Of a DNA stretch of 64,000 bases, positions 1 through 64,000 are shown in pieces. The position numbers and the translations under genes are program-made. The notes below the pieces were generated by a model. That model had not been told where the DNA came from. It searched no databases and worked only from the letters and a program-made list of their open reading frames with translations. Position 1 is the first letter of the stretch; each line of letters begins with the position of its first letter. This DNA comes from Octopus bimaculoides (taxonomy: Eukaryota). The DNA is taken from the NCBI RefSeq assembly GCF_001194135.2, contig NC_068984.1:128166842-128230841 (forward strand). The letters are read 5' to 3'.

Positions 1-729
1 AGCTGTCTGAGGTGCATTGGTTCCACAATGGAACTCATATTCATAAACAACACGAATTTTTTATCTATTCATGGGGTCACAAAATTTGATTTACAAGAGA
101 AAACTCACAATATAATCAGACACCATGAATTGCATTTCGAAAAGTGGTACTGTAACTCTTCAATGTTATAAAACAAAGAATTGTCAGGATAAAACATTAG
201 AGTTAACGACTGTCAAACTTGATGCATAAGAAAATCAGACATTTCATTCTTAATAACCTGATATATTATCAAACATTACCCACAGTGTGTGTGTGTGTGT
301 CTTGTGGTCTCTCCTGTCGTACACAACAGATGAGTTTTCTGCAGTTTCTTGCTGAACATTCTCCACACATGATTAATAGTGATCAAATATTTATGCTTAC
401 TCTATCCACCAGATCAATATTGCCTATACACATGCACAGTGCACCACGCATAAAATGTCAAGGTGATTGCAGAGCAATGTGAAATGAATTGTCTTATTCA
501 AGAACACAATGTACCACTCAATCCAAGAATTGAAACCATGATCTTGTTATTATGAATGCAAAACCTTAGACACTAGACCATGAATATATACATATTCATT
601 TGTGTGTGTGTCTTTATTATATATAAGTTAAAGAGAATTGTATATACTGTTGGATACTTCTTTTGTTGACCTGTACTCATCAACTGATTGAATGAAACAT
701 TGGTTTGGGTATGAAATCTTGTTTACCTA

Positions 730-914
730 TCATCATCATCATTTAACGTCCACTTTCCATGCTAGCATAGGTTGGACGATTTGACTGGGGACTGGCAAAC
801 CAGATGGCTACTCCAGACTCCAATCTGATCTGGCAGAGTTTCTACAGCTGGATGCCCTTCCTAACGCCAACCACTCCGAGAGTGTAGTGGGTGCTTTTTA
901 CATGCCACTGGCAC
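730..914 (-). mobile_element. Short RTE 3' end copy
   Basis: Reverse complement of the (GAT)n-tailed 3' end. Confidence 0.8.
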
Positions 915-1450
915 TTTTTACCTATGGAAAACCTTATTAAAAATTACAATTTCTAACACTTCTTTTTAGCAATTTTATATTTTTTACACCACAAAATATA
1001 ATCCAGATGTAGTTAGCGTGTAAAATAGTATAATATCTGTTCTACAAAAGCAATGAATTAAATGTGAACAGAAATTTTAGTTTCATGCTTGAAATGACTA
1101 TTCAAATGGCTTAAGTTGCATCAATGAAATGCCAATGATTAATTTATATATAAGTTTTTTCATGTATATTCATGTAGCATGGACATATGCATATTTTTCA
1201 CATTTCTGCATACGCATATCTATTTCTGTTCGTGCATGTGTGTGTGTAAGGTAAATCTATACACATCCTTTATGTGATATCCCTCACTCTTGTAACCTCC
1301 CTCTCATCTTTTCTGTTTCCTTTCCTCACTTTACTTTACTACCTTTCAGCTTTTCCCTCTGGAAGATATGCTCTTTTTCTCTCTTGTTCTGCAAGGTGCA
1401 TGTGTATTTTCCTACTAGCTAATATAAAGAATATTTAATCAATATCTATA

Positions 1451-1647
1451 TCATCATCATCATTTAATGTCCACTTTCCATGCTAGTATGGTTTGGACGA
1501 TTTGACTGAGGACTGGTGAACCAGATGGCTACACCAGGCTCCAATCCAATTTGGCATAGTTTCTACAGCTGGATGCCCTTCCTAACGCCAACCACTCCGA
1601 GAGTGTAGTGGGTGCTTTTACATGCCACCGGCATGAAGGCCATTCAG
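1451..1647 (-). mobile_element. Short RTE 3' end copy
   Basis: Near-identical to 730-914. Confidence 0.8.
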
Positions 1648-2680
1648 TGTGCTTCAAATGAAATTTTGAAGAAATTTAATGAACCAACAAAATTAAAGAC
1701 AAAACTCAGAATAAGGGAAAAAGGGAATTTTTAAAGTAACAAATTATACATTTCTTTTTTTTTTTTAAATTTAAAATAGATTGCTTTCCCAAAATGTTAT
1801 TACACCCTTTAAAATAAAGCACACACAACTTACACACAAAACTCTAGGTATTGTAGGAAACGGTACAAGTTTTTGTATTGGTCAATGATATAAAATATAA
1901 TCAAGACTTAGTTTTGTGGATGTGTAGGACACACCCACAAAACTTTAGCTTGGGAGAGATCTGAGATTAAACACTAACTTACTAGTCAATTAGTGGGAGC
2001 CAATGTAGTGAATAAATACTCTCCCCCAAAAAATTGCTGGCCTTGTGCCAAAATTTGAAACTCTTATTTAGACTATATTTTTATTCTTTTTTTTATTTTC
2101 AACAGAGCTGCTAAATTTAATGATTCATGGTACAAAACCATGATTCGTCATTTGCTTTTCTAAAGTTAAAAGTAATTTATAAAATGGAACCCCGAAGCAA
2201 TGCTGTGGGTACTGATGCTACATAAAAACCGCTGGTTCTGGTGCCATATAAAGTGCACATAGTAGACTCTGTAAAGTGGTTGGCATTAGGAAAGGTATCC
2301 AGCTGTAGAAACCAAGCTAAAACGTTTTCATAGCAAGGCTAAAAATACACAAGGATACCCCAACTCACATCATAAGTAATTGGTTCAAAGATTTCCCCAT
2401 GTATTTTATGTGATTTTTCACTTCACTGTTGGTTTTTAGGTATTTAAAAAAATTTTAAGACCAATTTAGATCAATGTAAAGTCAAATAAATTGACTGAAG
2501 TTGAATTTATTTTCCTCATTAATTTCTTAAAAATAAAAAAAAACTTTAAGTCAAAGAAAGACACAACTCAAAATGGTATAAGTTGAGATCTGCCTGTATT
2601 TATTGAATATATGATTGTATCATTGTTTACAAGTTTAATATGTTTTATGTAGACTGAGAAATTGTGTTGTTTGGTAACAG

Positions 2681-2810
2681 GTTAGACAAACTTCGGCACC
2701 ATTTGATGCCATTGTACAGTTTTGATCCAGCTGCTGTAGATGAAGACCAAGATTGGGAATGTGAATTATTAGATGGAGATAAAGAACAACATGTTGCCCT
2801 GAGATCTGAG
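2681..2810 (+). CDS. SMIM29: Internal coding exon of a small integral membrane protein 29 (C6orf1)-like gene
   Basis: Acceptor ...ttggtaacAG at 2679-2680 and donor GTtagt at 2811. The exon encodes (R)LDKLRHHLMPLYSFDPAAVDEDQDWECELLDGDKEQHVALRSE. This matches the recalled cytoplasmic motif of human SMIM29 ([31 protein letters not shown]). The TM-encoding exon is not seen and presumably lies left of the window. Confidence 0.8.
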
Positions 2811-3239
2811 GTTAGTATTTTTTTTATTACAATATTCCATTGCTTCATTTTCTTTATTACAAAAATTGCCTGTAGTGTTAGCCTTTATAACTATATATAT
2901 ATATATATGGACATGTCTGCACATTTTCCATTTATCTTATCATTGTTTCAATGGTTCATGTCTTTGTTCTACCTTGTTTTTGTTGCACTTTCAATCAGAA
3001 TACATTGGTAAATAATAAACACGGCTGTGTGGTTAAGACACTCACTTGGTAACCACATGGCTTTGCGTTCAGTCTCATGATTCTGAGTGCAACATCCCAA
3101 CCATTAAGTCACATGCCCTCATACTGCATCTTCAAATGGATAGTAAACCTATACAAAGCTTGAGTGAGACCCACAATAGAATGTTTACACATCTGGCACC
3201 CGTGCCTATAGCACATAAAAGCACCATTCAAGCATTGGG

Positions 3240-3505
3240 CTTCATGGAAGCAGTGACTGGTGACTGAGATCTTTGGTAATATACCATGCTTGTATAGACC
3301 TGTCAAGCCAAGTAAGACCATAATCGTGGCTGATGCCAGTGTCGGGTCAGTGGCATGTAAAAACCACCCAGTACACTCTTGGAGTGGGTGGCATTAGGAA
3401 GGGCATCCAGCTGTAGAAACTTTGCCAAATCAGATCAAAACCTGGTACCAGCTTCCACTCAAACCATCCAACCCATGCCAGCATGGAAAACAGATGTTAA
3501 ACAGA
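3240..3505 (+). mobile_element. Diverged RTE 3' end copy
   Basis: gactgagatctttgg..caagccaagtaagac..ggcattaggaagggcatccagctgtagaaac..ccaacccatgccagcatggaa. Confidence 0.7.
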
Positions 3506-5174
3506 TGTGGGAAGCTGCTGCTATTGGTCTTACAGATATCCTAGACCACATATAAAACATACCTCCGACTGATTGGCATCATCAACACACTCCCATCTCT
3601 GACCCTTAGACTGTAATTCATTTCCTCACTCTACTCCTTAGAAATGGCTGATCCTGTGTTCCTTCTCACTCTCCCATCTTTCTCACTCTTCTGACTTCTC
3701 ATCACACATATTGTGCTCTCACCCAGGCCACACACTATCAACTTTTCCATTCCTTCATCCCCACAACACCCTCCGTCTGGAATTCCCTCTTTGCCCATAC
3801 TTTACCTGCAACTGATGTCCATTAGTTATTCAAGAACCACATCAACTGTGTCAATCTCTGTCTTGTAAGCTCTTCAAAGGCCTTGAGTACAAACCTCTTC
3901 CTCCAGATCAGACCATTAACAATAACAGTTCTGCATTAGAACTAACTATACCATTTGTATACTCTTTAATCATACACACAATACTCTATCAGATTTATTT
4001 TTCTGAACCATGGCCATTTCTCTGTTGCTGGGCTTTGATGGGTGACATTTTTCATTAATATTTCAATCATTCCGCCTAGGTCAACTTTGCCTTTCATCCT
4101 TTCAGGGTCGATAAATTATGTATCAGTTGCATACTGGGGTTGATCTAATCGACTGGCCCCCTCTCCAAAATTTCAGGCTTTGTGCCTAGAGAAGAAAAGG
4201 ATACTTCAATTTTTCATTAAACATCAATCTTAATTCAGCCATGTTTTCATATTGCAAACTGTTTAATATGATCTATCTCTTGTGGCAGTTGTTGACTTGG
4301 ATACATGTAACAGATATGATTGATTGACCTGCTAAAAATAGCAGCCAAATTTCTCTCAAATCATACCCAACTGTTGTAAATAAAGTTAGATATACCGAAT
4401 GATGTTGGTAAATGCAAGACAAAAGGGGTCACACCTAGAATCCCTTTTACTCATAAGTTTGTTTGATTAGTGCTGATCTGAGGCTAAATGTTAGCAATAA
4501 CATATCCAATAAACAAACTCAATGACTGATCTCTGGAAGAAGCATTCTCACATGTATTCTAAGTCAATTGTCAATAATTCACAGCATGCACAGCCATGGC
4601 TGTGTGGTTAAGAGGCTCACTTTGCAACCACATGGTTTCAAGTTCAGTCCCACTGTGTGGCACCTTGGGCGTGTGTCTTCCACTATAGCTCTGGGCCAAA
4701 CAACACCATGTAGGTGAATTTGGCACATGAAAACTGAGGAAGCCTGCTCTGTGTGTGTTTGTGTGTATGTCTCTTACAAGGCCTTATGGTACATAAAGAA
4801 AACACAGTGGGCTTCTCTGTATACAAACATAATCCATTCCAGAGCCTTGTTCATTACATGAGTAATTAAAATGCATATAAACGGGAGTAACCATTCCAAG
4901 CCACACTCAAACTCCAAACAATTGACCCAGAGCTATAGCAGAATACATTTGCCCAAGGTGCTACACAGTAGCATTCTTAATCACACAGCCATGCCTGCAA
5001 TTATCCTCTCGTTTTTTTTTGTTTTTTTTTTAAGATAGTAGGATGAGATTTTAGAGAGCTTTCACAGGTATTTCTAAGCAAGCTGAGCAACCACATAGCA
5101 CTTCCCTCATTGCCTCATGTGTTTTAGTTGTCCGGCACTATGATGGTGCTCAAGCTTACTCAGATCTTCTACAG

Positions 5175-5208
5175 TTTGAAAGGCCATTTCAGCCAGCAGA
5201 CACCAAAG
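5175..5208 (+). CDS. Candidate next SMIM29-like exon (FERPFQPADTK, phase 0 to phase 1)
   Basis: Flanked by cttctacAG and GTataa, open in the phase required by the 2810 donor. No homology support recalled. Confidence 0.4.
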
Positions 5209-6276
5209 GTATAATACATAAATTACTTTTTTCTTCTATCAATATCAAATAAGAACTACATAATTATCAAATTATTTCATGTTATCATCATCATTATTGC
5301 TTGAAGAAAAGAGGAAGGGTTGATTGGTTGTGTAGACTAGTGGCCTATGGTGGTTGTTGTCATTTAGTGTGCTGCCACACTGACCATACTATGACTAACA
5401 TTAGTATTACTCAAATTAGGCACACAAACTGTGTATTTCTATTCAAAATGCAGGATCCAAAATGTAAATGTAACACAATAAATGTAAACCAACATACAAC
5501 CTTTCAGAATTCGACCTAACTTAAGTTTTGTTTTTGATCTTAATTTGTTTTCAAAACTAATAAATAATACACTTTTAGAAGTCAAAGTTATACGATGATA
5601 TAGTAAGAAAAAATTCATGTAAAAAGAATTAGTTTTAGGTTAAGAATTTTAAATTAATTTAAATGTACAACTTCTCACCACAAAAAGTGAACATGCGACC
5701 ATTCTGTCAAAGATGTCGCACATCCTTTGCCATTAATTTTTTGCCATTCTCCCATTATCCTACAATACGCTTGGTACCATATTACGATACAATGCACTGT
5801 GAGGTACACAGTATTATTTCAGGACACCCACTTCCACCAAATTTCAAGCAGGGGTATAACAAAAGTTTTCCATTATGATTTGTGATTAAATTAACGAGTA
5901 AGGTTAATATTTATAATGAATTTGCCATTTTCAATGGGTGTGCAGAGCACACCTGGAATATATGCCCCTGGTGTAGACTTCACCTCTGATCAGTGGTAGT
6001 AATCTCTGATTGGCTGGTTTAGCATCCTGGCATGTGAATATTTTGAAGTTTACAAAGTGTGTGGGCCAAAAGTCATGCACCAAAACATTTGACATTTTAT
6101 TCTTTTTATTATTATTATTATTTTTCATTGTGTTCATCATTATAAGTACGTGTTTATTCATCATTATTTTATTTATTTTATTCAATTTTAGAAAAAAATT
6201 GAAGCATGTCTCTGATAAATTCCAGAGCATATTGGACATATTTTGTACATGACTTTTGGCCCATTCTGTATTTCAG

Positions 6277-6332
6277 AAATACATGAAGCAGGGTGGAGTA
6301 CAAATTCCAAAGAACGGTACTCCCTAAAATAA
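6277..6332 (+). CDS. Candidate terminal SMIM29-like coding exon (EIHEAGWSTNSKERYSLK*)
   Basis: Acceptor cccattctgtatttcAG, phase-1 compatible with 5208. Other acceptors (5453, 11798, 12974, 17048) are also possible, so this is unresolved. Confidence 0.25.
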
Positions 6333-8160
6333 CAACACTTATAATTTTGGTTGAAAAATTTAGGGAACATCATTTGCAGGAAATACAGTATGGGTAATGA
6401 GTATTAATGATACAATGGCAGAGTTATAGATAAAACTGAGCAAAGACAAAGAGCTTGTTGTTGTAGTCTGAGTAGACTCAGTGAGAGTACATATAGCAAT
6501 GACTGAGCAAGAATTGGAGATATTTCAAAAAAAGAGTATTTAAAAGTTTCAAACACATTGTTTTCCTCTTGAGTGTAGTATAGGATCCCACTGACTGTGT
6601 ATGGTTGGGTGCGTTTGGGGCCTCATAAAAACTTAACAGTAGCTCAACACTGAAATATTTTTTGAGCTCCATTTGTTTTACTAAAATATTAGTAAATATA
6701 CTATTAAATGATTACCCAGTTACTTGTCCTTTGATATCATGAAAGCTATTCTGAAAGTCTGCTGATCAACTATTACACCTGTCTCATGAGTGTGTTTTAT
6801 TTACTAATCTTTTAGTTAATAAAAAAAATTGGCTGTCAATAATAGGAAAACACCAAATTAAATCTCTAGACGCAGTGTAGTATGAATCTGTTAAATTTGA
6901 AATAAAATTTCGTAATTATTCCAGTTAAATGTCTATCAAAAGTACAAGGTGTATTTTATGCAAGTCACTTTGCCTCTATAAACTTGACATATCTCAACAA
7001 AAAACAGTTTCCAACATGACATTCCTCAACCAAAAGCTAGACTGATATATTAAAACTGATTTCTGCAGATAAAGATAATGAAATTTTGAGGGAGTATATC
7101 TGATTTCCACAGTAAAAGGGTTAACATATGTAATGATGGGTATATTTTGTATTGGAGTTGTTTGTGTGATGTGATGTGATGTGTGGTTACAGCAATGCTG
7201 AGAAGTGACTTGAGACAGTCAATCCCAATGTGCATTGTGATGAGTGTATATTTTATATTGAGAATGGTTCTTTGATATGACATTTGAATTTTAGCATTTA
7301 ATTATTAATAACAATTTATTAAGCATCATTGGAAGATGTAATGATGATTGCTGTCATTCACCAAAGAATTGCTGGATTTAAAAGATGGGGTGAATTAGCA
7401 CATTATTTCATAGGAGTGCAAGAGGCTGGTTGTCATTGATAAGAAGGAGTATTAAATTATGGAATGTGACAGATATTTTGAAAACTTCAGAATTTCTGTA
7501 ATGAGGAAGGTTTGTAAGTTTCTGATCCTTAACATTCTGGATTTATCCAGAGGAGAGAAATTTGGACAAGAGATTTGCATAGTTTATCAAAATATTTGCT
7601 TATAATTACATGCTGCAATTAATTGAGGTGCATGTAATGAAAAATATATGGTTGGAAATAATTGAGTAAAATAGAGACAGGATAGTAACTTTTAAGTTGT
7701 GGATTTTTTTGTTTTACTTTTTTACTCATCTATCCAAGAGAAATATTACATTATATTTCCAATAATGCTGAAAGTGTGCATTCATTTATCCTTAAGTTTG
7801 CTAATATTGATTTTTATACTCAATATTTGATTTTTGTTCTATACAAAATCCTTCCAAGTAGAAGCTCTCTCTGAGAGTAATATTTCTAACTATGACTGTC
7901 ATTTATCACTGAACAATAAGCTAACAGTTATAAAAACAAAGGAAGTGAACGACTTTCTCTTTACTAATTCAGAACTGTTTTTTACAAAATCTAAAAATAT
8001 TTCTGTATTGTCTCCAGCCAAGCAGTATCTCTGACACTATTTTTAGATTGAATGAAAATGCTGTATCTATGTACCATCTTTTGCTATAATTTAAGTTTCT
8101 GTTAGGCTAAAATAGTGAAAGAAGCAGCTTTGGACTTTATTATCGAATAATGTTAAAGAA

Positions 8161-8543
8161 TGTGGAGGTGCAATGGCCCAGTGGTTAGGACAGCGGACTC
8201 GCGGTCATAGGATCGCGGTTTCAATTCCCAGACCGGGCGTTGTGAGTGTTTATTGAGCGAAAACACCTAAAGCTCCACGAGGCTCTGGCAGGGGATGGTG
8301 GCGAACCCTGCTGTACTCTTTCACTACAACTTTCTCTCACTCTTACTTCCTGTATCTGTTGTACCTGTAATTCAAAGGGTCAGCCTTGTCACACTGTGTC
8401 ACGCTGAATAGCCCCAAGAACTTCGTTAAGGATACACGTGTCTGTGGAGTGCTCAGCCACTTGCACGCTAATTTCACGAGCAGGCTGTTCCGTTGATCAA
8501 CTGGAACCCTCAACGTCGTAAGCGACGGAGTGTCAACAACAAC
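8161..8543 (+). mobile_element. tRNA(Arg-like)-derived SINE, family A (resembles octopus OR-type SINEs)
   Basis: A box TGGCCCAGTGG, B box GGTTTCAATTCC, TCG in the anticodon-like loop, (CAA)n tail, 12-bp TSD aatgttaaagaa (8149-8160 / 8544-8555). Confidence 0.9.
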
Positions 8544-9151
8544 AATGTTAAAGAAGGAGATGTATCATTACAGTTTCCTTCACCAATAACAATTTGAAGT
8601 TTCAATTTCTGAATATAGTGAGCCCTGTATGAAGCAGAGCATCAATTGTATTTATTTACTAATTTATTTTATCTATATCATTTAAAATGACCCCTATTTT
8701 ATGGTTGGGTATAATATTTGTAGAAAGATCTTTTGAATTATATCTTAATTTCTTCTTTGTTTTTAAAATAACTATAAACATATTCCTTGCAATAATTTTA
8801 ATCAAAATTCAAATCCTCAAACAAAATTATTTTGTATCTACACAATTCTCATCACGTGAAAATTTTAGTTTTCTGTATTTTTCTATTTTGATGCAGAAAT
8901 CTATCACAGAGAATGTGTTTAACATTCCAAAATCTAAACTGTAATAAACTATTCTTTATCTCTTCCATTTAGCGCTGTGAGTCTTATAAAAGCCTTCTGC
9001 AATGTTCGCATGGTAGCATGCTGACGTGAATACTTTCATATCTGCTGCTGCTGCTGCTAGTACTTCCTTCCTGGTCCCAAGGTAGGTTCACTGGGGTCAC
9101 TTTCTTCATCCCAATCACATTCCTCCACCTCCTCCTCATTGCAGTAACTGG

Positions 9152-9212
9152 TAATAATAATGATGATGATAATAATAATAATAATAATAATGATGATGAT
9201 GATGATAATGAT
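9152..9212. repeat. (AAT)/(GAT) trinucleotide repeat
   Basis: Directly visible. Confidence 0.95.
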
Positions 9213-10113
9213 GTTGTTACATATGCTAATATTTAATGTCATTCTATATATAAAATGACATGGGTCATACTTGAACATTAGTATGTCAATGTCTCTGACA
9301 TTATTTCTTTGTTAATGACTTCATTATCAGTTTAGCTAATTGCTACAAGACAGTCACGGCTAATTTGCTATTTTAGAATTTGAAACCCTTTAGCAAACTT
9401 TAACAGATTTCTTGGTTAGGATGTATTCATAGAACAAATTAACTCTTAATATAGAAGTCCCCATAAAAAATGGATCCCACTATATTTATTCCTTCATAAC
9501 CAAGAATCGCATTTAACTTTGAGAAAAAATATTTTCAACCAAAGTCTCTAATTTATTATTATTTTGTGGTCCTTTTCTCTAGTATCTGTACAAATTGTCT
9601 CTACTTGTATGTCCATTGTTCTTTAATGTAACTCTAGTAACACTAACGACTTGTAGGTATGAGGTATTTTGTTATGCAACGTTAATATTCCATTAAGTAT
9701 ATTAAACGTTTTTATAAGTAAACACCATGTTCTATTGCATTAGCAGTGTTCTTTTACATTATTTGTTAAGGTTATCTCTACAGATACTCTATAGAAATTA
9801 TTGCCAGTCCTGATTTTTGTTACGACATTTCATATACGACAGGTCAGATGTAAACAAACAATGAGATCAAAGATGAAAAAAGGGTAATGGGTGTATATGC
9901 CATATTTTGAGGCTTTTTGCCCTTTCATCAGCTCCCATTCAACCCTTTAATTATCCTTGAACACAGTGCTTAAATAGCCACTGTATACAACAGTGTTTGG
10001 TTATTGGATATACCAATTTTACATATTAAACACATTCCTGGAAGCTGTACATAAATACTAGTGACTTGTAGGTATGTGGTATTTTGTTATGCAATTATAA
10101 TATACTATATACT

Positions 10114-10519
10114 AGGTGCAGGAGTGGCTGTGTGGTAAGTAGCTTGCTTACCAATCACATGGTTCTGGGTTCAGTCCCACTGCGTGGCACCTTGGGCAAG
10201 TGTCTTCTACTGTAGTCTCGGGCCGACCAAAGCCTTGTGAGTGGATTTGGTAGACGGAAACTGAAAGAAGCCCGTCGTATATATGTATAATATATATGTG
10301 TATATGTTTGTGTATCTGTGTTTGTCCCCCCAGCATTGCTTGACAACCGATGCTGGTGTGTTTACGTCCCCGTAACTTAGCGGTTCGGCAAAAAGCGACC
10401 GATATAATAAGTACTAGGCTTCCAAAGAATAAGTCCTGGGGTCGATTTGCTCAACTAAAGGTGGTGCTCCAGCATGGCTGCAGTCAAATGACTGAAACAA
10501 GTAAAAGAGTAAAAAAGTA
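10114..10519 (+). mobile_element. tRNA-derived SINE, family B (internal TA/TG microsatellite, (AAGAGT)-like tail)
   Basis: A box TGGCTGTGTGG, B box GGGTTCAGTCC, central gccttgtgagtggatttggtagacggaaactgaaagaagcccgtc. Confidence 0.85.
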
Positions 10520-10650
10520 TATTAAACATATTTATAAGTCAATACTGCGTTCTAATGTAAAAGCACACCGCTAACACAGTAGAACGTGGTGTTGACTTAT
10601 AAAAGCGTTTGATATACTTTATAGTATATTAAATGTTTTTATAAGTATAA

Positions 10651-10866
10651 AGGCAGCAAGCTGAAAGAAACGTTAGCACACCAGGCAAAATGCTTAGCGG
10701 TATTTCATTTGTCTTTACATTCTGAGTTCAAATTCCGCCAAGGTCAACTTTGCCTTTCATCCTTTCAGGGTTGATAAAATAAGTACCAGTTGCATACTAG
10801 AGTTGATCTAATCAGCTGGCCCCCTCCCCAAAAATTTCAGGCCTTGTGCCTAGAGTAGAAAAGAAT
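10651..10866 (+). mobile_element. Short SINE, family C (about 215 bp; central gcctttcatcctttc.gggtcgataaa.taagtaccag)
   Basis: B-box-like GAGTTCAAATTCC. From memory the central block resembles the Deu/Nin conserved SINE domain (unverified). Confidence 0.8.
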
Positions 10867-10895
10867 ATACTTTATAGTATATTATGCATGTTGCA

Positions 10896-11276
10896 TGTTG
10901 GCACTCCATCGCTTACGACGTCGAGGGTTCCAGTTGATCCGATCAACGGAACAGCCTGCTCGTGAAATTAACATGCAAGTGGCTGAGCACTCCACAGACA
11001 CGTGTACCCTTAATGTAGTTCTCGGGGATATTCAGCGTGACACAGTGTGACAAGGCTGACCCTTTGAATTACAGGCACAACAAAAACAGGAAGTAAGAGT
11101 GAGAGAAAGTTGTGGTGGAAGAGTACAGCAGGGTTCACCAACATCCCCTGCCGGAGCCTCGTGGAGCTTTAGGTGATTTCGCTCAATAGACACTCACAAT
11201 GCCCGGTCTGGGAATCGAAACCGCGATCCTATGACCGCGAGTCCACTACCCTAACCACTGGGCCATTCCACCTCCA
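10896..11276 (-). mobile_element. SINE family A copy
   Basis: Reverse complement of 8161-8543; TSD agtatattatg. Confidence 0.9.
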
Positions 11277-11447
11277 GTATATTATGATTGCTTAACAAAA
11301 TACCACATACCTACAAGACATTAGTATTTACATAGAAGCTTCCAGGAATGCATTTAATATGTAAATTGGTATATCCAATAACCAAACATTGCTGTATACA
11401 GTGGCTATTTAAGCACTGTGTTCAAGAATGATTAAAGGGTTGGATGA

Positions 11448-11491
11448 GTGCTGATGAAGGGGCAACAATCCCCTAAATATAGCATATACAC
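11448..11491 (+). ncRNA. Degenerate type I hammerhead ribozyme motif
   Basis: gtg-CTGATGA-A-GGGG caacaat CCCC-TAAA (G12 mutated)-TAT agc ATA-TA-cac. Stems I, II and III are all base-paired. Confidence 0.6.
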
Positions 11492-13184
11492 CCATTACCC
11501 TTTTCTCATCTTCGATCTCATTGCATGTTTACATCTGACCTCTCATATATGAAATGTAACAAAAATCAGGGCTGGCTATAATTTCTAGAAAATATCTGTA
11601 GAGATAACCTGACCAAGTAATCTAGTATCACTGTATGTACCCACCTTTTTAGCACATGATACTTGAGGACTGTATACCTCAAAATACTCCCATTTAGGAT
11701 AAGGTATTACACACAGCCTAGATACAGCTCCTCCTTCTGAAATTGCTGATCATAGTTTCATCCTAATGGTTTGATCTATGTTTTTTCATTGCTTTCAGAA
11801 ATTGAAAAATATTTTGCTAAAGTCAAAATGTCAGTTTTACTATAACATTAGAACAAAGAACATATTCACTGCTTTCAAAATTGTATTTTGCTTTTCTTCT
11901 TTTTTACGATTTAAAAATTTGTGGTTTAAACATTTCAAATGATTACTCCAGAATTATTGCAAATGAATAATAAAATACACTTTGCAATAAATAATGCAAT
12001 ATTGAGCCTTGTGAGTGGGTTAAGTAGAGGGAAACTAGAAGAAGCCTGATACATATATACATTATCAATACCACATACTTAACATACATGTGTTGTTGAA
12101 ATGCTAGAAACTGCAGTTTTTCATCCAGAAGATTTCCGGATGAAAAACCACAGCTTCTGGCATTTAAACAACATACATACATTAACTATGTGGTACTTAT
12201 AATGTTTACATCATAGAGTTGGTTCTATTGCATAATCTGAATGTGTGTGTAGGTGTACCCTTGTCTAGTTATTACATAATGGTTGTAAATGAGTGTCACC
12301 ATCATACAAGCAGTGTTGTTTGTTTCCTGTCTTCCATAAAAAAAACACGTCTGATCATGGAAATATTATCTTACCTTGCCTGGAAACAGGTGAGTGTTAG
12401 TGTGAAGAAGAGCATCCAGTTCAAGAAAAATCTGCCTCAAACATGGAAGAGTGGACATTAAATATCCAACTCATGCCAGCATTGAACATTGATGTCAAAT
12501 GATGAGAGAGAGAGGGATGAGAATATTTTACATGTCACCAACACTGGTGCCTTTCACATCGTCTTTAGTGTCTACTTTTCCATGCTTCCATAGATCAGAT
12601 GGAATTTGTTGTGGTAAATTTGCTACAGCTGGGATGCCTTTCCTGTCACCAACTTCCACCTGTTTCCAAGTAATGTTATATTTCCCCATAGCTGGATGTG
12701 TTTTCAGGGATAACTGGAAACTAGGAACACTGCTTGTATGATGGTGATGCTCATTTATAACCATGTGACGTTTTAACAAAGACACACACACACACATATG
12801 GTGGATTCATTTCAGTATCCTTCCACCAAAACCACTCAAAAGGCTTTCTTTGACTCATGGGACCATGTTGTAGGACTGAGCCCTAAACCATGTGCTTGAG
12901 AAGCAAACTTCTTAACCACACAACTATGCTTGCACATAGCCATGCCTATGCAGATTAAAACCGTTTTCTTTCAGATTTGGAATTTTGATTAGAATTATTG
13001 CAAGGAACATATGTATTAAAATCTTTGTAAAGACCATATTTATAGTTATTTTGAAAATAAAAGAGAAACTGAAATAAGATTAAGCAGGTTTTTTTTTTTC
13101 TTGAAGTCGCATGTCCCATTTGTAATTCTATAAACTGACCCGAATCTTAAAAGACTTAATATTCTTCAGTTCATATTTGCTTCT

Positions 13185-13510
13185 TTAAACCCTTAGCACT
13201 CAGATTACTCTGTCAAATGTAATGCTTATTTCGTCACATTGTTTTGAGCTAATAATGCATTATCTCATAGCTTCCAGACTTTTGATGATAGAATTGTTTG
13301 TTTTTAGTATGACATTGTAGGGTAAGTGTACAAGGCTGGATCTAGTTGGTTTGAATATAAAACAGGTAGAATACCTGGGCTAGATATGGCTAGTTTAAAT
13401 GCTAAAGAGTTAACCATTCAGCATTCATTTTACTCTGTCAAATGTAAAGCTTATTTCTTCACATTGCTTTGAATTAATCATGCATTATCTCATATCTTTG
13501 AGATTCTGAT
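13185..13510. mobile_element. piggyBac-like MITE plus a partial second copy sharing the TTAA
   Basis: TTAA-acccttagca...tgctaaagag-TTAA. Related copies at about 20655-20830, 51650-51885 and 52192-52420. Confidence 0.7.
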
Positions 13511-13511
13511 G

Positions 13512-13920
13512 TCTTTTATCTTTTATTTGTTTCACTCAGCAGACTGTGGCCATGCTGGGGCACCGTGTTGAAGAATTTTAGTTGAATGAATCAACCCCAG
13601 TACTTATTTTTCTTCTTTTTAAATTTTGGTACTTATTCTACCAGTCTCTTTTGCAGAACCACTAAGTTATGGGGATGTAAACACACCAACACCGATTGTC
13701 AAGCGGTGATGAGGGACAAATACAGAAACACACACACACACACATAGATTTATACATACACGATGGACTTCTTTCAGTTTCCCTCAACCAAATCGACTCA
13801 CAAGGTTTTGGTTGACCCAAGACTATAGTAGAAGACACTTGCCCAGAGTGTCACACAGTGGGACAGAACCCAGAACCATGTGGTTAGGAAGCAACAAACT
13901 TCTTATCACACAGCCACACC
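13512..13920 (-). mobile_element. SINE family B copy (diverged)
   Basis: Reverse complement of 10114-10519. Confidence 0.75.
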
Positions 13921-14166
13921 AGTGTGATTATTTTTAGGGTGATATTGAAGGATAGATGTGAGAGGCTGGATATGGCCAGTTTACATATTAAAGGGTTAAA
14001 ATGGACTTGAGTGAACCTTCGTTTAAATTTGTTCTTGTTTATGAATAATTCATACTCAAATTTATAAATGTTTGACAATTTAGGGTGAACTTTTATCATG
14101 AAACCCTTTAGAAAATAAACTAATCCAAGACTCATCAAAATAGAATAAATTTGTATCCATATAATA

Positions 14167-15002
14167 AAGCGAAATCGGGATAGTACCTGTGCCCAGCGTC
14201 GCATTTCTAGCACTTGTGCCCGTGACATGTGTAAGGATTTTCGAGCGAGATCGTTGCCAGTGCCCCTGGACTGGCTCTTGTGCGAGTGGCACATAAAATA
14301 CACCATTTTGAGCGTGGCCGTTGCCAGTACCGCCTGACTGGCCTTCGTAGGATTTTCGAGCGAGATTGTTGCCAGTGCCCCTGGACTGGCTTTTGTGTGG
14401 GTGGCACATAAAATACACCATTTTGAGCATGGCCGTTGCCAGTACCACCTGACTGGCCTTCGTAGGATTTTCGAGCGAGATCGTTGCCAGTGCCCCTGGA
14501 CTGGCTNNNNNNNNNNNNNNNNNNNNNNNNNNNNNNNNNNNNNNNNNNNNNNNNNNNNNNNNNNNNNNNNNNNNNNNNNNNNNNNNNNNNNNNNNNNNNN
14601 NNNNNNNNNNNNNNNNNNNNNNNNNNNNNNNNNNNNNNNNNNNNNNNNNNNNNNNNNNNNNNNNNNATTTCTAGCACTTGTGCCCGTGACATGTGTAAGG
14701 ATTTTCGAGCGAGATCGTTGCCAGTGCCCCTGGACTGGCTCTTGTGCGAGTGGCACATAAAATACACCATTTTGAGCGTGGCCGTTGCCAGTACCGCCTG
14801 ACTGGCCTTCGTACGGGTGACACGTAAAAGCACCCACTACACTCTCTGAGTGGTTGGCGTTAGGAAGGGCATCCAGCTGTAGAAACTCTGCCAAATCAGA
14901 TTGGAGCCTGGTGTTGCCATCCAGTTTCACCAGTCCTCAGTCAAATTGTCCAACCCATGCTAGCATGGAAAGCGGACGTTAAACGATGATGATGATGATG
15001 AT
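14167..15002 (+). mobile_element. RTE 3' UTR fragment with internal 115-bp tandem units and a (GAT)n tail
   Basis: Same 3' UTR as 15715-15816 and 57831-58275. Unit starts at 14234, 14349 and 14464. Confidence 0.85.
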
Positions 15003-15527
15003 AATACTCCATTCTCAGATGTGTAATTCAATAAAGTCAATCATGGCAGATTTTCTTCTTTTTTTTTATTTAAATCATTTTTTGAGAATGAGATGTTACA
15101 CGAACATATGACCATTGACAAAATAGATTGCTGGATCTAATGGCAAGAATTCTATAGCAGAATGAGTTCTCTTTATCTCAATTTTGCTTTTGTTTTTTTT
15201 TTTCGATTTGGTCTGAAGAAAGGAGCTATGATTATGTATAACTTGGCAGACTTTTGAGAACTGAGGAGTTGAATTGGTTAAAAAGATAACCGTACAGTTC
15301 AAGGAAGGTATTAAGGAGCCAAGCCATTTGACATTTTGTTAAAGATGGTGTCACTAGGTAATTTCTGTCTGTCATTATATTGTCACACCACATCTTGTGC
15401 ATTTCATATACATCTCTCCTGTGATTATTGCTAGAGTTGATGAGTACTGGAAAAGACCTAATAAAACCAATACCTGTTTGAAAGGGTTGTCTTCACTTTA
15501 ACTTGACAAGATTTTATTAACATTAAT

Positions 15528-15816
15528 GAGGATAGCTGCGTGAAAAAGTGCCACACCCTAACAGTTGAGGGAACCCGTGGAAGAGGTAGGCCCAGGAACC
15601 TGGGCTGAGGTAGTGAGGCAAGACCTTCGTACATTGGGCCTCACCGAGGCGATGACTACTGACCGAGACCTTTGGAAATGTGTTGTGCGTGAGAAGACCC
15701 GGCAAGCCAAGTAAGATCGTTGCCAGTGCCCCTGGACTGGCTCTTGTGCAGGTGGCACATGAGATGCACCATTTTGAGCGTGGCCGTTGCCAGTACCGCC
15801 TGACTGGCTCCCGTAG
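15528..15816 (+). mobile_element. 3' end of an RTE-clade LINE (ORF C-terminus plus start of 3' UTR), cut by an N-gap
   Basis: With frameshift correction it reads VEGTRGRGRPR..WAEVVRQDLRTLGLTEAMTTDRDLWKCVV..*, the typical RTE RT C-terminus (RGRP..W.D.V..DL...GL...DR..WR). Confidence 0.8.
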
Positions 15817-16371
15817 NNNNNNNNNNNNNNNNNNNNNNNNNNNNNNNNNNNNNNNNNNNNNNNNNNNNNNNNNNNNNNNNNNNNNNNNNNNNNNNNNNNN
15901 NNNNNNNNNNNNNNNNNNNNNNNNNNNNNNNNNNNNNNNNNNNNNNNNNNNNNNNNNNNNNNNNNNNNNNNNNNNNNNNNNNNNNNNNNNNNNNNNNNNN
16001 NNNNNNNNNNNNNNNNNNNNNNNNNNNNNNNNNNNNNNNNNNNNNNNNNNNNNNNNNNNNNNNNNNNNNNNNNNNNNNNNNNNNNNNNNNNNNNNNNNNN
16101 NNNNNNNNNNNNNNNNNNNNNNNNNNNNNNNNNNNNNNNNNNNNNNNNNNNNNNNNNNNNNNNNNNNNNNNNNNNNNNNNNNNNNNNNNNNNNNNNNNNN
16201 NNNNNNNNNNNNNNNNNNNNNNNNNNNNNNNNNNNNNNNNNNNNNNNNNNNNNNNNNNNNNNNNNNNNNNNNNNNNNNNNNNNNNNNNNNNNNNNNNNNN
16301 NNNNNNNNNNNNNNNNNNNNNNNNNNNNNNNNNNNNNNNNNNNNNNNNNNNNNNNNNNNNNNNNNNNNNNN

Positions 16372-16684
16372 GTGTTGTGAGTGTTTATTGAGCGAAAACA
16401 CCTAAAGCTCCACGAGGCTCCGGCAGGGGATGGTGGCAAACCCTGCTGTACTCTTTCACCACAACTCTCTCTTACTTCCTGTTTCTGTTGTGCCTGTAAT
16501 TCAAAGGGCCAGCCTTGTCACACTGTGCCATGCTTAATATCCCCGAGAACTACGTTAAGGGTACACGTGACTGTGGAGTGCTCAGCCACTTGCACATTAA
16601 TTTCACGAGCAGGCTGTTCTGTTGATCGGATCAACTGGAACCCTCGACGTCGTAAGCGATGGAGTGCCAACAGCAACAACAACA
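16372..16684 (+). mobile_element. SINE family A copy (5' end in gap)
   Basis: Body and (CAA)n tail as in 8161-8543. Confidence 0.85.
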
Positions 16685-19600
16685 TTATTTTTACACTCAC
16701 TCAACTATTACTTTGTGTGGATAGTGTCCCTAACTAATTTGTCTCAATCATTTTTGGAAAATAACTTCACTGATGTTGTAATTAAAAAGATTGATCGTAT
16801 CATCTGGTGCACTGTGGACATGTAAAGAACCTTGTATTTGAATTACTCTAAAGTTCTAAATTCATCTTCAACCTCTCCTATTTGAGTAAACTGTATTCCA
16901 ATATTTTGTAAGGTTTTCAATTTCTTCAGTCAGGTTGGGGGTGTCTGAAACGACCACAATTGCACTCTCTCATCCTACCCTGACTAATTAATGATTTTAA
17001 AAAGTTCATACTTCGATAATAATTTTTTTTTTTTTTTGTTTTTTTCAGAGCCCAAGTTTCCGACATGCACCCAAGCTGAAATTTTCTACAGATCATTCTG
17101 AACTGTAAGAATATTTCCCTCTGGAAGCTTATTGTCTTACAAATCCAGAATTATCAACTTCCTTCCTCTGTTGTGTCAGCTCAAGTATTCTCCAGTATGT
17201 CTTCTGCTTTTGGCATCATTCTCCAGCACAATATTGTTGACAAAAGTTCATTCTCTGAAAAGGAAATAGAGAGAAAAAGAGGACATATAAACATGTTATA
17301 ACCATTTTTGTTAACAAAAGTTAATGTTTTGTTGTTTTTTGTTATTATATTCATTTGTTAATTTTTTGTTCTGAATTTGTTTATAGAGATATCATCACCA
17401 GCACTCTTTTCTTTTTCTCTCTCTCTCTCTCTCAAAATATTTGGATAAATTTCTTCAAAACAATAAGCAAGATGTCTATATCTAGATAATTGTTTTTCTA
17501 ACACCTATTTTATCAAGTTAATTTCTGTTGGATAATTCAGCATAATTCAGAATTTTGAAGGTAATGAAGCATTTCAAGGTATTTTGTTTTCCTTGTTTCA
17601 TACTTGAGCTTTAATTGACAAATACAAAGATTATTATAAACCCTGTATGAATGGATCTTTGAGGGAAATCAATGTATTGCTATTCTAACTATTCTTAACA
17701 AAACTGAAGTTTCAAAAATATAATTATTCAATGTATTTTTCTCAAAAAATTTGTTTTTTAATATATTTAGATCTATCTCTGGTGTTTAAAACCCATAATG
17801 AGCTGCTGAGGTTTTCATGTAGCTGCTTGTTTCTATCTTATTTGTTATTTGACTAAGCTTCTTTTGAAAAGTCCAAAGTTGCATCCTCAAGGTTAATCAA
17901 AGAAAAGACTCAAGTTTTGTATTCAAAGACAACCAACTTGTTATATTTTACCAATATCCAACAAGAACTCTTCTCCAAGTCTTCTTGAAACTTTGTCTCC
18001 CTGTAGTATTTAGAATGTTTCTTGATAACATCTTTTAGTCCATATGTTTGCATCCCTTGCTTTTATCATGCATATCTCTAGACACTTACCATCTATACTT
18101 TTTAAACTTGCCAACAATTTCAGTTAGGATATACTTCTTTTTGATTCCCTCAATCTTATCTATTTAGTAAGTCTGAACATGAAATACATATATATATATA
18201 TATATTTTTTAACTCTATAACACTTTTATACCAATAATGGTGGAATTGTTTCCAAATGACAAACCTTCCAGTTTTCTCTCTTGCAATGTTTCAGTGCTGA
18301 AGATAACCTTTTAAAATCTAGTCTTTTGTTTTTTGTGTTATTTATCCCAAGTGTATCACAAACACTTAATTTTTCTTGTTTTAAATCATCATTAAAATGC
18401 ATATTTTGTTAATTAATTACTATTTTTAAGAAAATGACAGAATATTTACCAAAAATTCTAGTATGTATATTTCTCCATTTTCAATTAGAAAATGGTATTT
18501 GTTAATACAAATATTCTAGGCACTTCTGCACATGTGTCAGTGCTGTGTTGCTGTTTCAAGTGCAGTTTCCGTAACTCTTAAATTTGGGTTCTCTCTTTTG
18601 CCCACACAAAAACACATGTGAACATGTAAACACATGTATACACTTACACACTTCTACATGGTCAAGCTTATAACTCCAGTCCACCCATGACCATATTTCT
18701 AAGTGCCTAATCCAATGTTTTGCTCAATATTTGTTGCTGGTTTTTAAAATTGGAGGCAACCCCAATGTTGCTAAAAATTCTCCTTATTTCCTCTTCTAGC
18801 TTTATAATATCTGATCCTTGCTTTAAATCAATTGACCATTTTTACCTTCTCTCCTCCCTTATTACATCATGTGGCTACAGTGACCTTGCTACTTCCCACT
18901 CTCAATACTCAGTAATATTGCTGATGATCATACAATTGTTGTAATAGTTTGGGCTTGGTAACAGACCTTTACAGTTCATATAATGTTGTGACCATGATAC
19001 TGGCCTCTAATTCCTATGAAATAAGAATCATACTTTGATAAATGTGACCATTCAATCAATGTTTCTTCTTTGTCTAAATATATTTCCATTATGACTCCAC
19101 CATTGCATGACTTTTTTGAGTGATCTTTGACTTCAGTCTTTTAAAGAATATGAATTCTGATATCCTTTGACCCACTTCATTAACAATATTTACTCTAATT
19201 AAGACAGCTGACAGAATTATCTGTATGTCAGACAAATTTCTACCAGCTTAACATTGAAATTCCACCATGGTTGACTTTGCCTTTCATCCTTTTGGGTCAA
19301 TGAAATAAGAGCCAGTTGAGCTCTGGAGTTGATATGATCAACTAGTCTCCTCTCCTCAAAATATCAGGCCTTGTGCCTAAAAATATTTACTCTCATTTCT
19401 CTAACCTTCAGACATTTGTATCATCTAAGAACTACTAACAGATGGGGGTTAAATCAAAATAATTATTTACTTCATTAGTGTTACAAAAATATGAATTAAT
19501 ATATAAAGTATTGTGCCCCATTTTATTCTTGAAGTGCAACATGAATAGCAGAAAATATAATGTAAATGGAAATTGGTTTAGGAGTAGCAACCTAAATATA

Positions 19601-21544
19601 TGTGTACATAAGTGGAGTGAGGAGCTTTATTATTATTATTAGAGTAGGCATAATGGCTGAAAATGTATATCATGGAGGTTAGCTGGATGGAATGGTACAC
19701 AATGTAAGATATGTGAATGAATATTTTACATTGCTATGTTAAACTTGGCTGATCATGAATAACAATCATAATGGTGGTAACAGACAATTAGCTAATGACA
19801 TCAACAACTACCAATATTAAACGATTTATATATTTTAATGCGGTTGTGTAATATTGGTCACGTTTAAAAATGTTACTAAAATTATAAAATTATCATTACA
19901 GCAGCTTGTTCTTCTCTTGACAAAATTGAGATTATATTTAGTTGAATTTGAAACGAATATTTCATGTGTGTGTGTATGTGATTAAATAGATAGATGCATA
20001 CACATTAAACGTAAAATAGTTATCCAAATTCCTATGGATATCTTTTCTTCTTCTTCTTCTTCTTCTTCTTCTGGTAGTCTTATATAAGAACATAATTCGC
20101 TAGAACTTCGGAAATCTTCCTTTGAATGACAGAGAAATCTCCCTTTAATCACATCCTATCAAGTGATTTGAGGAAGACTTCTCTACAGTTTCTTGCAAGT
20201 CAAGTGACAACATAAAGGCTTTCACATTGGCTCAGTGCTATTTAGTTTTTCGATATAGAAGTCAATATATTCTACATAATTTATTATCAAGATATACATC
20301 TTGGTATCTAATATGTCTTAAATGCAATTAGATTTGGAATTTTTAGTCTTGTCTTTTTTTTTTTTTAGTGAAATATCTAGTTTTTTTTAAATTAGATCTG
20401 AAGAAGACCTGTTGGTGCAAATATTTTTTCAAGTTTTAGTTGCATTCATGTGTTGTTTTCTTTTTAAATTTGTTTTCAATTAATTCTTAATTGATTAATC
20501 TGTGTATGTGCACATTTGGTAGGACATGATAACATTATGCAACTATCATTGGTGAATTTAAAAGCAAAGTTCAAGTCATTTCGGATAAGCATAAAATGTA
20601 GTACACACACAACTGTGTGGCAGAGAAGTTTACTTTACAAATATAAAAAAAAACACATCTCAAAGCTTAACTCTTTAGCATTTAATCCAGCCATATCTGG
20701 CCCAAATATTCTACTTGTTTTATGTTGAAACTGACTAGCGCCAACCTCTAACACCTATCCAACATTTGTCGTTCTAAACATAAGGTCTGAAAGCTACAAG
20801 ATAATGCATGATTAATTCAAAATGATATAAATAAGTAGTGCTGAAAGATTAAAGGCTTTCAAGAACATGAGGCCCCAGGACCCAGGCCAAACTATTGAAA
20901 AACTCTGTGAATACTTTAGACAAAATGGAATGGTTGCTAAAATTTGGCATACCTTAGGATTAAATAGTTGGTCTTCTATAAAAGAGATCTTCGGTCTCAG
21001 AATTACAGATTGTTTGAAGCATAAAGTAAAAAGTCCTAATCCTTCATGAACTTTGGAAACATAATCTACCCGCAAAGCATTTTTTTTTTAAATATAAAGA
21101 AAGACGATATGTATCAGTTATATATTAAATGCTAATAAAACCAATTGAAAGAGAAGTAGCATGGCTTATATACACAGCAATTACTAGTTTGCTTTATAAA
21201 TCATTAGCAATTGTTTGCAAATGTTTTACATATACATATATAAAAATATTAATGTGCATATATTCTCAGGTCAAATAATCCAGTATTACACACTTGAATA
21301 TATGAATGTTTCACTCTATATGTAAAACATTACTTTCATGTAAATTTAACTAGAGAACAAAGTTGTGTTGGGTTCAAATTAAATCATTGTCTCCTGTTTG
21401 ATTCATCAATGAATGAAAAGTAATTTTAGTTGATTAGTATCTGTTCTTTTCAAATGTTAGTATTGTATACTAGTCGCTTGATGACACCAATCGTTAGCTA
21501 CAGTTAATTTGCTAATTTTTTCTCATTTTCTTCCTTATTAATAT

Positions 21545-21820
21545 TCTGTTATGTATATAATATATATGTGTATATTTATATATACATGTGTATATATATA
21601 TATATATATGTGTGTGTGTATATGTATATACATGTATGTATGTGTGTATATGTATATACATGTATGTATGTACATGTATATATGCATATATATATGTACG
21701 TATATGTATATACATATATGTATGTGTATGTATGTATATATGCATATATATATGTGTGTGTATATGTATATACATGTTTGTATGTGTGTATATGTATATA
21801 CATGTTTGTATGTATGTATA
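21545..21820. repeat. Compound (TA)/(TG) microsatellite
   Basis: Directly visible; the source of several spurious ORFs. Confidence 0.95.
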
Positions 21821-21866
21821 GCCACTATACTTTTTCTATTTTCTCTCCCTGTTTATTTCTGTGTTC

Positions 21867-21902
21867 CTTTCTGTCAAAGAGTGTAGGCTTGAAGCATAAA
21901 AG
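21867..21902 (+). ncRNA. Degenerate solo minimal hammerhead motif
   Basis: cttt-CTGTCAA-AGAGTgtagGCTT-GAAGC-ATA-aaag. Stem I is intact but the core is mutated. Confidence 0.35.
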
Positions 21903-21988
21903 ACTTTCTCACTTCCCGAGTGTTAAACTAATACATCCGTTTGTTGTTTACACACCCGTCTTCATCTTTAGTTTTATTGTAAATTCTC

Positions 21989-22030
<42 letters not shown>

Positions 22031-22187
22031 CACACACACAAATGTGTATGTATGCGTGTATGAATATATTTGTATATGTATATATACGTGTGTGTGTAAT
22101 TATTTTTGCTTAGAGCCAAAACAATGCAAGTTATAAAAATTGGACATTAAATGATGATGAGGTCGATGGCTTGTAGTTTCACCTGAT

Positions 22188-22227
22188 ATTTCAATGTTTC
22201 AGAGTTAGGATCACTTCTTCGGGAAAT
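22188..22227 (-). ncRNA. Degenerate solo minimal hammerhead motif
   Basis: atttc-CCGAAGA-AGTGATcctAACTCT-GAAAC-ATT-gaaat, with a 5-bp stem I. Confidence 0.4.
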
Positions 22228-23587
22228 CTTCAGAGACATGATGCTGTGAAGAAATGGTCCTAACTCCAAAATATTCAAATAGCAGGTGAAAGTACAAACC
22301 ACTAACCTGTCTTTTTAATTTTTTATAACTTACATTGTTTTGACTTGAAACAAAATTATTTAAAAATACACACACACACACATACACTAAACATATTTAT
22401 TCATTTAATGTCTATTTTATCCGTGTTAGCATGGGTTGGATGGAGACAATTTGAGGCAGCATTTTATATGGTCAGATGCCTTTCCTGATACTAACCCTTA
22501 CCTATTAGGTAAGGATTTTTATTCAGCTGGCCTTCAAAAGCACAAAGCTACAGTCATACCAACATTTTCCACACACACACACATATGATGGGCTTCCAAA
22601 CAGTTTCTCTTTCCTAGTTCCACAAGGGTTAGCCTGGGATTATATTAGCAGACACTTGCTAGCTAGCTGTTCAACCACTTAAGTAACTCTTAAGTCTTCT
22701 TTTTAAGTTGTAGACTATTGCAAATATAATTTGCATGATTTTTAAATTTTATTTTAAAGCATCTTATACATTCATTGTTATAGATTTTAAAATGTATGAG
22801 AAAGTATGTCATACATTTATCCTCATAGATTTAAAAAGCCAATTGGCTTTTGTATGGCTCGCCTCATTCCACACTTTTGTGAAATTTTTTGTGTGACCAT
22901 TGATAATAATAACACCTTGTGTGTTTGTCTCACCACATACCTTCTCTCATAACCTAGAATACTGGCTTGCAAAAATCAAACACAGCTAAGTTAAAGTGAA
23001 GTGAATTTTCCTTTATTATTTCCCTCTTTGTGGAAGTTCATCTCATTTTTGCATGCAGTAACATTTGATCCTCAAATGAAATAGCTCAAAATTATTGCTT
23101 ATCTCTGATGACCCCATACACTTGCTGGCTCCCGGTATGCAGAGTTCTCGACTGGTAGCACTTGCATGTGCGAGTTGTTTGCAAGACATGTTCTATTCTT
23201 CTTCTTACCATCATGTAGCTATGTGTTTGCTACAGCCAAATTGGTGATAGCTTTATCTGTGTGTAATCATATTTTTGTTTTATAATGGGTTAGACATTTG
23301 TACCACTATTGATAATATTTTACATTCTTCTTTAGCATATCTGTTTTTCCTTGGTTTTGAATATTTTAGCTTTGAAAGATTGATAAAGCTATATTAGATC
23401 TATTACCACCACCCCTACTCTAATCATGATTAACAAACAAAAAAAAACAATAATTTGAAATATTTCAACATAAATTTTTGTTTCATTTTCTTATTTCTCC
23501 ATTTATATATGGTAGTTGCCATAGTGCAATCTTTGTATTGGCTATTATGATACCTGAACACCAAGTCAGAATTGGATGATAGGTATC

Positions 23588-24110
23588 AAAATCTGTCCTC
23601 TAACTAGTCACATCTTAACATAGACAACAGAGGAAACTAAAATTGCACTGAGAGCTAAGCTAACATTGCTTTGACATTTCTACATGTGAGGATGTTTCTA
23701 GTGGACTTACTTATCTTGATACAGGTTTTCTCATCTCCTTAACCAACTAAATTTGATTTTATTTAATTTTAGAGGTGTAATAGTCAATTCTTGGTATGAA
23801 AGCTTCATATAATCTTCCTACTTTTTCTAGAACAACTGGTCAGAGTTATGTAGTAGGTTTCTAAATTCATCCTCTAAATAGCCACATTTTAACATAAATA
23901 ACAGAGGACACATTATTACAATTGCATTGAGAGATAAGCGAACATTACTTTGACACTTTTACATCTAAGGATGTTATTTCTAGTGGACTTATTTATTTTG
24001 ACACAGGTTTTCTCATCTGCTTAACCAAATAAATTTGATTTTATTTAATTTTAGAGATGTGTTAGTTACTTCTTGGAATGAAAACCTAATAACATTTTCC
24101 TGGTTTTTCT
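23588..24110. repeat. Diverged tandem duplication, period about 274 bp
   Basis: cctctaa at 23597 and 23871; long shared blocks such as aaatttgattttatttaattttagag. Confidence 0.9.
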
Positions 24111-24577
24111 TTATTGTATAGATATCTCTAATGAGCATCAGTTTATACTACTGAATCATTTATTATTTGCTGCTTTGTAATTGTTGCTGGCATCTAACAA
24201 CCGATTAAAACTTTGTTTAAGGCAGCAATAGTTATACAATAAATGTTAAGCTGATTAGTAACAATAGTTGCTTTACATTCCAAAACTCAAGCACATACTA
24301 TCAGATTGCAAAGTCATTAAAGTATTAGACGACAAGCCTTGTGCTATTGGTCCTGACTCTACCCATTTCATGTTTAAACTCTTTAGAGTCAACTTCATTT
24401 TACATCTCTCCAAGATTAATAAAATAAAGTACCAGGCAAGTACTGGGATCAATGTAATTGACTACTTCCCTTTCCATAAATGTTGGGCCTGTGTTAGAAA
24501 TTATTAGCAAAGTGGATTGGCAGAACATTTAAAGAAAACTATGATATAAACTATAAGGCTCGAAGAGATTATAATAA

Positions 24578-24687
24578 ACTCTCTCTCTCTCTCNNNNNNN
24601 NNNNNNNNNNNNNNNNNNNNNNNNNNNNNNNNNNNNNNNNNNNNNNNNNNNNNNNNNNNNNNNNNNNNNNNNNNNNNNNNNNNNNNN

Positions 24688-24747
<60 letters not shown>
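24578..24747. repeat. (CT)n, gap, (CA)n microsatellite
   Basis: Directly visible. Confidence 0.95.
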
Positions 24748-24750
<3 letters not shown>

Positions 24751-25104
24751 CGCAGTCTGTTTCTGCAGGTGTTTAGAACAAGTTGTTTCATCAACTAGTA
24801 TCAAAGGACCATGAGAAATTTTCTTTGTTCTCTACACAATTGTCAGGTCTGTGTTGTACTCAGAACCAGTCAGTGCAGTTGTGTGGCATCAAAACAATTT
24901 TGTAGGGAAAAAAAATAAAAGAAGACGCCCTTGCCAGCTGTTTTCATGAGCTACATGTTGCTTTATTACAGTTGTAAATACTCACCAATCAGGTTTGCAT
25001 CTAGTAGAATAAATCTTTCAGTCTTTGTATGAAAGACTCTTCTAACTTATAGAGTTGTATGGAACTCCATAAATATGTCTAATTTCTGTAGAAATGTTTA
25101 TTAA

Positions 25105-25413
25105 GGCGCATAGCTCAGTGGTTAGAGCGTCAAGCTTACGATCGTGGGGTTGTGAGTTCGAATCCTGGACTGGGCTGCATACTGTGTTCTTGAGCAAGAC
25201 ACTTTATTTCACGTTGCTCCAGTTCACTCAGCTGTAGAAATGAGTTGCGACGTCACAAGTGCCAAGCTGTATCGGCCTTTGCCTTTCCCTTGGCTAACAC
25301 TGGTGGCGTGGAGAGGGGAGGCCAGTATGCATGGGTGACTGCTGGTCTTCCATAAACAACCTTACCCGGACTTCTAGGTGCAAACCCATGGTCAGTCATG
25401 ACCGAAGGGGGTC
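25105..25413 (+). mobile_element. tRNA-derived SINE, family D
   Basis: GGCGCATAGCTCAGTGGTTAGAGC..GAGTTCGAATCC head, followed by tgtgttcttgagcaagacacttta (CORE/V-like central motif). Confidence 0.8.
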
Positions 25414-27142
25414 CTTAGGTTATTACGGTAAACCACTTGGGATCTACATAAACCTCGCATGAACATTAGGCTTACAGAAAACTGTACTTCCTTTTAGAAT
25501 ATTTTCTATTTGGTTTCAATTCTTGGTTAATATGGCTTTATCTTTTTATTTTTTGAGGACGGTATGAATGCTATAACTTTTGTTACTCCCCGCGTTAAAC
25601 CAGAAGTTTTTAAAGTGAGTGGTACCACTCCCAAATGGGTGCTGGGTATGTCAAAGGGGAGTGAGGTAACATAATTAACACACTAAATTCTACTTGTAGT
25701 ATTTATTATGTTATGCATGTTAAAACTAGTTATGGTTATTAAAATAAAATGACATCTCATTAGGCACAGAAGTCATTAACTCGAAATGTATAAAGTATGT
25801 CTGAATTATTTTTTATCATTTCACTGTTAAAAGCTTATACAATCCATTTTTAAAGTAAAATTTATAACTTATCATTCATGTTAAGTAAGTTTAGTCATGA
25901 TATCTCACTGACTACAAAAGAAAAATGGTTAAGAACAACTGAGTGAAACCATTGTTAAATTGTGTGACGATAGATCTTTATTGTCTGATGAGGAGCTTTC
26001 AGTTGTTCCAGTGACTGAATTACCTGCTCCTGAATTAATATCTAAGCAACTGAGCATTTTACAGACATATGAACCCTGATCATAATTCTCAGCTAAAATC
26101 AGCACAACACAGGGGATGAGGGGATGACAAGATTGTAACTTTTGAATTACAGGTATAATCCACCAGCTGGGCTTCTGTACAGTTTCTTTCTACACTAATT
26201 TCATGCACACAATATGATTCAGCCCAATGCTATAGAAAATGACATGTGTCCAAGATTCCACACAGCAAGACTGAACCCAAGACCTTGTGGATTCTTTAGC
26301 CATTCAGCCGTACCACACCTATGTTAAACTGTGTAGTGGGACTGTGAGGCAAAATAAGAAAGTACCAGACTAAGAGACCTTGCAGGTTTTTTTTTTCTTT
26401 TAATGTTCGAATTACTCAAACATTGATTTTGTTTATCATCTTTTTATGGTTGATAAAGATCCTTAACTTGAACCATTTAGCATTCAAACCAACACCAGTT
26501 GTCAAGCAGTTGAAGCACAAAGTCACACACACACACACACATATATATAATTATGTGTGTGTGTGTATGATAAATTCCAAATTCACTCGCAATGCATTGG
26601 TTTGCCCTAGACTATATTTGAAGAGACTTGTTCGAGGTGTCATGCAGTGTGACTCAACCCAATACCACATGGTTGCAAAATAATCTTCTTAACCACACAG
26701 CCATCAATATGAAAATGTTTGATCACCATATATTTAAGAATATTACATTCTGTTACTCCTGTTCCTCTACTAGATGGCAGCAGTGTACTGACAACAAAAT
26801 GTCACAAATTATAGCCACCATTTTACCATCTTATTTGAAATCTTTCAGGTTAGTTAATATTTTGTTTTCTCAGTCTTCTTTTCTACTCTTAATTAGTCAA
26901 ATTTGGGTTATCGTTCCTCTTGAAATAATATCATTGTCATCTCCATATTCCTGAAGGTCATTGCCACTCTTTGTTAAATACTTTGATTAAATTACCTAAA
27001 TCATTGAATGCTTACAGAATAGAATTGGTTTAGTATTATCAATGTCTAAATCTCTGAGATGAAATATCTTGATAATTAACTTCATTTGTGTTTTCTTTTA
27101 TGCAATATTTCATTGATTTTTCCCTGTTGTCATTATCAGGGC

Positions 27143-27525
27143 TGTGGAGGCGCAATGGCCCAGTAGTTAGGGCAGTGGTCTCGCGGTCATAGGATCGCGG
27201 TTTCGATTCCCAGACCGGGCGTTGTGAGTGTTTATTGAGCGAAAACACCTAAAGCTCCACGAGGCTCCGGCAGGGGATGGTGGCAAACCCTGCTGTACTC
27301 TTTCACCACGACTTTCTCTCACTCTTACTTCCTGTTTCTCCTGTGCCTGTAATTCAAAGGGTCAGCCTTGTCATACTGTGTCACGCTGAATATCCCCAAG
27401 AACTACGCTAAGGGTACACGTGTCTGTGGAGTGCTCAGTCACTTGCATGTTAATTTCATGAGCAGGCTGTTCTGTTGATCGGATCAACTTGAGCCCTCGA
27501 CGTCGTAAGCGACGGAGTGCCAACA
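27143..27525 (+). mobile_element. SINE family A copy
   Basis: Full length, TSD cattatcagggct. Confidence 0.9.
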
Positions 27526-28789
27526 CATTATCAGGGCTCTTGTTCCTGAATGTCTACATCCCCTCAGGTTAGATTTTGAACCTTTGTCTCTAAATGTTAA
27601 TTCCCTTCGTTTAGAAATAAAGATTCAGTTCAAATCCTGCCTGGGACATTGTATACATTGACTAATTTCCCTAATGAGAATCAGTAATCAATGAAAACAT
27701 GAAATATAAAGTTAAATATTTGAGAAAACTAATTAGATTTCTGAAATATAAATCCAAATCTTTCTGCAAAGGCTTGAACTGCAAGATCCCAGTGTTGAAG
27801 CTTATAATATCTTGATAGAATATGGAAGAAACTTCAAAATTTTAATGTCCTGAATTTAAAGATCAACTGTGTTTTATTAAAAAAAAAATTGTTAATATTG
27901 TTAAAATTGTTAATACTTTTTGTTTTTGTAATTGGTTTGCAAGATTTTTGAGGTGTCTTGAAACATATTTTGTTGCGTCTCAGGAGGGTCATTATGCCAA
28001 TAATAAACACATGCACTGGTTTTATTTCACTTCTTTTAATTATTATTAGTAGTAGTTAATTGGTTAACTATGTAACCAATTAACTAGTTGATTATTTGAT
28101 TAATCATTCAACTAATCAATCAATCTGCTAGGTTTGTTAAAGTTCTTTCCTTGCCATTTGTGACCTCATCAATAAATCCTGGAAAATTACTTGTATAAAT
28201 TATGGTTTAAAAATTACTGCTATTTCTAGTGATGACGATATTGATAATTATATGAAATTTGTTAGTATTTAAGAAAATCTAGTCTTGAAATGCCCATTCA
28301 TTACTTATCAGAATTACTATATACAGTCTCTGACTTGTATCACAATCCATCCTATAATCAGCTTCATCACTGACTATTCAGTTTATCATTCAACAAAGTT
28401 GTTCATAGTTTCTTTCCCTTTACTAAATCCAATTTATTCTGAGTACCTCAAGCAAAAATATTCTCCCAAGAACGATCTAGGTACAGAAACTGTCACTGTT
28501 GCTCACCGAACTTCTTCCTTTTCAACCGATACATTCCAACACAATTATAATGTCTGATGTCTTATAGTCAATGTTCTGTGTTCGCTTCATTCAATGACAT
28601 TTTTTTGATCTGTGATATTTATTTTGAAGATTGCAATAAATCTCCTGGTCTTTTCATTAAACACAGTCAGCTTTTGTCTTTATTTATCTTTCTTTTGTTT
28701 GATTTTCTTTTTAATTGTTTCAGTCATTGGGCTGCAGCCTTGCTTAGGGCACCATTTTGAAGGGTTTACAAGGGTAGGATATCAAGTGG

Positions 28790-29275
28790 ATTGGCCCAGT
28801 ATACTCACCCTGCTCTAGCAGCATCATCTGTGCTGGCTCAGTCATGTACATCGCATGCCAAACGGGAAGCTTCTAAAAGACCTCCTGTATGGAGAATTGG
28901 CCACCAGCACAAGAGCATGAGGACAACCTCATCTTCATTTCAAGGACGTCTGTAAGGGAGATATGAAGTCGCTTGATCTGGATGTCCTGAGACGGGAGGA
29001 GGTCGCAAATGATTACTCACGCTAGAGACAAATATTGCGAAAGGAGATGAAATGAGGGGAAGAAAAAACAGGAACTCGCCACCAAAGAAAAGTGCACTCG
29101 ACAGAAGGAAAAACTAGTAGCGCTGGCAGAGATCTCCTTCAGATGCAGTTGCTGCATGTGTGACTGTCACTCCCATGTGGGCTTCTACAACCACAGCAGA
29201 TGCTGTACCACCATCAGCAGCTGACATGATTTTTTCAGGTGCAGGTCAATGGTCTCTCAAGATCAACAGTTGCCT
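28790..29275 (+). mobile_element. Decayed RTE-BovB-like LINE 3' relic
   Basis: PSILTLL*QHHLCWLSHVHRMPNGKLLKDLLYGELATSTRA*GQPHLHFKDVCKGDMK, followed by a C-terminal CxxC...CHS..G..NH..C zinc-knuckle remnant. Confidence 0.8.
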
Positions 29276-29339
29276 ATTACTACAAGGGTAAGCTGATTAT
29301 GAAGGAATGATGCTAGAACTGTGAAATTTTGCATGCATT

Positions 29340-30328
29340 AATTTAAACTCTTCATACTGACATGATTGCTACATTAAGAGATGATGCTCTAGCTTTATCA
29401 ACAGTGCAAACGTGGGCAGCTGAATTTAGGAGGGGAGAGTCTTGAGGATGACCCAAGGTCTGAATGTCCTGCAACTGCCACCACTGATGAAAAAAACATT
29501 ATGTTCACCACATGGTGATGGATGACAGGTGATTGGCTGTAAATCAAATAACCAATGCTATTAGCGTCTCCCTTGAGCAAGTTGAGAATATTTTGCACAA
29601 TGAACTTGGCATGATGATGGTTACTGCTTGGCAGACAAGATGTTTTCTGATACATAATCAAAAGCACACCAAGGTGATCACATCACAATAAAATCTGAGA
29701 CTGTTTGAGGTGGTTTCCTTAGACAATCCATACAGTGGAAACACCTCTATATACCTACTCGAAAGAAGGCCAAGCTTGTTTCATCTGTGGGTGATGGGCT
29801 CAGTTTTTTGGAATGCAAAAGACTTTGTATTTAATGGCTATCTTCAAAAGGGCCATATCATTAATGGAGAGTAGAATACAAACTTGCTGAAGCAGTTATG
29901 AAAGGCTATCAAGACCAAACAGCCAGGAAAACTGATAAAGGGGGTCTTGTTTCATCAGGACAATGCTTTAGCACACAAGTCCTTTGTTTCAATGGCTGCT
30001 GTGCATGACTGTGGCTTTGAACTGGTTGATCACCCTCCTTAATCTCTTGATTTGGCCCCATCTAACTATCATCTGTTCCCCAACATGGAAGAATACTTGA
30101 CTGGGAACGAGAATTGCAGTGATGATTATGTCATATCTGCTGTTGATGGCATTTTTGAGCAATAAGATGAAAGTTTCTTTACAAATGAATTCCAAGCACT
30201 GCAACACCAATGGAAGAAGTGTGTGGACCACAAGGGTGGTGGGGGAGCTGTGTTGAAAAATAAAGTTTATTTGGCCACATTCTATGAAAGTATCTTGGTT
30301 AGCCTATGAACTTTTCAGCATACCCTCA
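29340..30328 (+). mobile_element. Decayed mariner (Tc1/mariner) transposase relic with right TIR
   Basis: WAAEFRRG.ESLEDDPRS.., VLFHQDNA, HPP*SLDLAPSNYHLFP, QHQWKKCV. Ends gaacttttcagcataccctca-TA. Confidence 0.9.
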
Positions 30329-31079
30329 TAGTCAAACAAACTGATTCCAGTACTTATTTTTTAAGCTTGGTACTTATTCTTTCAGTCTCTTTTGCTGAAC
30401 TGCTGAGTTACAGGATGTAAACAAATCAACACAGGTTGTCAAAGACGGTACAAACACACACATATTATACTATGGACTTCTTTCAGTTTTCATCGACAAA
30501 GTTCGCTCACAAAATTTTGTTTGGCCCAGGTTTATAGTAGAAGACACTTGCCCAGAGGGTCATGCACCAGGACTGAACCTAAAATCACATGGCTGGGAAG
30601 CAAGCATCTTAACCACACAGTCACTATATCTCTTAATTTGTCTTCTTTTCATTTTCCTTCATGCAATCAATCCAAAAATGGAAACTATATATCTGCTAGA
30701 AATAGTAACAAGATTGCTTTAAATAATGGATACACAGGTCTAGGTACACAGGATGGCCATGGTGGATATCACTTTGAGTAAAAGTCTGTTGTATCAGAGT
30801 TGAAGTGTGGCTAAACAACAAGTTCAATGCCCTATCAGAACTTGATCTTAGCTAGATAAAAATTTCTGTTTCTCCAACAATAGTTTTTCATGTCAAAATC
30901 AACTTTAAAAAATTGGTCAGTTTTATTTTTATTTTTGCTCACCACAGCATGACGGTCATTGAAAAAAAAAAAGAAGCTAAATTTATATCAAATTCCAGAT
31001 TTTCAGTTAGTTTCACCAAATAATGTTTCAATGACTAATTACACAGCCTCATTAGTGTGTTGAATATAATACCTCAGGA

Positions 31080-31294
31080 AGCAGCAAGCTGGTCGAAACG
31101 TTAGCACACTGGGTGAAATGCTTTGTGGTATTTCGTCTGTCTTTATGTTCTGAGTTCAAATTCCATCGAGGTTGACTTTGCCTTTCATCCTTTCAGGGTC
31201 GGTAAATTAAGTACCAGTTGTATACTGGGATCGATCTCATCAACTGGCACCCACCCCCAAAATTTTGGGCCTTGTGCCTAGAGTAGAAAAGAAT
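31080..31294 (+). mobile_element. SINE family C copy
   Basis: Near-identical to 10651-10866. Confidence 0.85.
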
Positions 31295-31931
31295 ATAATA
31301 GCTTGTCGTATTTGTGCCAATCCTCTGTGTTCAGAGGTCAAATCCTACCACAGTCAACTTTAGCTTTCAATCTTTCAGGGTTGATAAAATATAGTACCAG
31401 CCATTTACTGGGATCAATGTAATCAACTGACACTCTCCCCTTCAAATATACTGATGCTGGGCAGTGAATTGGTGGAAATGTTAAAATGTTAGACAAGGTA
31501 CCTTATAAAATCTGTAGCAACTCTCTGCATCTTGATGGCAACCCCTGTGACAATACTGGTGTCAAGTTGTAACGGCCTTTAACAAAAGCCTTCTCATCTC
31601 ATGAAGAAGAGAGATTTGCACACATGTACAACTGCTAGTACTTTACAAAATACTTTACCCAGGCTTACAAACATGTGCATGCGCACGCACACACACACAG
31701 ATACAGGCATAGTTGCAATGTCGGAAGTGCCTTCATCTACAGCCCTGGACCTTGATGGACAGAAACTGACAGGAGCTTGTGTATGTATGTGCATGTGTTA
31801 CATATTTGTAAGAGAGTGTCACTGCCATTGAAAAGTGGACATTAAATGATTATATATATATATGTATATATGTGTATATTAAAAATGGGAAAAACTGGTT
31901 TATGAGATTACCTTAGGTTTCCTGTCCATAA

Positions 31932-31975
31932 TTGGGATCTGATGAGATGCTTTATGGCATCTCATCAGATCCCAA
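31932..31975. repeat. Perfect 19-bp-stem hairpin containing CTGATGA
   Basis: ttgggatctgatgagatgc-tttatg-gcatctcatcagatcccaa. Confidence 0.95.
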
Positions 31976-32166
31976 AAACATGCTTTCTACAAACGATATA
32001 GATATAGATATATACAAAATATGGGTGTTTAGTTCACAGGCGATCTAAACAGCTAGGTACGCTAGATAAGTGCTGTAAAGGATTACTGGGGCTCCAAAGT
32101 TACAGCCAAGACGGTAGTTATGGAGCTATTCTAGATTTCCGACATAATGGATATATAATTGCTAAG

Positions 32167-32721
32167 GCAAGGCAAACATCTCACATCATACATTATTATT
32201 ATTGGAAAAAATTCAAAATCTTACAGCTGTTTCTGGGATATCCCAGAGTGTGGGATATTCCTTCATTGGAAACAAATAAGGAAAATGAGGAGGGTATAGA
32301 TTTAAGAAATTATGACATAGAGGACAGGAAGAAAGGAATAAGGAGATTAAGAAAGAGAAGAAAAAGAAGCATAAAAGTTCACAGTTACTTCTGCTACCAT
32401 TCTGTTATTGAACGTTGATATGTTCACGTCTATTTCTGGATGTTTACACTATCAACACTTTAACCTACATGGATTTACAAGGATTACACCTAAGGACTTA
32501 CGGAAAGCTGAACTGTGAACTTTTATGCTTCTTTTTCTTCTCTTTCTTCATCTCCTTATTTCTTTTCTCCTGTCCTTTATGTCATCATTTCATTAATCTA
32601 TACCCTTCTCATTTTCCCTATTTGTCTCCGATGACAAGATATCCCATATTCTGGGATATTCCAGCAACAGCTGTAAGACTTTGAATTTTTTCCAATATAT
32701 GACTTGAGATGTTTGCCTTGC
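32167..32721. mobile_element. Inverted Penelope-like terminal repeat with hammerhead motifs
   Basis: Arms 32167-32386 and 32511-32721 with a 124-nt spacer. Hammerhead-like cores at 32217-32272 (-) and 32624-32679 (+). Confidence 0.75.
32624..32679 (+). ncRNA. Degenerate minimal hammerhead ribozyme with palindromic stem III
   Basis: gtct-CCGATGA-caaGATATCCC atattct GGGATATTcc a-GCAAC-AGCT-GTA-agac. The left-arm copy keeps GAAAC intact. ACAGCTGT is a perfect palindrome. Confidence 0.65.
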
Positions 32722-33864
32722 TGTTTGTTGTCCTCTTTAACAATTATATATATGAAAATTATGAGTTGCCCAGGATGTGCCACCCTCATAAGTGTGCCAT
32801 AGGTCTCCCCATATGTGCCGCAAAGGATGTGCCACCCTCGTAAGTGTGCTATCATTCTCTTTTGATTATCTGCTCAGTCATGGGGATGTAAACTAACCAA
32901 CACCTGTTGTCAAGTGGTGAGGGGACAAACACAATCACAAAGATACACACACACACATGGTGGGCTTCCACACAGTTTCCCTCTACCAAAATCTCTCACA
33001 AGGTACTAGTTGGCCAAGGGACGTAGTTGAAGACACTTGGCCAAGGTACTGTACAGTGAGATTGAACCTGAAACCATGTGGTCCCAAAGTGTGCTTCCTA
33101 ACCACACAGACAATAAATACATTTAATACAGAAATAGTAACATAGAGTAAACATCACACAGAACTCACATTAAATAAATGTAGTTTTATTATCAAAATCT
33201 TACAACATGAGTAAATACCATCAAAACTTTCTAGATAAGTAAAAATCTAGTTTTACAAATTTATTTTATTTCTGTTAAACTAAACCCTGTTGTTGTTGTT
33301 GTGCAATATTTTCCCCTCTTTAATCTTATGCAGGTAACCAGATAATATATCAAGAATCACAGGTAAACATGACAAACAGCAATTTACAACAGCAATAATT
33401 AAAAAGAACATTGTTTCTCTGAATAAGACGGTTATGTGTCAAGTGTTTTTCATAAAGCCAGGATTCTGAATATTTGAAGTGTTACTAAGAAAATAAGGCT
33501 ATAACAGAATAATAATGATTTCTAATTTAAGCACAAAACCAGCAGTTTTGAAGAGGAGAATGTCGGTTGATTACATTGATTCCAGTAAGTGAATGATATA
33601 TTTTATCAACTACGAAAGGATGAAAAGACAAAGCTGACTTTGGGAGGAGACTAGTCGATTACATCGACCCCAGTGTTTCAGTGGTACTTAATCTAACAAT
33701 CCCAAGAGGATGAAAGGCAAAGCTAACCTTGGCGGAATTTGAACTCAGAATGTAGCAACGGGCGAAATACTGCTAAGTATTTTGACTAGTGTGCTAATGA
33801 TTCTATCAGCTCACCACCTTAATAATAATAATAATAATAATAATGTGGTATAAAAAGTGAATTC

Positions 33865-34050
33865 CAGGATCTTGAAGGACTTCCCCACAAAGACTAACCT
33901 TACTACTGAAGCAAGAAGACTAGATATGATTATAGAAGACAAAATAAACAAACAGTATAAGATCATAGATTTTGCAATTCCCAGTGATAACAGAGTCAAT
34001 ATCAAAGAAGATGAATAAAATTGAGAAATATCAGGATCTTGCCAGAGAAC
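33865..34050 (+). mobile_element. Relic of a restriction-like endonuclease domain from an R4/Dong-type non-LTR element
   Basis: ILKDFPTKTNLTTEARRLDMIIEDK..KIIDFAIPSDNRVNIKE..IEKYQDLARE, matching the RRPD..IID.A.P.D..KIEKYQDL motif. Confidence 0.7.
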
Positions 34051-34899
34051 CGAAATAATAAGGTAACAATCTGGCAGAAATGTTACCATGCCAGGCAAAA
34101 TGCTTAGCGGTATTTCATCTGCCATTACATTCTGAGTTCAAATTCCACTGAGGTCGACTTTGCCTTTCATCCTTTCAGGGTCGATTAAATAAATACCAGT
34201 TATGCACTGGGGTCGATGTAATCAACTTAATCCCTTTGTCTGTCCTTGTTTGCCCCCTCTATGCCTTTGGGCAATAAAGAAATAAATATATAAGTTGATG
34301 TGAAAAGTTCTACTCCGTTTGATACAAACTCAAGATATGAGGAAGGTTAAAAGATGGAAGAAAAATAATATTGAGGAAATATTTATCAGAACCTCAACAT
34401 TCTTTATAGTTCTTTTTAATCCTTTTTTTTTCTTTCTTTAGATCATGATTATCCATAGCATTATCAAAAAAAACGAAAAGTTATGTCTATAAACTGACTG
34501 ACATTCAGACAGAATCACATGTCAGGTGAGAAACAATGTCACACAAAGACAAGTATCATTACACAACAAACACACACACACACACACGCACACATATATA
34601 TATATATATTATATACACACAGAGACACACACACAAACATACATACATACACACATTAATGCATTTCTATTCTAATATTTGCAACAGGAATTTCAGAGGA
34701 ATTAGTTACATATAAATTTAAAGAAATTATTTGAAATTCTAAGAAATGATATAGAAATACTTTGTTTTAACACTCCAAAAATAGAAGTTATGACAAAAAC
34801 TTTTACAAAAATATTCAGGTTACAATATATAGTTGAGAGAAACTTTAGTTTCCTTACTGAGATGATGGAAGAAAAATAATCTTTTCCAAATTATAAGAT

Positions 34900-37800
34900 G
34901 ATTTATTGTTCACTTTGGCTTTTATGTAATGTAATTTGATGAAAATTCCATAACCACCCCAACCCCATATTTTTCCCCATACACACACTCAAATCATAAA
35001 TACATCATAAGATATAAAAAGAAACCTTGCTAAGTTACAAGTTCTATACATACAGAACCTGGAAAATGTTTCCAATAAAATGAAAAAAGAAAAAGAAATA
35101 CAAAACAATAATGAAACACTGAGCTGAAAGTTTAAAAGTCACAACCTAGAAATACACAATACCAGTGAAATATGCAAACAGGCCACCTTAGTAGATTCTG
35201 TTACAATTCAGGCATAAAAACATTCAAATTATTTCAAAATATATTTGCAGAAATGTCATTAAATCTAGTATTTTTTTCTCTCTTTAACAAGTCTGAAATT
35301 GGCAGGGAGCCCTCTTGATTCCAACCTGCCTGAGACCACACTTGGTTTCATGATACAAAATCTCGTTTTGATATGCTTATATTCAAACGAAACCTTTCAT
35401 CATAATTTTATATACGAACATCTTATGATGTTCCAACCACCAGCTTAACAATGAAGTCAGATATCTTACTATATCTCTCTAAATGTTTCATTATTTTCAA
35501 AATAATTGAAACATACAGGCAGTGTATTACTTAATAAATATGGTCACAAAAGGGTTAATATTTCTCAGATAATTCAACTAGATTAAAACACAATTACACT
35601 CTCAAAAGAAAGCTGAACCAAAACCAATAGTTTCAGTAATCGTTGGCACATGTTACCAGCAAATTTGTTCATCTACAAGGGATTTCTGTGTCAGCACCAA
35701 AGAATCCATTACAATTTTGTTTTCAATAGTTTGGTACATTTCTTTTAAATTATTTCAATTTCTGTTTGCAATGGTCCAAACTACTATTATTTCTACTACA
35801 TCTTTTCTAATAAACAAACAAACAAACAAAAAAAAACATGAAAATCCACAACAAAAATGCCATAAAGAATACAATTTGTAATGAATAAAAATGTCTGATG
35901 TTCCATGAAAACAGTTAATGATGTTAATGAAACTTCTGGTGCAAAGGAAGTTTTTTTAGCTACATTTACACATCTTTGATCACACATATACATCTAATTT
36001 GGCAGGAAGAAATCACAATGACATAGAGAAAGAGGAAATATAATATTGTTTCTTTAGAAAACACCCAAAACTTTGACTAAATTGAAAATAAATCTTGTAA
36101 ATTTCTGTGGAGTTAAATATTTTAAAATAAAAAAATGTTTATGTGAATATTAAGGGGAAAGAACTTATAGCATGCTGGCATGCCTCAAAAATCGTTAGAG
36201 AGAGATTTCCCAGCACCCCAAAATTTTCAACCTAAGGGGGTGAATTGTTTTTGTTTTCTTCTTCTTCTTCTCGCACTTATGTATATATTTATGTATAAAT
36301 AAAACTACCCTTATCGCTTATTCAGTTATTTAAGAAATTAAAAATATGACTACTGTTTTATATTTTATTTTACTTTTAATATGATCACTTTCTGAGCATT
36401 ATTCTATGTATTGTTCATGCATTCTCGACTACATTTTCTAATGAGTTTCTAATATGCATCTGAGCACCACATACAATAATTTCATTGTTGTTTTATTATG
36501 TTGAAAAGAATGGAGCTCAGTTTTCCTGAGAAATGATCAAAGTTGTAACATCATTTTAAAATGGAATCTAAAGGAAGAGATGTTAATTTCTTTTTTCTTT
36601 TTTATTTAGGAAATCAGGTTCAATAGCTAAAATATACTCTAAGAGTGAGAAAGTGGGAGCAAGGAAACATTTTTCTAATAATGGAATTTGCATTAAAAAA
36701 TTTCCTCTAATTAGTCTTTCTATTACATGCACAGGACCTGAAATTTTGTTGGAGGAAGCTAGTCGACCCCAGTGCTCAACTGCTACTTATTTTATCAACC
36801 CTGAAAAAATGTAAAGCAGAGCCAGCCCCAGCAGAGTTTGAAAGAATGTAATGTCCAGAAGAAATGTTGTTAAGCGTTTTGTCTGATACAGTATCAAGTC
36901 TGCCAGATTATTGCCTTAAAATTTGTTCCAGTTATGAAATGTATTTTGTCTGACTGTTACTGAAAATAATATAGGTCATTATAACCATGGTTTTCAGAAC
37001 ACATTTGGATTTGATTGATTCTTGAGATAACTGAAGAAAGGTTGTCACACAGCAGGGTTAAAGCAGCTCCAAGCGAATAGCAACAACTATAAAACTCAAC
37101 ACACTAATAAAAATTAATAAGCTTTTCAGTACATAATTTGAACTAAAAATTGTCTGTTAGGCTAAATATGTATTGGCACCAGTTTGTAATATAGTTGAGC
37201 TTTCATCAGGAGAAACCTGAAACTGCCTACAAACATGGGAATTAAAGCAATGGCAGTACACTACAACAACTGCAAAATGTATTCCTTCAAAAACACTACT
37301 ACTACTACTACTACAACCACTACATAAAACAACAAATCTTCTGCTCTTCAGTTTGAACCTAGTCACTTGGTAACACGTCTAAAGGAGTTACATAAGAAAA
37401 CCGATTCATATCAACTAAAATGTAATCAGTCATGAGTGATGAATGATAAGATTTATGATTTGTGAAAGCATGAATTTTGGGCAACACAATTTATGGATTA
37501 TGGAGTCCAGCAGTTAGTACGATAAGTGTTAGCTAATACAACATCACAAGGATAATAAGAATTTTGAGGAAATGCACTGTTTTGATATAAGTTTAAATAT
37601 ATATTTTGCAACATTTGACTTTGGAAAACGCACAGGAATAATTACACACACACATTAATACATTACATATACATATAGTAACGATATTTTACATATACAC
37701 ATCATATAGTAAGAATAGATTATGCACACATAGAGTAACAATACATTAAACACTAGCAACACATTTCTTATAATTCCTATCCTAGCATCTACGAAAAGAA

Positions 37801-38165
37801 AGAGGCTTTGGATAATGTTGTCCTAGGTGTACGGTGTCTATGGAAAAGACAAAATAGTTACAGCTGGAATAAATTATGCTATATTTATAAGCAACTGAAA
37901 AAGAATCCCATTATCTAAAGTAAACAAATTTTTACCCCAAATCCGCGCAAAATAATGATAAATACACACTATTTAATTTTACTAGTTGTCTCCCTTGCTC
38001 CTCAACTCTATTTTTCAATACTATATTTCTTTTCTCATGACCATTATTCTTTCTGCAACGCACACACGCACGCACACGTTTTGTATTATATATTCCTGTC
38101 GTTTACTGCTGCCATTGTCAGACACAGTGCCATCGTGGATGGAAGTATGGCAGAGAACTGGTCAA
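34900..38165 (-). other. Probable long U-rich 3' UTR of the HMGA-like gene
   Basis: Follows the stop codon, is strongly A-rich on + (U-rich in the mRNA) and is poor in SINEs. AATAAA candidates on - at 36601-36606, 36364-36369 and 34902-34907. The true end is not determinable. Confidence 0.4.
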
Positions 38166-38264
38166 TTAGTCAGTCCCCTCGTCGTCCATGTCATCTTTGC
38201 TGCCGTCTCCAGCTCCGTCAGATTCTATGTCATCTGGGTTGGAAGATTTGTTACGACGATCAGC
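38166..38264 (-). CDS. HMGA: Last coding exon of the HMGA-like gene, acidic C-terminal tail
   Basis: Strong acceptor tattttctttttgcAG. Encodes ADRRNKSSNPDDIESDGAGDGSKDDMDDEGTD* (TAA at 38166-38168). It is GC-richer than the flanks, and an acidic tail is an HMGA hallmark. Confidence 0.75.
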   Translation of the reverse strand, partial: ADRRNKSSNPDDIESDGAGDGSKDDMDDEGTD

Positions 38265-38939
38265 CTGCAAAAAGAAAATACAGAAACTTAATGATACAAT
38301 TTCAATAAAAATCATGTTTGATGAAAATGTTGTTATAATTAGCTCAGATTTTCAGAACATTAAAGTGAAAGAGTATTTGAAAACGCTAAGTAATAAGGGT
38401 ATCCTCCAAATATTAATAATGGTTTCCTTCTATCAGAACAAAAGACCTATAATCTAAAGAATGGGATATACTTCCAAGAATGTATGGTTGTTACATCTAG
38501 CCACTCTTGAAAAAGTTTGTAGAACTCGTTCAGGATAAGCCAAATAATTAACCTTGATGTAGAAAGTTGTTTAACGATGTTCTAATCGACAAAGCAACTT
38601 TCTGTATAAATTCTCAAGCATGACCAATTGAGACTATGGATATTATCCAACCATCTCATTCTTAGTCTATCTACCCCTATGTCTCCTGTTGGTTGGCTCA
38701 TCTTGAAGAATATATCTTGCAATTATTTCCTGCAACATTCTAATCACATGTCCATAGTACTAGAGCTGTGACCTCCCAATATGGAAAAGTAGCAGCTCAA
38801 CCAGGAGACACTCTGTCATCTTCAAGCAATGCACTCTGTCAACTAACATTACAACAGAAATCCAGTAGCCACATAGAAAATATATTCCTGAATACCCAGC
38901 CTATCATATAAGATTCACGACTATTCTCAACCACAATAT

Positions 38940-39400
38940 AGAGGTTAAACTAAATTCTACAGTGTCTCTACATTACTGAAGACGTTTGTCTGAGAAAATT
39001 CAGACAGTCAGCAATATCAGACATTGGAAGTGTGCTCAAACGTAACATTCACTTTGCAGATTCCTAACCAAAGTTAAACCTACCCAATGCAAGAACTGCA
39101 CCAATGAAATCCAATGCATATGAATGAAATCTTATAAAAAAGAAACTATTAGGAGGGGGGGACTCCTAAATATTAAAACAAGAACAATGAAAGACTTAAT
39201 GAGTGGAGAAATATCTAAATCAAGAATGGCTAAATGTATATGCTATGAGAAATGAGATTACAATGCAATGGAATAAAATCTTCATTGTTGATAGAGATAC
39301 ACAGCATGAATTTTTTTTTTTTAAAGAAAATAAAAGAATTTGTTAATAATCCAACTTGTAGATTCTATACTGACATCAGCTCAATATGGCTGCCTTTACG
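38940..39400 (+). mobile_element. Decayed Penelope-like (GIY-YIG) ORF relic
   Basis: Fragments translate to SEKIQTVS, LTKVKP, and MQWNKIFIVDRD..KKIKE. These resemble the LPY..SEKI / WD...IID.E....RKIKEA motifs of Penelope endonucleases. Many frameshifts. Confidence 0.45.
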
Positions 39401-40039
39401 GAAAAAAATATAACAGATTTGCAGCCATAGTTGTACTTGTGTTTGTGACTTAGTGGTTAATAACATTATTGCCCTTTTAAACATGAAGGTTCTAATTTGA
39501 ATCCAGCCTCAGTAACAAGATACCTGATGACATTTAGAGATCAAACTGCTGGTGACAGTATTTGTAGCCATCATCATCATCATCATTTTAATATTTGCAT
39601 GGATCTGATAGAGTTTATAGTGGCAGATTTTTTTTTACAACCAGATGCCCTTCCAGCCACCAATTCTTGCCTGTTTCCGAGCAAAATAGTATTTCCCCAT
39701 GGCCAGACTTGTTTATGCCAAATGTTGGGAATGAATGACACTGCTTGTATGACAGTGACAATCATTTACAACTCACAACTATCACTGTAGTACAATTACA
39801 GATACTATTACCATCATCACCCCCACTATAACCATTATCACCACCACTTCCATCATTGTTTTTACATCACCTTTTTGGATGTTGAACAAAACTTTAGACA
39901 GAGTTCTAAAGATGGATGCCCTTCCAGTTGCCAACCTTTACTTTATTCCACTGGTTTTCACTCAAAACCATGAAGCTATGACATAGATTGTTTACAAGAG
40001 TTGTAAGCAAGTGCACTGTTACTTAAACAATGTCAATAT

Positions 40040-40255
40040 GAACACACACACACAAACACACTCACCGACATACATGTATATATAGGTGTGTGTGTATATG
40101 TACTGACGCACGTGTGTGTGTGTGTGTGTGTGTATGTACTTGCACATGTGTGTGTGAGTGTGTGTGTGCACATGAGTGTGTGTGAATGTGCATGTGTGAG
40201 AGAGTATGTGCGCTCACTTATGTGTGTGCACGTGTGTGAGTGTGTGTGTGTGTCG
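40040..40255. repeat. Compound (CA)/(TG) microsatellite
   Basis: Directly visible. Confidence 0.9.
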
Positions 40256-40639
40256 AGAGTTATGCTCATTGCTTCTGCAGGTAGTCTTGAGACCTGAGAG
40301 AGTGACACTATTAAGGTTTTCTTCTTGAACAATTACAAGTCAATGAATGCTGGAGAAACATGTGCAAGGTGGTCATTCCAGAGAGTCAATGTTCTGGAGA
40401 AGAAGGACTTGGATTATTGGTTTAGATTGGAGTCTGAGGAGTAGGGCAAAGACATGTGAGTTGGGAGTGCTTGAGACAAAGTGGCTTGAGACAACGGCCA
40501 TTCTAGTAACAGTAGGAAAGTCAGAGACAAAAGATACTGTGTGCAGACTAGGGATTGGAGTGTGTTGGTGAAGAGCTTCAGGTTAATTAGTTAAATGACA
40601 GTTCTATGGGTATAGTTAAACTAACAGCAAGATCGTCTA

Positions 40640-41085
40640 TGTTATACCACTAACAACAGGACATTGTGTATGCTACCACACCTACTATGACAACTACTAC
40701 GACACTACCTACACTAGAGAACATTGATGATACTGCAACACTTACTACAACATTTATTGAGGATACAAGCTCCACTATCATACTGACTACAGTACAACAC
40801 TGAGCATACTACCACATCTACAGCAATGCTTATATTACAGGACATTGATAATACTGCAACACCCACTGCAATATCTACTACGACATCTACAAGTATCACC
40901 ACCATATTGCATATTCTACAGTACACTGAGAAAACTACCACATCTACTATAATTTCTACTACCACACTGACTACACTATAACATTGAGCATACTCTCACA
41001 CCTACAACAGTATTGCCTACACTATAAAAACATTGATCATACTACCACACCTGCTACAACATCGACTACCACACTGCTACAACTC
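40640..41085. repeat. Degenerate ACTACCACA-rich minisatellite abutting the 33-nt exon donor
   Basis: Recurrent (t)actaccaca(c/t)ctac and acattga motifs. Confidence 0.8.
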
Positions 41086-41087
41086 AC

Positions 41088-41120
41088 CGTTTTGCTGTGC
41101 TGTTTCTTCATGAGATCTTT
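41088..41120 (-). CDS. HMGA: 33-nt linker exon of the HMGA-like gene (KDLMKKQHSKT)
   Basis: Acceptor gttatgttttccAG, donor ACG|GTgagt, phase 0/0. Same size as the 11-aa spacer exon 4 of vertebrate HMGA2. Confidence 0.7.
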
Positions 41121-42736
41121 CTGGAAAACATAACAATATAATAACATATTAATAAAGTATACCCTAATGTATAGCGTAAGTGGTGTGTTGTAGCTTAGTA
41201 TAACACACTAAAACACCACTACAGCATACTAGAATGAATGCCACTACAACACAGAAGAACACAACTGCTACACAATACTCCAGTAATATACTGTATTTGG
41301 TGGTATAAAAGACACACAAGAATATTAGACAGCAGCCCAATTTTAGTGGCACATATTTGGGAATTAAAGTCTTCAGAGCACTGAAGCGTGTAATACAGAC
41401 CCAACTACATATAAAGGACCAGGGTGATTTTTTTGAGATTATTTCGTTGGGAAAAAGTGCATTTTGGATAGAATCAAATATGGTACTAAAACATCACCAG
41501 AACATTATTACGACCAGCTACAACACTACAACTACAATATTACTACAACATGCTAAGGACACTACAACATGCCAGAACACTACAATAACACACAAGAAAT
41601 CCATTGCAATACACAAGAATACTACATCAACCTACACATTACTCTATATATCCAACTAACTAAAGATGTAGCCTCTAAAAGGTTGTACAATTTGTTAGAA
41701 ATCATAGCCAAATCCTCCTCAAATTGCACCCTAGCATCTTAAAAATTATGTTCTCTGGACACATTGGATAATGTAGTTGAGGGTGCATTATGTCAAAATA
41801 TAAGACAGGAAGGCTATGGCTGGCATACCTGTAATCACAGGTCTATTTGATTCGGATTGACTTAGGATTGAACAAGAAGAACAACAATTGCTGTTAACAA
41901 CTACAACCAGTGATATAGCTAACGGGAGAGCAACCACTTCCCCCAGTACATTTTTCAAAATTAGCACTTTTTCAACAATTTTCTTCAACTCTTTAAGTTC
42001 ACTTGTGTGATAAAAGTTTTTTGCTTATTACACGGTCTTGGGAAAACTTTCTGGAAATGTTACTTTATTTGACCAACCTCCTGTGTTTTTGAACAGTCTG
42101 TTCAATCTTCTGTGATGTGTGTTGGTGGCCGCTGACATCTGAAGAACCAAAACAAACCCTGACATCATAATCTCTCAATACTGGACAATCCCATGGAGTT
42201 TCATCTTTTTCGCATCATACCTATATCAGTAGTTGTAAGTTTCATACATAATGATATTGTTACTGAAATATGAAATTAATATACAATTATGTATATTATA
42301 ACTAATGAAATATTTTGCATAATATATGAGAAATGAGTTAAAAATTGTTTGGTATATGTCACAGCCCCCCCTTTTTTTTTTGTCTTTTCCCCGACTTAAG
42401 AACCTGGGTATGCCTCTGACTACAGCAGGTAGATACATCAACAACACAGTAAAACACAACTAAAACATTGTCTCCATTATGATCAAAGCTGGCATTATCT
42501 TGCAAACCAGCTTCAGTAAAATAAGAAATGGATGACCATCAATTTTGACAATAAGTATTCAGTTGAAATAAAGAACAGATCAGTCCATATAGTCAAAAGC
42601 ATGGCTCTATGGTTAAGAAGCTTGCTTTGCAGCCATGCGATCTAGGGTTCAGTCCAACTGTGCAAGTGTCTTTTAGTATAACCCCAGATTAATCAATGCC
42701 TTGGAAGTGAATTTGGTAGACAGAAACTATGTAGAA

Positions 42737-42943
42737 GGCAGCGAGCTGGCAGAAACGTAAGCACGCGGGGCGAAATGCCTAGCTGTATTTCGTCTGCCGT
42801 TACGTTCTGAGTTCAAATTCCACCGAGGTCGACTTTGCCTTTCATCCTTTCGGGGTTAATAAATTAAGTACCAGTTATGCACTGGGTTGATGTAATCGAC
42901 TTAATCCCTTTGTCTGTCCCCTTGTGGGCAATAAAGAAATTAA
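42737..42943 (+). mobile_element. SINE family C copy nested in a family B relic
   Basis: 13-bp TSD aaactatgtagaa (42724-42736 / 42944-42956). Confidence 0.85.
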
Positions 42944-43319
42944 AAACTATGTAGAAACTCATCATATGTGTGTGTGTGTGTTTATACCATGTTGAATCAG
43001 GAGTGTTTTTTGGATTTTCACTGATGATTTTTGGCAACTTGTGTCTCCATGATATATCATTAATTTGATACAATTAGTTGCCCAATCATTGGTGAATTGT
43101 TTAATCTTAATTTTCATATATAACATAAAACATAATTGTTTATTCTTTACTTTACAGTTTTGATAATGAGGGGTTAAAAAATTGCAATTAAAACCATTTA
43201 ACACTTCCTGTAGAAAAAAGGACTGAGTGTGAGGACAGCAGCAACAATTACATAATCCAATTCAGGTCCAAGAATTTGAAATGCTACCTGCTGAAAGACC
43301 TATTCAAATTCGTTTTCTG

Positions 43320-43522
43320 AGACTGGCCTTCATGCCGGTGGCACGTAAAAGCACCCACTACACTCTCAGAGTGGTTGGCGTTAAGAAGGGCATCCAGCTG
43401 TAGAAACTTTGCCAGATCAGAATTGGAGCCTGGTGTAGCCAACTGGCTCACTAGTTCCCAGTCAAACCGTCCAACCCATGCCAGCATGGAAAGCAGACAT
43501 TAAACGATGATGATGATGATGA
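43320..43522 (+). mobile_element. Short RTE 3' end copy
   Basis: Same 3' end with (GAT)n tail. Confidence 0.8.
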
Positions 43523-43536
43523 TTTTATCTTTGGAA

Positions 43537-43754
43537 GGCAGCGAGCTGGCAGAAACATTAGCACATCGAGTGAAATGTTTAGCGGTATTTCATCTGTCTT
43601 TACATTCTGAGTTCAAATTCCACCAACGTCGACTTTGCCTTTCATCCTTTCAGGGTCAATAAATTAAGTACCAGTTGCATACTGTGGTCAATCTAATCGA
43701 CTGGCCCCACCTCCCCAAGAAATTCTGGGCCTTGTGCCTAGAGTAGAAAAGAAT
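43537..43754 (+). mobile_element. SINE family C copy inserted in the (GAT)n tail of an RTE end
   Basis: TSD attttatctttgg on both sides. Confidence 0.85.
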
Positions 43755-44210
43755 ATTTTATCTTTGGGTATTAGCACTGCTTTTGTTGCTCTATTTATTT
43801 TGTGTGTGTGTTTGTCCCCCCACTATTGCTTAATAACCAGTGTTGGTGTGTTTACATCTCCATAACTTAGCATATTGACAAAAGCGACCAACAGAATAAG
43901 TTCAAGGCTTAAAAAACAAAAAAAGGAGTGGGATCAATTCACTTGACAATCAATGATGTGTTTACATCCCTGTAACTCAATGGTTTGGCAAAAAAAAAAA
44001 AATGATAGAATAAGTTCCAGGCTTCACAGAAATAAGTACTGGAGTCAATACATTTGACTAAAAATTTTTCAAGGTGGTGCCCCAGCATGGCCACAGTTTA
44101 ATGACTGAAACAAGTAAAACATATATATAGATACATTTCAAAATGTAACTACATGTGGATCGTTTTTTTTTCTCCGTCTTCCTTTTCTCATGGACTTTCC
44201 TCTGTCTCCG

Positions 44211-44245
44211 GTTTCTGAGGAAGAGCTTTGCTGAAAACATAAAAC
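44211..44245 (+). ncRNA. Degenerate solo minimal hammerhead motif
   Basis: gttt-CTGAGGA-AGAGCtttGCT-GAAAAC-ATA-aaac, with stem I gttt/aaac. Confidence 0.4.
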
Positions 44246-45229
44246 ACCCTTTCTTTCCTTCCCTGAGTGCTTTTTAATGCTTTGCATGTATCACATCCTC
44301 ACGTTTTTTTTCTTGTTGATTTTTCATTTTTTGGGGATTNNNNNNNNNNATAATTGAGATTCCGTAGAATTAGGTACTTAAATTGAGGCACAAGGCAGTT
44401 CGGTAAAGTTCGTGCAGCTCGAAGTTAGATGAAAAAGCAAAGTTGTGCTAAAAAAAATGGTTTATTCTTTATGTTGGAAATCTATATGGTTGGCTGCTTT
44501 TGAAGGGAGCAGTTTATTTCAAATTGGTGTAATGTTTTCATTAATCGATTAAATAGAGCCGCTTGAAACGGCTGTAATGCACTGATACTTGGACATCCTT
44601 GTTACTTATTTGCTATATATATATGGCCTTGCAGGGTGGCATCATTCGAAGGCTAAAATGATGCAAAGCATATTGTGAACAGTGATATATAACATCTGAT
44701 AGTCTGCTTGGACAGATAATCACATTATATATATATATATATATGTGTGTGTGTATATGTATATGTGTACATGTATATATATATACATATACACAGGTAT
44801 AATAATAATTATTATCATTATATTTGTATAGTAAGGGGTGAGCTGATAGTATTGTTAGCATGCTGAGAAAAATGCTTATCAGCATTTCGTTCATCATTAT
44901 GTTCTGAGTTCAAATTCTGCTGAGGTTGACTTTGCCTTTCATCCTTTCAGGATCCAAAAAATAAATACCAGTTGAGCACTGGGATCGATGTAATTGACTA
45001 ATCCCCTTCCCCTGAAAAATGATCACCTTGTGCCAAAATTTGAAACCATTATGATATCCCTACAGCAAACAAATCAGATAAATCCAATAATGGACAATAA
45101 TGTTTCAAATCAGACCAAAAATGTTTCTACATTCATTTGTTTTGGCAAGGAAGCTTTTTAGAAGTATGTTCAAAGTGTTTTCATTGCCCCACAAAAATGT
45201 TAGTGGGTGCAAGCACACCCCTAGTAGCA

Positions 45230-45960
45230 GTGAGTGCATGATGTGTCAGTGGGGGGATGTATGTCAGTGAAGATAGAGGGCCAGTAGTGACTGGATTGAT
45301 TGATTGTATAGTATGTACCTATGGTATGGTGTTGTATGGCTGTGAAAGTAAAGGACCTGTGATGACTGGAGAGACTATAAGTGCCAGTGGAGTGGTACTG
45401 TATGGCAAAGAACCTGCAGTGAGTAGAGAGTGTATGCTATGTCATGGGGTGATGTATGTTGGTGAAGATAGAGGACTTGTAGTGACTGGATTGATTGTAT
45501 GGTATACAAGGGGTGCTGAAAAGTTCCTGGCTTTGAGTAAAAGAAAATACAAGAGGATCAGTTAATTGTGATTTTATTAAGGATATTCCCCTCTCAGATT
45601 CATACACTTATTGCAGAGGTCCTTCAGTTTTTCTAAGCCCTGTAAAAGAGCTTGGAACGTTGGGTCTTCAACCAGGCTTTTCATGATACCCTTAAAGCCA
45701 GGAACTTTTTAGCACCTCCTCATATTTTGTCCATGGTGCAGTGTTGTATGATTGTGAAAGTAGAGGAGCTGTAGTGTAAGTTCCGGTACAGTGATATTGT
45801 ATGGCAAAGAAGGTAGAGAACTTTTAGCAACCAAAAAAACTGTATGGTGTGATGTTGTATAGTTGTGAAGTAGAAAATTTGTAGTGACTGTATGGTGAGA
45901 GACTGTATTGTGTAGGTCGCAATGGGGTGACACACATATGACAGTGAAAGTAAAGGATCT
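45230..45960. repeat. Degenerate 50-60-bp minisatellite (gtatggtgtgatgttgtat..gtgaaagtagagga..tgtagtgactg) interrupted by a MITE
   Basis: At least six recognisable units. Confidence 0.8.
45507..45722. mobile_element. Mariner-type MITE (about 216 bp, TA-flanked)
   Basis: TIRs ggggtgctgaaaagttcctggcttt / aaagccaggaactttttagcacctcc. Confidence 0.85.
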
Positions 45961-46913
45961 GTAAGGATCAGATAAATTGTATGTTATTCTATTGTTTGTA
46001 TATGATCTTTAGTGACACCAGAAACAATATTTAAAAAATGTTAAGGAGAATATCCTCTGTTGGAGATGTTATGAATATTTAAACATGAACTAAAAATAGA
46101 ATTGGGTATTGCTAACTGGTGATATGTAAGTCTGTTGGGAGAGGTGTAGTATGAGATAATCATAACAAGAGGTAGATGAGGTGAGTATAGGGAGAGATAC
46201 TCTCAGATCTGATGTGATAAGAGGTAAATAATAGAGACAGGCAGATAGACTGACTGACAGTGCATGGATTAAAAGTTGTATTATGATGCCTAGAAAGAAG
46301 TTAGCAGAAATTGGAGCAAGGTGTCTGAGGGAGGAGTTTTGTATGAACGGCAAGGAAGGTAGACAATTGAATCAATTGACTAAAGAAAGCAGTTTGGTGG
46401 ATTGGCTCCTTTCAATCATTTATTTCACAATGAAGAGGGTGGGGGCAAAGATCTATTATCAGGTTTTCTTAATGATTTCTGTTTTCCTAACCCAAGCAGC
46501 TGTTGTAATAGTTCAGGTGAATGCTGTTTTTATCATCCCTACCTACCACAAGGCACCCTACTGACTGCTCTATATATTGCACACCAGCCACTGAGAGATA
46601 TTTCTCGTACACATGTCAAACTAAAACCTACAAAACATTCAGAGCTCTCTCTCTGTCTGTCCCACAATGGAACACACACATGTATATGTGTGGCATATCA
46701 GCAGTGTGTGTGTGTGTATTGTTTGTTTTATGTCAAGTTATATAAGACACAACTTAACATTAAACTGAAGAATTACTCAACACTACTTTTTAGTAGAGTA
46801 TACATTTATGAAACTTTACAAGAGTTACAGTGACTTCAGCTGGCTAGCTTTACATAAACACACATATGCATACATATATAAAATCATGTGCATCTATATA
46901 CCTGTTTCATGTA

Positions 46914-46949
<36 letters not shown>

Positions 46950-46955
46950 ACAAAA

Positions 46956-47171
46956 CAAGAGAGTGCAGAAAAGTTCCTAGCTTTAAGAGTATCGCAAAAA
47001 GCCTGGTTGGAGACCCAACTGTCCAAGTATTTTACAGGGTTTAGAAAAACTAAAGGACCATTGCAATAAGTGTGTGAATATGAGAGGGGAATATGTTGAA
47101 TAAAATCATAATTAGCTGATTCTCCTGTATTTTCTTTTACCCAAAACTAGGCACTTTTCAACACCCCCTCA
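46956..47171. mobile_element. Mariner-type MITE copy (opposite orientation to 45507)
   Basis: Same TIRs and internal sequence. Confidence 0.8.
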
Positions 47172-47944
47172 TATGTGCATATATATATTTCTTAAATTAA
47201 GATAATCAACATGAAAACCTTGTGTGGGAAACAGAATTCATGGTCATAAACTAATTCACAGTCTTTAGCAACAGATTTATTCTCCTACAAACAACAGAAC
47301 ATACCCATAGCAACATGCAATACCTAACATTATCCTACCAAATTCCCTTTAATCTTCTTTCCTCTCCTGTCAGACATACATCCCCATATACACATGAAAA
47401 TGGCCTCATTAGGCTTCGCCAGTGAAGAGAGCGCTTACTCCTGAAGTGACATCCAAGTTATAACCGCTAACTTGTAAATACACGACCTAAATAAACTGTA
47501 TGGTGAACCAGAAGTCCTATGTTCAAACTCCTCACACAGCACACCATTCAACATTCTACGCTATTAGTACTTGTTTAGCTCCAGGTCAACCCTGATTGAG
47601 CAGATCTATGGTTAAAGTTATTCCACAATAGTCATCGTGCCTGCTTTAAAAAATTTTTTTTTTTTTTTACATAGGCTTGGTCCTAGCTGTGGTTAAGAAG
47701 CATGTTTTATAACCATTTCTCCCCCATGTTGAGTGCAGATATTTTTCACTCACAATGGGATAATGGGATTCTACATAGATTTTTGTTAATGTTAAATGCC
47801 TTGTCAGTGAGCTTGGTGGCTGGAAACTGTGCAGAAGTTTGTCATATATACATATATGTGTGCAGGTGTGGTTGTGTGGTAAGAAGTTTGCTTCCTGGTT
47901 CACTCCCACTGCATCTCATCTAGTTTAATTCTATTCCTAATCAA

Positions 47945-48720
47945 TTGAGCTGTATCTTTATAATTTTTGCAACCTGGTCCAGTAGCTTGATACCTTTCTA
48001 GTTGTTTCTAAGGCACCACCTTTACTCTTGTAGCAACTATAATACTTACTACACCAGTCATTGGGGATGGCATCTTCCTGAATTAACTATATGATGATTA
48101 GACTGTATCCTATACTGCCAGATATTTTAATCATCTCAGCAGTGATTCCTGATGGACCAGGGGCTTTCCGTTTTATCCTTGATTGCCTTATCTATTATAC
48201 TGCTACCAACTCTGATGGTTGGCTCCTCAATTGGTTTGATATTTGAAAGGCTCCCCTTTTCCCATGCATTTTTTTACATTTACTAACCTTTCATAGTGGC
48301 ACTTCCATGCCGCTTTCTTCTCTGAGTCACTAAGTGCAAGCATACCATTATCCATTCACACTGCTTTACAATCCTGAACCTCATGCTGTAGAACATTTAC
48401 AAATCTCTTACCTTCTATGTAAACCTGATGCCTAGCTGCTCTTCTAGTTACCTGCTATAATTTTCTGCTTCCACCATTTTCCAGGCCTGTCTCTTTGCTT
48501 TTATAGCACAGCCTACCTTTTTGTTCCACCACCATGTCACCCTCAGCCTAGCTGAGACTTTGTACCAGCCACAAATATGATCTGCGGCCATCAGTAGATT
48601 GTCCCACAGGAACTTCCAATCTCAGCTTAATTTTGCTCAATCAGAACTGATCTGGGATTAACTCTTTTGATACCAAATCTTCTGCGATTGCTTGTGCTCA
48701 AATCTAATTTAAAACCGTCC
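47945..48720 (-). mobile_element. Decayed RTE LINE ORF relic (linker and RT N-terminus)
   Basis: Minus strand gives KAPGPSGITAEMIK, AIPNDW, SKGGAL, GIKLLDQVAK and AIKAKRQAWK, with stops and frameshifts. Confidence 0.8.
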
Positions 48721-49120
48721 ATCAGAAACGTTTGCTATGTTTAGTGCATCAGACAAAAGGCTTAACAGGATTTCTTCCAGCCCTTTATGTTCTGGCTTCT
48801 TAATGGTTTCAAATTTTGGCACAAAGCCAACAATTTTAGGGAGAAGGATTTAGTTGACTACAATGACCCCAGTGTTCAACTGGTACTTATTGTAATGACC
48901 CAGAAAGAATGAAAGGCAAAGTCAACCTCAGTAGCATTTGAATTCAAACAGAAAACAAGAGATGCTGCTGATTATTTTGTCCAGCATGGTAACATTTCTG
49001 CTAGCTCACTGACTGAAAAGATAATGATTTTACCAAATCATTAAAAATTCTTTTCAAAATTAAATGAACCATGTGGTCAATGTATATCGTTTAGCAAACA
49101 GGTTAATGTAAAAGTCAAAC

Positions 49121-49440
49121 CAGGGGTTCCCAAACTTTTTCAGACTTCTGCCCCCTTGTCTCCCAGGCCCCATTCCCTCACACCAAATCTCTTTCTCCTG
49201 CAAATTCAAAACTTTATTTCCAAATAAAACTTAGTTACCCCATTATTCTGCTGCTTTTACAATATGAAAAAGTAAGTTTATATCACACCTGAAACTATGT
49301 TGCCTTTGTATTTTTATTGCAGCGGATATACCTTGTGCAGGGATATCAGCTTCTCGACACTAAGTAATCTTAGATCCCCATTTTCAATAATTTTCAGTCT
49401 GGTTTTAAGAAGCTGGGCAGCTGTACATCAATGAACCACT
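49121..49440 (+). mobile_element. hAT-like element end (partial)
   Basis: CAGGGGTTCCCAAACTTTTT terminal motif at 49121; the other end is unclear. Confidence 0.4.
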
Positions 49441-52191
49441 AGGTTAAACAATATCAACAACCAGCCACCTATAGCTGTGTAACCTCAGTCGGTTCTCATC
49501 AAGCAAACTAATCACAGAAGGTAATTGGTTAAAATCTCACTTCACCAGAATTGACTAAGGATACAGCTGCAATGGCAACAACAGTTGTTTATCTTTATGC
49601 CATAAGAACATTCAAGTAGAGGGTGACTGGCATTTCTTTCCACAGACAACAATGACCACTCGTAACTTACAATCTCTCTGTGTGTGGCACTTAAATATTC
49701 TCTTTATCTTTTGTTTCAGTTACTGGACTGTGGCCATGCTGGGGGCACCACCTTGAAGGGTTTAGTTAAACAAATCAACCCCGGTGCTTATTCTCTCAGT
49801 CTCTTTTGCTGAACTGCTAAATAATAGCGATGTAAACAAACCCAAAGACATATACATACATGTGTACGTATATATGTGAGTGTGCATGTATATGGTGGTA
49901 CAAAAAAAGAAACTAGTACACACCGTAAGGCAGTTGGTATTAGGAAGGGCATCAAGCCATACAAACCACACCAAAGCTAACATTGGAGCTCAGCACAACC
50001 CTACACCGGATCCTACTAAACCAACCAACCCATGCCAGCATGAGAAATGGATATAAAACGATGATACAGTATAGTTGATCAAATTGATCTGACTACTTGA
50101 ATGATACCAATTTTTCAACTCCAAAAAGATTTGAACTCGGAACATAAAGGGAGGTAACTCAATCCACACGGTATTTTTGTCTGGTGCTCTATCGACTTTG
50201 CCAATTCACTACTTTTTACGTTTCTTTAATAATGAGGTAAATTTCCTACAAGTGGATGCTCTTCTTGTTACCAGCCCTTACCTGTCTCCAAACAAGGTAA
50301 TATTTCATGATGCCCAAACATGTTTCCACAGATAATTGGAAATGAATGACATTCATTTACAATAATCACATGATGTCAAGATAAGGACACACACATGAAT
50401 ACAATGGGTTTTTTCTTTTAGTTTCCATCTAACAAGAATAGTGGCATGCAGCTGAACTGGAACCACAAACTTCTTAACCACACTAATGATTAACAAGTTT
50501 TAAGTGTTATAAGAAAAGAAACTCATTGGATAATGTACTCCAGGGTATATACTATACTCGAAAAATGACAGGATAGTCATAGTTGACCTGGAGCTATACA
50601 TCAACAATAAAAACAACAGAAGACAATATAAAAAGCAAATACAATAGGGGTGTTTTTTTTTTGTTTTTTTTGCTAAAAACAAAATATGAAGGGAAAATTT
50701 TACAACTTTATTCATTTTGAGTTTAAAAATGATTTTATTTCAATTTTGTAAGAAAAATTCTGATGACAACTGGAACATTTGAAAATGGAATGTGTTGTTG
50801 GGAGGTAGAATTCTTGTAATATGACTTTTATGGACTAATAAAACTGATATTCTCAGCTATTTCACAATCCTTGTTCCAATAAAAGAAAAGTGATAATGGT
50901 TTATGGGAATGGTTTGAGGATGGTTTGGTGGTCCTCTTTCAACAACACTTCATCTTTTGCCATAAAATAGAAGTAGAGGGCGGTATTTTAAAGAATGGAG
51001 TGCAGTTGCTTTTATAAAGAATAGAAAGTACTAGTGACTATGGAGATAGATGTGTAGAAGTATCAACAGGGCATTAGAGGCTGGTGACAGAAGGACAAAT
51101 ATAGGTGGAGACGTGTCTTTGAAGATATACAAGAAGGTATGTCAGAGACAGTCCAGGTGTCAACGGAGACACACAAGTACAGCGGAAATGGTGAAGTACA
51201 GATGCGTATGAAAACAAGCATAAAGATGTCTGTGGAGGCAGGGATACAGGTACCAGTGGAAACTCAAATGTACCAGGTGCCAGTGAATACAGGAATACAA
51301 GTATCAATGGCTATAGGAATACAGGCACCAGCAGAGACATGAAAGTATAATCGTCAGTCTATAGAGATAAAGGTGTTTTCTGTTAACAGTTAATGTAAAA
51401 ATATTGATGTCTATAAGAATAGAGGAGTGTTGGAGTCTGCAGAATAAATAAAGGAATATTTGTACAGATAAAGGCACAGGGGTAAAGGAGCTTCTAAAGG
51501 CACAAGAGTATTTGGTGTTTATAAAAGCAGAAGAGCTTTGATGTTTATTCTTGTCTTACTACAATAATACCAGTTACTCTAACAGCAGGTAAATATTTGA
51601 CAATTTTGAAAGAAAAGGTTTGGAAGTCCAAGATACAATTAACATATAATTAACAGTGTAATTGTATTAAATCTTTCAGTTAAATGTAAGAATAATTTAT
51701 TCACATTGTTTTGAACATATCATCTTGTATCTTCAAAATTGAATATGACATATTGTAGCTTTGAAATTTCAATGATGTGATTGTTTATTTTTAGAATGAA
51801 TTGTAAGGTAGGTACGGAGGCAGGATCTGGCCAGTTTGAACATAAAACAGGTTGAATATTTGGGTCTGATATGGCTAAATGGTTAAAGAAATATTTCTTT
51901 CAGAAGTAATACTGATGCTTGTTGAAGTGAAGTGAATGCATTTTTTCACAATCCAATGTATTAGAGATGTAATTCAAGAACATGATATCTGAATATAAAA
52001 CTAACCTTGTGTAATTCTGCTTCAAAGAATTAGCAATTAACTCTATCTGGGATTGGCAAAATCTAACATAAAATGGTTTAAAATAGTTTTTGGTAAAAAA
52101 TAGTTGGAATATGAGTATGTTCCTGTGAAATTTGTTGTTTATTATATAGAAAGAGAACTATCTAAATCATTGACCATCAAAGAACATTGGT

Positions 52192-52420
52192 ATAACCCTT
52201 TAGCAATCAGATTACTTTGTCATATTTAATACTTATTCATTCACATTGTCTTGAATTAAACATGCATTATATTCTAACTTCAAGATTTCAATGATCTGAC
52301 TGTTTATTTTTAAAATTACACTGTAGGATAGGTGTGACAGGTCAGATCTGGCCAGATTTAACATATTCAAGTTGAATATTTAAGTCAGATATGGCTGGTT
52401 TAAATGCTAATGTGTTAGAT
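52192..52420. mobile_element. piggyBac-like MITE copy
   Basis: taaccctttagcaatcagattac...ggtttaaatgctaa. Confidence 0.65.
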
Positions 52421-53481
52421 AAAAGAACTCTAATATTCTTTTTAAGGACTGCAGGAGAGTACTGGAGTACTAGTGTCATTGTAACAGTTTTTTTACATTA
52501 GTCAATTAAATCTTAACATCAAATCCTCTTCTTTATGTAATTAACAGTGAGAGTTGATCATCTCCTGTAGGAGTTCACAATGAACTCCTGAGCAGACACC
52601 TTTGAAACTCTTTAACAGTGATGTTGTGAATTCTTAGGCAGACACTCATCCTACATAAAAGTTTACAGGCATCACACTACTCAGCTGTTTAAAAGTAAAA
52701 GTATGGCTACATCATGGGTAGACACCCTTCAGGCTATATGACTTAATTTGTGAGTAGATGCCTCTGGAGCTATGATGAGAGTATGATTAGTTCGTGGGTT
52801 GATCCTTTTAGGTGACCTAACAGCAAGGGTGTGGTCAACAACACTTTCCAGTTCATGAAACATGATAAAGATAACATTTTAGAAAACTGAGTGAAACTTT
52901 AATGCTCTAAAAACAACAAAACAAATGTGTGTGTGGTTAGGCATGTAAGTAAATGCATGCATGTGTTTTCTGTGAGTGATTTATAAGAGTTGAAATATGT
53001 TTGTATTTGTTCTTGTGTGTGTGTGTGTGCACATGTATGTGTATATGTGTAGTGAATGTATGCATGCGTTTGTGGAGGTTGTAATATGTGTATAAGCATT
53101 GTATGTGGTATGTATATGTGAGTACATGCACACACATGCAACAGTAAACAGCATTGTACAGACTGTAAGCAACAAAACAAAATTGTGTGTGAACATTGCA
53201 TGCGGTACGTACATATGAGTATGTGCACACACATGCAAAGGTTAACAGCAATGCACAGACTGTAAGCAGCAAAACAAAATTAATAACAAAATTAATAGCT
53301 TAAGCAAGAGAACAAAACAACAGAAAGCACAAGAGATACAGAAACAGAAAGTTATCCAACAGTTTGTCTATCAGATAAAGATAAGACCACGAAGGCTATG
53401 GTATAGTTGGTTGTGACTGATGTTTAAACTTTCTATAACCCAATCATGGTCTTTTATATGGTACTGTATCTCTAGTCCATA

Positions 53482-53680
53482 TCGATAATCTTTGTTACTA
53501 TGTCACAAGTCTTTTGTACAGGAACATATCTCAAGTCTTTGGTACAACACACTACTACAAGTCTTCTGTATAGTGCCATATCACGAATCTTTTTTATAAA
53601 ACACTATACCCCAAGTCTTTTGTGAGACATCATATCACAAGTCTTTTATTGGGCTCAGAATCACAAATCTTTTGTGAGAC
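53482..53680. repeat. Tandem array of about 26 bp with a conserved (c)aagtctttt core
   Basis: Cores at about 53507, 53533, 53559, 53586, 53613, 53639 and 53665. Confidence 0.85.
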
Positions 53681-54551
53681 AACTGTCTGTAGATTTGTTC
53701 TTGGACAGTTGTAAAAACTAATTACTATTTTACCAAAAGAAGGTAAAAAATGACCTTTCTGACATGACATCAGTAAAATGGTTTTGATGACAAGATTGTG
53801 CAGTATATTGCAACTGCTGTGTAGAGATACTGTTAGATAGATTAGCTAAAACATTCTTATTATCATTATCAAGGCAATATAAGAGCCTTTACATGATCGC
53901 TCAGCCTGCAAGAAATGGCAGCTAAATATCTCTCAAGTCACACCCTACCAATCTTAAAAAGGAAGGATACATGGGAATGTAGCTGTAGATACACTGTCTG
54001 AAAATATAATAAGATAAAGTGGTCACAGGTGGAACGTCTTTGATTTATTAGTCTGTTCCATTAGGGCTGGACTGGCACTAGCAACACCAAAAATAACAAA
54101 CACCAGCATTTGAAACAGTTTTCTGGCTTAACATAGATGAGAGAATTCGAATCAACTGGAAATGAGATAAACTAAAAAAAAAGCTTATTACCTTTACACT
54201 GTGATACCCAAGGGAAACAGTAAAGAGAATGAACTTTACAATAAGAGATGAAAGTGGTAACAGACAAATGAAATATAAATCGTATTAGTGATGAGAGTTG
54301 ATGAAAAGAAATTAGTATTAATGAGTAGAGAGAATACTGTATTTAGTTAATACCAGATTAGTAAAACATTAACAGACAGACACAATTCATACATACTAAA
54401 TATTACAAGCATGTAAACACACACACAGACTGACATCCACAAGTATACACATACACACACACACACACACACAGGTACTTTAATTAAAAAACATGCCAGT
54501 AAATTCTTCTTCAAGCCCCTTTGCTGTAGTTCTACAACAGAAGTGCATAGA

Positions 54552-55388
54552 TTAATTCTTTAGTTTTAGTTTACTCTCTAAAGCCTTTTTCTTCAATCGC
54601 ATGAGATCCATTTTCATTTGATGCCGCTCTTCTTCCATTGCCATTCTTTGTTGATGTTCTTGTTGGTGCAGTTCGAAAATCTGTCTTTCAAATGGACTCA
54701 GTACAATATTGAGTTGTTCGTAAGATTGGCACACACTTCCAGATTGTTTTCCTAAAGCATGGTTATAGATGCTGACACTGTTGTCGGTAATTCTTGACGA
54801 AATCATAGAAGCAGCCACTTGAACAGCTGATCTGATGTTTGGTAGGCATGGCTGAGTACTCATATGCATGTTATGACATTTGTCATCCAAGTGTCTGGCA
54901 GCGGAACAGTGGTGTCTGCAAACTACATTAGTTGCTGCCATATCTCCTGATCCTGCTGTCATATGGCGCATCCGGTGACACTTCAACATTTTCATTGAAC
55001 AGTTGTTAGGAGAAAGCTGACCGCAAGATCAAACTATGTGCATAGCACCTGTCATGTCTTTAGACTGATTAGCTGATGTGAAGCCGTCAGCTTGGCACTC
55101 AAATGGAAAATTCTTGGGTGTAGATTGTGATGGTAAAGAGGAGAGGTGATGTAAATTGTTAGTAGAAGCAGACAATAGAGAAGATGGAGAGGAAGAAGTA
55201 GTAGAAGAAAGAGGTACAGTGGCAGGAGAAGAAAGACCTGAGGTAGTAGTGGTAGTAATAGTAGTAGTGGTAGTAGCACCAGTGGTATGAGAGGAAAGAC
55301 TAGTAGTGCTATCAACAGCAGCATGAGAATGATGTGAAGAGCAGGGTTGAGAAACATTCTGAAGCTGTCTATGAGGGGAATGAGCAGC
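54552..55388 (-). CDS. 3' part of the large candidate terminal exon: S/T-rich low-complexity region, in-frame TGA at 55029-55031, then a C/H-rich segment and a coiled-coil C-terminus
   Basis: One frame runs 119 codons, TGA, then 158 codons ending FERQIFELHQQEHQQRMAMEEERHQMKMDLMRLKKKALESKLKLKN*. ATTAAA lies 68 nt after the final stop (54479-54484), followed by (GT)n. Confidence 0.55.
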
Positions 55389-55690
55389 NNNNNNNNNNNN
55401 NNNNNNNNNNNNNNNNNNNNNNNNNNNNNNNNNNNNNNNNNNNNNNNNNNNNNNNNNNNNNNNNNNNNNNNNNNNNNNNNNNNNNNNNNNNNNNNNNNNN
55501 NNNNNNNNNNNNNNNNNNNNNNNNNNNNNNNNNNNNNNNNNNNNNNNNNNNNNNNNNNNNNNNNNNNNNNNNNNNNNNNNNNNNNNNNNNNNNNNNNNNN
55601 NNNNNNNNNNNNNNNNNNNNNNNNNNNNNNNNNNNNNNNNNNNNNNNNNNNNNNNNNNNNNNNNNNNNNNNNNNNNNNNNNNNNNNNNNN

Positions 55691-56407
55691 CCCACAACTT
55701 TTCCTTCTGTAATTAACAGGACTTTGAAGCTGATTCATTATGGCAGAGTTCTTAGGACTGGGTAGGATTTTCTGACCCTGATTGTTTGGAAAATGTATAG
55801 ATTTAGAATTCAGTTTTGTCGAGTCATGTTTCTTATGTACTTGACATTTGCTATTCGTTGATGTTTTAATTTTTCTTGAGTCAGTAAGTTCAGTTCTTTT
55901 CTTACTGTAATTAGAAATAACTGAACTTTGATTGACTTTAAGTTTAGACGAAATCTGAGGCATCACAGAATTCTTCATTTTCTTTAAACTGTTGTTTCTT
56001 GAATTGGCAAATTTATTATTTACTCTTTTAGGGTTATTTGAACTATCAGTTTGAACATTTTGGAGTTGGGTAGGATTTGCATGAAGATCATGAATGATTC
56101 TTTTTGACCATTTATGTTGAGACTTCTTAGAAACAGTTTTGTTTTTCTGACCCCTAGACGAAATCTGAGGCATCAAAGAATTCTTCATTTTCTTTAAACT
56201 GTTGTTTTTTGAATTGGCAAATTTATTATTTACTCTTTTAGGGTTATTCGAACTATCAGTTTGAACATTTTCGAGTTGGGTAGGATTTGCATGAAGATCA
56301 TGAATGATTCTCTTTGACCATTTATGTTGAGACTTCTTAGAAACAGTTTTGATTTTCTGACCCTTAAGCAATGCCTTGTGCTTTACAGGCCTCAAAATTT
56401 CCTGAAA
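55691..56407 (-). CDS. 5' part of a large candidate exon in the HMGA intron (K/S/N-rich, 239 codons up to the N-gap)
   Basis: Very strong acceptor ttttctttttgtcttcgtttctctcttcatttcAG, with a tandem second AG 6 nt downstream in the same frame. Phase 0, compatible with the 63402 donor. Stop-free for 717 nt in AT-rich DNA and contains an in-frame 210-bp duplication. Confidence 0.65.
55945..56364. repeat. 210-bp in-frame tandem duplication (2 x 70 aa)
   Basis: Units 55945-56154 and 56155-56364 are nearly identical; the peptide GQK.KTVSKKSQHKW...MPQISS occurs twice. Confidence 0.95.
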
Positions 56408-56578
56408 CTGAAATGAAGAGAGAAACGAAGACAAAAAAGAAAAACAGATTTACCACAAATGGAAAAATAAGTGTAGCTTTTGGAGAACAAATTAAACAGA
56501 GCTGTCAATGAATTAGATTTATAGGAATGTGTGTGTATGTGTGTGTGTGTGTATTATACATACATACATATACACACA

Positions 56579-56795
56579 TGAGAAGGTGCTGAAAAGTTCT
56601 TGGCTTTAAGGGTATTATGAAAGGTCTGGTTGGAGGCCCAATCTTCTGTGTTCTTTTACAGGGCTTAGAAAAACTGAAGGACCACTGCAGTATGTGCGTG
56701 TATCTGAGAGGGGAATTTGTTGAATAAAATCATAATTAACTGATCCTCCAGTATTTTCTTTTACCCAAAGCCAGGGACTTTTCAGCACCCCTTCA
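56579..56795. mobile_element. Mariner-type MITE copy
   Basis: Same TIRs and internal sequence. Confidence 0.85.
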
Positions 56796-56805
56796 TATGT
56801 ATGTA

Positions 56806-57227
56806 TACTCTTTTACTCTTTTACTCTTTTACTTGTTTCAGTCTTTTGACTGTGGCCATGCTGGAGCACCGCCTTTTAGTCGAGCAAATCGACCCCAGGA
56901 CTTATTCTTTAGAAGCCTAGTACTTATTCTATCGGTCTCTTTTGCCGAACCGCTAAGTTACGGGGACATAAAATACACCAGCATCGGTTGTCAAGCGATG
57001 TTGGGGGGACAAGCACACACATACAAACATACACACACACATACATATATATATACATATATACGACGGGCTTCTTTCAGTTTCCGTCTACCAAATCCAC
57101 TCACAAGGCTTTGGTCGGCCCGAGGCTATAGTAGAAAACACTTGCCCAAGATGCCGCGCAGTGGGACTGAACCCGGGACCATGTGGTTGGTAAGCTAGCT
57201 ACTTACCACACAGCCACTCCTACGCCT
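56806..57227 (-). mobile_element. SINE family B copy
   Basis: Full-length reverse complement. Confidence 0.9.
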
Positions 57228-57280
57228 ATGTCGTATGGATATATATTTTATTTATTGGTCACAATACATGTATTAAAAAA

Positions 57281-57328
57281 CTACTAAAAGTTTCATATGT
57301 TGAGAGAACGCAAACATATTCTTCAGGC
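57281..57328 (-). ncRNA. Type I hammerhead ribozyme motif with intact catalytic core
   Basis: gc-CTGAAGA-ATATGTT tgcgttctctc AACATAT-GAAA-CT ttt AG-TA|gt. All core nucleotides are present with a GUA triplet; stem I is only about 2 bp. Confidence 0.65.
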
Positions 57329-57830
57329 GTACACCACATAGCATAACGAGCTAAAGAAATTGAATAACAGAAGAAACGCGAAAAAACTGAGAAGGAAGCA
57401 TGTAGAAAATGCAAACAGTAAACAACAGAAAACGAAAAATAGAAACTAAAATGTCAAAAATAAAAAGTAAAAGGTAAAAAAGATAAAAGAGCTATCCCCC
57501 TTAGATCTTCAATGATAACGCTGGAAAGATATCAAGTCAGTCAATGCATATGTATAAATAATATATTCTGAAGAATTGGAAAATTCTGCCTATTCCTGAC
57601 TGACTTGATATCTTTCCAGCCTTATCATTTAAGGTCTAAGGGGGATAGCTCTTTTACCTTTTTACCTTTTACTTTTGACATTTTAGTTTCTGTTTTTCGT
57701 TTTCTGTTGTTTCCTGTCTGCGTTTTCTATATGCTGCCTTCTCAGTTTTTTCGCTTTTCTTCTATTATTCAATTTTTTTAGTTTGTTATATGTGGTTTAC
57801 ACCTGAAGAATATGTTTGAATTCTCTCACG

Positions 57831-58275
57831 ACTGGCACCCATGCCAACGTCGTCCCCTTCATTGGACACGAAACTCTACTTGTGAAGACCTGTTGGGGCA
57901 AGCGAAAACGAAATCGTGATGGCACCTGTGCCCAGCCTTTCTGGCACTTGTGCCCATGGCATGTGTAAGGACTTTTGAGCGAGATTGTTGCCAGTGCCGC
58001 TGGACTGGCTCTTGTGCGGGTGGCACGTAAAATACACCATTTTGAGCGTGGCCATTGCTAGTACCGCCTGACTGGCCTTCGTGCCGGTGGCATGTAAAAG
58101 CACCCACTACACTCTCAGAGTGGTTGGCGTTAGGAAGGGCATCCAGCTGTAGAAACTCTGCCAAATCAGATTGGAGCCTGGTGTAGCCATCTGGTTTCAC
58201 CAGTCCTCAGTCAAATCGTCCAACCCATGCTAGCATGGAAAGCAGACGTTAAACGATGATGATGATGATGATGAT
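57831..58275 (+). mobile_element. 5'-truncated RTE 3' end with (GAT)n tail, inserted into a hammerhead motif
   Basis: Same family as 14167-15002; ends ...gacgttaaacgatgatgat. Confidence 0.85.
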
Positions 58276-58425
58276 GAAACTTTTAGTAGTGCTTTAATAC
58301 ATGTATTGTGACCTATAAATAATAGCTATCTCTCACCAGATGGAGTACTTTTTTTTGTTGAATTTTCTATCACGGATCAGTAGATTGTATGTGTGTGTGT
58401 GTGTGTACAAACACACACATACACA

Positions 58426-58503
58426 CAGGGTGGCCCAAAATTGAAGTAACCATTTAATATATTTGTATGTAGTAAATGGTTGAGCAAATTTTTGGTCACC
58501 CTG
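58426..58503. mobile_element. 78-bp hairpin mini-MITE (Tc1-like TIRs)
   Basis: cagggtggcccaaaa...ttttggtcaccctg, with an inner aaccattta/taaatggtt pairing. Confidence 0.6.
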
Positions 58504-58855
58504 CATGTATGCGTGTGTGTGTGTGTGCTGTAATCATTACATAGATCTCAGAGTGGTGTATTTACAGTAGTTAAGTTAGTATTAACATATTTAATGCAGG
58601 ATTATTGAATATATTATGTGGTGAGAAGACAATATTAGGTCAATGACAAATAATGATCTAGTTATCAACAGTTAATAAATAAATTCCAGTAACTGATATC
58701 AGTATTAATGGATTTATCAGTCATCATAGTTGTACTGATGTTTTATTAATTCTTCTGATGCCAACCCACCCATGACTGCACCTAGTTCTACAATAACCTC
58801 TTGTTTAAAAATTATCTAAATCAAAGCTTTCCATAAAAATTTCACATTAAATTGT

Positions 58856-59330
58856 TACTCTTTTACTCTTTCACTTGTTTCAGTCATCCGACTGCGGCCA
58901 TGCTNNNNNNNNNNNNNNNNNNNNNNNNNNNNNNNNNNNNNNNNNNNNNNNNNNNNNNNNNNNNNNNNNNNNNNNNNNNNNNNNNNNNNNNNNNNNNNNN
59001 NNNNNNNNNNNNNNNNNNNNNNNNNNNNNNNNNNNNNNNNNNNNNNNNNNNNNNNNNNNNNNNNNNNNNNNNNNNNNNNNNNNNNNNNNNNNNNNNNNNN
59101 NNNNNNNNNNNNNNNNNNNNNNNNNNNNNNNNNNNNNNNNNNNNNNNNAACATACACACATATATACGACAGGCTTCTTTCAGTTTCCGTCTACCAAATC
59201 CACTCACAAGGCTTTGGTCGGCCCGAGGCTATAGTAGAAGACACATGCCCAAGGTGCCACGCAGTGGGACAGAACCCGGAACCATGTAGTTCGTAAGCAA
59301 GCTACTTATCACACAGCCACTCCTATGCCT
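58856..59330 (-). mobile_element. SINE family B copy spanning an N-gap
   Basis: Both ends are visible. Confidence 0.8.
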
Positions 59331-59361
59331 TATTAACACTAGCTTAATAATTTTTTCTACT

Positions 59362-59810
59362 GTAGGCACAAGGCCTGAAATTTTAGGGGGAAAATGCTAG
59401 TTGATTATATCCACCACTGAGCTCAACTGGTACTTATCTTATTGACTCTGGAAGGATAAAAAGCAGAATCAACTTTGGCAGAATTTAAACTCAAAGGTAA
59501 AACCAGAAAAAATATTGCTAAGCATTTTTCCTGATGTACTAAGATTCTACCATCTTTCCACCTTCACACCAGCTTAATAATGGTTTCAAATTTAAGCACA
59601 TGGCCAGTAATTTCAGGTGAGGGGATAAGTGAGTAACAATGGCCCCAGTAATAAATTGGTACTCATTTTATCGAGCCTGAAAGGTCAAAGGTAAAGTCAA
59701 CCCTGGCGGAATTTGAACTCAGAACAGAAAGACAGACAAAATGCCACTAAACATTTTGCCTGGTGTGCCAACAATTCTGCCAACTCACTGCCCAACACCA
59801 GCTTAATAAC
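59362..59810 (-). mobile_element. Two adjacent SINE family C copies
   Basis: About 59362-59575 and 59581-59810. Other copies at about 33640-33818 (-), 34073-34285 (+), 44835-45052 (+), 48812-49010 (-) and 60525-60732 (+). Confidence 0.75.
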
Positions 59811-60203
59811 TCTTTTACTTGTTTCAGTCATTTCACTGCGGCCATGCTGGAGCACCGCCTTTAGTCGAGCAAATCGACCCCAGGACTTATTCTTTGTAAG
59901 CCTAGTACTTATTCTATTGGTCTCTTTTTGCCGAACTGCTAAGTTACGGGGACGTAAACACACCAGCATCAGTTGTCAAGCGATGGTGGGGGGGGGGGAC
60001 AAACACAGACACAAACATACACACACACATACATACATATATATGACAGGCTTCTTTGAGTTTCCGCCTACCAAATCCACTCACAAGGCTTTGGCCGGCC
60101 CGAGGCTATAGTGGAAGACACTTGCCCAAGGTGCCACGCAGTGGGACTGAACCCGGAACCATGTGGTTCGTAAGCAAGCTACTTACCACACAGCCACTCC
60201 TAC
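59809..60203 (-). mobile_element. SINE family B copy
   Basis: Full-length reverse complement. Further partial copies at about 4590-4765, 30335-30622, 32875-33112, 43800-44120, 49705-49905 and 62150-62285. Confidence 0.9.
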
Positions 60204-63200
60204 TAAGACAGTTATTTTACTAAATAATTCATTATTTTCAAAATTCATTGAAAATAAGGCATGAGAAAAAAGGTAACAAAAGGGTTAAATATATGGGTCA
60301 AATCAACTGTGTAGCTACCATTTACAACACAAATAATTAATGACTTTCACAGGAGTCAAATATATTTCAGTACAGACCCTGGACTACTTTAAAATCTGTA
60401 TTGTTAACAATAGCCATTTCAAAATCTGTAGTGGTTAGCTCACAATAGCCACTTTAAAGTCTGTATCCACTATTTAACAATTTATAAAGTATTTGCTAAC
60501 AATATTTCAAAATTTGAAAGTGGTAAACTGGCATAATTGTTAGCAAGCCAAGCAAAATGCTTAGCAGTATTTTATTTATTGTTACACTCTGAGTTCAAAT
60601 GCTGCTGAGGTCGACTTTGTCTTTCATCACTTCAGGGGTTGTTAAAATAAGTACCAGTTGAGTACCGGGGTTGATGTAATCAACTTATCCCCACCCCAAA
60701 ACTGCTGGCCTTGTGCCAAAATTTGAAACCGGTATTTCAAAAGTTGATAAGAATTTAGAAAAGAATCAGTATGTGTTGCTAGTTAAGCTGCTTCAATTCA
60801 GAATTTATAGTATTTCATTAAAAAGTTTATAAATAAACGATTTTTTTTCTTATATTGAAAATTTTATTATACATAATCAATAGACTGAATAATCAATTTC
60901 AGTGATTAAATTTTTTAAATATGTAAACTAATTTATATCTTATGACTAGCATATTTGTCATATGTGTATGTGTGTGTGCTTGAGAGAGAGAGAGAGAGAG
61001 AGAGAGTGAATGCATGTCTGTACCACTGTCATGATAACAGACAAGGACAGTTTCCACCCAAACATCCATACACCAAATTTTTCAGACATCCTATTGAAAT
61101 AACTCTTATCATACCCTCGATGATGTCCTTTTTTTTTTCTTTCTGGTATCAGCCATTGATACTACAGCCCTCTTGGAGCATCACTTTCAAGAGTGTTTTT
61201 TATTATTTCTTTTAAATAAAAAGTAACTCAGTGTTTTGTTTTGTGTTTTTTTTTTTGGTATGAAGAAAGATAACTCAGGTAGGTATGACTTCTACAAGGT
61301 GTTTTTATTTGATACATTGTTTTTAATTCATTCCATACTGATACACACACACACATACTGGGCTTCTGCAGTTTCTATCTACAAAATTTTATTCACAGAA
61401 CATTGGCCAACTTCAGGCAATGTATAACAGAAGACACTTTGCAATTTTCTGTGCAATGGTATCAAACCTGGAACCATATGGTTCCAGGTTGCCTGCTAAT
61501 AATTGTAAAAGACAAATAAAAGTAACACACCAGAAACGCATTTCATAAACATCAAATGCAACACAAAGAATATGCCCACATCCACAGCCTCTCATGATCC
61601 CTATATCCACCATCTCTATGTTCCCATGCTGGTGTGTGCTGAATGAGTCTTCAATATATTTTTCATATGTGAAGCCCCATTCTTATCAGATCTACGTTCT
61701 TTTACACAAGCTGTTCTTGTTGTACTCTAACCATTTGCACCATCTTTCAATAATTATTTACCCAGCATGCATTATTCATTAGCATATATTACATGCAATA
61801 AGGTCAATGTTTTGAAGAAAGGTATCAGACTGCAAAGCCTTCATCTTAGTTATCACACTTTCATAGTGTTGCCTTTGTGATAGATGCAGTCCATCATCAT
61901 CATCATCATCATCAACAATTAATGTCTCACTTTCCCATGTTTGCATGAATGAGATGGAATTTGTTGAAGCAGATTTTTCTATGGCCAGATCCCCTTCCTA
62001 GTGCCAACTATAGAGCCTTGTTTCCAAGCAAGGTTAATATTTTCTCATAGCTACACATTTCATAGAAGACTGGAAACAAATAACCTCACTTATATAACAA
62101 TGAGGCTCATTTACAACCATCACGATATCTAGAAAGGGTACATACACACGCACACATGGTGGGCTTCTTTCAGTTTCCATCTACCTAATCCACTCACAAT
62201 GCTTTGGTTGATCCAAGGCTTTAGAAGACAATTGCCCAAGGTGCATGCAGTGGGACTGAACCCAAAACCACATGGTTGGCAAGCAATCTAAATGTATAGT
62301 TAAAAGTACCCAAATGTAGAATAGAATGAGATTGACAATGATTATAATAATGATGATTTCTTTTTTTAGTTGTTGATGATGATGATGATGATTAGTAATC
62401 ATAACATATATTGAGCACATAACTTGTATTTAATATTTTACCCTTAGTCAATAACTATTTATATTTCAGTCTCTTAAATGATTCTACCAACAGCACCACT
62501 ACCACCATCATAATCAAACACATCTTTCAACACAACTTCAGTCAAACATTTCATTAGGTACGGCTTTAATCAAATACATATTGAACACCAACCTTTAAAA
62601 GAAGACTGTCAAACACATACATCAAACACACATAAACACTTTTAAACACAATTAGGACTATTAACCAGTTTAAAATTATAAGGGTAAAGAGAAACTCAAT
62701 ACACTGTATTCCTAGCAATACAAATCCTTATTGTCTTTTATAGAAGGAACAGCATCCATACTGGCTCATCTCATTTCTCTACATTACATTTTCATCAACC
62801 AAAACGGAGCCTCTTCTATGTGTTCACTCAACAGACTAGAAATAACAGCTGAATCTCCCTAAAAAAATGCCCTATTTGTTTTAGGAAAGGAAAGATTCAT
62901 TGGATATAATGTGGTTCTAGATTCACTGTCTGATCAAAAGACAAGAGATCATGGCTGGAATATCTTTGGTCAGGACTTAAACAACGACTTCCATTGATAT
63001 TCTAGCTATTTTAAAATTATTGCTGGCTTCTTCAACAATATTTACAAGGCACAAATCAAACATTGCAAACATTGTGACATCATTCAATAAAATAAATATA
63101 AATAAGATTGAAACCAAAATAGGAAACAACATCATCAATGTGATTATGGATATAATCATTACAGTGTAATCTGACTCCATTAGGTCTCAAATATACAAAA

Positions 63201-63281
63201 AATCAAAAGCAATGGAACTGACTTGTTTTTCAAAGAGATCCTATCAAATACAAAGCAAACACCAATTAATCATGCAGATAA

Positions 63282-63365
63282 ACACACAAAATTTCAATTA
63301 GAACACACAAAATTTCAAATAGGACACACAAAATTTCAGATATGGTATGACACACAACATTTCAG
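63282..63365. repeat. Four copies of acacacaa(a/c)atttca (21/21/26-bp spacing) just inside the AT-hook exon donor
   Basis: Starts at 63282, 63303, 63324 and 63350. Confidence 0.9.
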
Positions 63366-63401
63366 ACATGACATGCGACATTTTAAAGAATTTGCACCAA
63401 C

Positions 63402-63470
63402 CTTAGAAGGTTTTTTGTTTTTACTTCCTTTTGGTCGACCCCGTGCTCTCTTCGGTTTTGGTTCTTCAGA
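63402..63470 (-). CDS. HMGA: AT-hook exon of an HMGA-like (HMGI-C/HMG-I/Y) gene
   Basis: Minus-strand acceptor ttctttatgatatttccAG and donor AAG|GTtggt; 69 nt, phase 0/0. Encodes [23 protein letters not shown], closely matching the second AT-hook of vertebrate HMGA2 ([21 protein letters not shown]). Confidence 0.85.
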
Positions 63471-63597
63471 CTGGAAATATCATAAAGAATCCATGTTATA
63501 GAATACAGCATCAACAAAAGTCAGGGAGTCTTTTATTTTTATGAAACAAGTCAGATCTGGTTCAATCTTAAAACAAGAAACAGAGCTATTCTCTAGA

Positions 63598-63738
63598 CAT
63601 CATCATCATCGTTTAACATCCACTTTCCATGCTGGCATGGGTTGGACAGTGTGACTGAGGACTGGTGAGCCAGAAGGCTGCACCAGGCTCAATCGGATCT
63701 GGCAAAGTTTCTACAGCTGGATGCCCTTCCTAACGTCA
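63598..63738 (-). mobile_element. Short RTE 3' end copy
   Basis: catcatcatcgtttaacatccactttccatgctggcatggg... Confidence 0.75.
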
Positions 63739-63741
63739 TGC

Positions 63742-63776
<35 letters not shown>

Positions 63777-64000
63777 CATAAATATATAGGGATTGACAGT
63801 AACCTGCTTCTCCAACATACTGAGAATTCAGAAATAGCAGTCAAAGAACTACTGATTTCAAAACTACAAATTATTACTCTAGATTGATAGCGATATTTTT
63901 GATACACACAGAACAAAAAACAGTAGAGAAGAGTAAAAAAACACTTGCCTTTAGTTAATTTAGTACAATTGTTTCACAGTTAAGAGTAAATAATACTCTA

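Follow-up and report, generated by a model that had tools for sequence, protein, structure and literature searches.

A convergent SMIM29-like and HMGA-like gene pair in Octopus bimaculoides and its likeness to the amniote HMGA1-SMIM29 pair

In human, HMGA1 and SMIM29 (C6orf1) lie in convergent orientation at 6p21.31 (PMC7831742 Fig. 1; PMC8009153). Members of the same two families stand tail-to-tail in a 64,000-nucleotide stretch of Octopus bimaculoides DNA (the window), which raises the question of whether the octopus and amniote arrangements descend from one old linkage or arose separately. The original prediction, which had correctly recognised a cephalopod genome, the two families and their convergent orientation, held that the pair is older than the protostome-deuterostome split and may be kept together by shared 3' or regulatory constraints. 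The window contains the 3' parts of two protein-coding genes, both cut by its ends (Table 1). The four exons originally listed proved real at their exact coordinates, as judged from splice boundaries, a complete match to the NCBI protein P0004, and synonymous divergence among cephalopods.

Table 1. Positions of gene features and spacer in the window
Feature	Position	Strand	Remarks
SMIM29/C3orf18-family penultimate coding exon	2681-2810	+	AG acceptor, GTTAGT donor; encodes LDKLRHHLMPLYSFDPAAVDEDQDWECELLDGDKEQHVALRSE
SMIM29-like last coding exon	17049-17108	+	encodes SPSFRHAPKLKFSTDHSEL and TAA stop
SMIM29-like 3' UTR, probable	17109-18500	+	inferred extent, from related-species transcripts
Non-coding spacer	18501-36600	.	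approximate limits; contains gap 24594-24687
HMGA-like 3' UTR, probable	36606-38165	-	putative extent, to first minus-strand AATAAA
HMGA-like last coding exon	38166-38264	-	acidic C-terminal tail ADRRNKSSNPDDIESDGAGDGSKDDMDDEGTD and stop; 100% identical to P0004 residues 65-96
HMGA-like alternative 33-nt exon	41088-41120	-	KDLMKKQHSKT; without AT-hook
HMGA-like exon, second AT-hook	63402-63470	-	69 nt, phase 0 at both ends; 100% identical to P0004

Identity and structure of the two genes

The penultimate SMIM29-like exon encodes the peptide LDKLRHHLMPLYSFDP...ALRSE, with the junctions ...aacag/G TTA GAC at the acceptor and GAG/gttagt at the donor. Its first base finishes an Arg codon, so the upstream intron is in phase 2, and the downstream intron is in phase 0. 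The peptide carries the juxtamembrane motif [VL]D[RK]LRHHL[LM]P[LM]YS[YF]DPA, followed by an acidic stretch, and the motif columns of the SMIM29/C3orf18 family were invariant in an alignment that included this exon. BLASTP aligned the peptide with human SMIM29 at 17 of 31 identical residues (55%, E=8e-10). The same peptide was found in contigs and transcripts of other cephalopods; compared with four of them, 18-20 of 129 nt differed and none of the changes was non-synonymous. At the DNA level, the annelid SMIM29-like exon could still be aligned to that of octopus.

The original exon list for this gene stopped at 2681-2810 and overlooked the last coding exon. The latter comes after a polypyrimidine tract with a CAG acceptor, matches the cephalopod protein P0116 at 19 of 19 residues (tblastn), and differs from related-species transcripts at 11 nt, all synonymous. 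These transcripts continue for at least 1.39 kb beyond the stop codon, and their UTR gave no alignment to the window. P0116 is a protein of 153 aa found on 22 transcript contigs, whose last two exons match the window peptides fully. It has PF27898 C3orf18_N (precomputed annotation) and shows an N-terminal ectodomain, a single transmembrane helix and a basic stop-transfer stretch (TWAYILVPLGAIVFLGIVIFVIVVILKKNR); the octopus exons for the N-terminal and transmembrane part, together with a microexon, lie upstream of window base 1. A phmmer search against 1.84 billion representatives found 202 relatives of P0116, of which 30 were looked up. Among them were proteins from Haliotis, Mytilus, Owenia, Tubulanus, Saccoglossus, a spider and insects, and these molluscan, annelid, nemertean, hemichordate and arthropod proteins bear the names 'SMIM29(-like)' or 'C3orf18 homolog'. 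Vertebrate SMIM29 proteins were among the matches at about 1e-10 to 1e-11.

Amniote SMIM29 resembles the octopus and cephalopod gene in exon structure as well. A 26-nt microexon is common to cephalopod transcripts and to the bat and frog SMIM29 genes, and must be a separate exon because cephalopod transcripts occur both with and without it. The intron positions and phases around the motif exon (2 before, 0 after) are the same in bat, kiwi and loach. In contrast, the last octopus exon shows no sequence relationship to that of vertebrates (VVHGW...). On the strength of the all-synonymous cephalopod divergence and the gene structure in common with vertebrates, including the microexon, we assign the gene by its sequence to the SMIM29/C3orf18 family. 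The predicted product crosses the membrane once and carries a conserved LRHHL-P-YS-DP motif next to the membrane; the gene is probably the sole invertebrate counterpart, co-orthologous to vertebrate SMIM29 and C3orf18.

On the minus strand, the three HMGA-like exons have AG/GT boundaries and are in phase; when joined they match residues 31-96 of P0004 at 100%. P0004 is the 96-aa 'high mobility group protein HMGI-C isoform X2 [Octopus bimaculoides]' with two AT-hooks, and P0005 likewise has two. The first AT-hook is on exon 1, which falls outside the window, past base 64000. The second hook is of the HMGA-type extended kind, and no other AT-hook of HMGA type was found on the window's minus strand. 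Its sole PDB match was HMG-I/Y, at the second of the DNA-binding domains (2EZD, E=0.015). AT-hooks are binders of the DNA minor groove. The 33-nt exon is used in O. bimaculoides isoform X2 and is missing from O. vulgaris X2, where its DNA and both splice sites are kept with one H-to-R change. The last coding exon has an AG acceptor and ends its peptide with ...GSKDDMDDEGTD before the stop; the first AATAAA signals 3' of this stop are at 36606, 36497 and 36369 (-), and no let-7 seed match was found in the 8 kb downstream of it.

In the O. vulgaris locus, hook 1 (at 10437) and hook 2 (at 35773) lie on separate exons of a gene that extends over 71 kb while encoding only about 100 aa. This order, hook 1 (RGRGRPRK type) followed by hook 2, is laid out alike in bat and kiwi: the first two AT-hooks of amniote HMGA1 match those of octopus in order and type, with one exon for each hook, and both genes end in an acidic exon. 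An acidic tail on its own last exon and a length of about 100 aa are typical HMGA traits. However, amniote HMGA has three hooks and the octopus protein two, and a third hook was found on the gene's strand neither in the window nor in the 91-kb O. vulgaris locus. A Trp after the third hook is present in HMGA2, amphioxus and Saccoglossus sequences (PMC7013770); the octopus protein is without it because it is without the third hook. In agreement with the NCBI name HMGI-C, the octopus protein scored slightly better against human HMGA2 (27 of 39 residues identical over both hooks and the linker, E=7e-14, 48.9 bits) than against HMGA1 (E=4e-10, 38.9 bits). These sequence features identify the 96-aa product, with its two AT-hooks and acidic tail, as HMGA-like and presumably an architectural protein of chromatin.

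The spacer and its gaps

Because of the added last SMIM29-like exon, the two stop codons lie 21 kb apart and not 35 kb. Among 150 ORFs of at least 64 aa, no significant Pfam match was detected (with a Pfam set used without PF27898), and no Rfam family or tRNA was found in the window; in O. vulgaris, the first 10 kb downstream of HMGA are free of annotated genes. Within these tests, the claim that no other recognisable gene lies between the pair held. Just 14% of positions 17109-38165 recurs elsewhere in the window. The part from 31047 to 38165 was collinear with O. vulgaris at 92-95% identity, which is not higher than in introns (88-95%), and we found no non-coding conservation beyond the genus: against the sequences of other phyla and cephalopod genera compared, the SMIM29-like exon alone was kept.

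The assembly has six gaps in the window, all of different lengths, and none touches an exon. Across those at 44340, 55389 and 58905, O. vulgaris sequence runs on collinearly and adds no AT-hook exon. Those at 14507 and 15817 fall in the last SMIM29-like intron with repeat copies on their flanks, and related-species transcripts splice directly over this intron. The sixth (24594-24687) is the only one between the two genes.

The pair in other animals

The human arrangement was reproduced in bat, with SMIM29 (+) at 10001-10998 and a 107-aa three-hook gene (-) at 12663-16740, and in kiwi, with SMIM29 (+) at 10001-10663 and a 97-aa three-hook gene (-) at 12561-15375. In both, the genes are convergent with coding ends 1.7-1.9 kb apart, so that the amniote 3' UTRs must nearly abut. 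The octopus and amniote pairs are thus alike in family membership, in tail-to-tail orientation and in having no protein-coding gene between, but differ in spacing (21 kb against less than 2 kb).

In the flanks sampled from other species, the adjacency was not found. In the annelid Owenia, a gene with a Dynein_light domain comes next after the SMIM29-like gene, in the same orientation, and no AT-hook was found in the 27-kb locus. For Saccoglossus (3.5 kb of whose locus is N), loach and the frog Rana temporaria, a search reaching 10 kb from the SMIM29-like gene likewise gave no AT-hook. These results go against the predicted age of the pair, but 10-kb flanks make weak negatives, as the octopus spacing would itself be missed at that reach. 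In a related cephalopod, a FAM177-like gene stands head-to-head with the SMIM29-like gene. This gene is not known to be among the 6p21 genes in human, and we found no third neighbour in common between the octopus/cephalopod locus and the human one.

Published work on chordates bears on the history of both families. The genomic landscape of amphioxus hmga was described as closer to HMGA2 than to HMGA1 (review, PMC7013770). In human, the paralogues SMIM29 and C3orf18 are each found together with one of the paralogues GRM4 and GRM2, at 6p21.31 and 3p21 (PMC7831742; PMC6591479), in keeping with a block that predates the vertebrate genome duplications. In zebrafish, nudt3 and pacsin1 lie close downstream of both hmga1a and hmga1b (bioRxiv 10.1101/241927).

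Origin of the arrangement

We favour common descent of the octopus and amniote arrangements from an old linkage, and retention since bilaterian times is plausible, with chances perhaps slightly above even. The linkage would be older than the vertebrate genome duplications, probably bilaterian, and would have been broken or stretched in several other lineages. By our uncomputed estimate, two random gene orders are expected to have about 1-2 adjacencies in common, compared with hundreds of metazoan blocks in cephalopods (PMC9023564), so that a common adjacency is likelier inherited than coincidental. Genes that stayed on one ancestral linkage group and were shuffled within the chromosome would meet by chance more often, and this counts against inherited linkage. 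The blocks of Schmidbaur et al. 2022 (PMC9023564) are likewise orthologous neighbours in coleoids and distant animals, but each requires three or more genes and a presence in six or more further species, whereas the octopus pair consists of two genes in two lineages; the SMIM29-HMGA pair was not found in the examined supplementary files of that study. The microsynteny field leaves out gene pairs because they yield more false positives (PMC9023564), which also counts against inheritance.

That proneness to false positives speaks for a coincidental re-association, in which the octopus adjacency arose independently during the large-scale reorganisation of the coleoid genome and the amniote pair is of vertebrate or at most chordate age. 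The missing pair in the annelid, hemichordate, teleost and frog flanks, the unlike spacing, the lack of an additional common neighbour beyond the pair, and the HMGA2-like landscape of amphioxus hmga all point the same way. However, we estimate that a given adjacency would recur in matching orientation with a probability of about 1e-4 to 1e-3, the negatives reached 10 kb, less far than the octopus spacing, and the human paralogue distribution suggests linkage before the vertebrate duplications; coincidence is a tentative reading, with chances clearly below even. An assembly artefact, in which a misjoin at the intervening gap would have created the adjacency, has in its favour that the O. vulgaris comparison sequence ends at about window position 31047, short of this gap. 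The gap itself, however, consists of 94 N between (CT)n and (CA)n and looks like a microsatellite left unassembled, as is typical within a scaffold; the three gaps tested were all collinear with O. vulgaris, and the six differing lengths suggest read-pair size estimates and not fixed-size chromosome joins. We regard a misjoin as very improbable.

What might have held an inherited pair together is a further matter, and we infer both the common descent of the convergent arrangement and any such mechanism. Active constraint could act through overlapping or shared 3' ends, or through shared regulatory elements, with HMGA as the target of a regulatory block and SMIM29 as bystander. The nearly abutting amniote 3' UTRs are in keeping with this, as are the role of HMGA in regulating chromatin during development and the very large introns of its octopus gene. 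In octopus, however, 3' overlap is implausible at a distance of 21 kb, the spacer is no more conserved than the introns, only the SMIM29-like exon is conserved in DNA beyond the genus, and Owenia does not keep the pair. The shared 3' constraint of the original prediction is thus without support in octopus, and we consider active constraint in general unlikely. For the inherited linkage that we prefer, the simplest holding mechanism in amniotes would be that so short an interval offers breakpoints a very small target. For octopus, the most that we would suggest is HMGA regulatory DNA reaching into the spacer and the SMIM29-like intron.

Collectively, our results partly support the earlier interpretation, in its gene identities, cephalopod source and convergent orientation. 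Its surprise at retention in a scrambled coleoid genome was overstated, as squid keeps 275 metazoan microsyntenic blocks, about the number in scallop (PMC9023564). Cephalopods are already known to keep hundreds of such blocks, and the SMIM29-like and HMGA-like pair, as one two-gene candidate, would be of modest weight beside them.

Identity and structure of the two genes

Joined in frame, the three minus-strand exons matched P0004 (96 aa; NCBI name 'high mobility group protein HMGI-C isoform X2 [Octopus bimaculoides]') with 100% identity across their full length, which bears out the reading of the genome as cephalopod-like. All three exons have canonical AG/GT boundaries. Exon 1 (MADVAAEQ...KRKRGRPRKLKPDQ), carrying the first AT-hook, lies outside the window; in O. 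vulgaris it sits 25 kb upstream of exon 2, and the gene for the homologue, P0005, spans 71 kb (locus L010). Between 63774 and about 31047 the window is collinear with this locus, with 88-95% identity. The 33-nt exon is absent from the O. vulgaris isoform X2, but O. vulgaris DNA retains the exon sequence, with one H-to-R change, and its splice sites.

BLASTP against human HMGA2 gave 27/39 identical residues over both hooks and the linker (E=7e-14), and against HMGA1a E=4e-10; the sole match among PDB sequences was the second DNA-binding domain of HMG-I/Y (2EZD). Because a motif scan of the gene's strand, in the window and the whole O. vulgaris locus, showed no third AT-hook, the octopus protein has only two hooks and an acidic tail. 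The gene is classed as HMGA-like: it lacks the third hook while showing the remaining HMGA characters. RGRP-type motifs elsewhere in the window were rejected as HMGA hooks, since they fall either within repeats or on the strand opposite the gene. One look-alike, RGRGRPRNLG at 15582-15593 (+), ends an ORF beside the 15817-16371 gap; it lies on the strand opposite HMGA, lacks the PKGSKNK extension of a real hook, and was likewise discarded. In contrast to vertebrate HMGA2, no let-7 seed match was found downstream of the stop codon (38165 down to 30000, minus strand). AATAAA signals first appear 1.56-1.8 kb past this stop.

For the plus-strand gene, a word-indexed search with the 2681-2810 peptide alone returned cephalopod fragments only. 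A profile search with human SMIM29 added (its sequence confirmed by the vertebrate family retrieved) found the vertebrate SMIM29 family and P0116, a 153-aa cephalopod protein present on 22 transcript contigs and assigned to Pfam PF27898 'C3orf18_N'. The window peptide is identical to the last two exons of P0116, and this match located the final coding exon, which the original prediction, otherwise right about the exons and the pair, had overlooked. A long polypyrimidine tract and a CAG acceptor precede it, and transcripts of related species join the 2681-2810 exon straight to it. In comparisons with four further cephalopod sequences, 18-20/129 nt differ in the 2681-2810 exon and 11/60 nt in the last one; since all differences are synonymous, both exons are clearly under purifying selection.

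Among 1.84 billion representatives searched with phmmer, P0116 had 202 relatives. Those looked up by name belonged to gastropods, bivalves, an annelid, a nemertean, hemichordates, chelicerates and insects, and were called 'SMIM29(-like)' or 'C3orf18 homolog'. Vertebrates have two paralogues, SMIM29 and C3orf18, and the octopus gene is best seen as their single invertebrate counterpart. Both proposed identities were thus upheld, by the relatives of P0116 and by the HMGI-C and human HMGA2 matches. A Pfam scan of the exon peptides gave no match, nor did the human SMIM29 control, the library lacking PF27898 and having too short an AT-hook model. The searches run did not recover the SMIM29/C3orf18-family gene among annotated octopus proteins.

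Features of the octopus pair and of SMIM29-family loci in other animals
Feature	Sequence	Position	Strand	Remark
SMIM29-like exon	LDKLRHHLMPLYSFDPAAVDEDQDWECELLDGDKEQHVALRSE	2681-2810	+	LRHHL exon
SMIM29-like last coding exon	SPSFRHAPKLKFSTDHSEL	17049-17108	+	ends in stop; not in original prediction
HMGA-like exon		63402-63470	-	69 nt, phase 0 at both ends, second AT-hook
HMGA-like 33-nt exon	KDLMKKQHSKT	41088-41120	-	alternative
HMGA-like last exon		38166-38264	-	acidic tail and stop codon
Bat SMIM29		L023 10001-10998	+	
Bat 107-aa three-hook gene		L023 12663-16740	-	
Kiwi SMIM29		L025 10001-10663	+	
Kiwi 97-aa three-hook gene		L025 12561-15375	-	
Microexon, bat	GTAATGTACATCCAGAAGAAAAAGCG	L023 10290-10320		
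Microexon, frog		L024 10301-10326		26 nt
Microexon, cephalopod	IVVILKKN plus AG	P0116 residues 83-91		

A microexon of the SMIM29 family

In vertebrates and octopus alike, the LRHHL exon directly follows a phase-2 intron and is itself followed by a phase-0 intron. The basic stop-transfer stretch behind the transmembrane helix is encoded by a 26-nt microexon (phase 0 to phase 2), whose length and phase cephalopods share with bat and frog. Two transcripts from related cephalopods, L001 and L002, skip exactly this 26-nt (3n+2) piece; the resulting frameshift introduces a stop codon directly behind the transmembrane helix. Their last exon differs as well (IHMKIQGY...KKN*). Neither this exon nor the upstream SMIM29-like exons were found in the window; this differing last exon may be specific to those species or may fall within a gap. 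In a transcript contig of a related cephalopod, L011, a complete FAM177-like ORF (250-756, minus strand; 168 aa, PF14774) is antisense to the SMIM29-like frame (1173-1634, plus strand), 417 nt upstream of its start codon, which suggests that in that cephalopod the two genes stand head-to-head and overlap at their 5' ends. Minus-strand 'ORFs' at the ends of related-species transcripts were considered as an overlapping HMGA 3' end and rejected as T-run artefacts.

The spacer, the introns and the assembly gaps

The two stop codons (17108 and 38166) lie 21 kb apart, and the claim that no other recognisable gene lies between them stood. No significant Pfam match was obtained with the 150 stop-free ORFs of at least 64 aa in the whole window, Rfam at gathering thresholds and ARAGORN returned no RNA family and no tRNA, and the O. 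vulgaris annotation places no other gene within 10 kb on either side of HMGA. Sequence that recurs elsewhere in the window accounts for 27-36% of the large introns but for only 14% of the spacer.

Outside the spacer, in the big HMGA intron and on the HMGA strand, a single-copy ORF of 158 codons, stop-to-stop (54555-55028), ends in a coiled-coil-like ...MDLMRLKKKALESKLKLKN before its stop. It is open and indel-free in O. vulgaris (L010 45066-45538), at 95.3% identity compared with about 91% nearby. It matched no Pfam family or PDB entry, and may represent either a nested gene or an alternative exon. Microsatellite tracts give ORFs of up to 201 aa with many Y, I, C and V residues, which were dismissed as spurious. 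Long TA/TG-type tracts occur at 21508-22110 and 24688-24750, one adjoining the sole intergenic gap. Dispersed repeats of about 400 bp, of several families (56814-57232, 59809-60201, 13512-13920, 10119-10513 and others), are possibly SINEs; they abound in the O. vulgaris locus too and adjoin the gaps at 14507 and 58905.

No exon is overlapped by any assembly gap. At 44340-44349, 55389-55690 and 58905-59148, O. vulgaris is collinear to both gap edges, and its sequence there holds no extra hook exon. The gaps at 14507-14666 and 15817-16371 fall in the last SMIM29-like intron, beside repeat copies. The intergenic gap (24594-24687), with (CT)n on one side and (CA)n on the other and not bridged by independent sequence, looks like a collapsed microsatellite.

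Age of the linkage

In human, HMGA1 is on the plus strand with SMIM29 directly downstream on the opposite strand (PMC7831742 Fig. 1 legend; PMC8009153), as originally stated, and the two genes are convergent in bat and kiwi too. The original interpretation was supported in part, by the arrangement in human, bat and kiwi; an origin of the pair before the protostome-deuterostome split is plausible, and Owenia fusiformis does not bear it out. At the Owenia locus (27 kb) no AT-hook was found, a phosducin-like gene precedes the SMIM29-like gene, and a same-strand Dynein_light-domain gene follows 4.9 kb downstream. Owenia is the only real negative, because there a different gene intervenes; in loach and Rana temporaria no AT-hook lay within 10 kb of smim29, a flank shorter than the octopus spacing, which would have missed the octopus pair too. 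Saccoglossus showed no AT-hook in 22 kb, 3.5 kb of it N, and no fetched flank contained a NUDT3 exon. The wider region is conserved in teleosts, since nudt3 and pacsin1 have stayed close downstream of both zebrafish genes, hmga1a and hmga1b (bioRxiv 10.1101/241927). According to a review, the amphioxus hmga landscape is nearer that of HMGA2 than of HMGA1 (PMC7013770).

We somewhat favour inheritance of the HMGA/SMIM29 arrangement by common descent; a coincidental adjacency is less probable, yet a serious competitor. Chance recurrence of a given adjacency in matching orientation is improbable, by our own estimate of the order of 1e-4 to 1e-3, and cephalopods keep hundreds of metazoan blocks (Euprymna 275, scallop 216; PMC9023564). 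Moreover, human C3orf18 lies with GRM2 and RASSF1 at chr3:50.3-51.9 Mb (PMC6591479) and SMIM29 with GRM4 and HMGA1 (PMC7831742), a co-location consistent with a block that predates the vertebrate genome duplications. Coincidence gains, however, from the pair not being seen in the sampled intermediate taxa, from shuffling inside an ancestral linkage group, which raises the chance expectation, and from there being two genes only, pairs being a class that the field avoids for its tendency to yield false positives (PMC9023564). Neither gene is mentioned in that study's supplementary microsynteny tables.

A shared 3' or regulatory constraint, as originally proposed, found no support in octopus, given the distance between the stop codons. 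The spacer matches O. vulgaris no more closely than the introns do, and only the SMIM29-like exon aligns to other phyla or other cephalopod genera. The sole cross-phylum DNA match in the window is this motif exon in Owenia (L026 16404-16522 versus 2679-2800; 71% identity over 125 nt), and no cross-phylum conserved non-coding sequence was found in the window. It seems unlikely that a linkage of bilaterian age was kept for >550 million years in coleoids and amniotes because the HMGA regulatory landscape spans its neighbour; such a landscape would act as in a genomic regulatory block, and the pair would be lost only in lineages with rewired HMGA regulation.

In summary, the two genes form a candidate conserved pair, and its interest is modest. 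The practical gains are a corrected model of the octopus SMIM29/C3orf18-family gene, a 26-nt microexon of the SMIM29 family conserved from cephalopods to vertebrates, and an octopus HMGA-like protein with only two AT-hooks. If inherited, the pair would be one more ancient linkage to have survived coleoid genome reorganisation, and its uncharacterised member would offer a way into how its neighbour HMGA, an oncofetal chromatin factor, is regulated.

Follow-up and report, generated by a model that had tools for sequence, protein, structure and literature searches.

Comparative analysis indicated that positions 54552..56407 on the reverse strand of the window (the whole 64,000-nucleotide stretch of Octopus bimaculoides DNA that was analysed) are probably (probability roughly 0.75) an alternative last exon of the HMGA gene that is conserved among octopods, with splicing to the upstream exons predicted from sequence. 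Transcription would begin at the HMGA promoter, beyond the limits of the window, and the transcripts would include exon 1 and exon 2, each coding for one AT-hook. By one route, the donor after 63402 would be joined to an intronic acceptor at 56407 or 56401, the transcript would end downstream of 54552 and the product would be a protein of about 580-600 amino acids. By the other, splicing would continue about 15 kb further to a linker exon (41120..41088) and an acidic-tail exon (38264..38166), giving a classical HMGA of 96 amino acids. The proposal of the sequence-only reading that one locus may encode both a small HMGA and a long AT-hook/coiled-coil protein was partly supported; comparative genomics and gene models from other species favour it, while the open frame of the window as assembled is stopped before the coil.

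The exons of the short isoform were located, and the exons of this assembly matched O. bimaculoides. Exon 2 (63402..63470, reverse strand), which would be common to the long and short isoforms, encodes SEEPKPKRARGRPKGSKNKKPSK, has an AT-hook core, KRARGRPKGSKNK, that contains R-G-R-P, and ends in a donor, AAG/gt, in phase 0 after 63402. Its product is identical to residues 31-53 of both XP_014783342.1, the annotated 96-aa HMGA of O. bimaculoides, and XP_029635809.1 of O. sinensis, and its DNA is 80% conserved in Argonauta. The hook of exon 1, which lies outside the window, was read from XP_014783342.1 as KRKRGRPRK. The linker exon of the short isoform (41088..41120, reverse strand), about 22 kb from exon 2, is 33 nt long, codes for 11 residues (KDLMKKQHSKT), is in phase 0 at both ends and is 88% identical to Argonauta; it is skipped in the annotated O. 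vulgaris protein. The terminal exon of the short isoform (38166..38264, reverse strand) encodes ADRRNKSSNPDDIESDGAGDGSKDDMDDEGTD followed by a stop, with 12 acidic (D+E) and 4 basic (K+R) residues, and is kept in Argonauta. XP_014783342.1 is built with exon 2, the linker exon and the acidic-tail exon of the window. Membership of the HMGA family was evident from the hooks, from the acidic-tailed protein of about 100 residues, from the exon plan and from similarity that extends beyond RGRP, namely PKRxRGRPKGSKNKKPSK, which is common to octopus HMGA and coelacanth (Latimeria) HMGI-C. The Latimeria match (E = 7e-4, 60% identity over 54% of the query) is a weak one between short proteins, and the Pfam AT_hook match of 14.5 bits fell under the 17.4-bit cut-off, as is usual for such a 13-residue model.

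The long exon begins at tandem 3' splice sites, cag/TTTCAG/GAA, at 56407 and 56401, both of which are in frame and follow a strong, conserved, intronic polypyrimidine tract (56408..56475, reverse strand). Upstream of the acceptor AG the frame is open for at most 17 codons. The claim that a phase-0 acceptor at 56407 is compatible with the donor of the AT-hook exon was confirmed, since the phase after 63402 is 0 and the O. sinensis protein has the predicted junction, KKPSK/FQEILRP. Downstream of the acceptor, the open frame runs for 239 codons (56407..55691), is broken by an assembly gap and continues for 279 codons (55388..54552) to a TAA at 54554..54552, whereas the other two frames of the same stretch contain 24 and 39 stops. 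The exon would measure 1.6-1.8 kb and provide a tail of about 530 residues in place of the acidic tail. The phase-0 donor, in-frame acceptors conserved in five genomes and a stop codon of its own are features of an alternative last exon.

Although these two lengths agree with the earlier count of about 500 visible codons plus a gap, that count included about 70 duplicated codons and left an in-frame TGA unmentioned. The N-terminal part of the tail (55691..56407, reverse strand) is Lys/Arg-rich and disordered, with 37 basic (K+R) and 6 acidic (D+E) residues in the O. sinensis orthologue, and in the window only it contains an in-frame tandem duplication (55945..56363) of two 210-bp units (2 x 70 codons) that are 97% identical. 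O. vulgaris and L001, a Logan contig from a third octopod, each have one copy of this unit, so that about 70 of the visible codons represent an extra copy. The gap consists of 302 N (55389..55690), and as written (302 mod 3 = 2) it places the two halves of the exon out of frame. Between the same anchors, O. vulgaris and the Logan contig of another octopod both contain 240 nt (80 codons), and if the true gap in the window were also about 240 nt, the halves would lie in one frame. In the orthologues this interval carries conserved CGLCDQ (CxxC) and SLPxxRRSxRI motifs. The gap is followed by a Ser/Thr-rich part of low-complexity composition (55032..55388, reverse strand).

The TGA at 55029..55031 (reverse strand) is found only in the window. 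At this site O. vulgaris and the third octopod have AGA (Arg), Argonauta has AAG (Lys), and the O. sinensis protein contains Arg. Beyond the TGA come the C-terminal 158 codons, which include the coil and are the best-conserved part of the exon. They comprise a Cys/His-rich cluster (54873..55001, reverse strand) with C, C, H, C, C and H invariant in the species alignment, which may bind metal, an invariant block, NIVLSPFE.QIFELH, and a C-terminal amphipathic helix of 46 residues (54558..54695, reverse strand), a candidate coiled coil located where conservation within the exon is highest. AlphaFold2 models of the C-terminal 158 residues from three sequences (mean pLDDT 49.9) were confident for this last helix only (pLDDT 80-97). 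The coiled-coil end described earlier therefore corresponds to a single confident helix, but one behind a stop codon, and the window as assembled would not encode a coiled-coil chimera. An ATTAAA (54484..54479) and a (GT)10 repeat (54472..54453) are present 3' of the TAA (54453..54484, reverse strand), as the sequence-only reading had noted, but O. vulgaris, O. sinensis and the third octopod lack the hexamer. No conserved canonical poly(A) hexamer was found within 700 nt of the stop in the octopod genomes compared, and Rfam and tRNA scans of the window detected no RNA genes.

The orthologous exon is intact in O. vulgaris (positions 43913-45541 of contig L006), Argonauta hians (positions 19118-20710 of contig L003), O. 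sinensis and the third octopod (on L001). Each of the five genomes, counting the window, has it once and in a syntenic position, and its location between exon 2 and the linker exon was shown directly in O. vulgaris and Argonauta, where the sequenced locus covers both. All five retain one or both of the in-frame acceptor AGs: L001 has the first, Argonauta has the second, and the window, O. vulgaris and O. sinensis have the two together. No other non-coding DNA in the vicinity is as well conserved as the acceptor region; it differed from that of the third octopod at 5 of 105 aligned bases, compared with a divergence of 0.156 in the 3' flank, and was 81% identical to Argonauta over 100 nt. Indels that distinguish the window from L001 all keep the frame within the exon, whereas those in the flanks do not. 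Comparisons of closely related species were uninformative about selection, as dN/dS for the window and the third octopod was 0.64 as opposed to 0.61 for a frame-shifted control, and values for the N-terminal parts in close species pairs (0.6-1.0) were similar to those of frame-shifted controls. The deeper comparison with Argonauta was therefore used. Between O. vulgaris and Argonauta, omega was 0.34 for the whole exon, 0.15 for the Cys/His part and about 0.12 for the C-terminal 97 codons (0.10-0.16 across comparisons), and for the C-terminus of O. vulgaris and the third octopod it was 0.10. Judged from these ratios, the exon is clearly under purifying selection.

Additional evidence came from public gene models, in which the long form is already present under a wrong name. 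RefSeq XP_029635809.1 of O. sinensis (580 aa) consists of exon 1, exon 2 and the long exon, with the KKPSK/FQEILRP junction corresponding to 63402 joined to 56407 in the window, and GAB1598210.1 of A. hians, which was annotated separately, has the same three-exon architecture. The A. hians annotation was produced by GINGER, a pipeline that draws on RNA-seq and homology as well as ab initio prediction (PMC12682272). Both long-form models could be largely the outcome of ab initio prediction that attached a long open frame to the nearest phase-compatible exons. These two entries, together with GAB1599031.1, are named "probable serine/threonine-protein kinase dyrk2". Identity with DYRK2 was rejected on the basis of an hmmscan of the O. 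sinensis and A. hians proteins against Pfam, in which no kinase domain was found; the name is a low-complexity artefact. The O. sinensis and A. hians entries share the three-exon coding sequence, the junction region and the C-terminus with the predicted product, and differ from the window in their uninterrupted frame, in contrast with its gap, TGA and extra 70-codon duplication. Only the short form was noted among the O. vulgaris and O. bimaculoides proteins retrieved for the locus, and a literature search for octopus HMGA or the dyrk2 entry found nothing relevant.

With respect to O. bimaculoides itself, the TGA may be real, in which case the long isoform would be about 158 residues shorter in this species, or the exon would be decaying here, and would still work in other octopods. 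This possibility, which falls somewhat short of probable, concerns the present genome only and is compatible with a conserved alternative last exon. The A-to-T change is unique to the window relative to AGA in three other octopods. When the third octopod served as outgroup, codon changes unique to each lineage after the stop were 1 synonymous and 8 non-synonymous for the window as opposed to 7 and 2 for O. vulgaris (Fisher p = 0.015), and upstream of the stop the two lineages were equal (5:15 each). However, these counts are small, and no post-stop excess appeared with Argonauta as outgroup, a comparison with few polarisable codons (1:0 for the window and 4:4 for O. vulgaris). Moreover, the 158 codons after the TGA contain neither a second stop nor a frameshift, and this gap-rich assembly could have a wrong base or a heterozygous variant at the site. 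Excision of the TGA by a micro-intron was rejected, as the sole GT..AG pair around it spans 18 nt. A-to-I editing might in principle turn the UGA into UGG, but this is very unlikely, since a G precedes the adenosine on its 5' side, a context that ADARs disfavour.

It was judged improbable that the open frame belongs to an independent gene within the HMGA intron, one with its own promoter, perhaps a small 5' exon and no splicing to the AT-hook exons. Such a gene might be suggested by a separate O. bimaculoides hypothetical protein of 147 aa in UniRef, identical to the post-stop open frame of the window, but this model is merely the open frame that follows the TGA. Three Logan contigs (L001, L004 and L005), which may be of DNA or RNA origin, extend without splicing across the acceptor into intronic sequence, as would also fit a nested gene. 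Against a nested gene, no ATG conserved across all species is present at or near the 5' end of the open frame, and the sequence is open and conserved from exactly the conserved polypyrimidine/AG acceptor onwards. In addition, exon 2 and the long exon of Argonauta are only about 1.5 kb apart with no other conserved segment between them, and two separate annotations join the long exon to HMGA exons.

Least probable by far was a domesticated or decaying transposon or retrogene frame (e.g., Harbinger or Myb/SANT-related) lying in the intron by chance, for although a long intronless frame within an intron rich in interspersed repeats and the suggested Myb/SANT-like resemblance of the coil would suit it, the frame is single-copy and syntenic in five genomes, has no Pfam domain at E <= 1 beyond chance-level matches and no PDB relative, and in C-terminal and whole-protein profile searches matched, outside octopods, one spurious repeat protein and AT-hooks, respectively.

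The likeness of the coil to Myb/SANT (Harbinger-derived) tails was not supported by the homology searches. Pfam scans of the three pieces of the open frame and of the full orthologues gave chance-level matches only, a PDB sequence search with the C-terminal profile gave no match, and HMMER comparison of the C-terminal 158-aa profile, which includes the coil, with 1.84 billion representative proteins recovered octopod copies and the one spurious protein. Searches with the window frame and a three-species alignment revealed no squid, Nautilus or other mollusc relative, and neither the C-terminal HMMER scan nor the whole-protein profile search showed sequence similarity of the tail to vertebrate proteins. 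In word-indexed searches, the only non-octopod matches were to frog proteins ("chromosomal protein D1-like") through the AT-hooks alone. The tail is without detectable relatives outside octopods.

Vertebrate HMGA2 offers the closest parallel. Intron-3 tails of vertebrate HMGA2 are short and unconserved, and its tumour fusions are somatic. The octopod alternative exon, by comparison, has about 530 codons with conserved motifs of its own and is under purifying selection across octopods. The HMGA2 gene has five exons, an exon 4 of 11 codons and a large intron 3 (PMC11291832); in the octopus gene, similarly, each AT-hook has an exon to itself, and a very long intron precedes the linker exon of 11 codons and the exon for the acidic tail. 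The second octopus hook differs very little from that of coelacanth HMGI-C, but the gene contains two AT-hook exons and hooks rather than three. The earlier statement that HMGA2 isoforms with replaced tails occur in vertebrates agrees with PMC11291832, where a novel exon in intron 3 is also mentioned with reference to Hauke et al. (2002). The octopod long form would, like the HMGA2 variants and tumour fusions, keep the AT-hooks and exchange the acidic tail for sequence in or beyond the long intron. Multi-AT-hook proteins (Drosophila D1-like, AHDC1/AKNA-type) resemble the predicted product in being long, mostly disordered and nuclear, with AT-hooks as the sole recognisable DNA-binding elements, but share no homology with it beyond the AT-hook and are not isoforms of an HMGA gene.

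From N- to C-terminus, the long product would consist of two AT-hooks, a basic disordered region, the CxxC/RRSxRI segment hidden in the gap of the window, a Ser/Thr-rich stretch, the Cys/His cluster and the amphipathic helix. The acidic C-terminal tail, of an autoinhibitory type, is absent from this isoform and would be replaced by a basic tail in which a helix probably mediates self-association. On these grounds, the long form is probably a binder of AT-rich chromatin with higher avidity and possibly a capacity to bridge DNA. HMGA proteins are classical architectural chromatin factors, and loss or replacement of the acidic tail is the hallmark of HMGA2-driven benign tumours. If the alternative last exon is used as predicted, an HMGA of fusion-like design serves a normal function in a large clade of animals, which would provide an evolutionary handle on the effect of tail exchange. 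A more far-reaching version, rather doubtful when taken as a whole, is that octopods fixed in evolution a tumour-like HMGA in which the AT-hooks are joined to a lineage-restricted foreign tail in place of the acidic one, that this tail combines a possibly metal-binding Cys/His cluster with a probably dimerising helix, that choice of the last exon yields a DNA-bridging factor from the same promoter, and that O. bimaculoides is a natural C-terminal truncation mutant.

These results also bear on existing annotations. Three database entries are misnamed as DYRK2 kinase, of the locus's two products each retrieved octopus annotation lists a single one, and the long product of O. bimaculoides is split so that a fragment stands in its place; HMGA expression levels and isoform counts for cephalopods would mislead under these annotations. 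The three Logan samples (runs SRR11869384, SRR11869385 and SRR11869391) differed from one another at 3 sites only.

On the minus strand of the window, the translation of the AT-hook exon (63470..63402), SEEPKPKRARGRPKGSKNKKPSK, is a canonical AT-hook; the exon ends in phase 0 (AAG/gt). Tandem acceptors (...ttcatttcag/TTTCAG/GAAATT) lie approximately 7 kb downstream, after a long polypyrimidine tract, and give the long exon two possible starts, 56407 and 56401, each in frame. Counted from 56407, the open frame comprises 239 codons up to an assembly gap (55690..55389, written as 302 N) and, beyond the gap, another 279 codons that start at 55388 and are closed by a TAA (54554..54552). The other two frames contain 24 and 39 stops over this stretch, so that such an open frame goes far beyond what chance would give. 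The long exon noted in the sequence-only reading was largely real, although its continuity was overstated. That reading missed a TGA in the frame, a tandem duplication, and a frame mismatch between the halves with the gap as written (302 mod 3 = 2).

Both flanks of the gap aligned with a Logan contig from a third octopod (L001, approximately 84% identical) and with the O. vulgaris chromosome (L006, approximately 91%). In each of these, the anchors on either side of the gap were separated by 240 nt, or exactly 80 codons, indicating that in the relatives both halves share a single frame; the 302 N are only an estimate of the gap length. The segment hidden by the gap includes, in the relatives, YRRKSCGLCDQ (a CxxC) and SLPxxRRSxRI, which are among the better-conserved motifs. 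About 70 of the visible codons belong to a 210-bp in-frame tandem duplication (55945..56363), the copies of which are 97% identical and differ at six positions, five of them amino-acid-changing. As neither O. vulgaris nor the third octopod has this duplication, it represents either a recent expansion specific to the lineage or an effect of assembly close to the gap.

The in-frame TGA (55031..55029) places 158 C-terminal codons, including the proposed coil, behind a stop. At this position the codon is AGA in O. vulgaris and in three samples of the third octopod, AAG in Argonauta, and Arg is present in the O. sinensis protein. Unique codon changes after the stop comprised one synonymous and eight non-synonymous in the window lineage as opposed to seven and two, respectively, in O. 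vulgaris (Fisher p = 0.015), and those before the stop were 5:15 in both lineages alike. These counts hint at a real stop and relaxed C-terminal constraint in the window lineage. The hint is weak because the counts are small and because no excess of post-stop non-synonymous changes was seen with Argonauta as outgroup, for which few codons could be polarised. No second lesion has accumulated after the TGA, which could also reflect an error in the assembly or heterozygosity at this site.

Initial protein searches matched a 508-residue Logan ORF (P0001) and a 566-residue Argonauta hians protein (P0002; GAB1598210.1 and GAB1599031.1). The latter begins with two AT-hook exons, which a junction of KNKKPSK with RRFRRVKYN connects to the orthologue of the long exon. 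A C-terminal profile, run in a full HMMER scan, identified a 147-residue UniRef protein (P0009) identical to the post-stop ORF of the window, and the UniRef cluster of this protein also included the 580-residue O. sinensis protein XP_029635809.1. The sequence of the latter, MADVAAEQ...KRKRGRPRKLKTDQ followed by SEEPKPKRARGRPKGSKNKKPSK and then by FQEILRPVKYK...KLKLKN, mapped to three CDS exons on the O. sinensis chromosome, and the second of its junctions exactly matched 63402 to 56407 of the window. The long product is already present in databases under a wrong name; the proteins of both species are labelled 'probable serine/threonine-protein kinase dyrk2'. This name was rejected as a low-complexity artefact because no kinase domain was found in a Pfam scan of the long proteins. 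Literature searches on a long HMGA product returned no paper. The Argonauta annotation came from GINGER, a pipeline that draws on RNA-seq and homology as well as ab initio evidence; among its listed homology inputs are proteins of O. vulgaris and O. bimaculoides (PMC12682272). Since the long form was absent from the proteins of these two species retrieved for the HMGA locus, the Argonauta gene model does not depend on the RefSeq pipeline either.

The ORF of the long exon was uninterrupted in O. vulgaris (542 codons, translated pyrimidine tract included), O. sinensis, the third octopod and Argonauta. Comparison of the window with the third octopod was uninformative, as the dN/dS of 0.64 was hardly distinguishable from that of a shifted-frame control (0.61). 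The more distant pair, O. vulgaris and Argonauta, gave a clear result: an overall omega of 0.34, with 0.15 for the Cys/His cluster and 0.12 for the last 97 codons, for which the value between O. vulgaris and the third octopod was 0.10. Every indel between the window and L001 was frame-preserving inside the exon but not in the flanks. No conserved ATG was found near the 5' end of the ORF; conservation starts at the acceptor, the frame opens no more than 17 codons upstream of the AG, and no other non-coding DNA nearby is as well conserved as the acceptor region. Together, this pattern fits a 3' exon that continues an upstream coding exon; it does not fit a gene standing alone. Synteny, purifying selection, conserved splice sites and two independent gene models in other octopods support the proposal that one HMGA locus encodes both a small classical protein and a long AT-hook/helix product, the latter by way of an alternative last exon within the intron. 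On this comparative evidence, the long form would be best described as an HMGA tail exchange by alternative terminal exon.

The small isoform was represented by O. bimaculoides XP_014783342.1 (96 residues, 'HMGI-C isoform X2'), found with the short product as query. Residues 31-96 of this protein are the exact translation of exons 63470..63402, 41120..41088 and 38264..38166 of the window, all on the minus strand, which also points to O. bimaculoides as the source of the window. The second is a 33-nt linker exon (KDLMKKQHSKT) and the third encodes the acidic tail (12 D+E versus 4 K+R in the small-isoform tail); both are conserved and colinear in Argonauta. The annotated O. vulgaris protein (P0006) skips the linker exon, though the DNA of this exon is conserved as far as Argonauta; it is probably a cassette exon. 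An 18-residue N-terminal extension of P0006, METDGQNRAHGAEKVCVE, suggests an alternative first exon or alternative start. The octopod gene follows the exon plan described for HMGA2 (PMC11291832), in which each hook has its own exon and a long intron, a linker exon of 11 codons and an exon for the acidic tail come after them, although it has two hooks as opposed to three in HMGA2.

In the O. sinensis orthologue, the tail of the long form consists of a basic part (169 residues, 37 K+R, 6 D+E), the CxxC/RRSxRI segment (96 residues, 18 K+R, 4 D+E), a Ser/Thr-rich stretch (112 residues, 44 S+T), a Cys/His cluster (53 residues, 6 C, 7 H) and the conserved C-terminal end (97 residues, 16 K+R, 11 D+E). 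The suggested resemblance of the coil to Myb/SANT (Harbinger) proteins failed, as Pfam scans, a PDB search, the full HMMER scan and protein searches revealed no Pfam, PDB or non-octopod relative of the tail, which appears restricted to octopods as far as available libraries show. AlphaFold2 confidence was limited to a final 46-residue helix, and 4-3-4-3 hydrophobic spacing, noted by eye in its second half, makes a short C-terminal coiled coil plausible but unproven.

Downstream of the stop, the ATTAAA (54484..54479) and (GT)10 (54472..54453) were located as claimed in the sequence-only reading, but the former is specific to the window, the site having a 1-bp deletion in O. vulgaris and O. sinensis and a substitution in the third octopod. 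No conserved canonical poly(A) hexamer was found within 700 nt of the stop. The 800 bp after the stop (53724-54551) were alignable among four Octopus-type sequences, with a divergence (0.156 to the third octopod, approximately 8% to O. vulgaris) similar to that of the fast-evolving coding part, and the alignment with Argonauta ended abruptly at the stop codon. This segment would fit a long 3' UTR but does not prove one.

In A. hians v1.0, two different sequences (BAAFZT010000006.1 and BAAFZT010000002.1) each had the whole 30-kb HMGA region close to an end, with 99.8% identity between the copies; a haplotig left unpurged is a more probable cause than duplication of the gene. In the window, one assembly gap (58905-59148) falls within the intron that separates the AT-hook exon from the long exon, and four others were noted elsewhere (14507-14666, 15817-16371, 24594-24687 and 44340-44349) besides that in the long exon. 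Copies of an interspersed repeat of approximately 400 bp were seen at 56814-57232, about 400 bp upstream of the long-exon acceptor, and at 59809-60201, 10113-10520 and 13512-13920; the O. vulgaris locus (91 kb) contains over 10 copies. A stretch of approximately 100 bp recurred at 57066-57175, 59169-59267, 60046-60155, 62162-62244 and 10177-10275. Rfam and tRNA scans of the window gave no match for either. The shorter stretch was 80-85% identical to several sites in one Argonauta copy (L003; 4162-4269, 13850-13941 and 24134-24243) and looks like an old, conserved SINE-like element.
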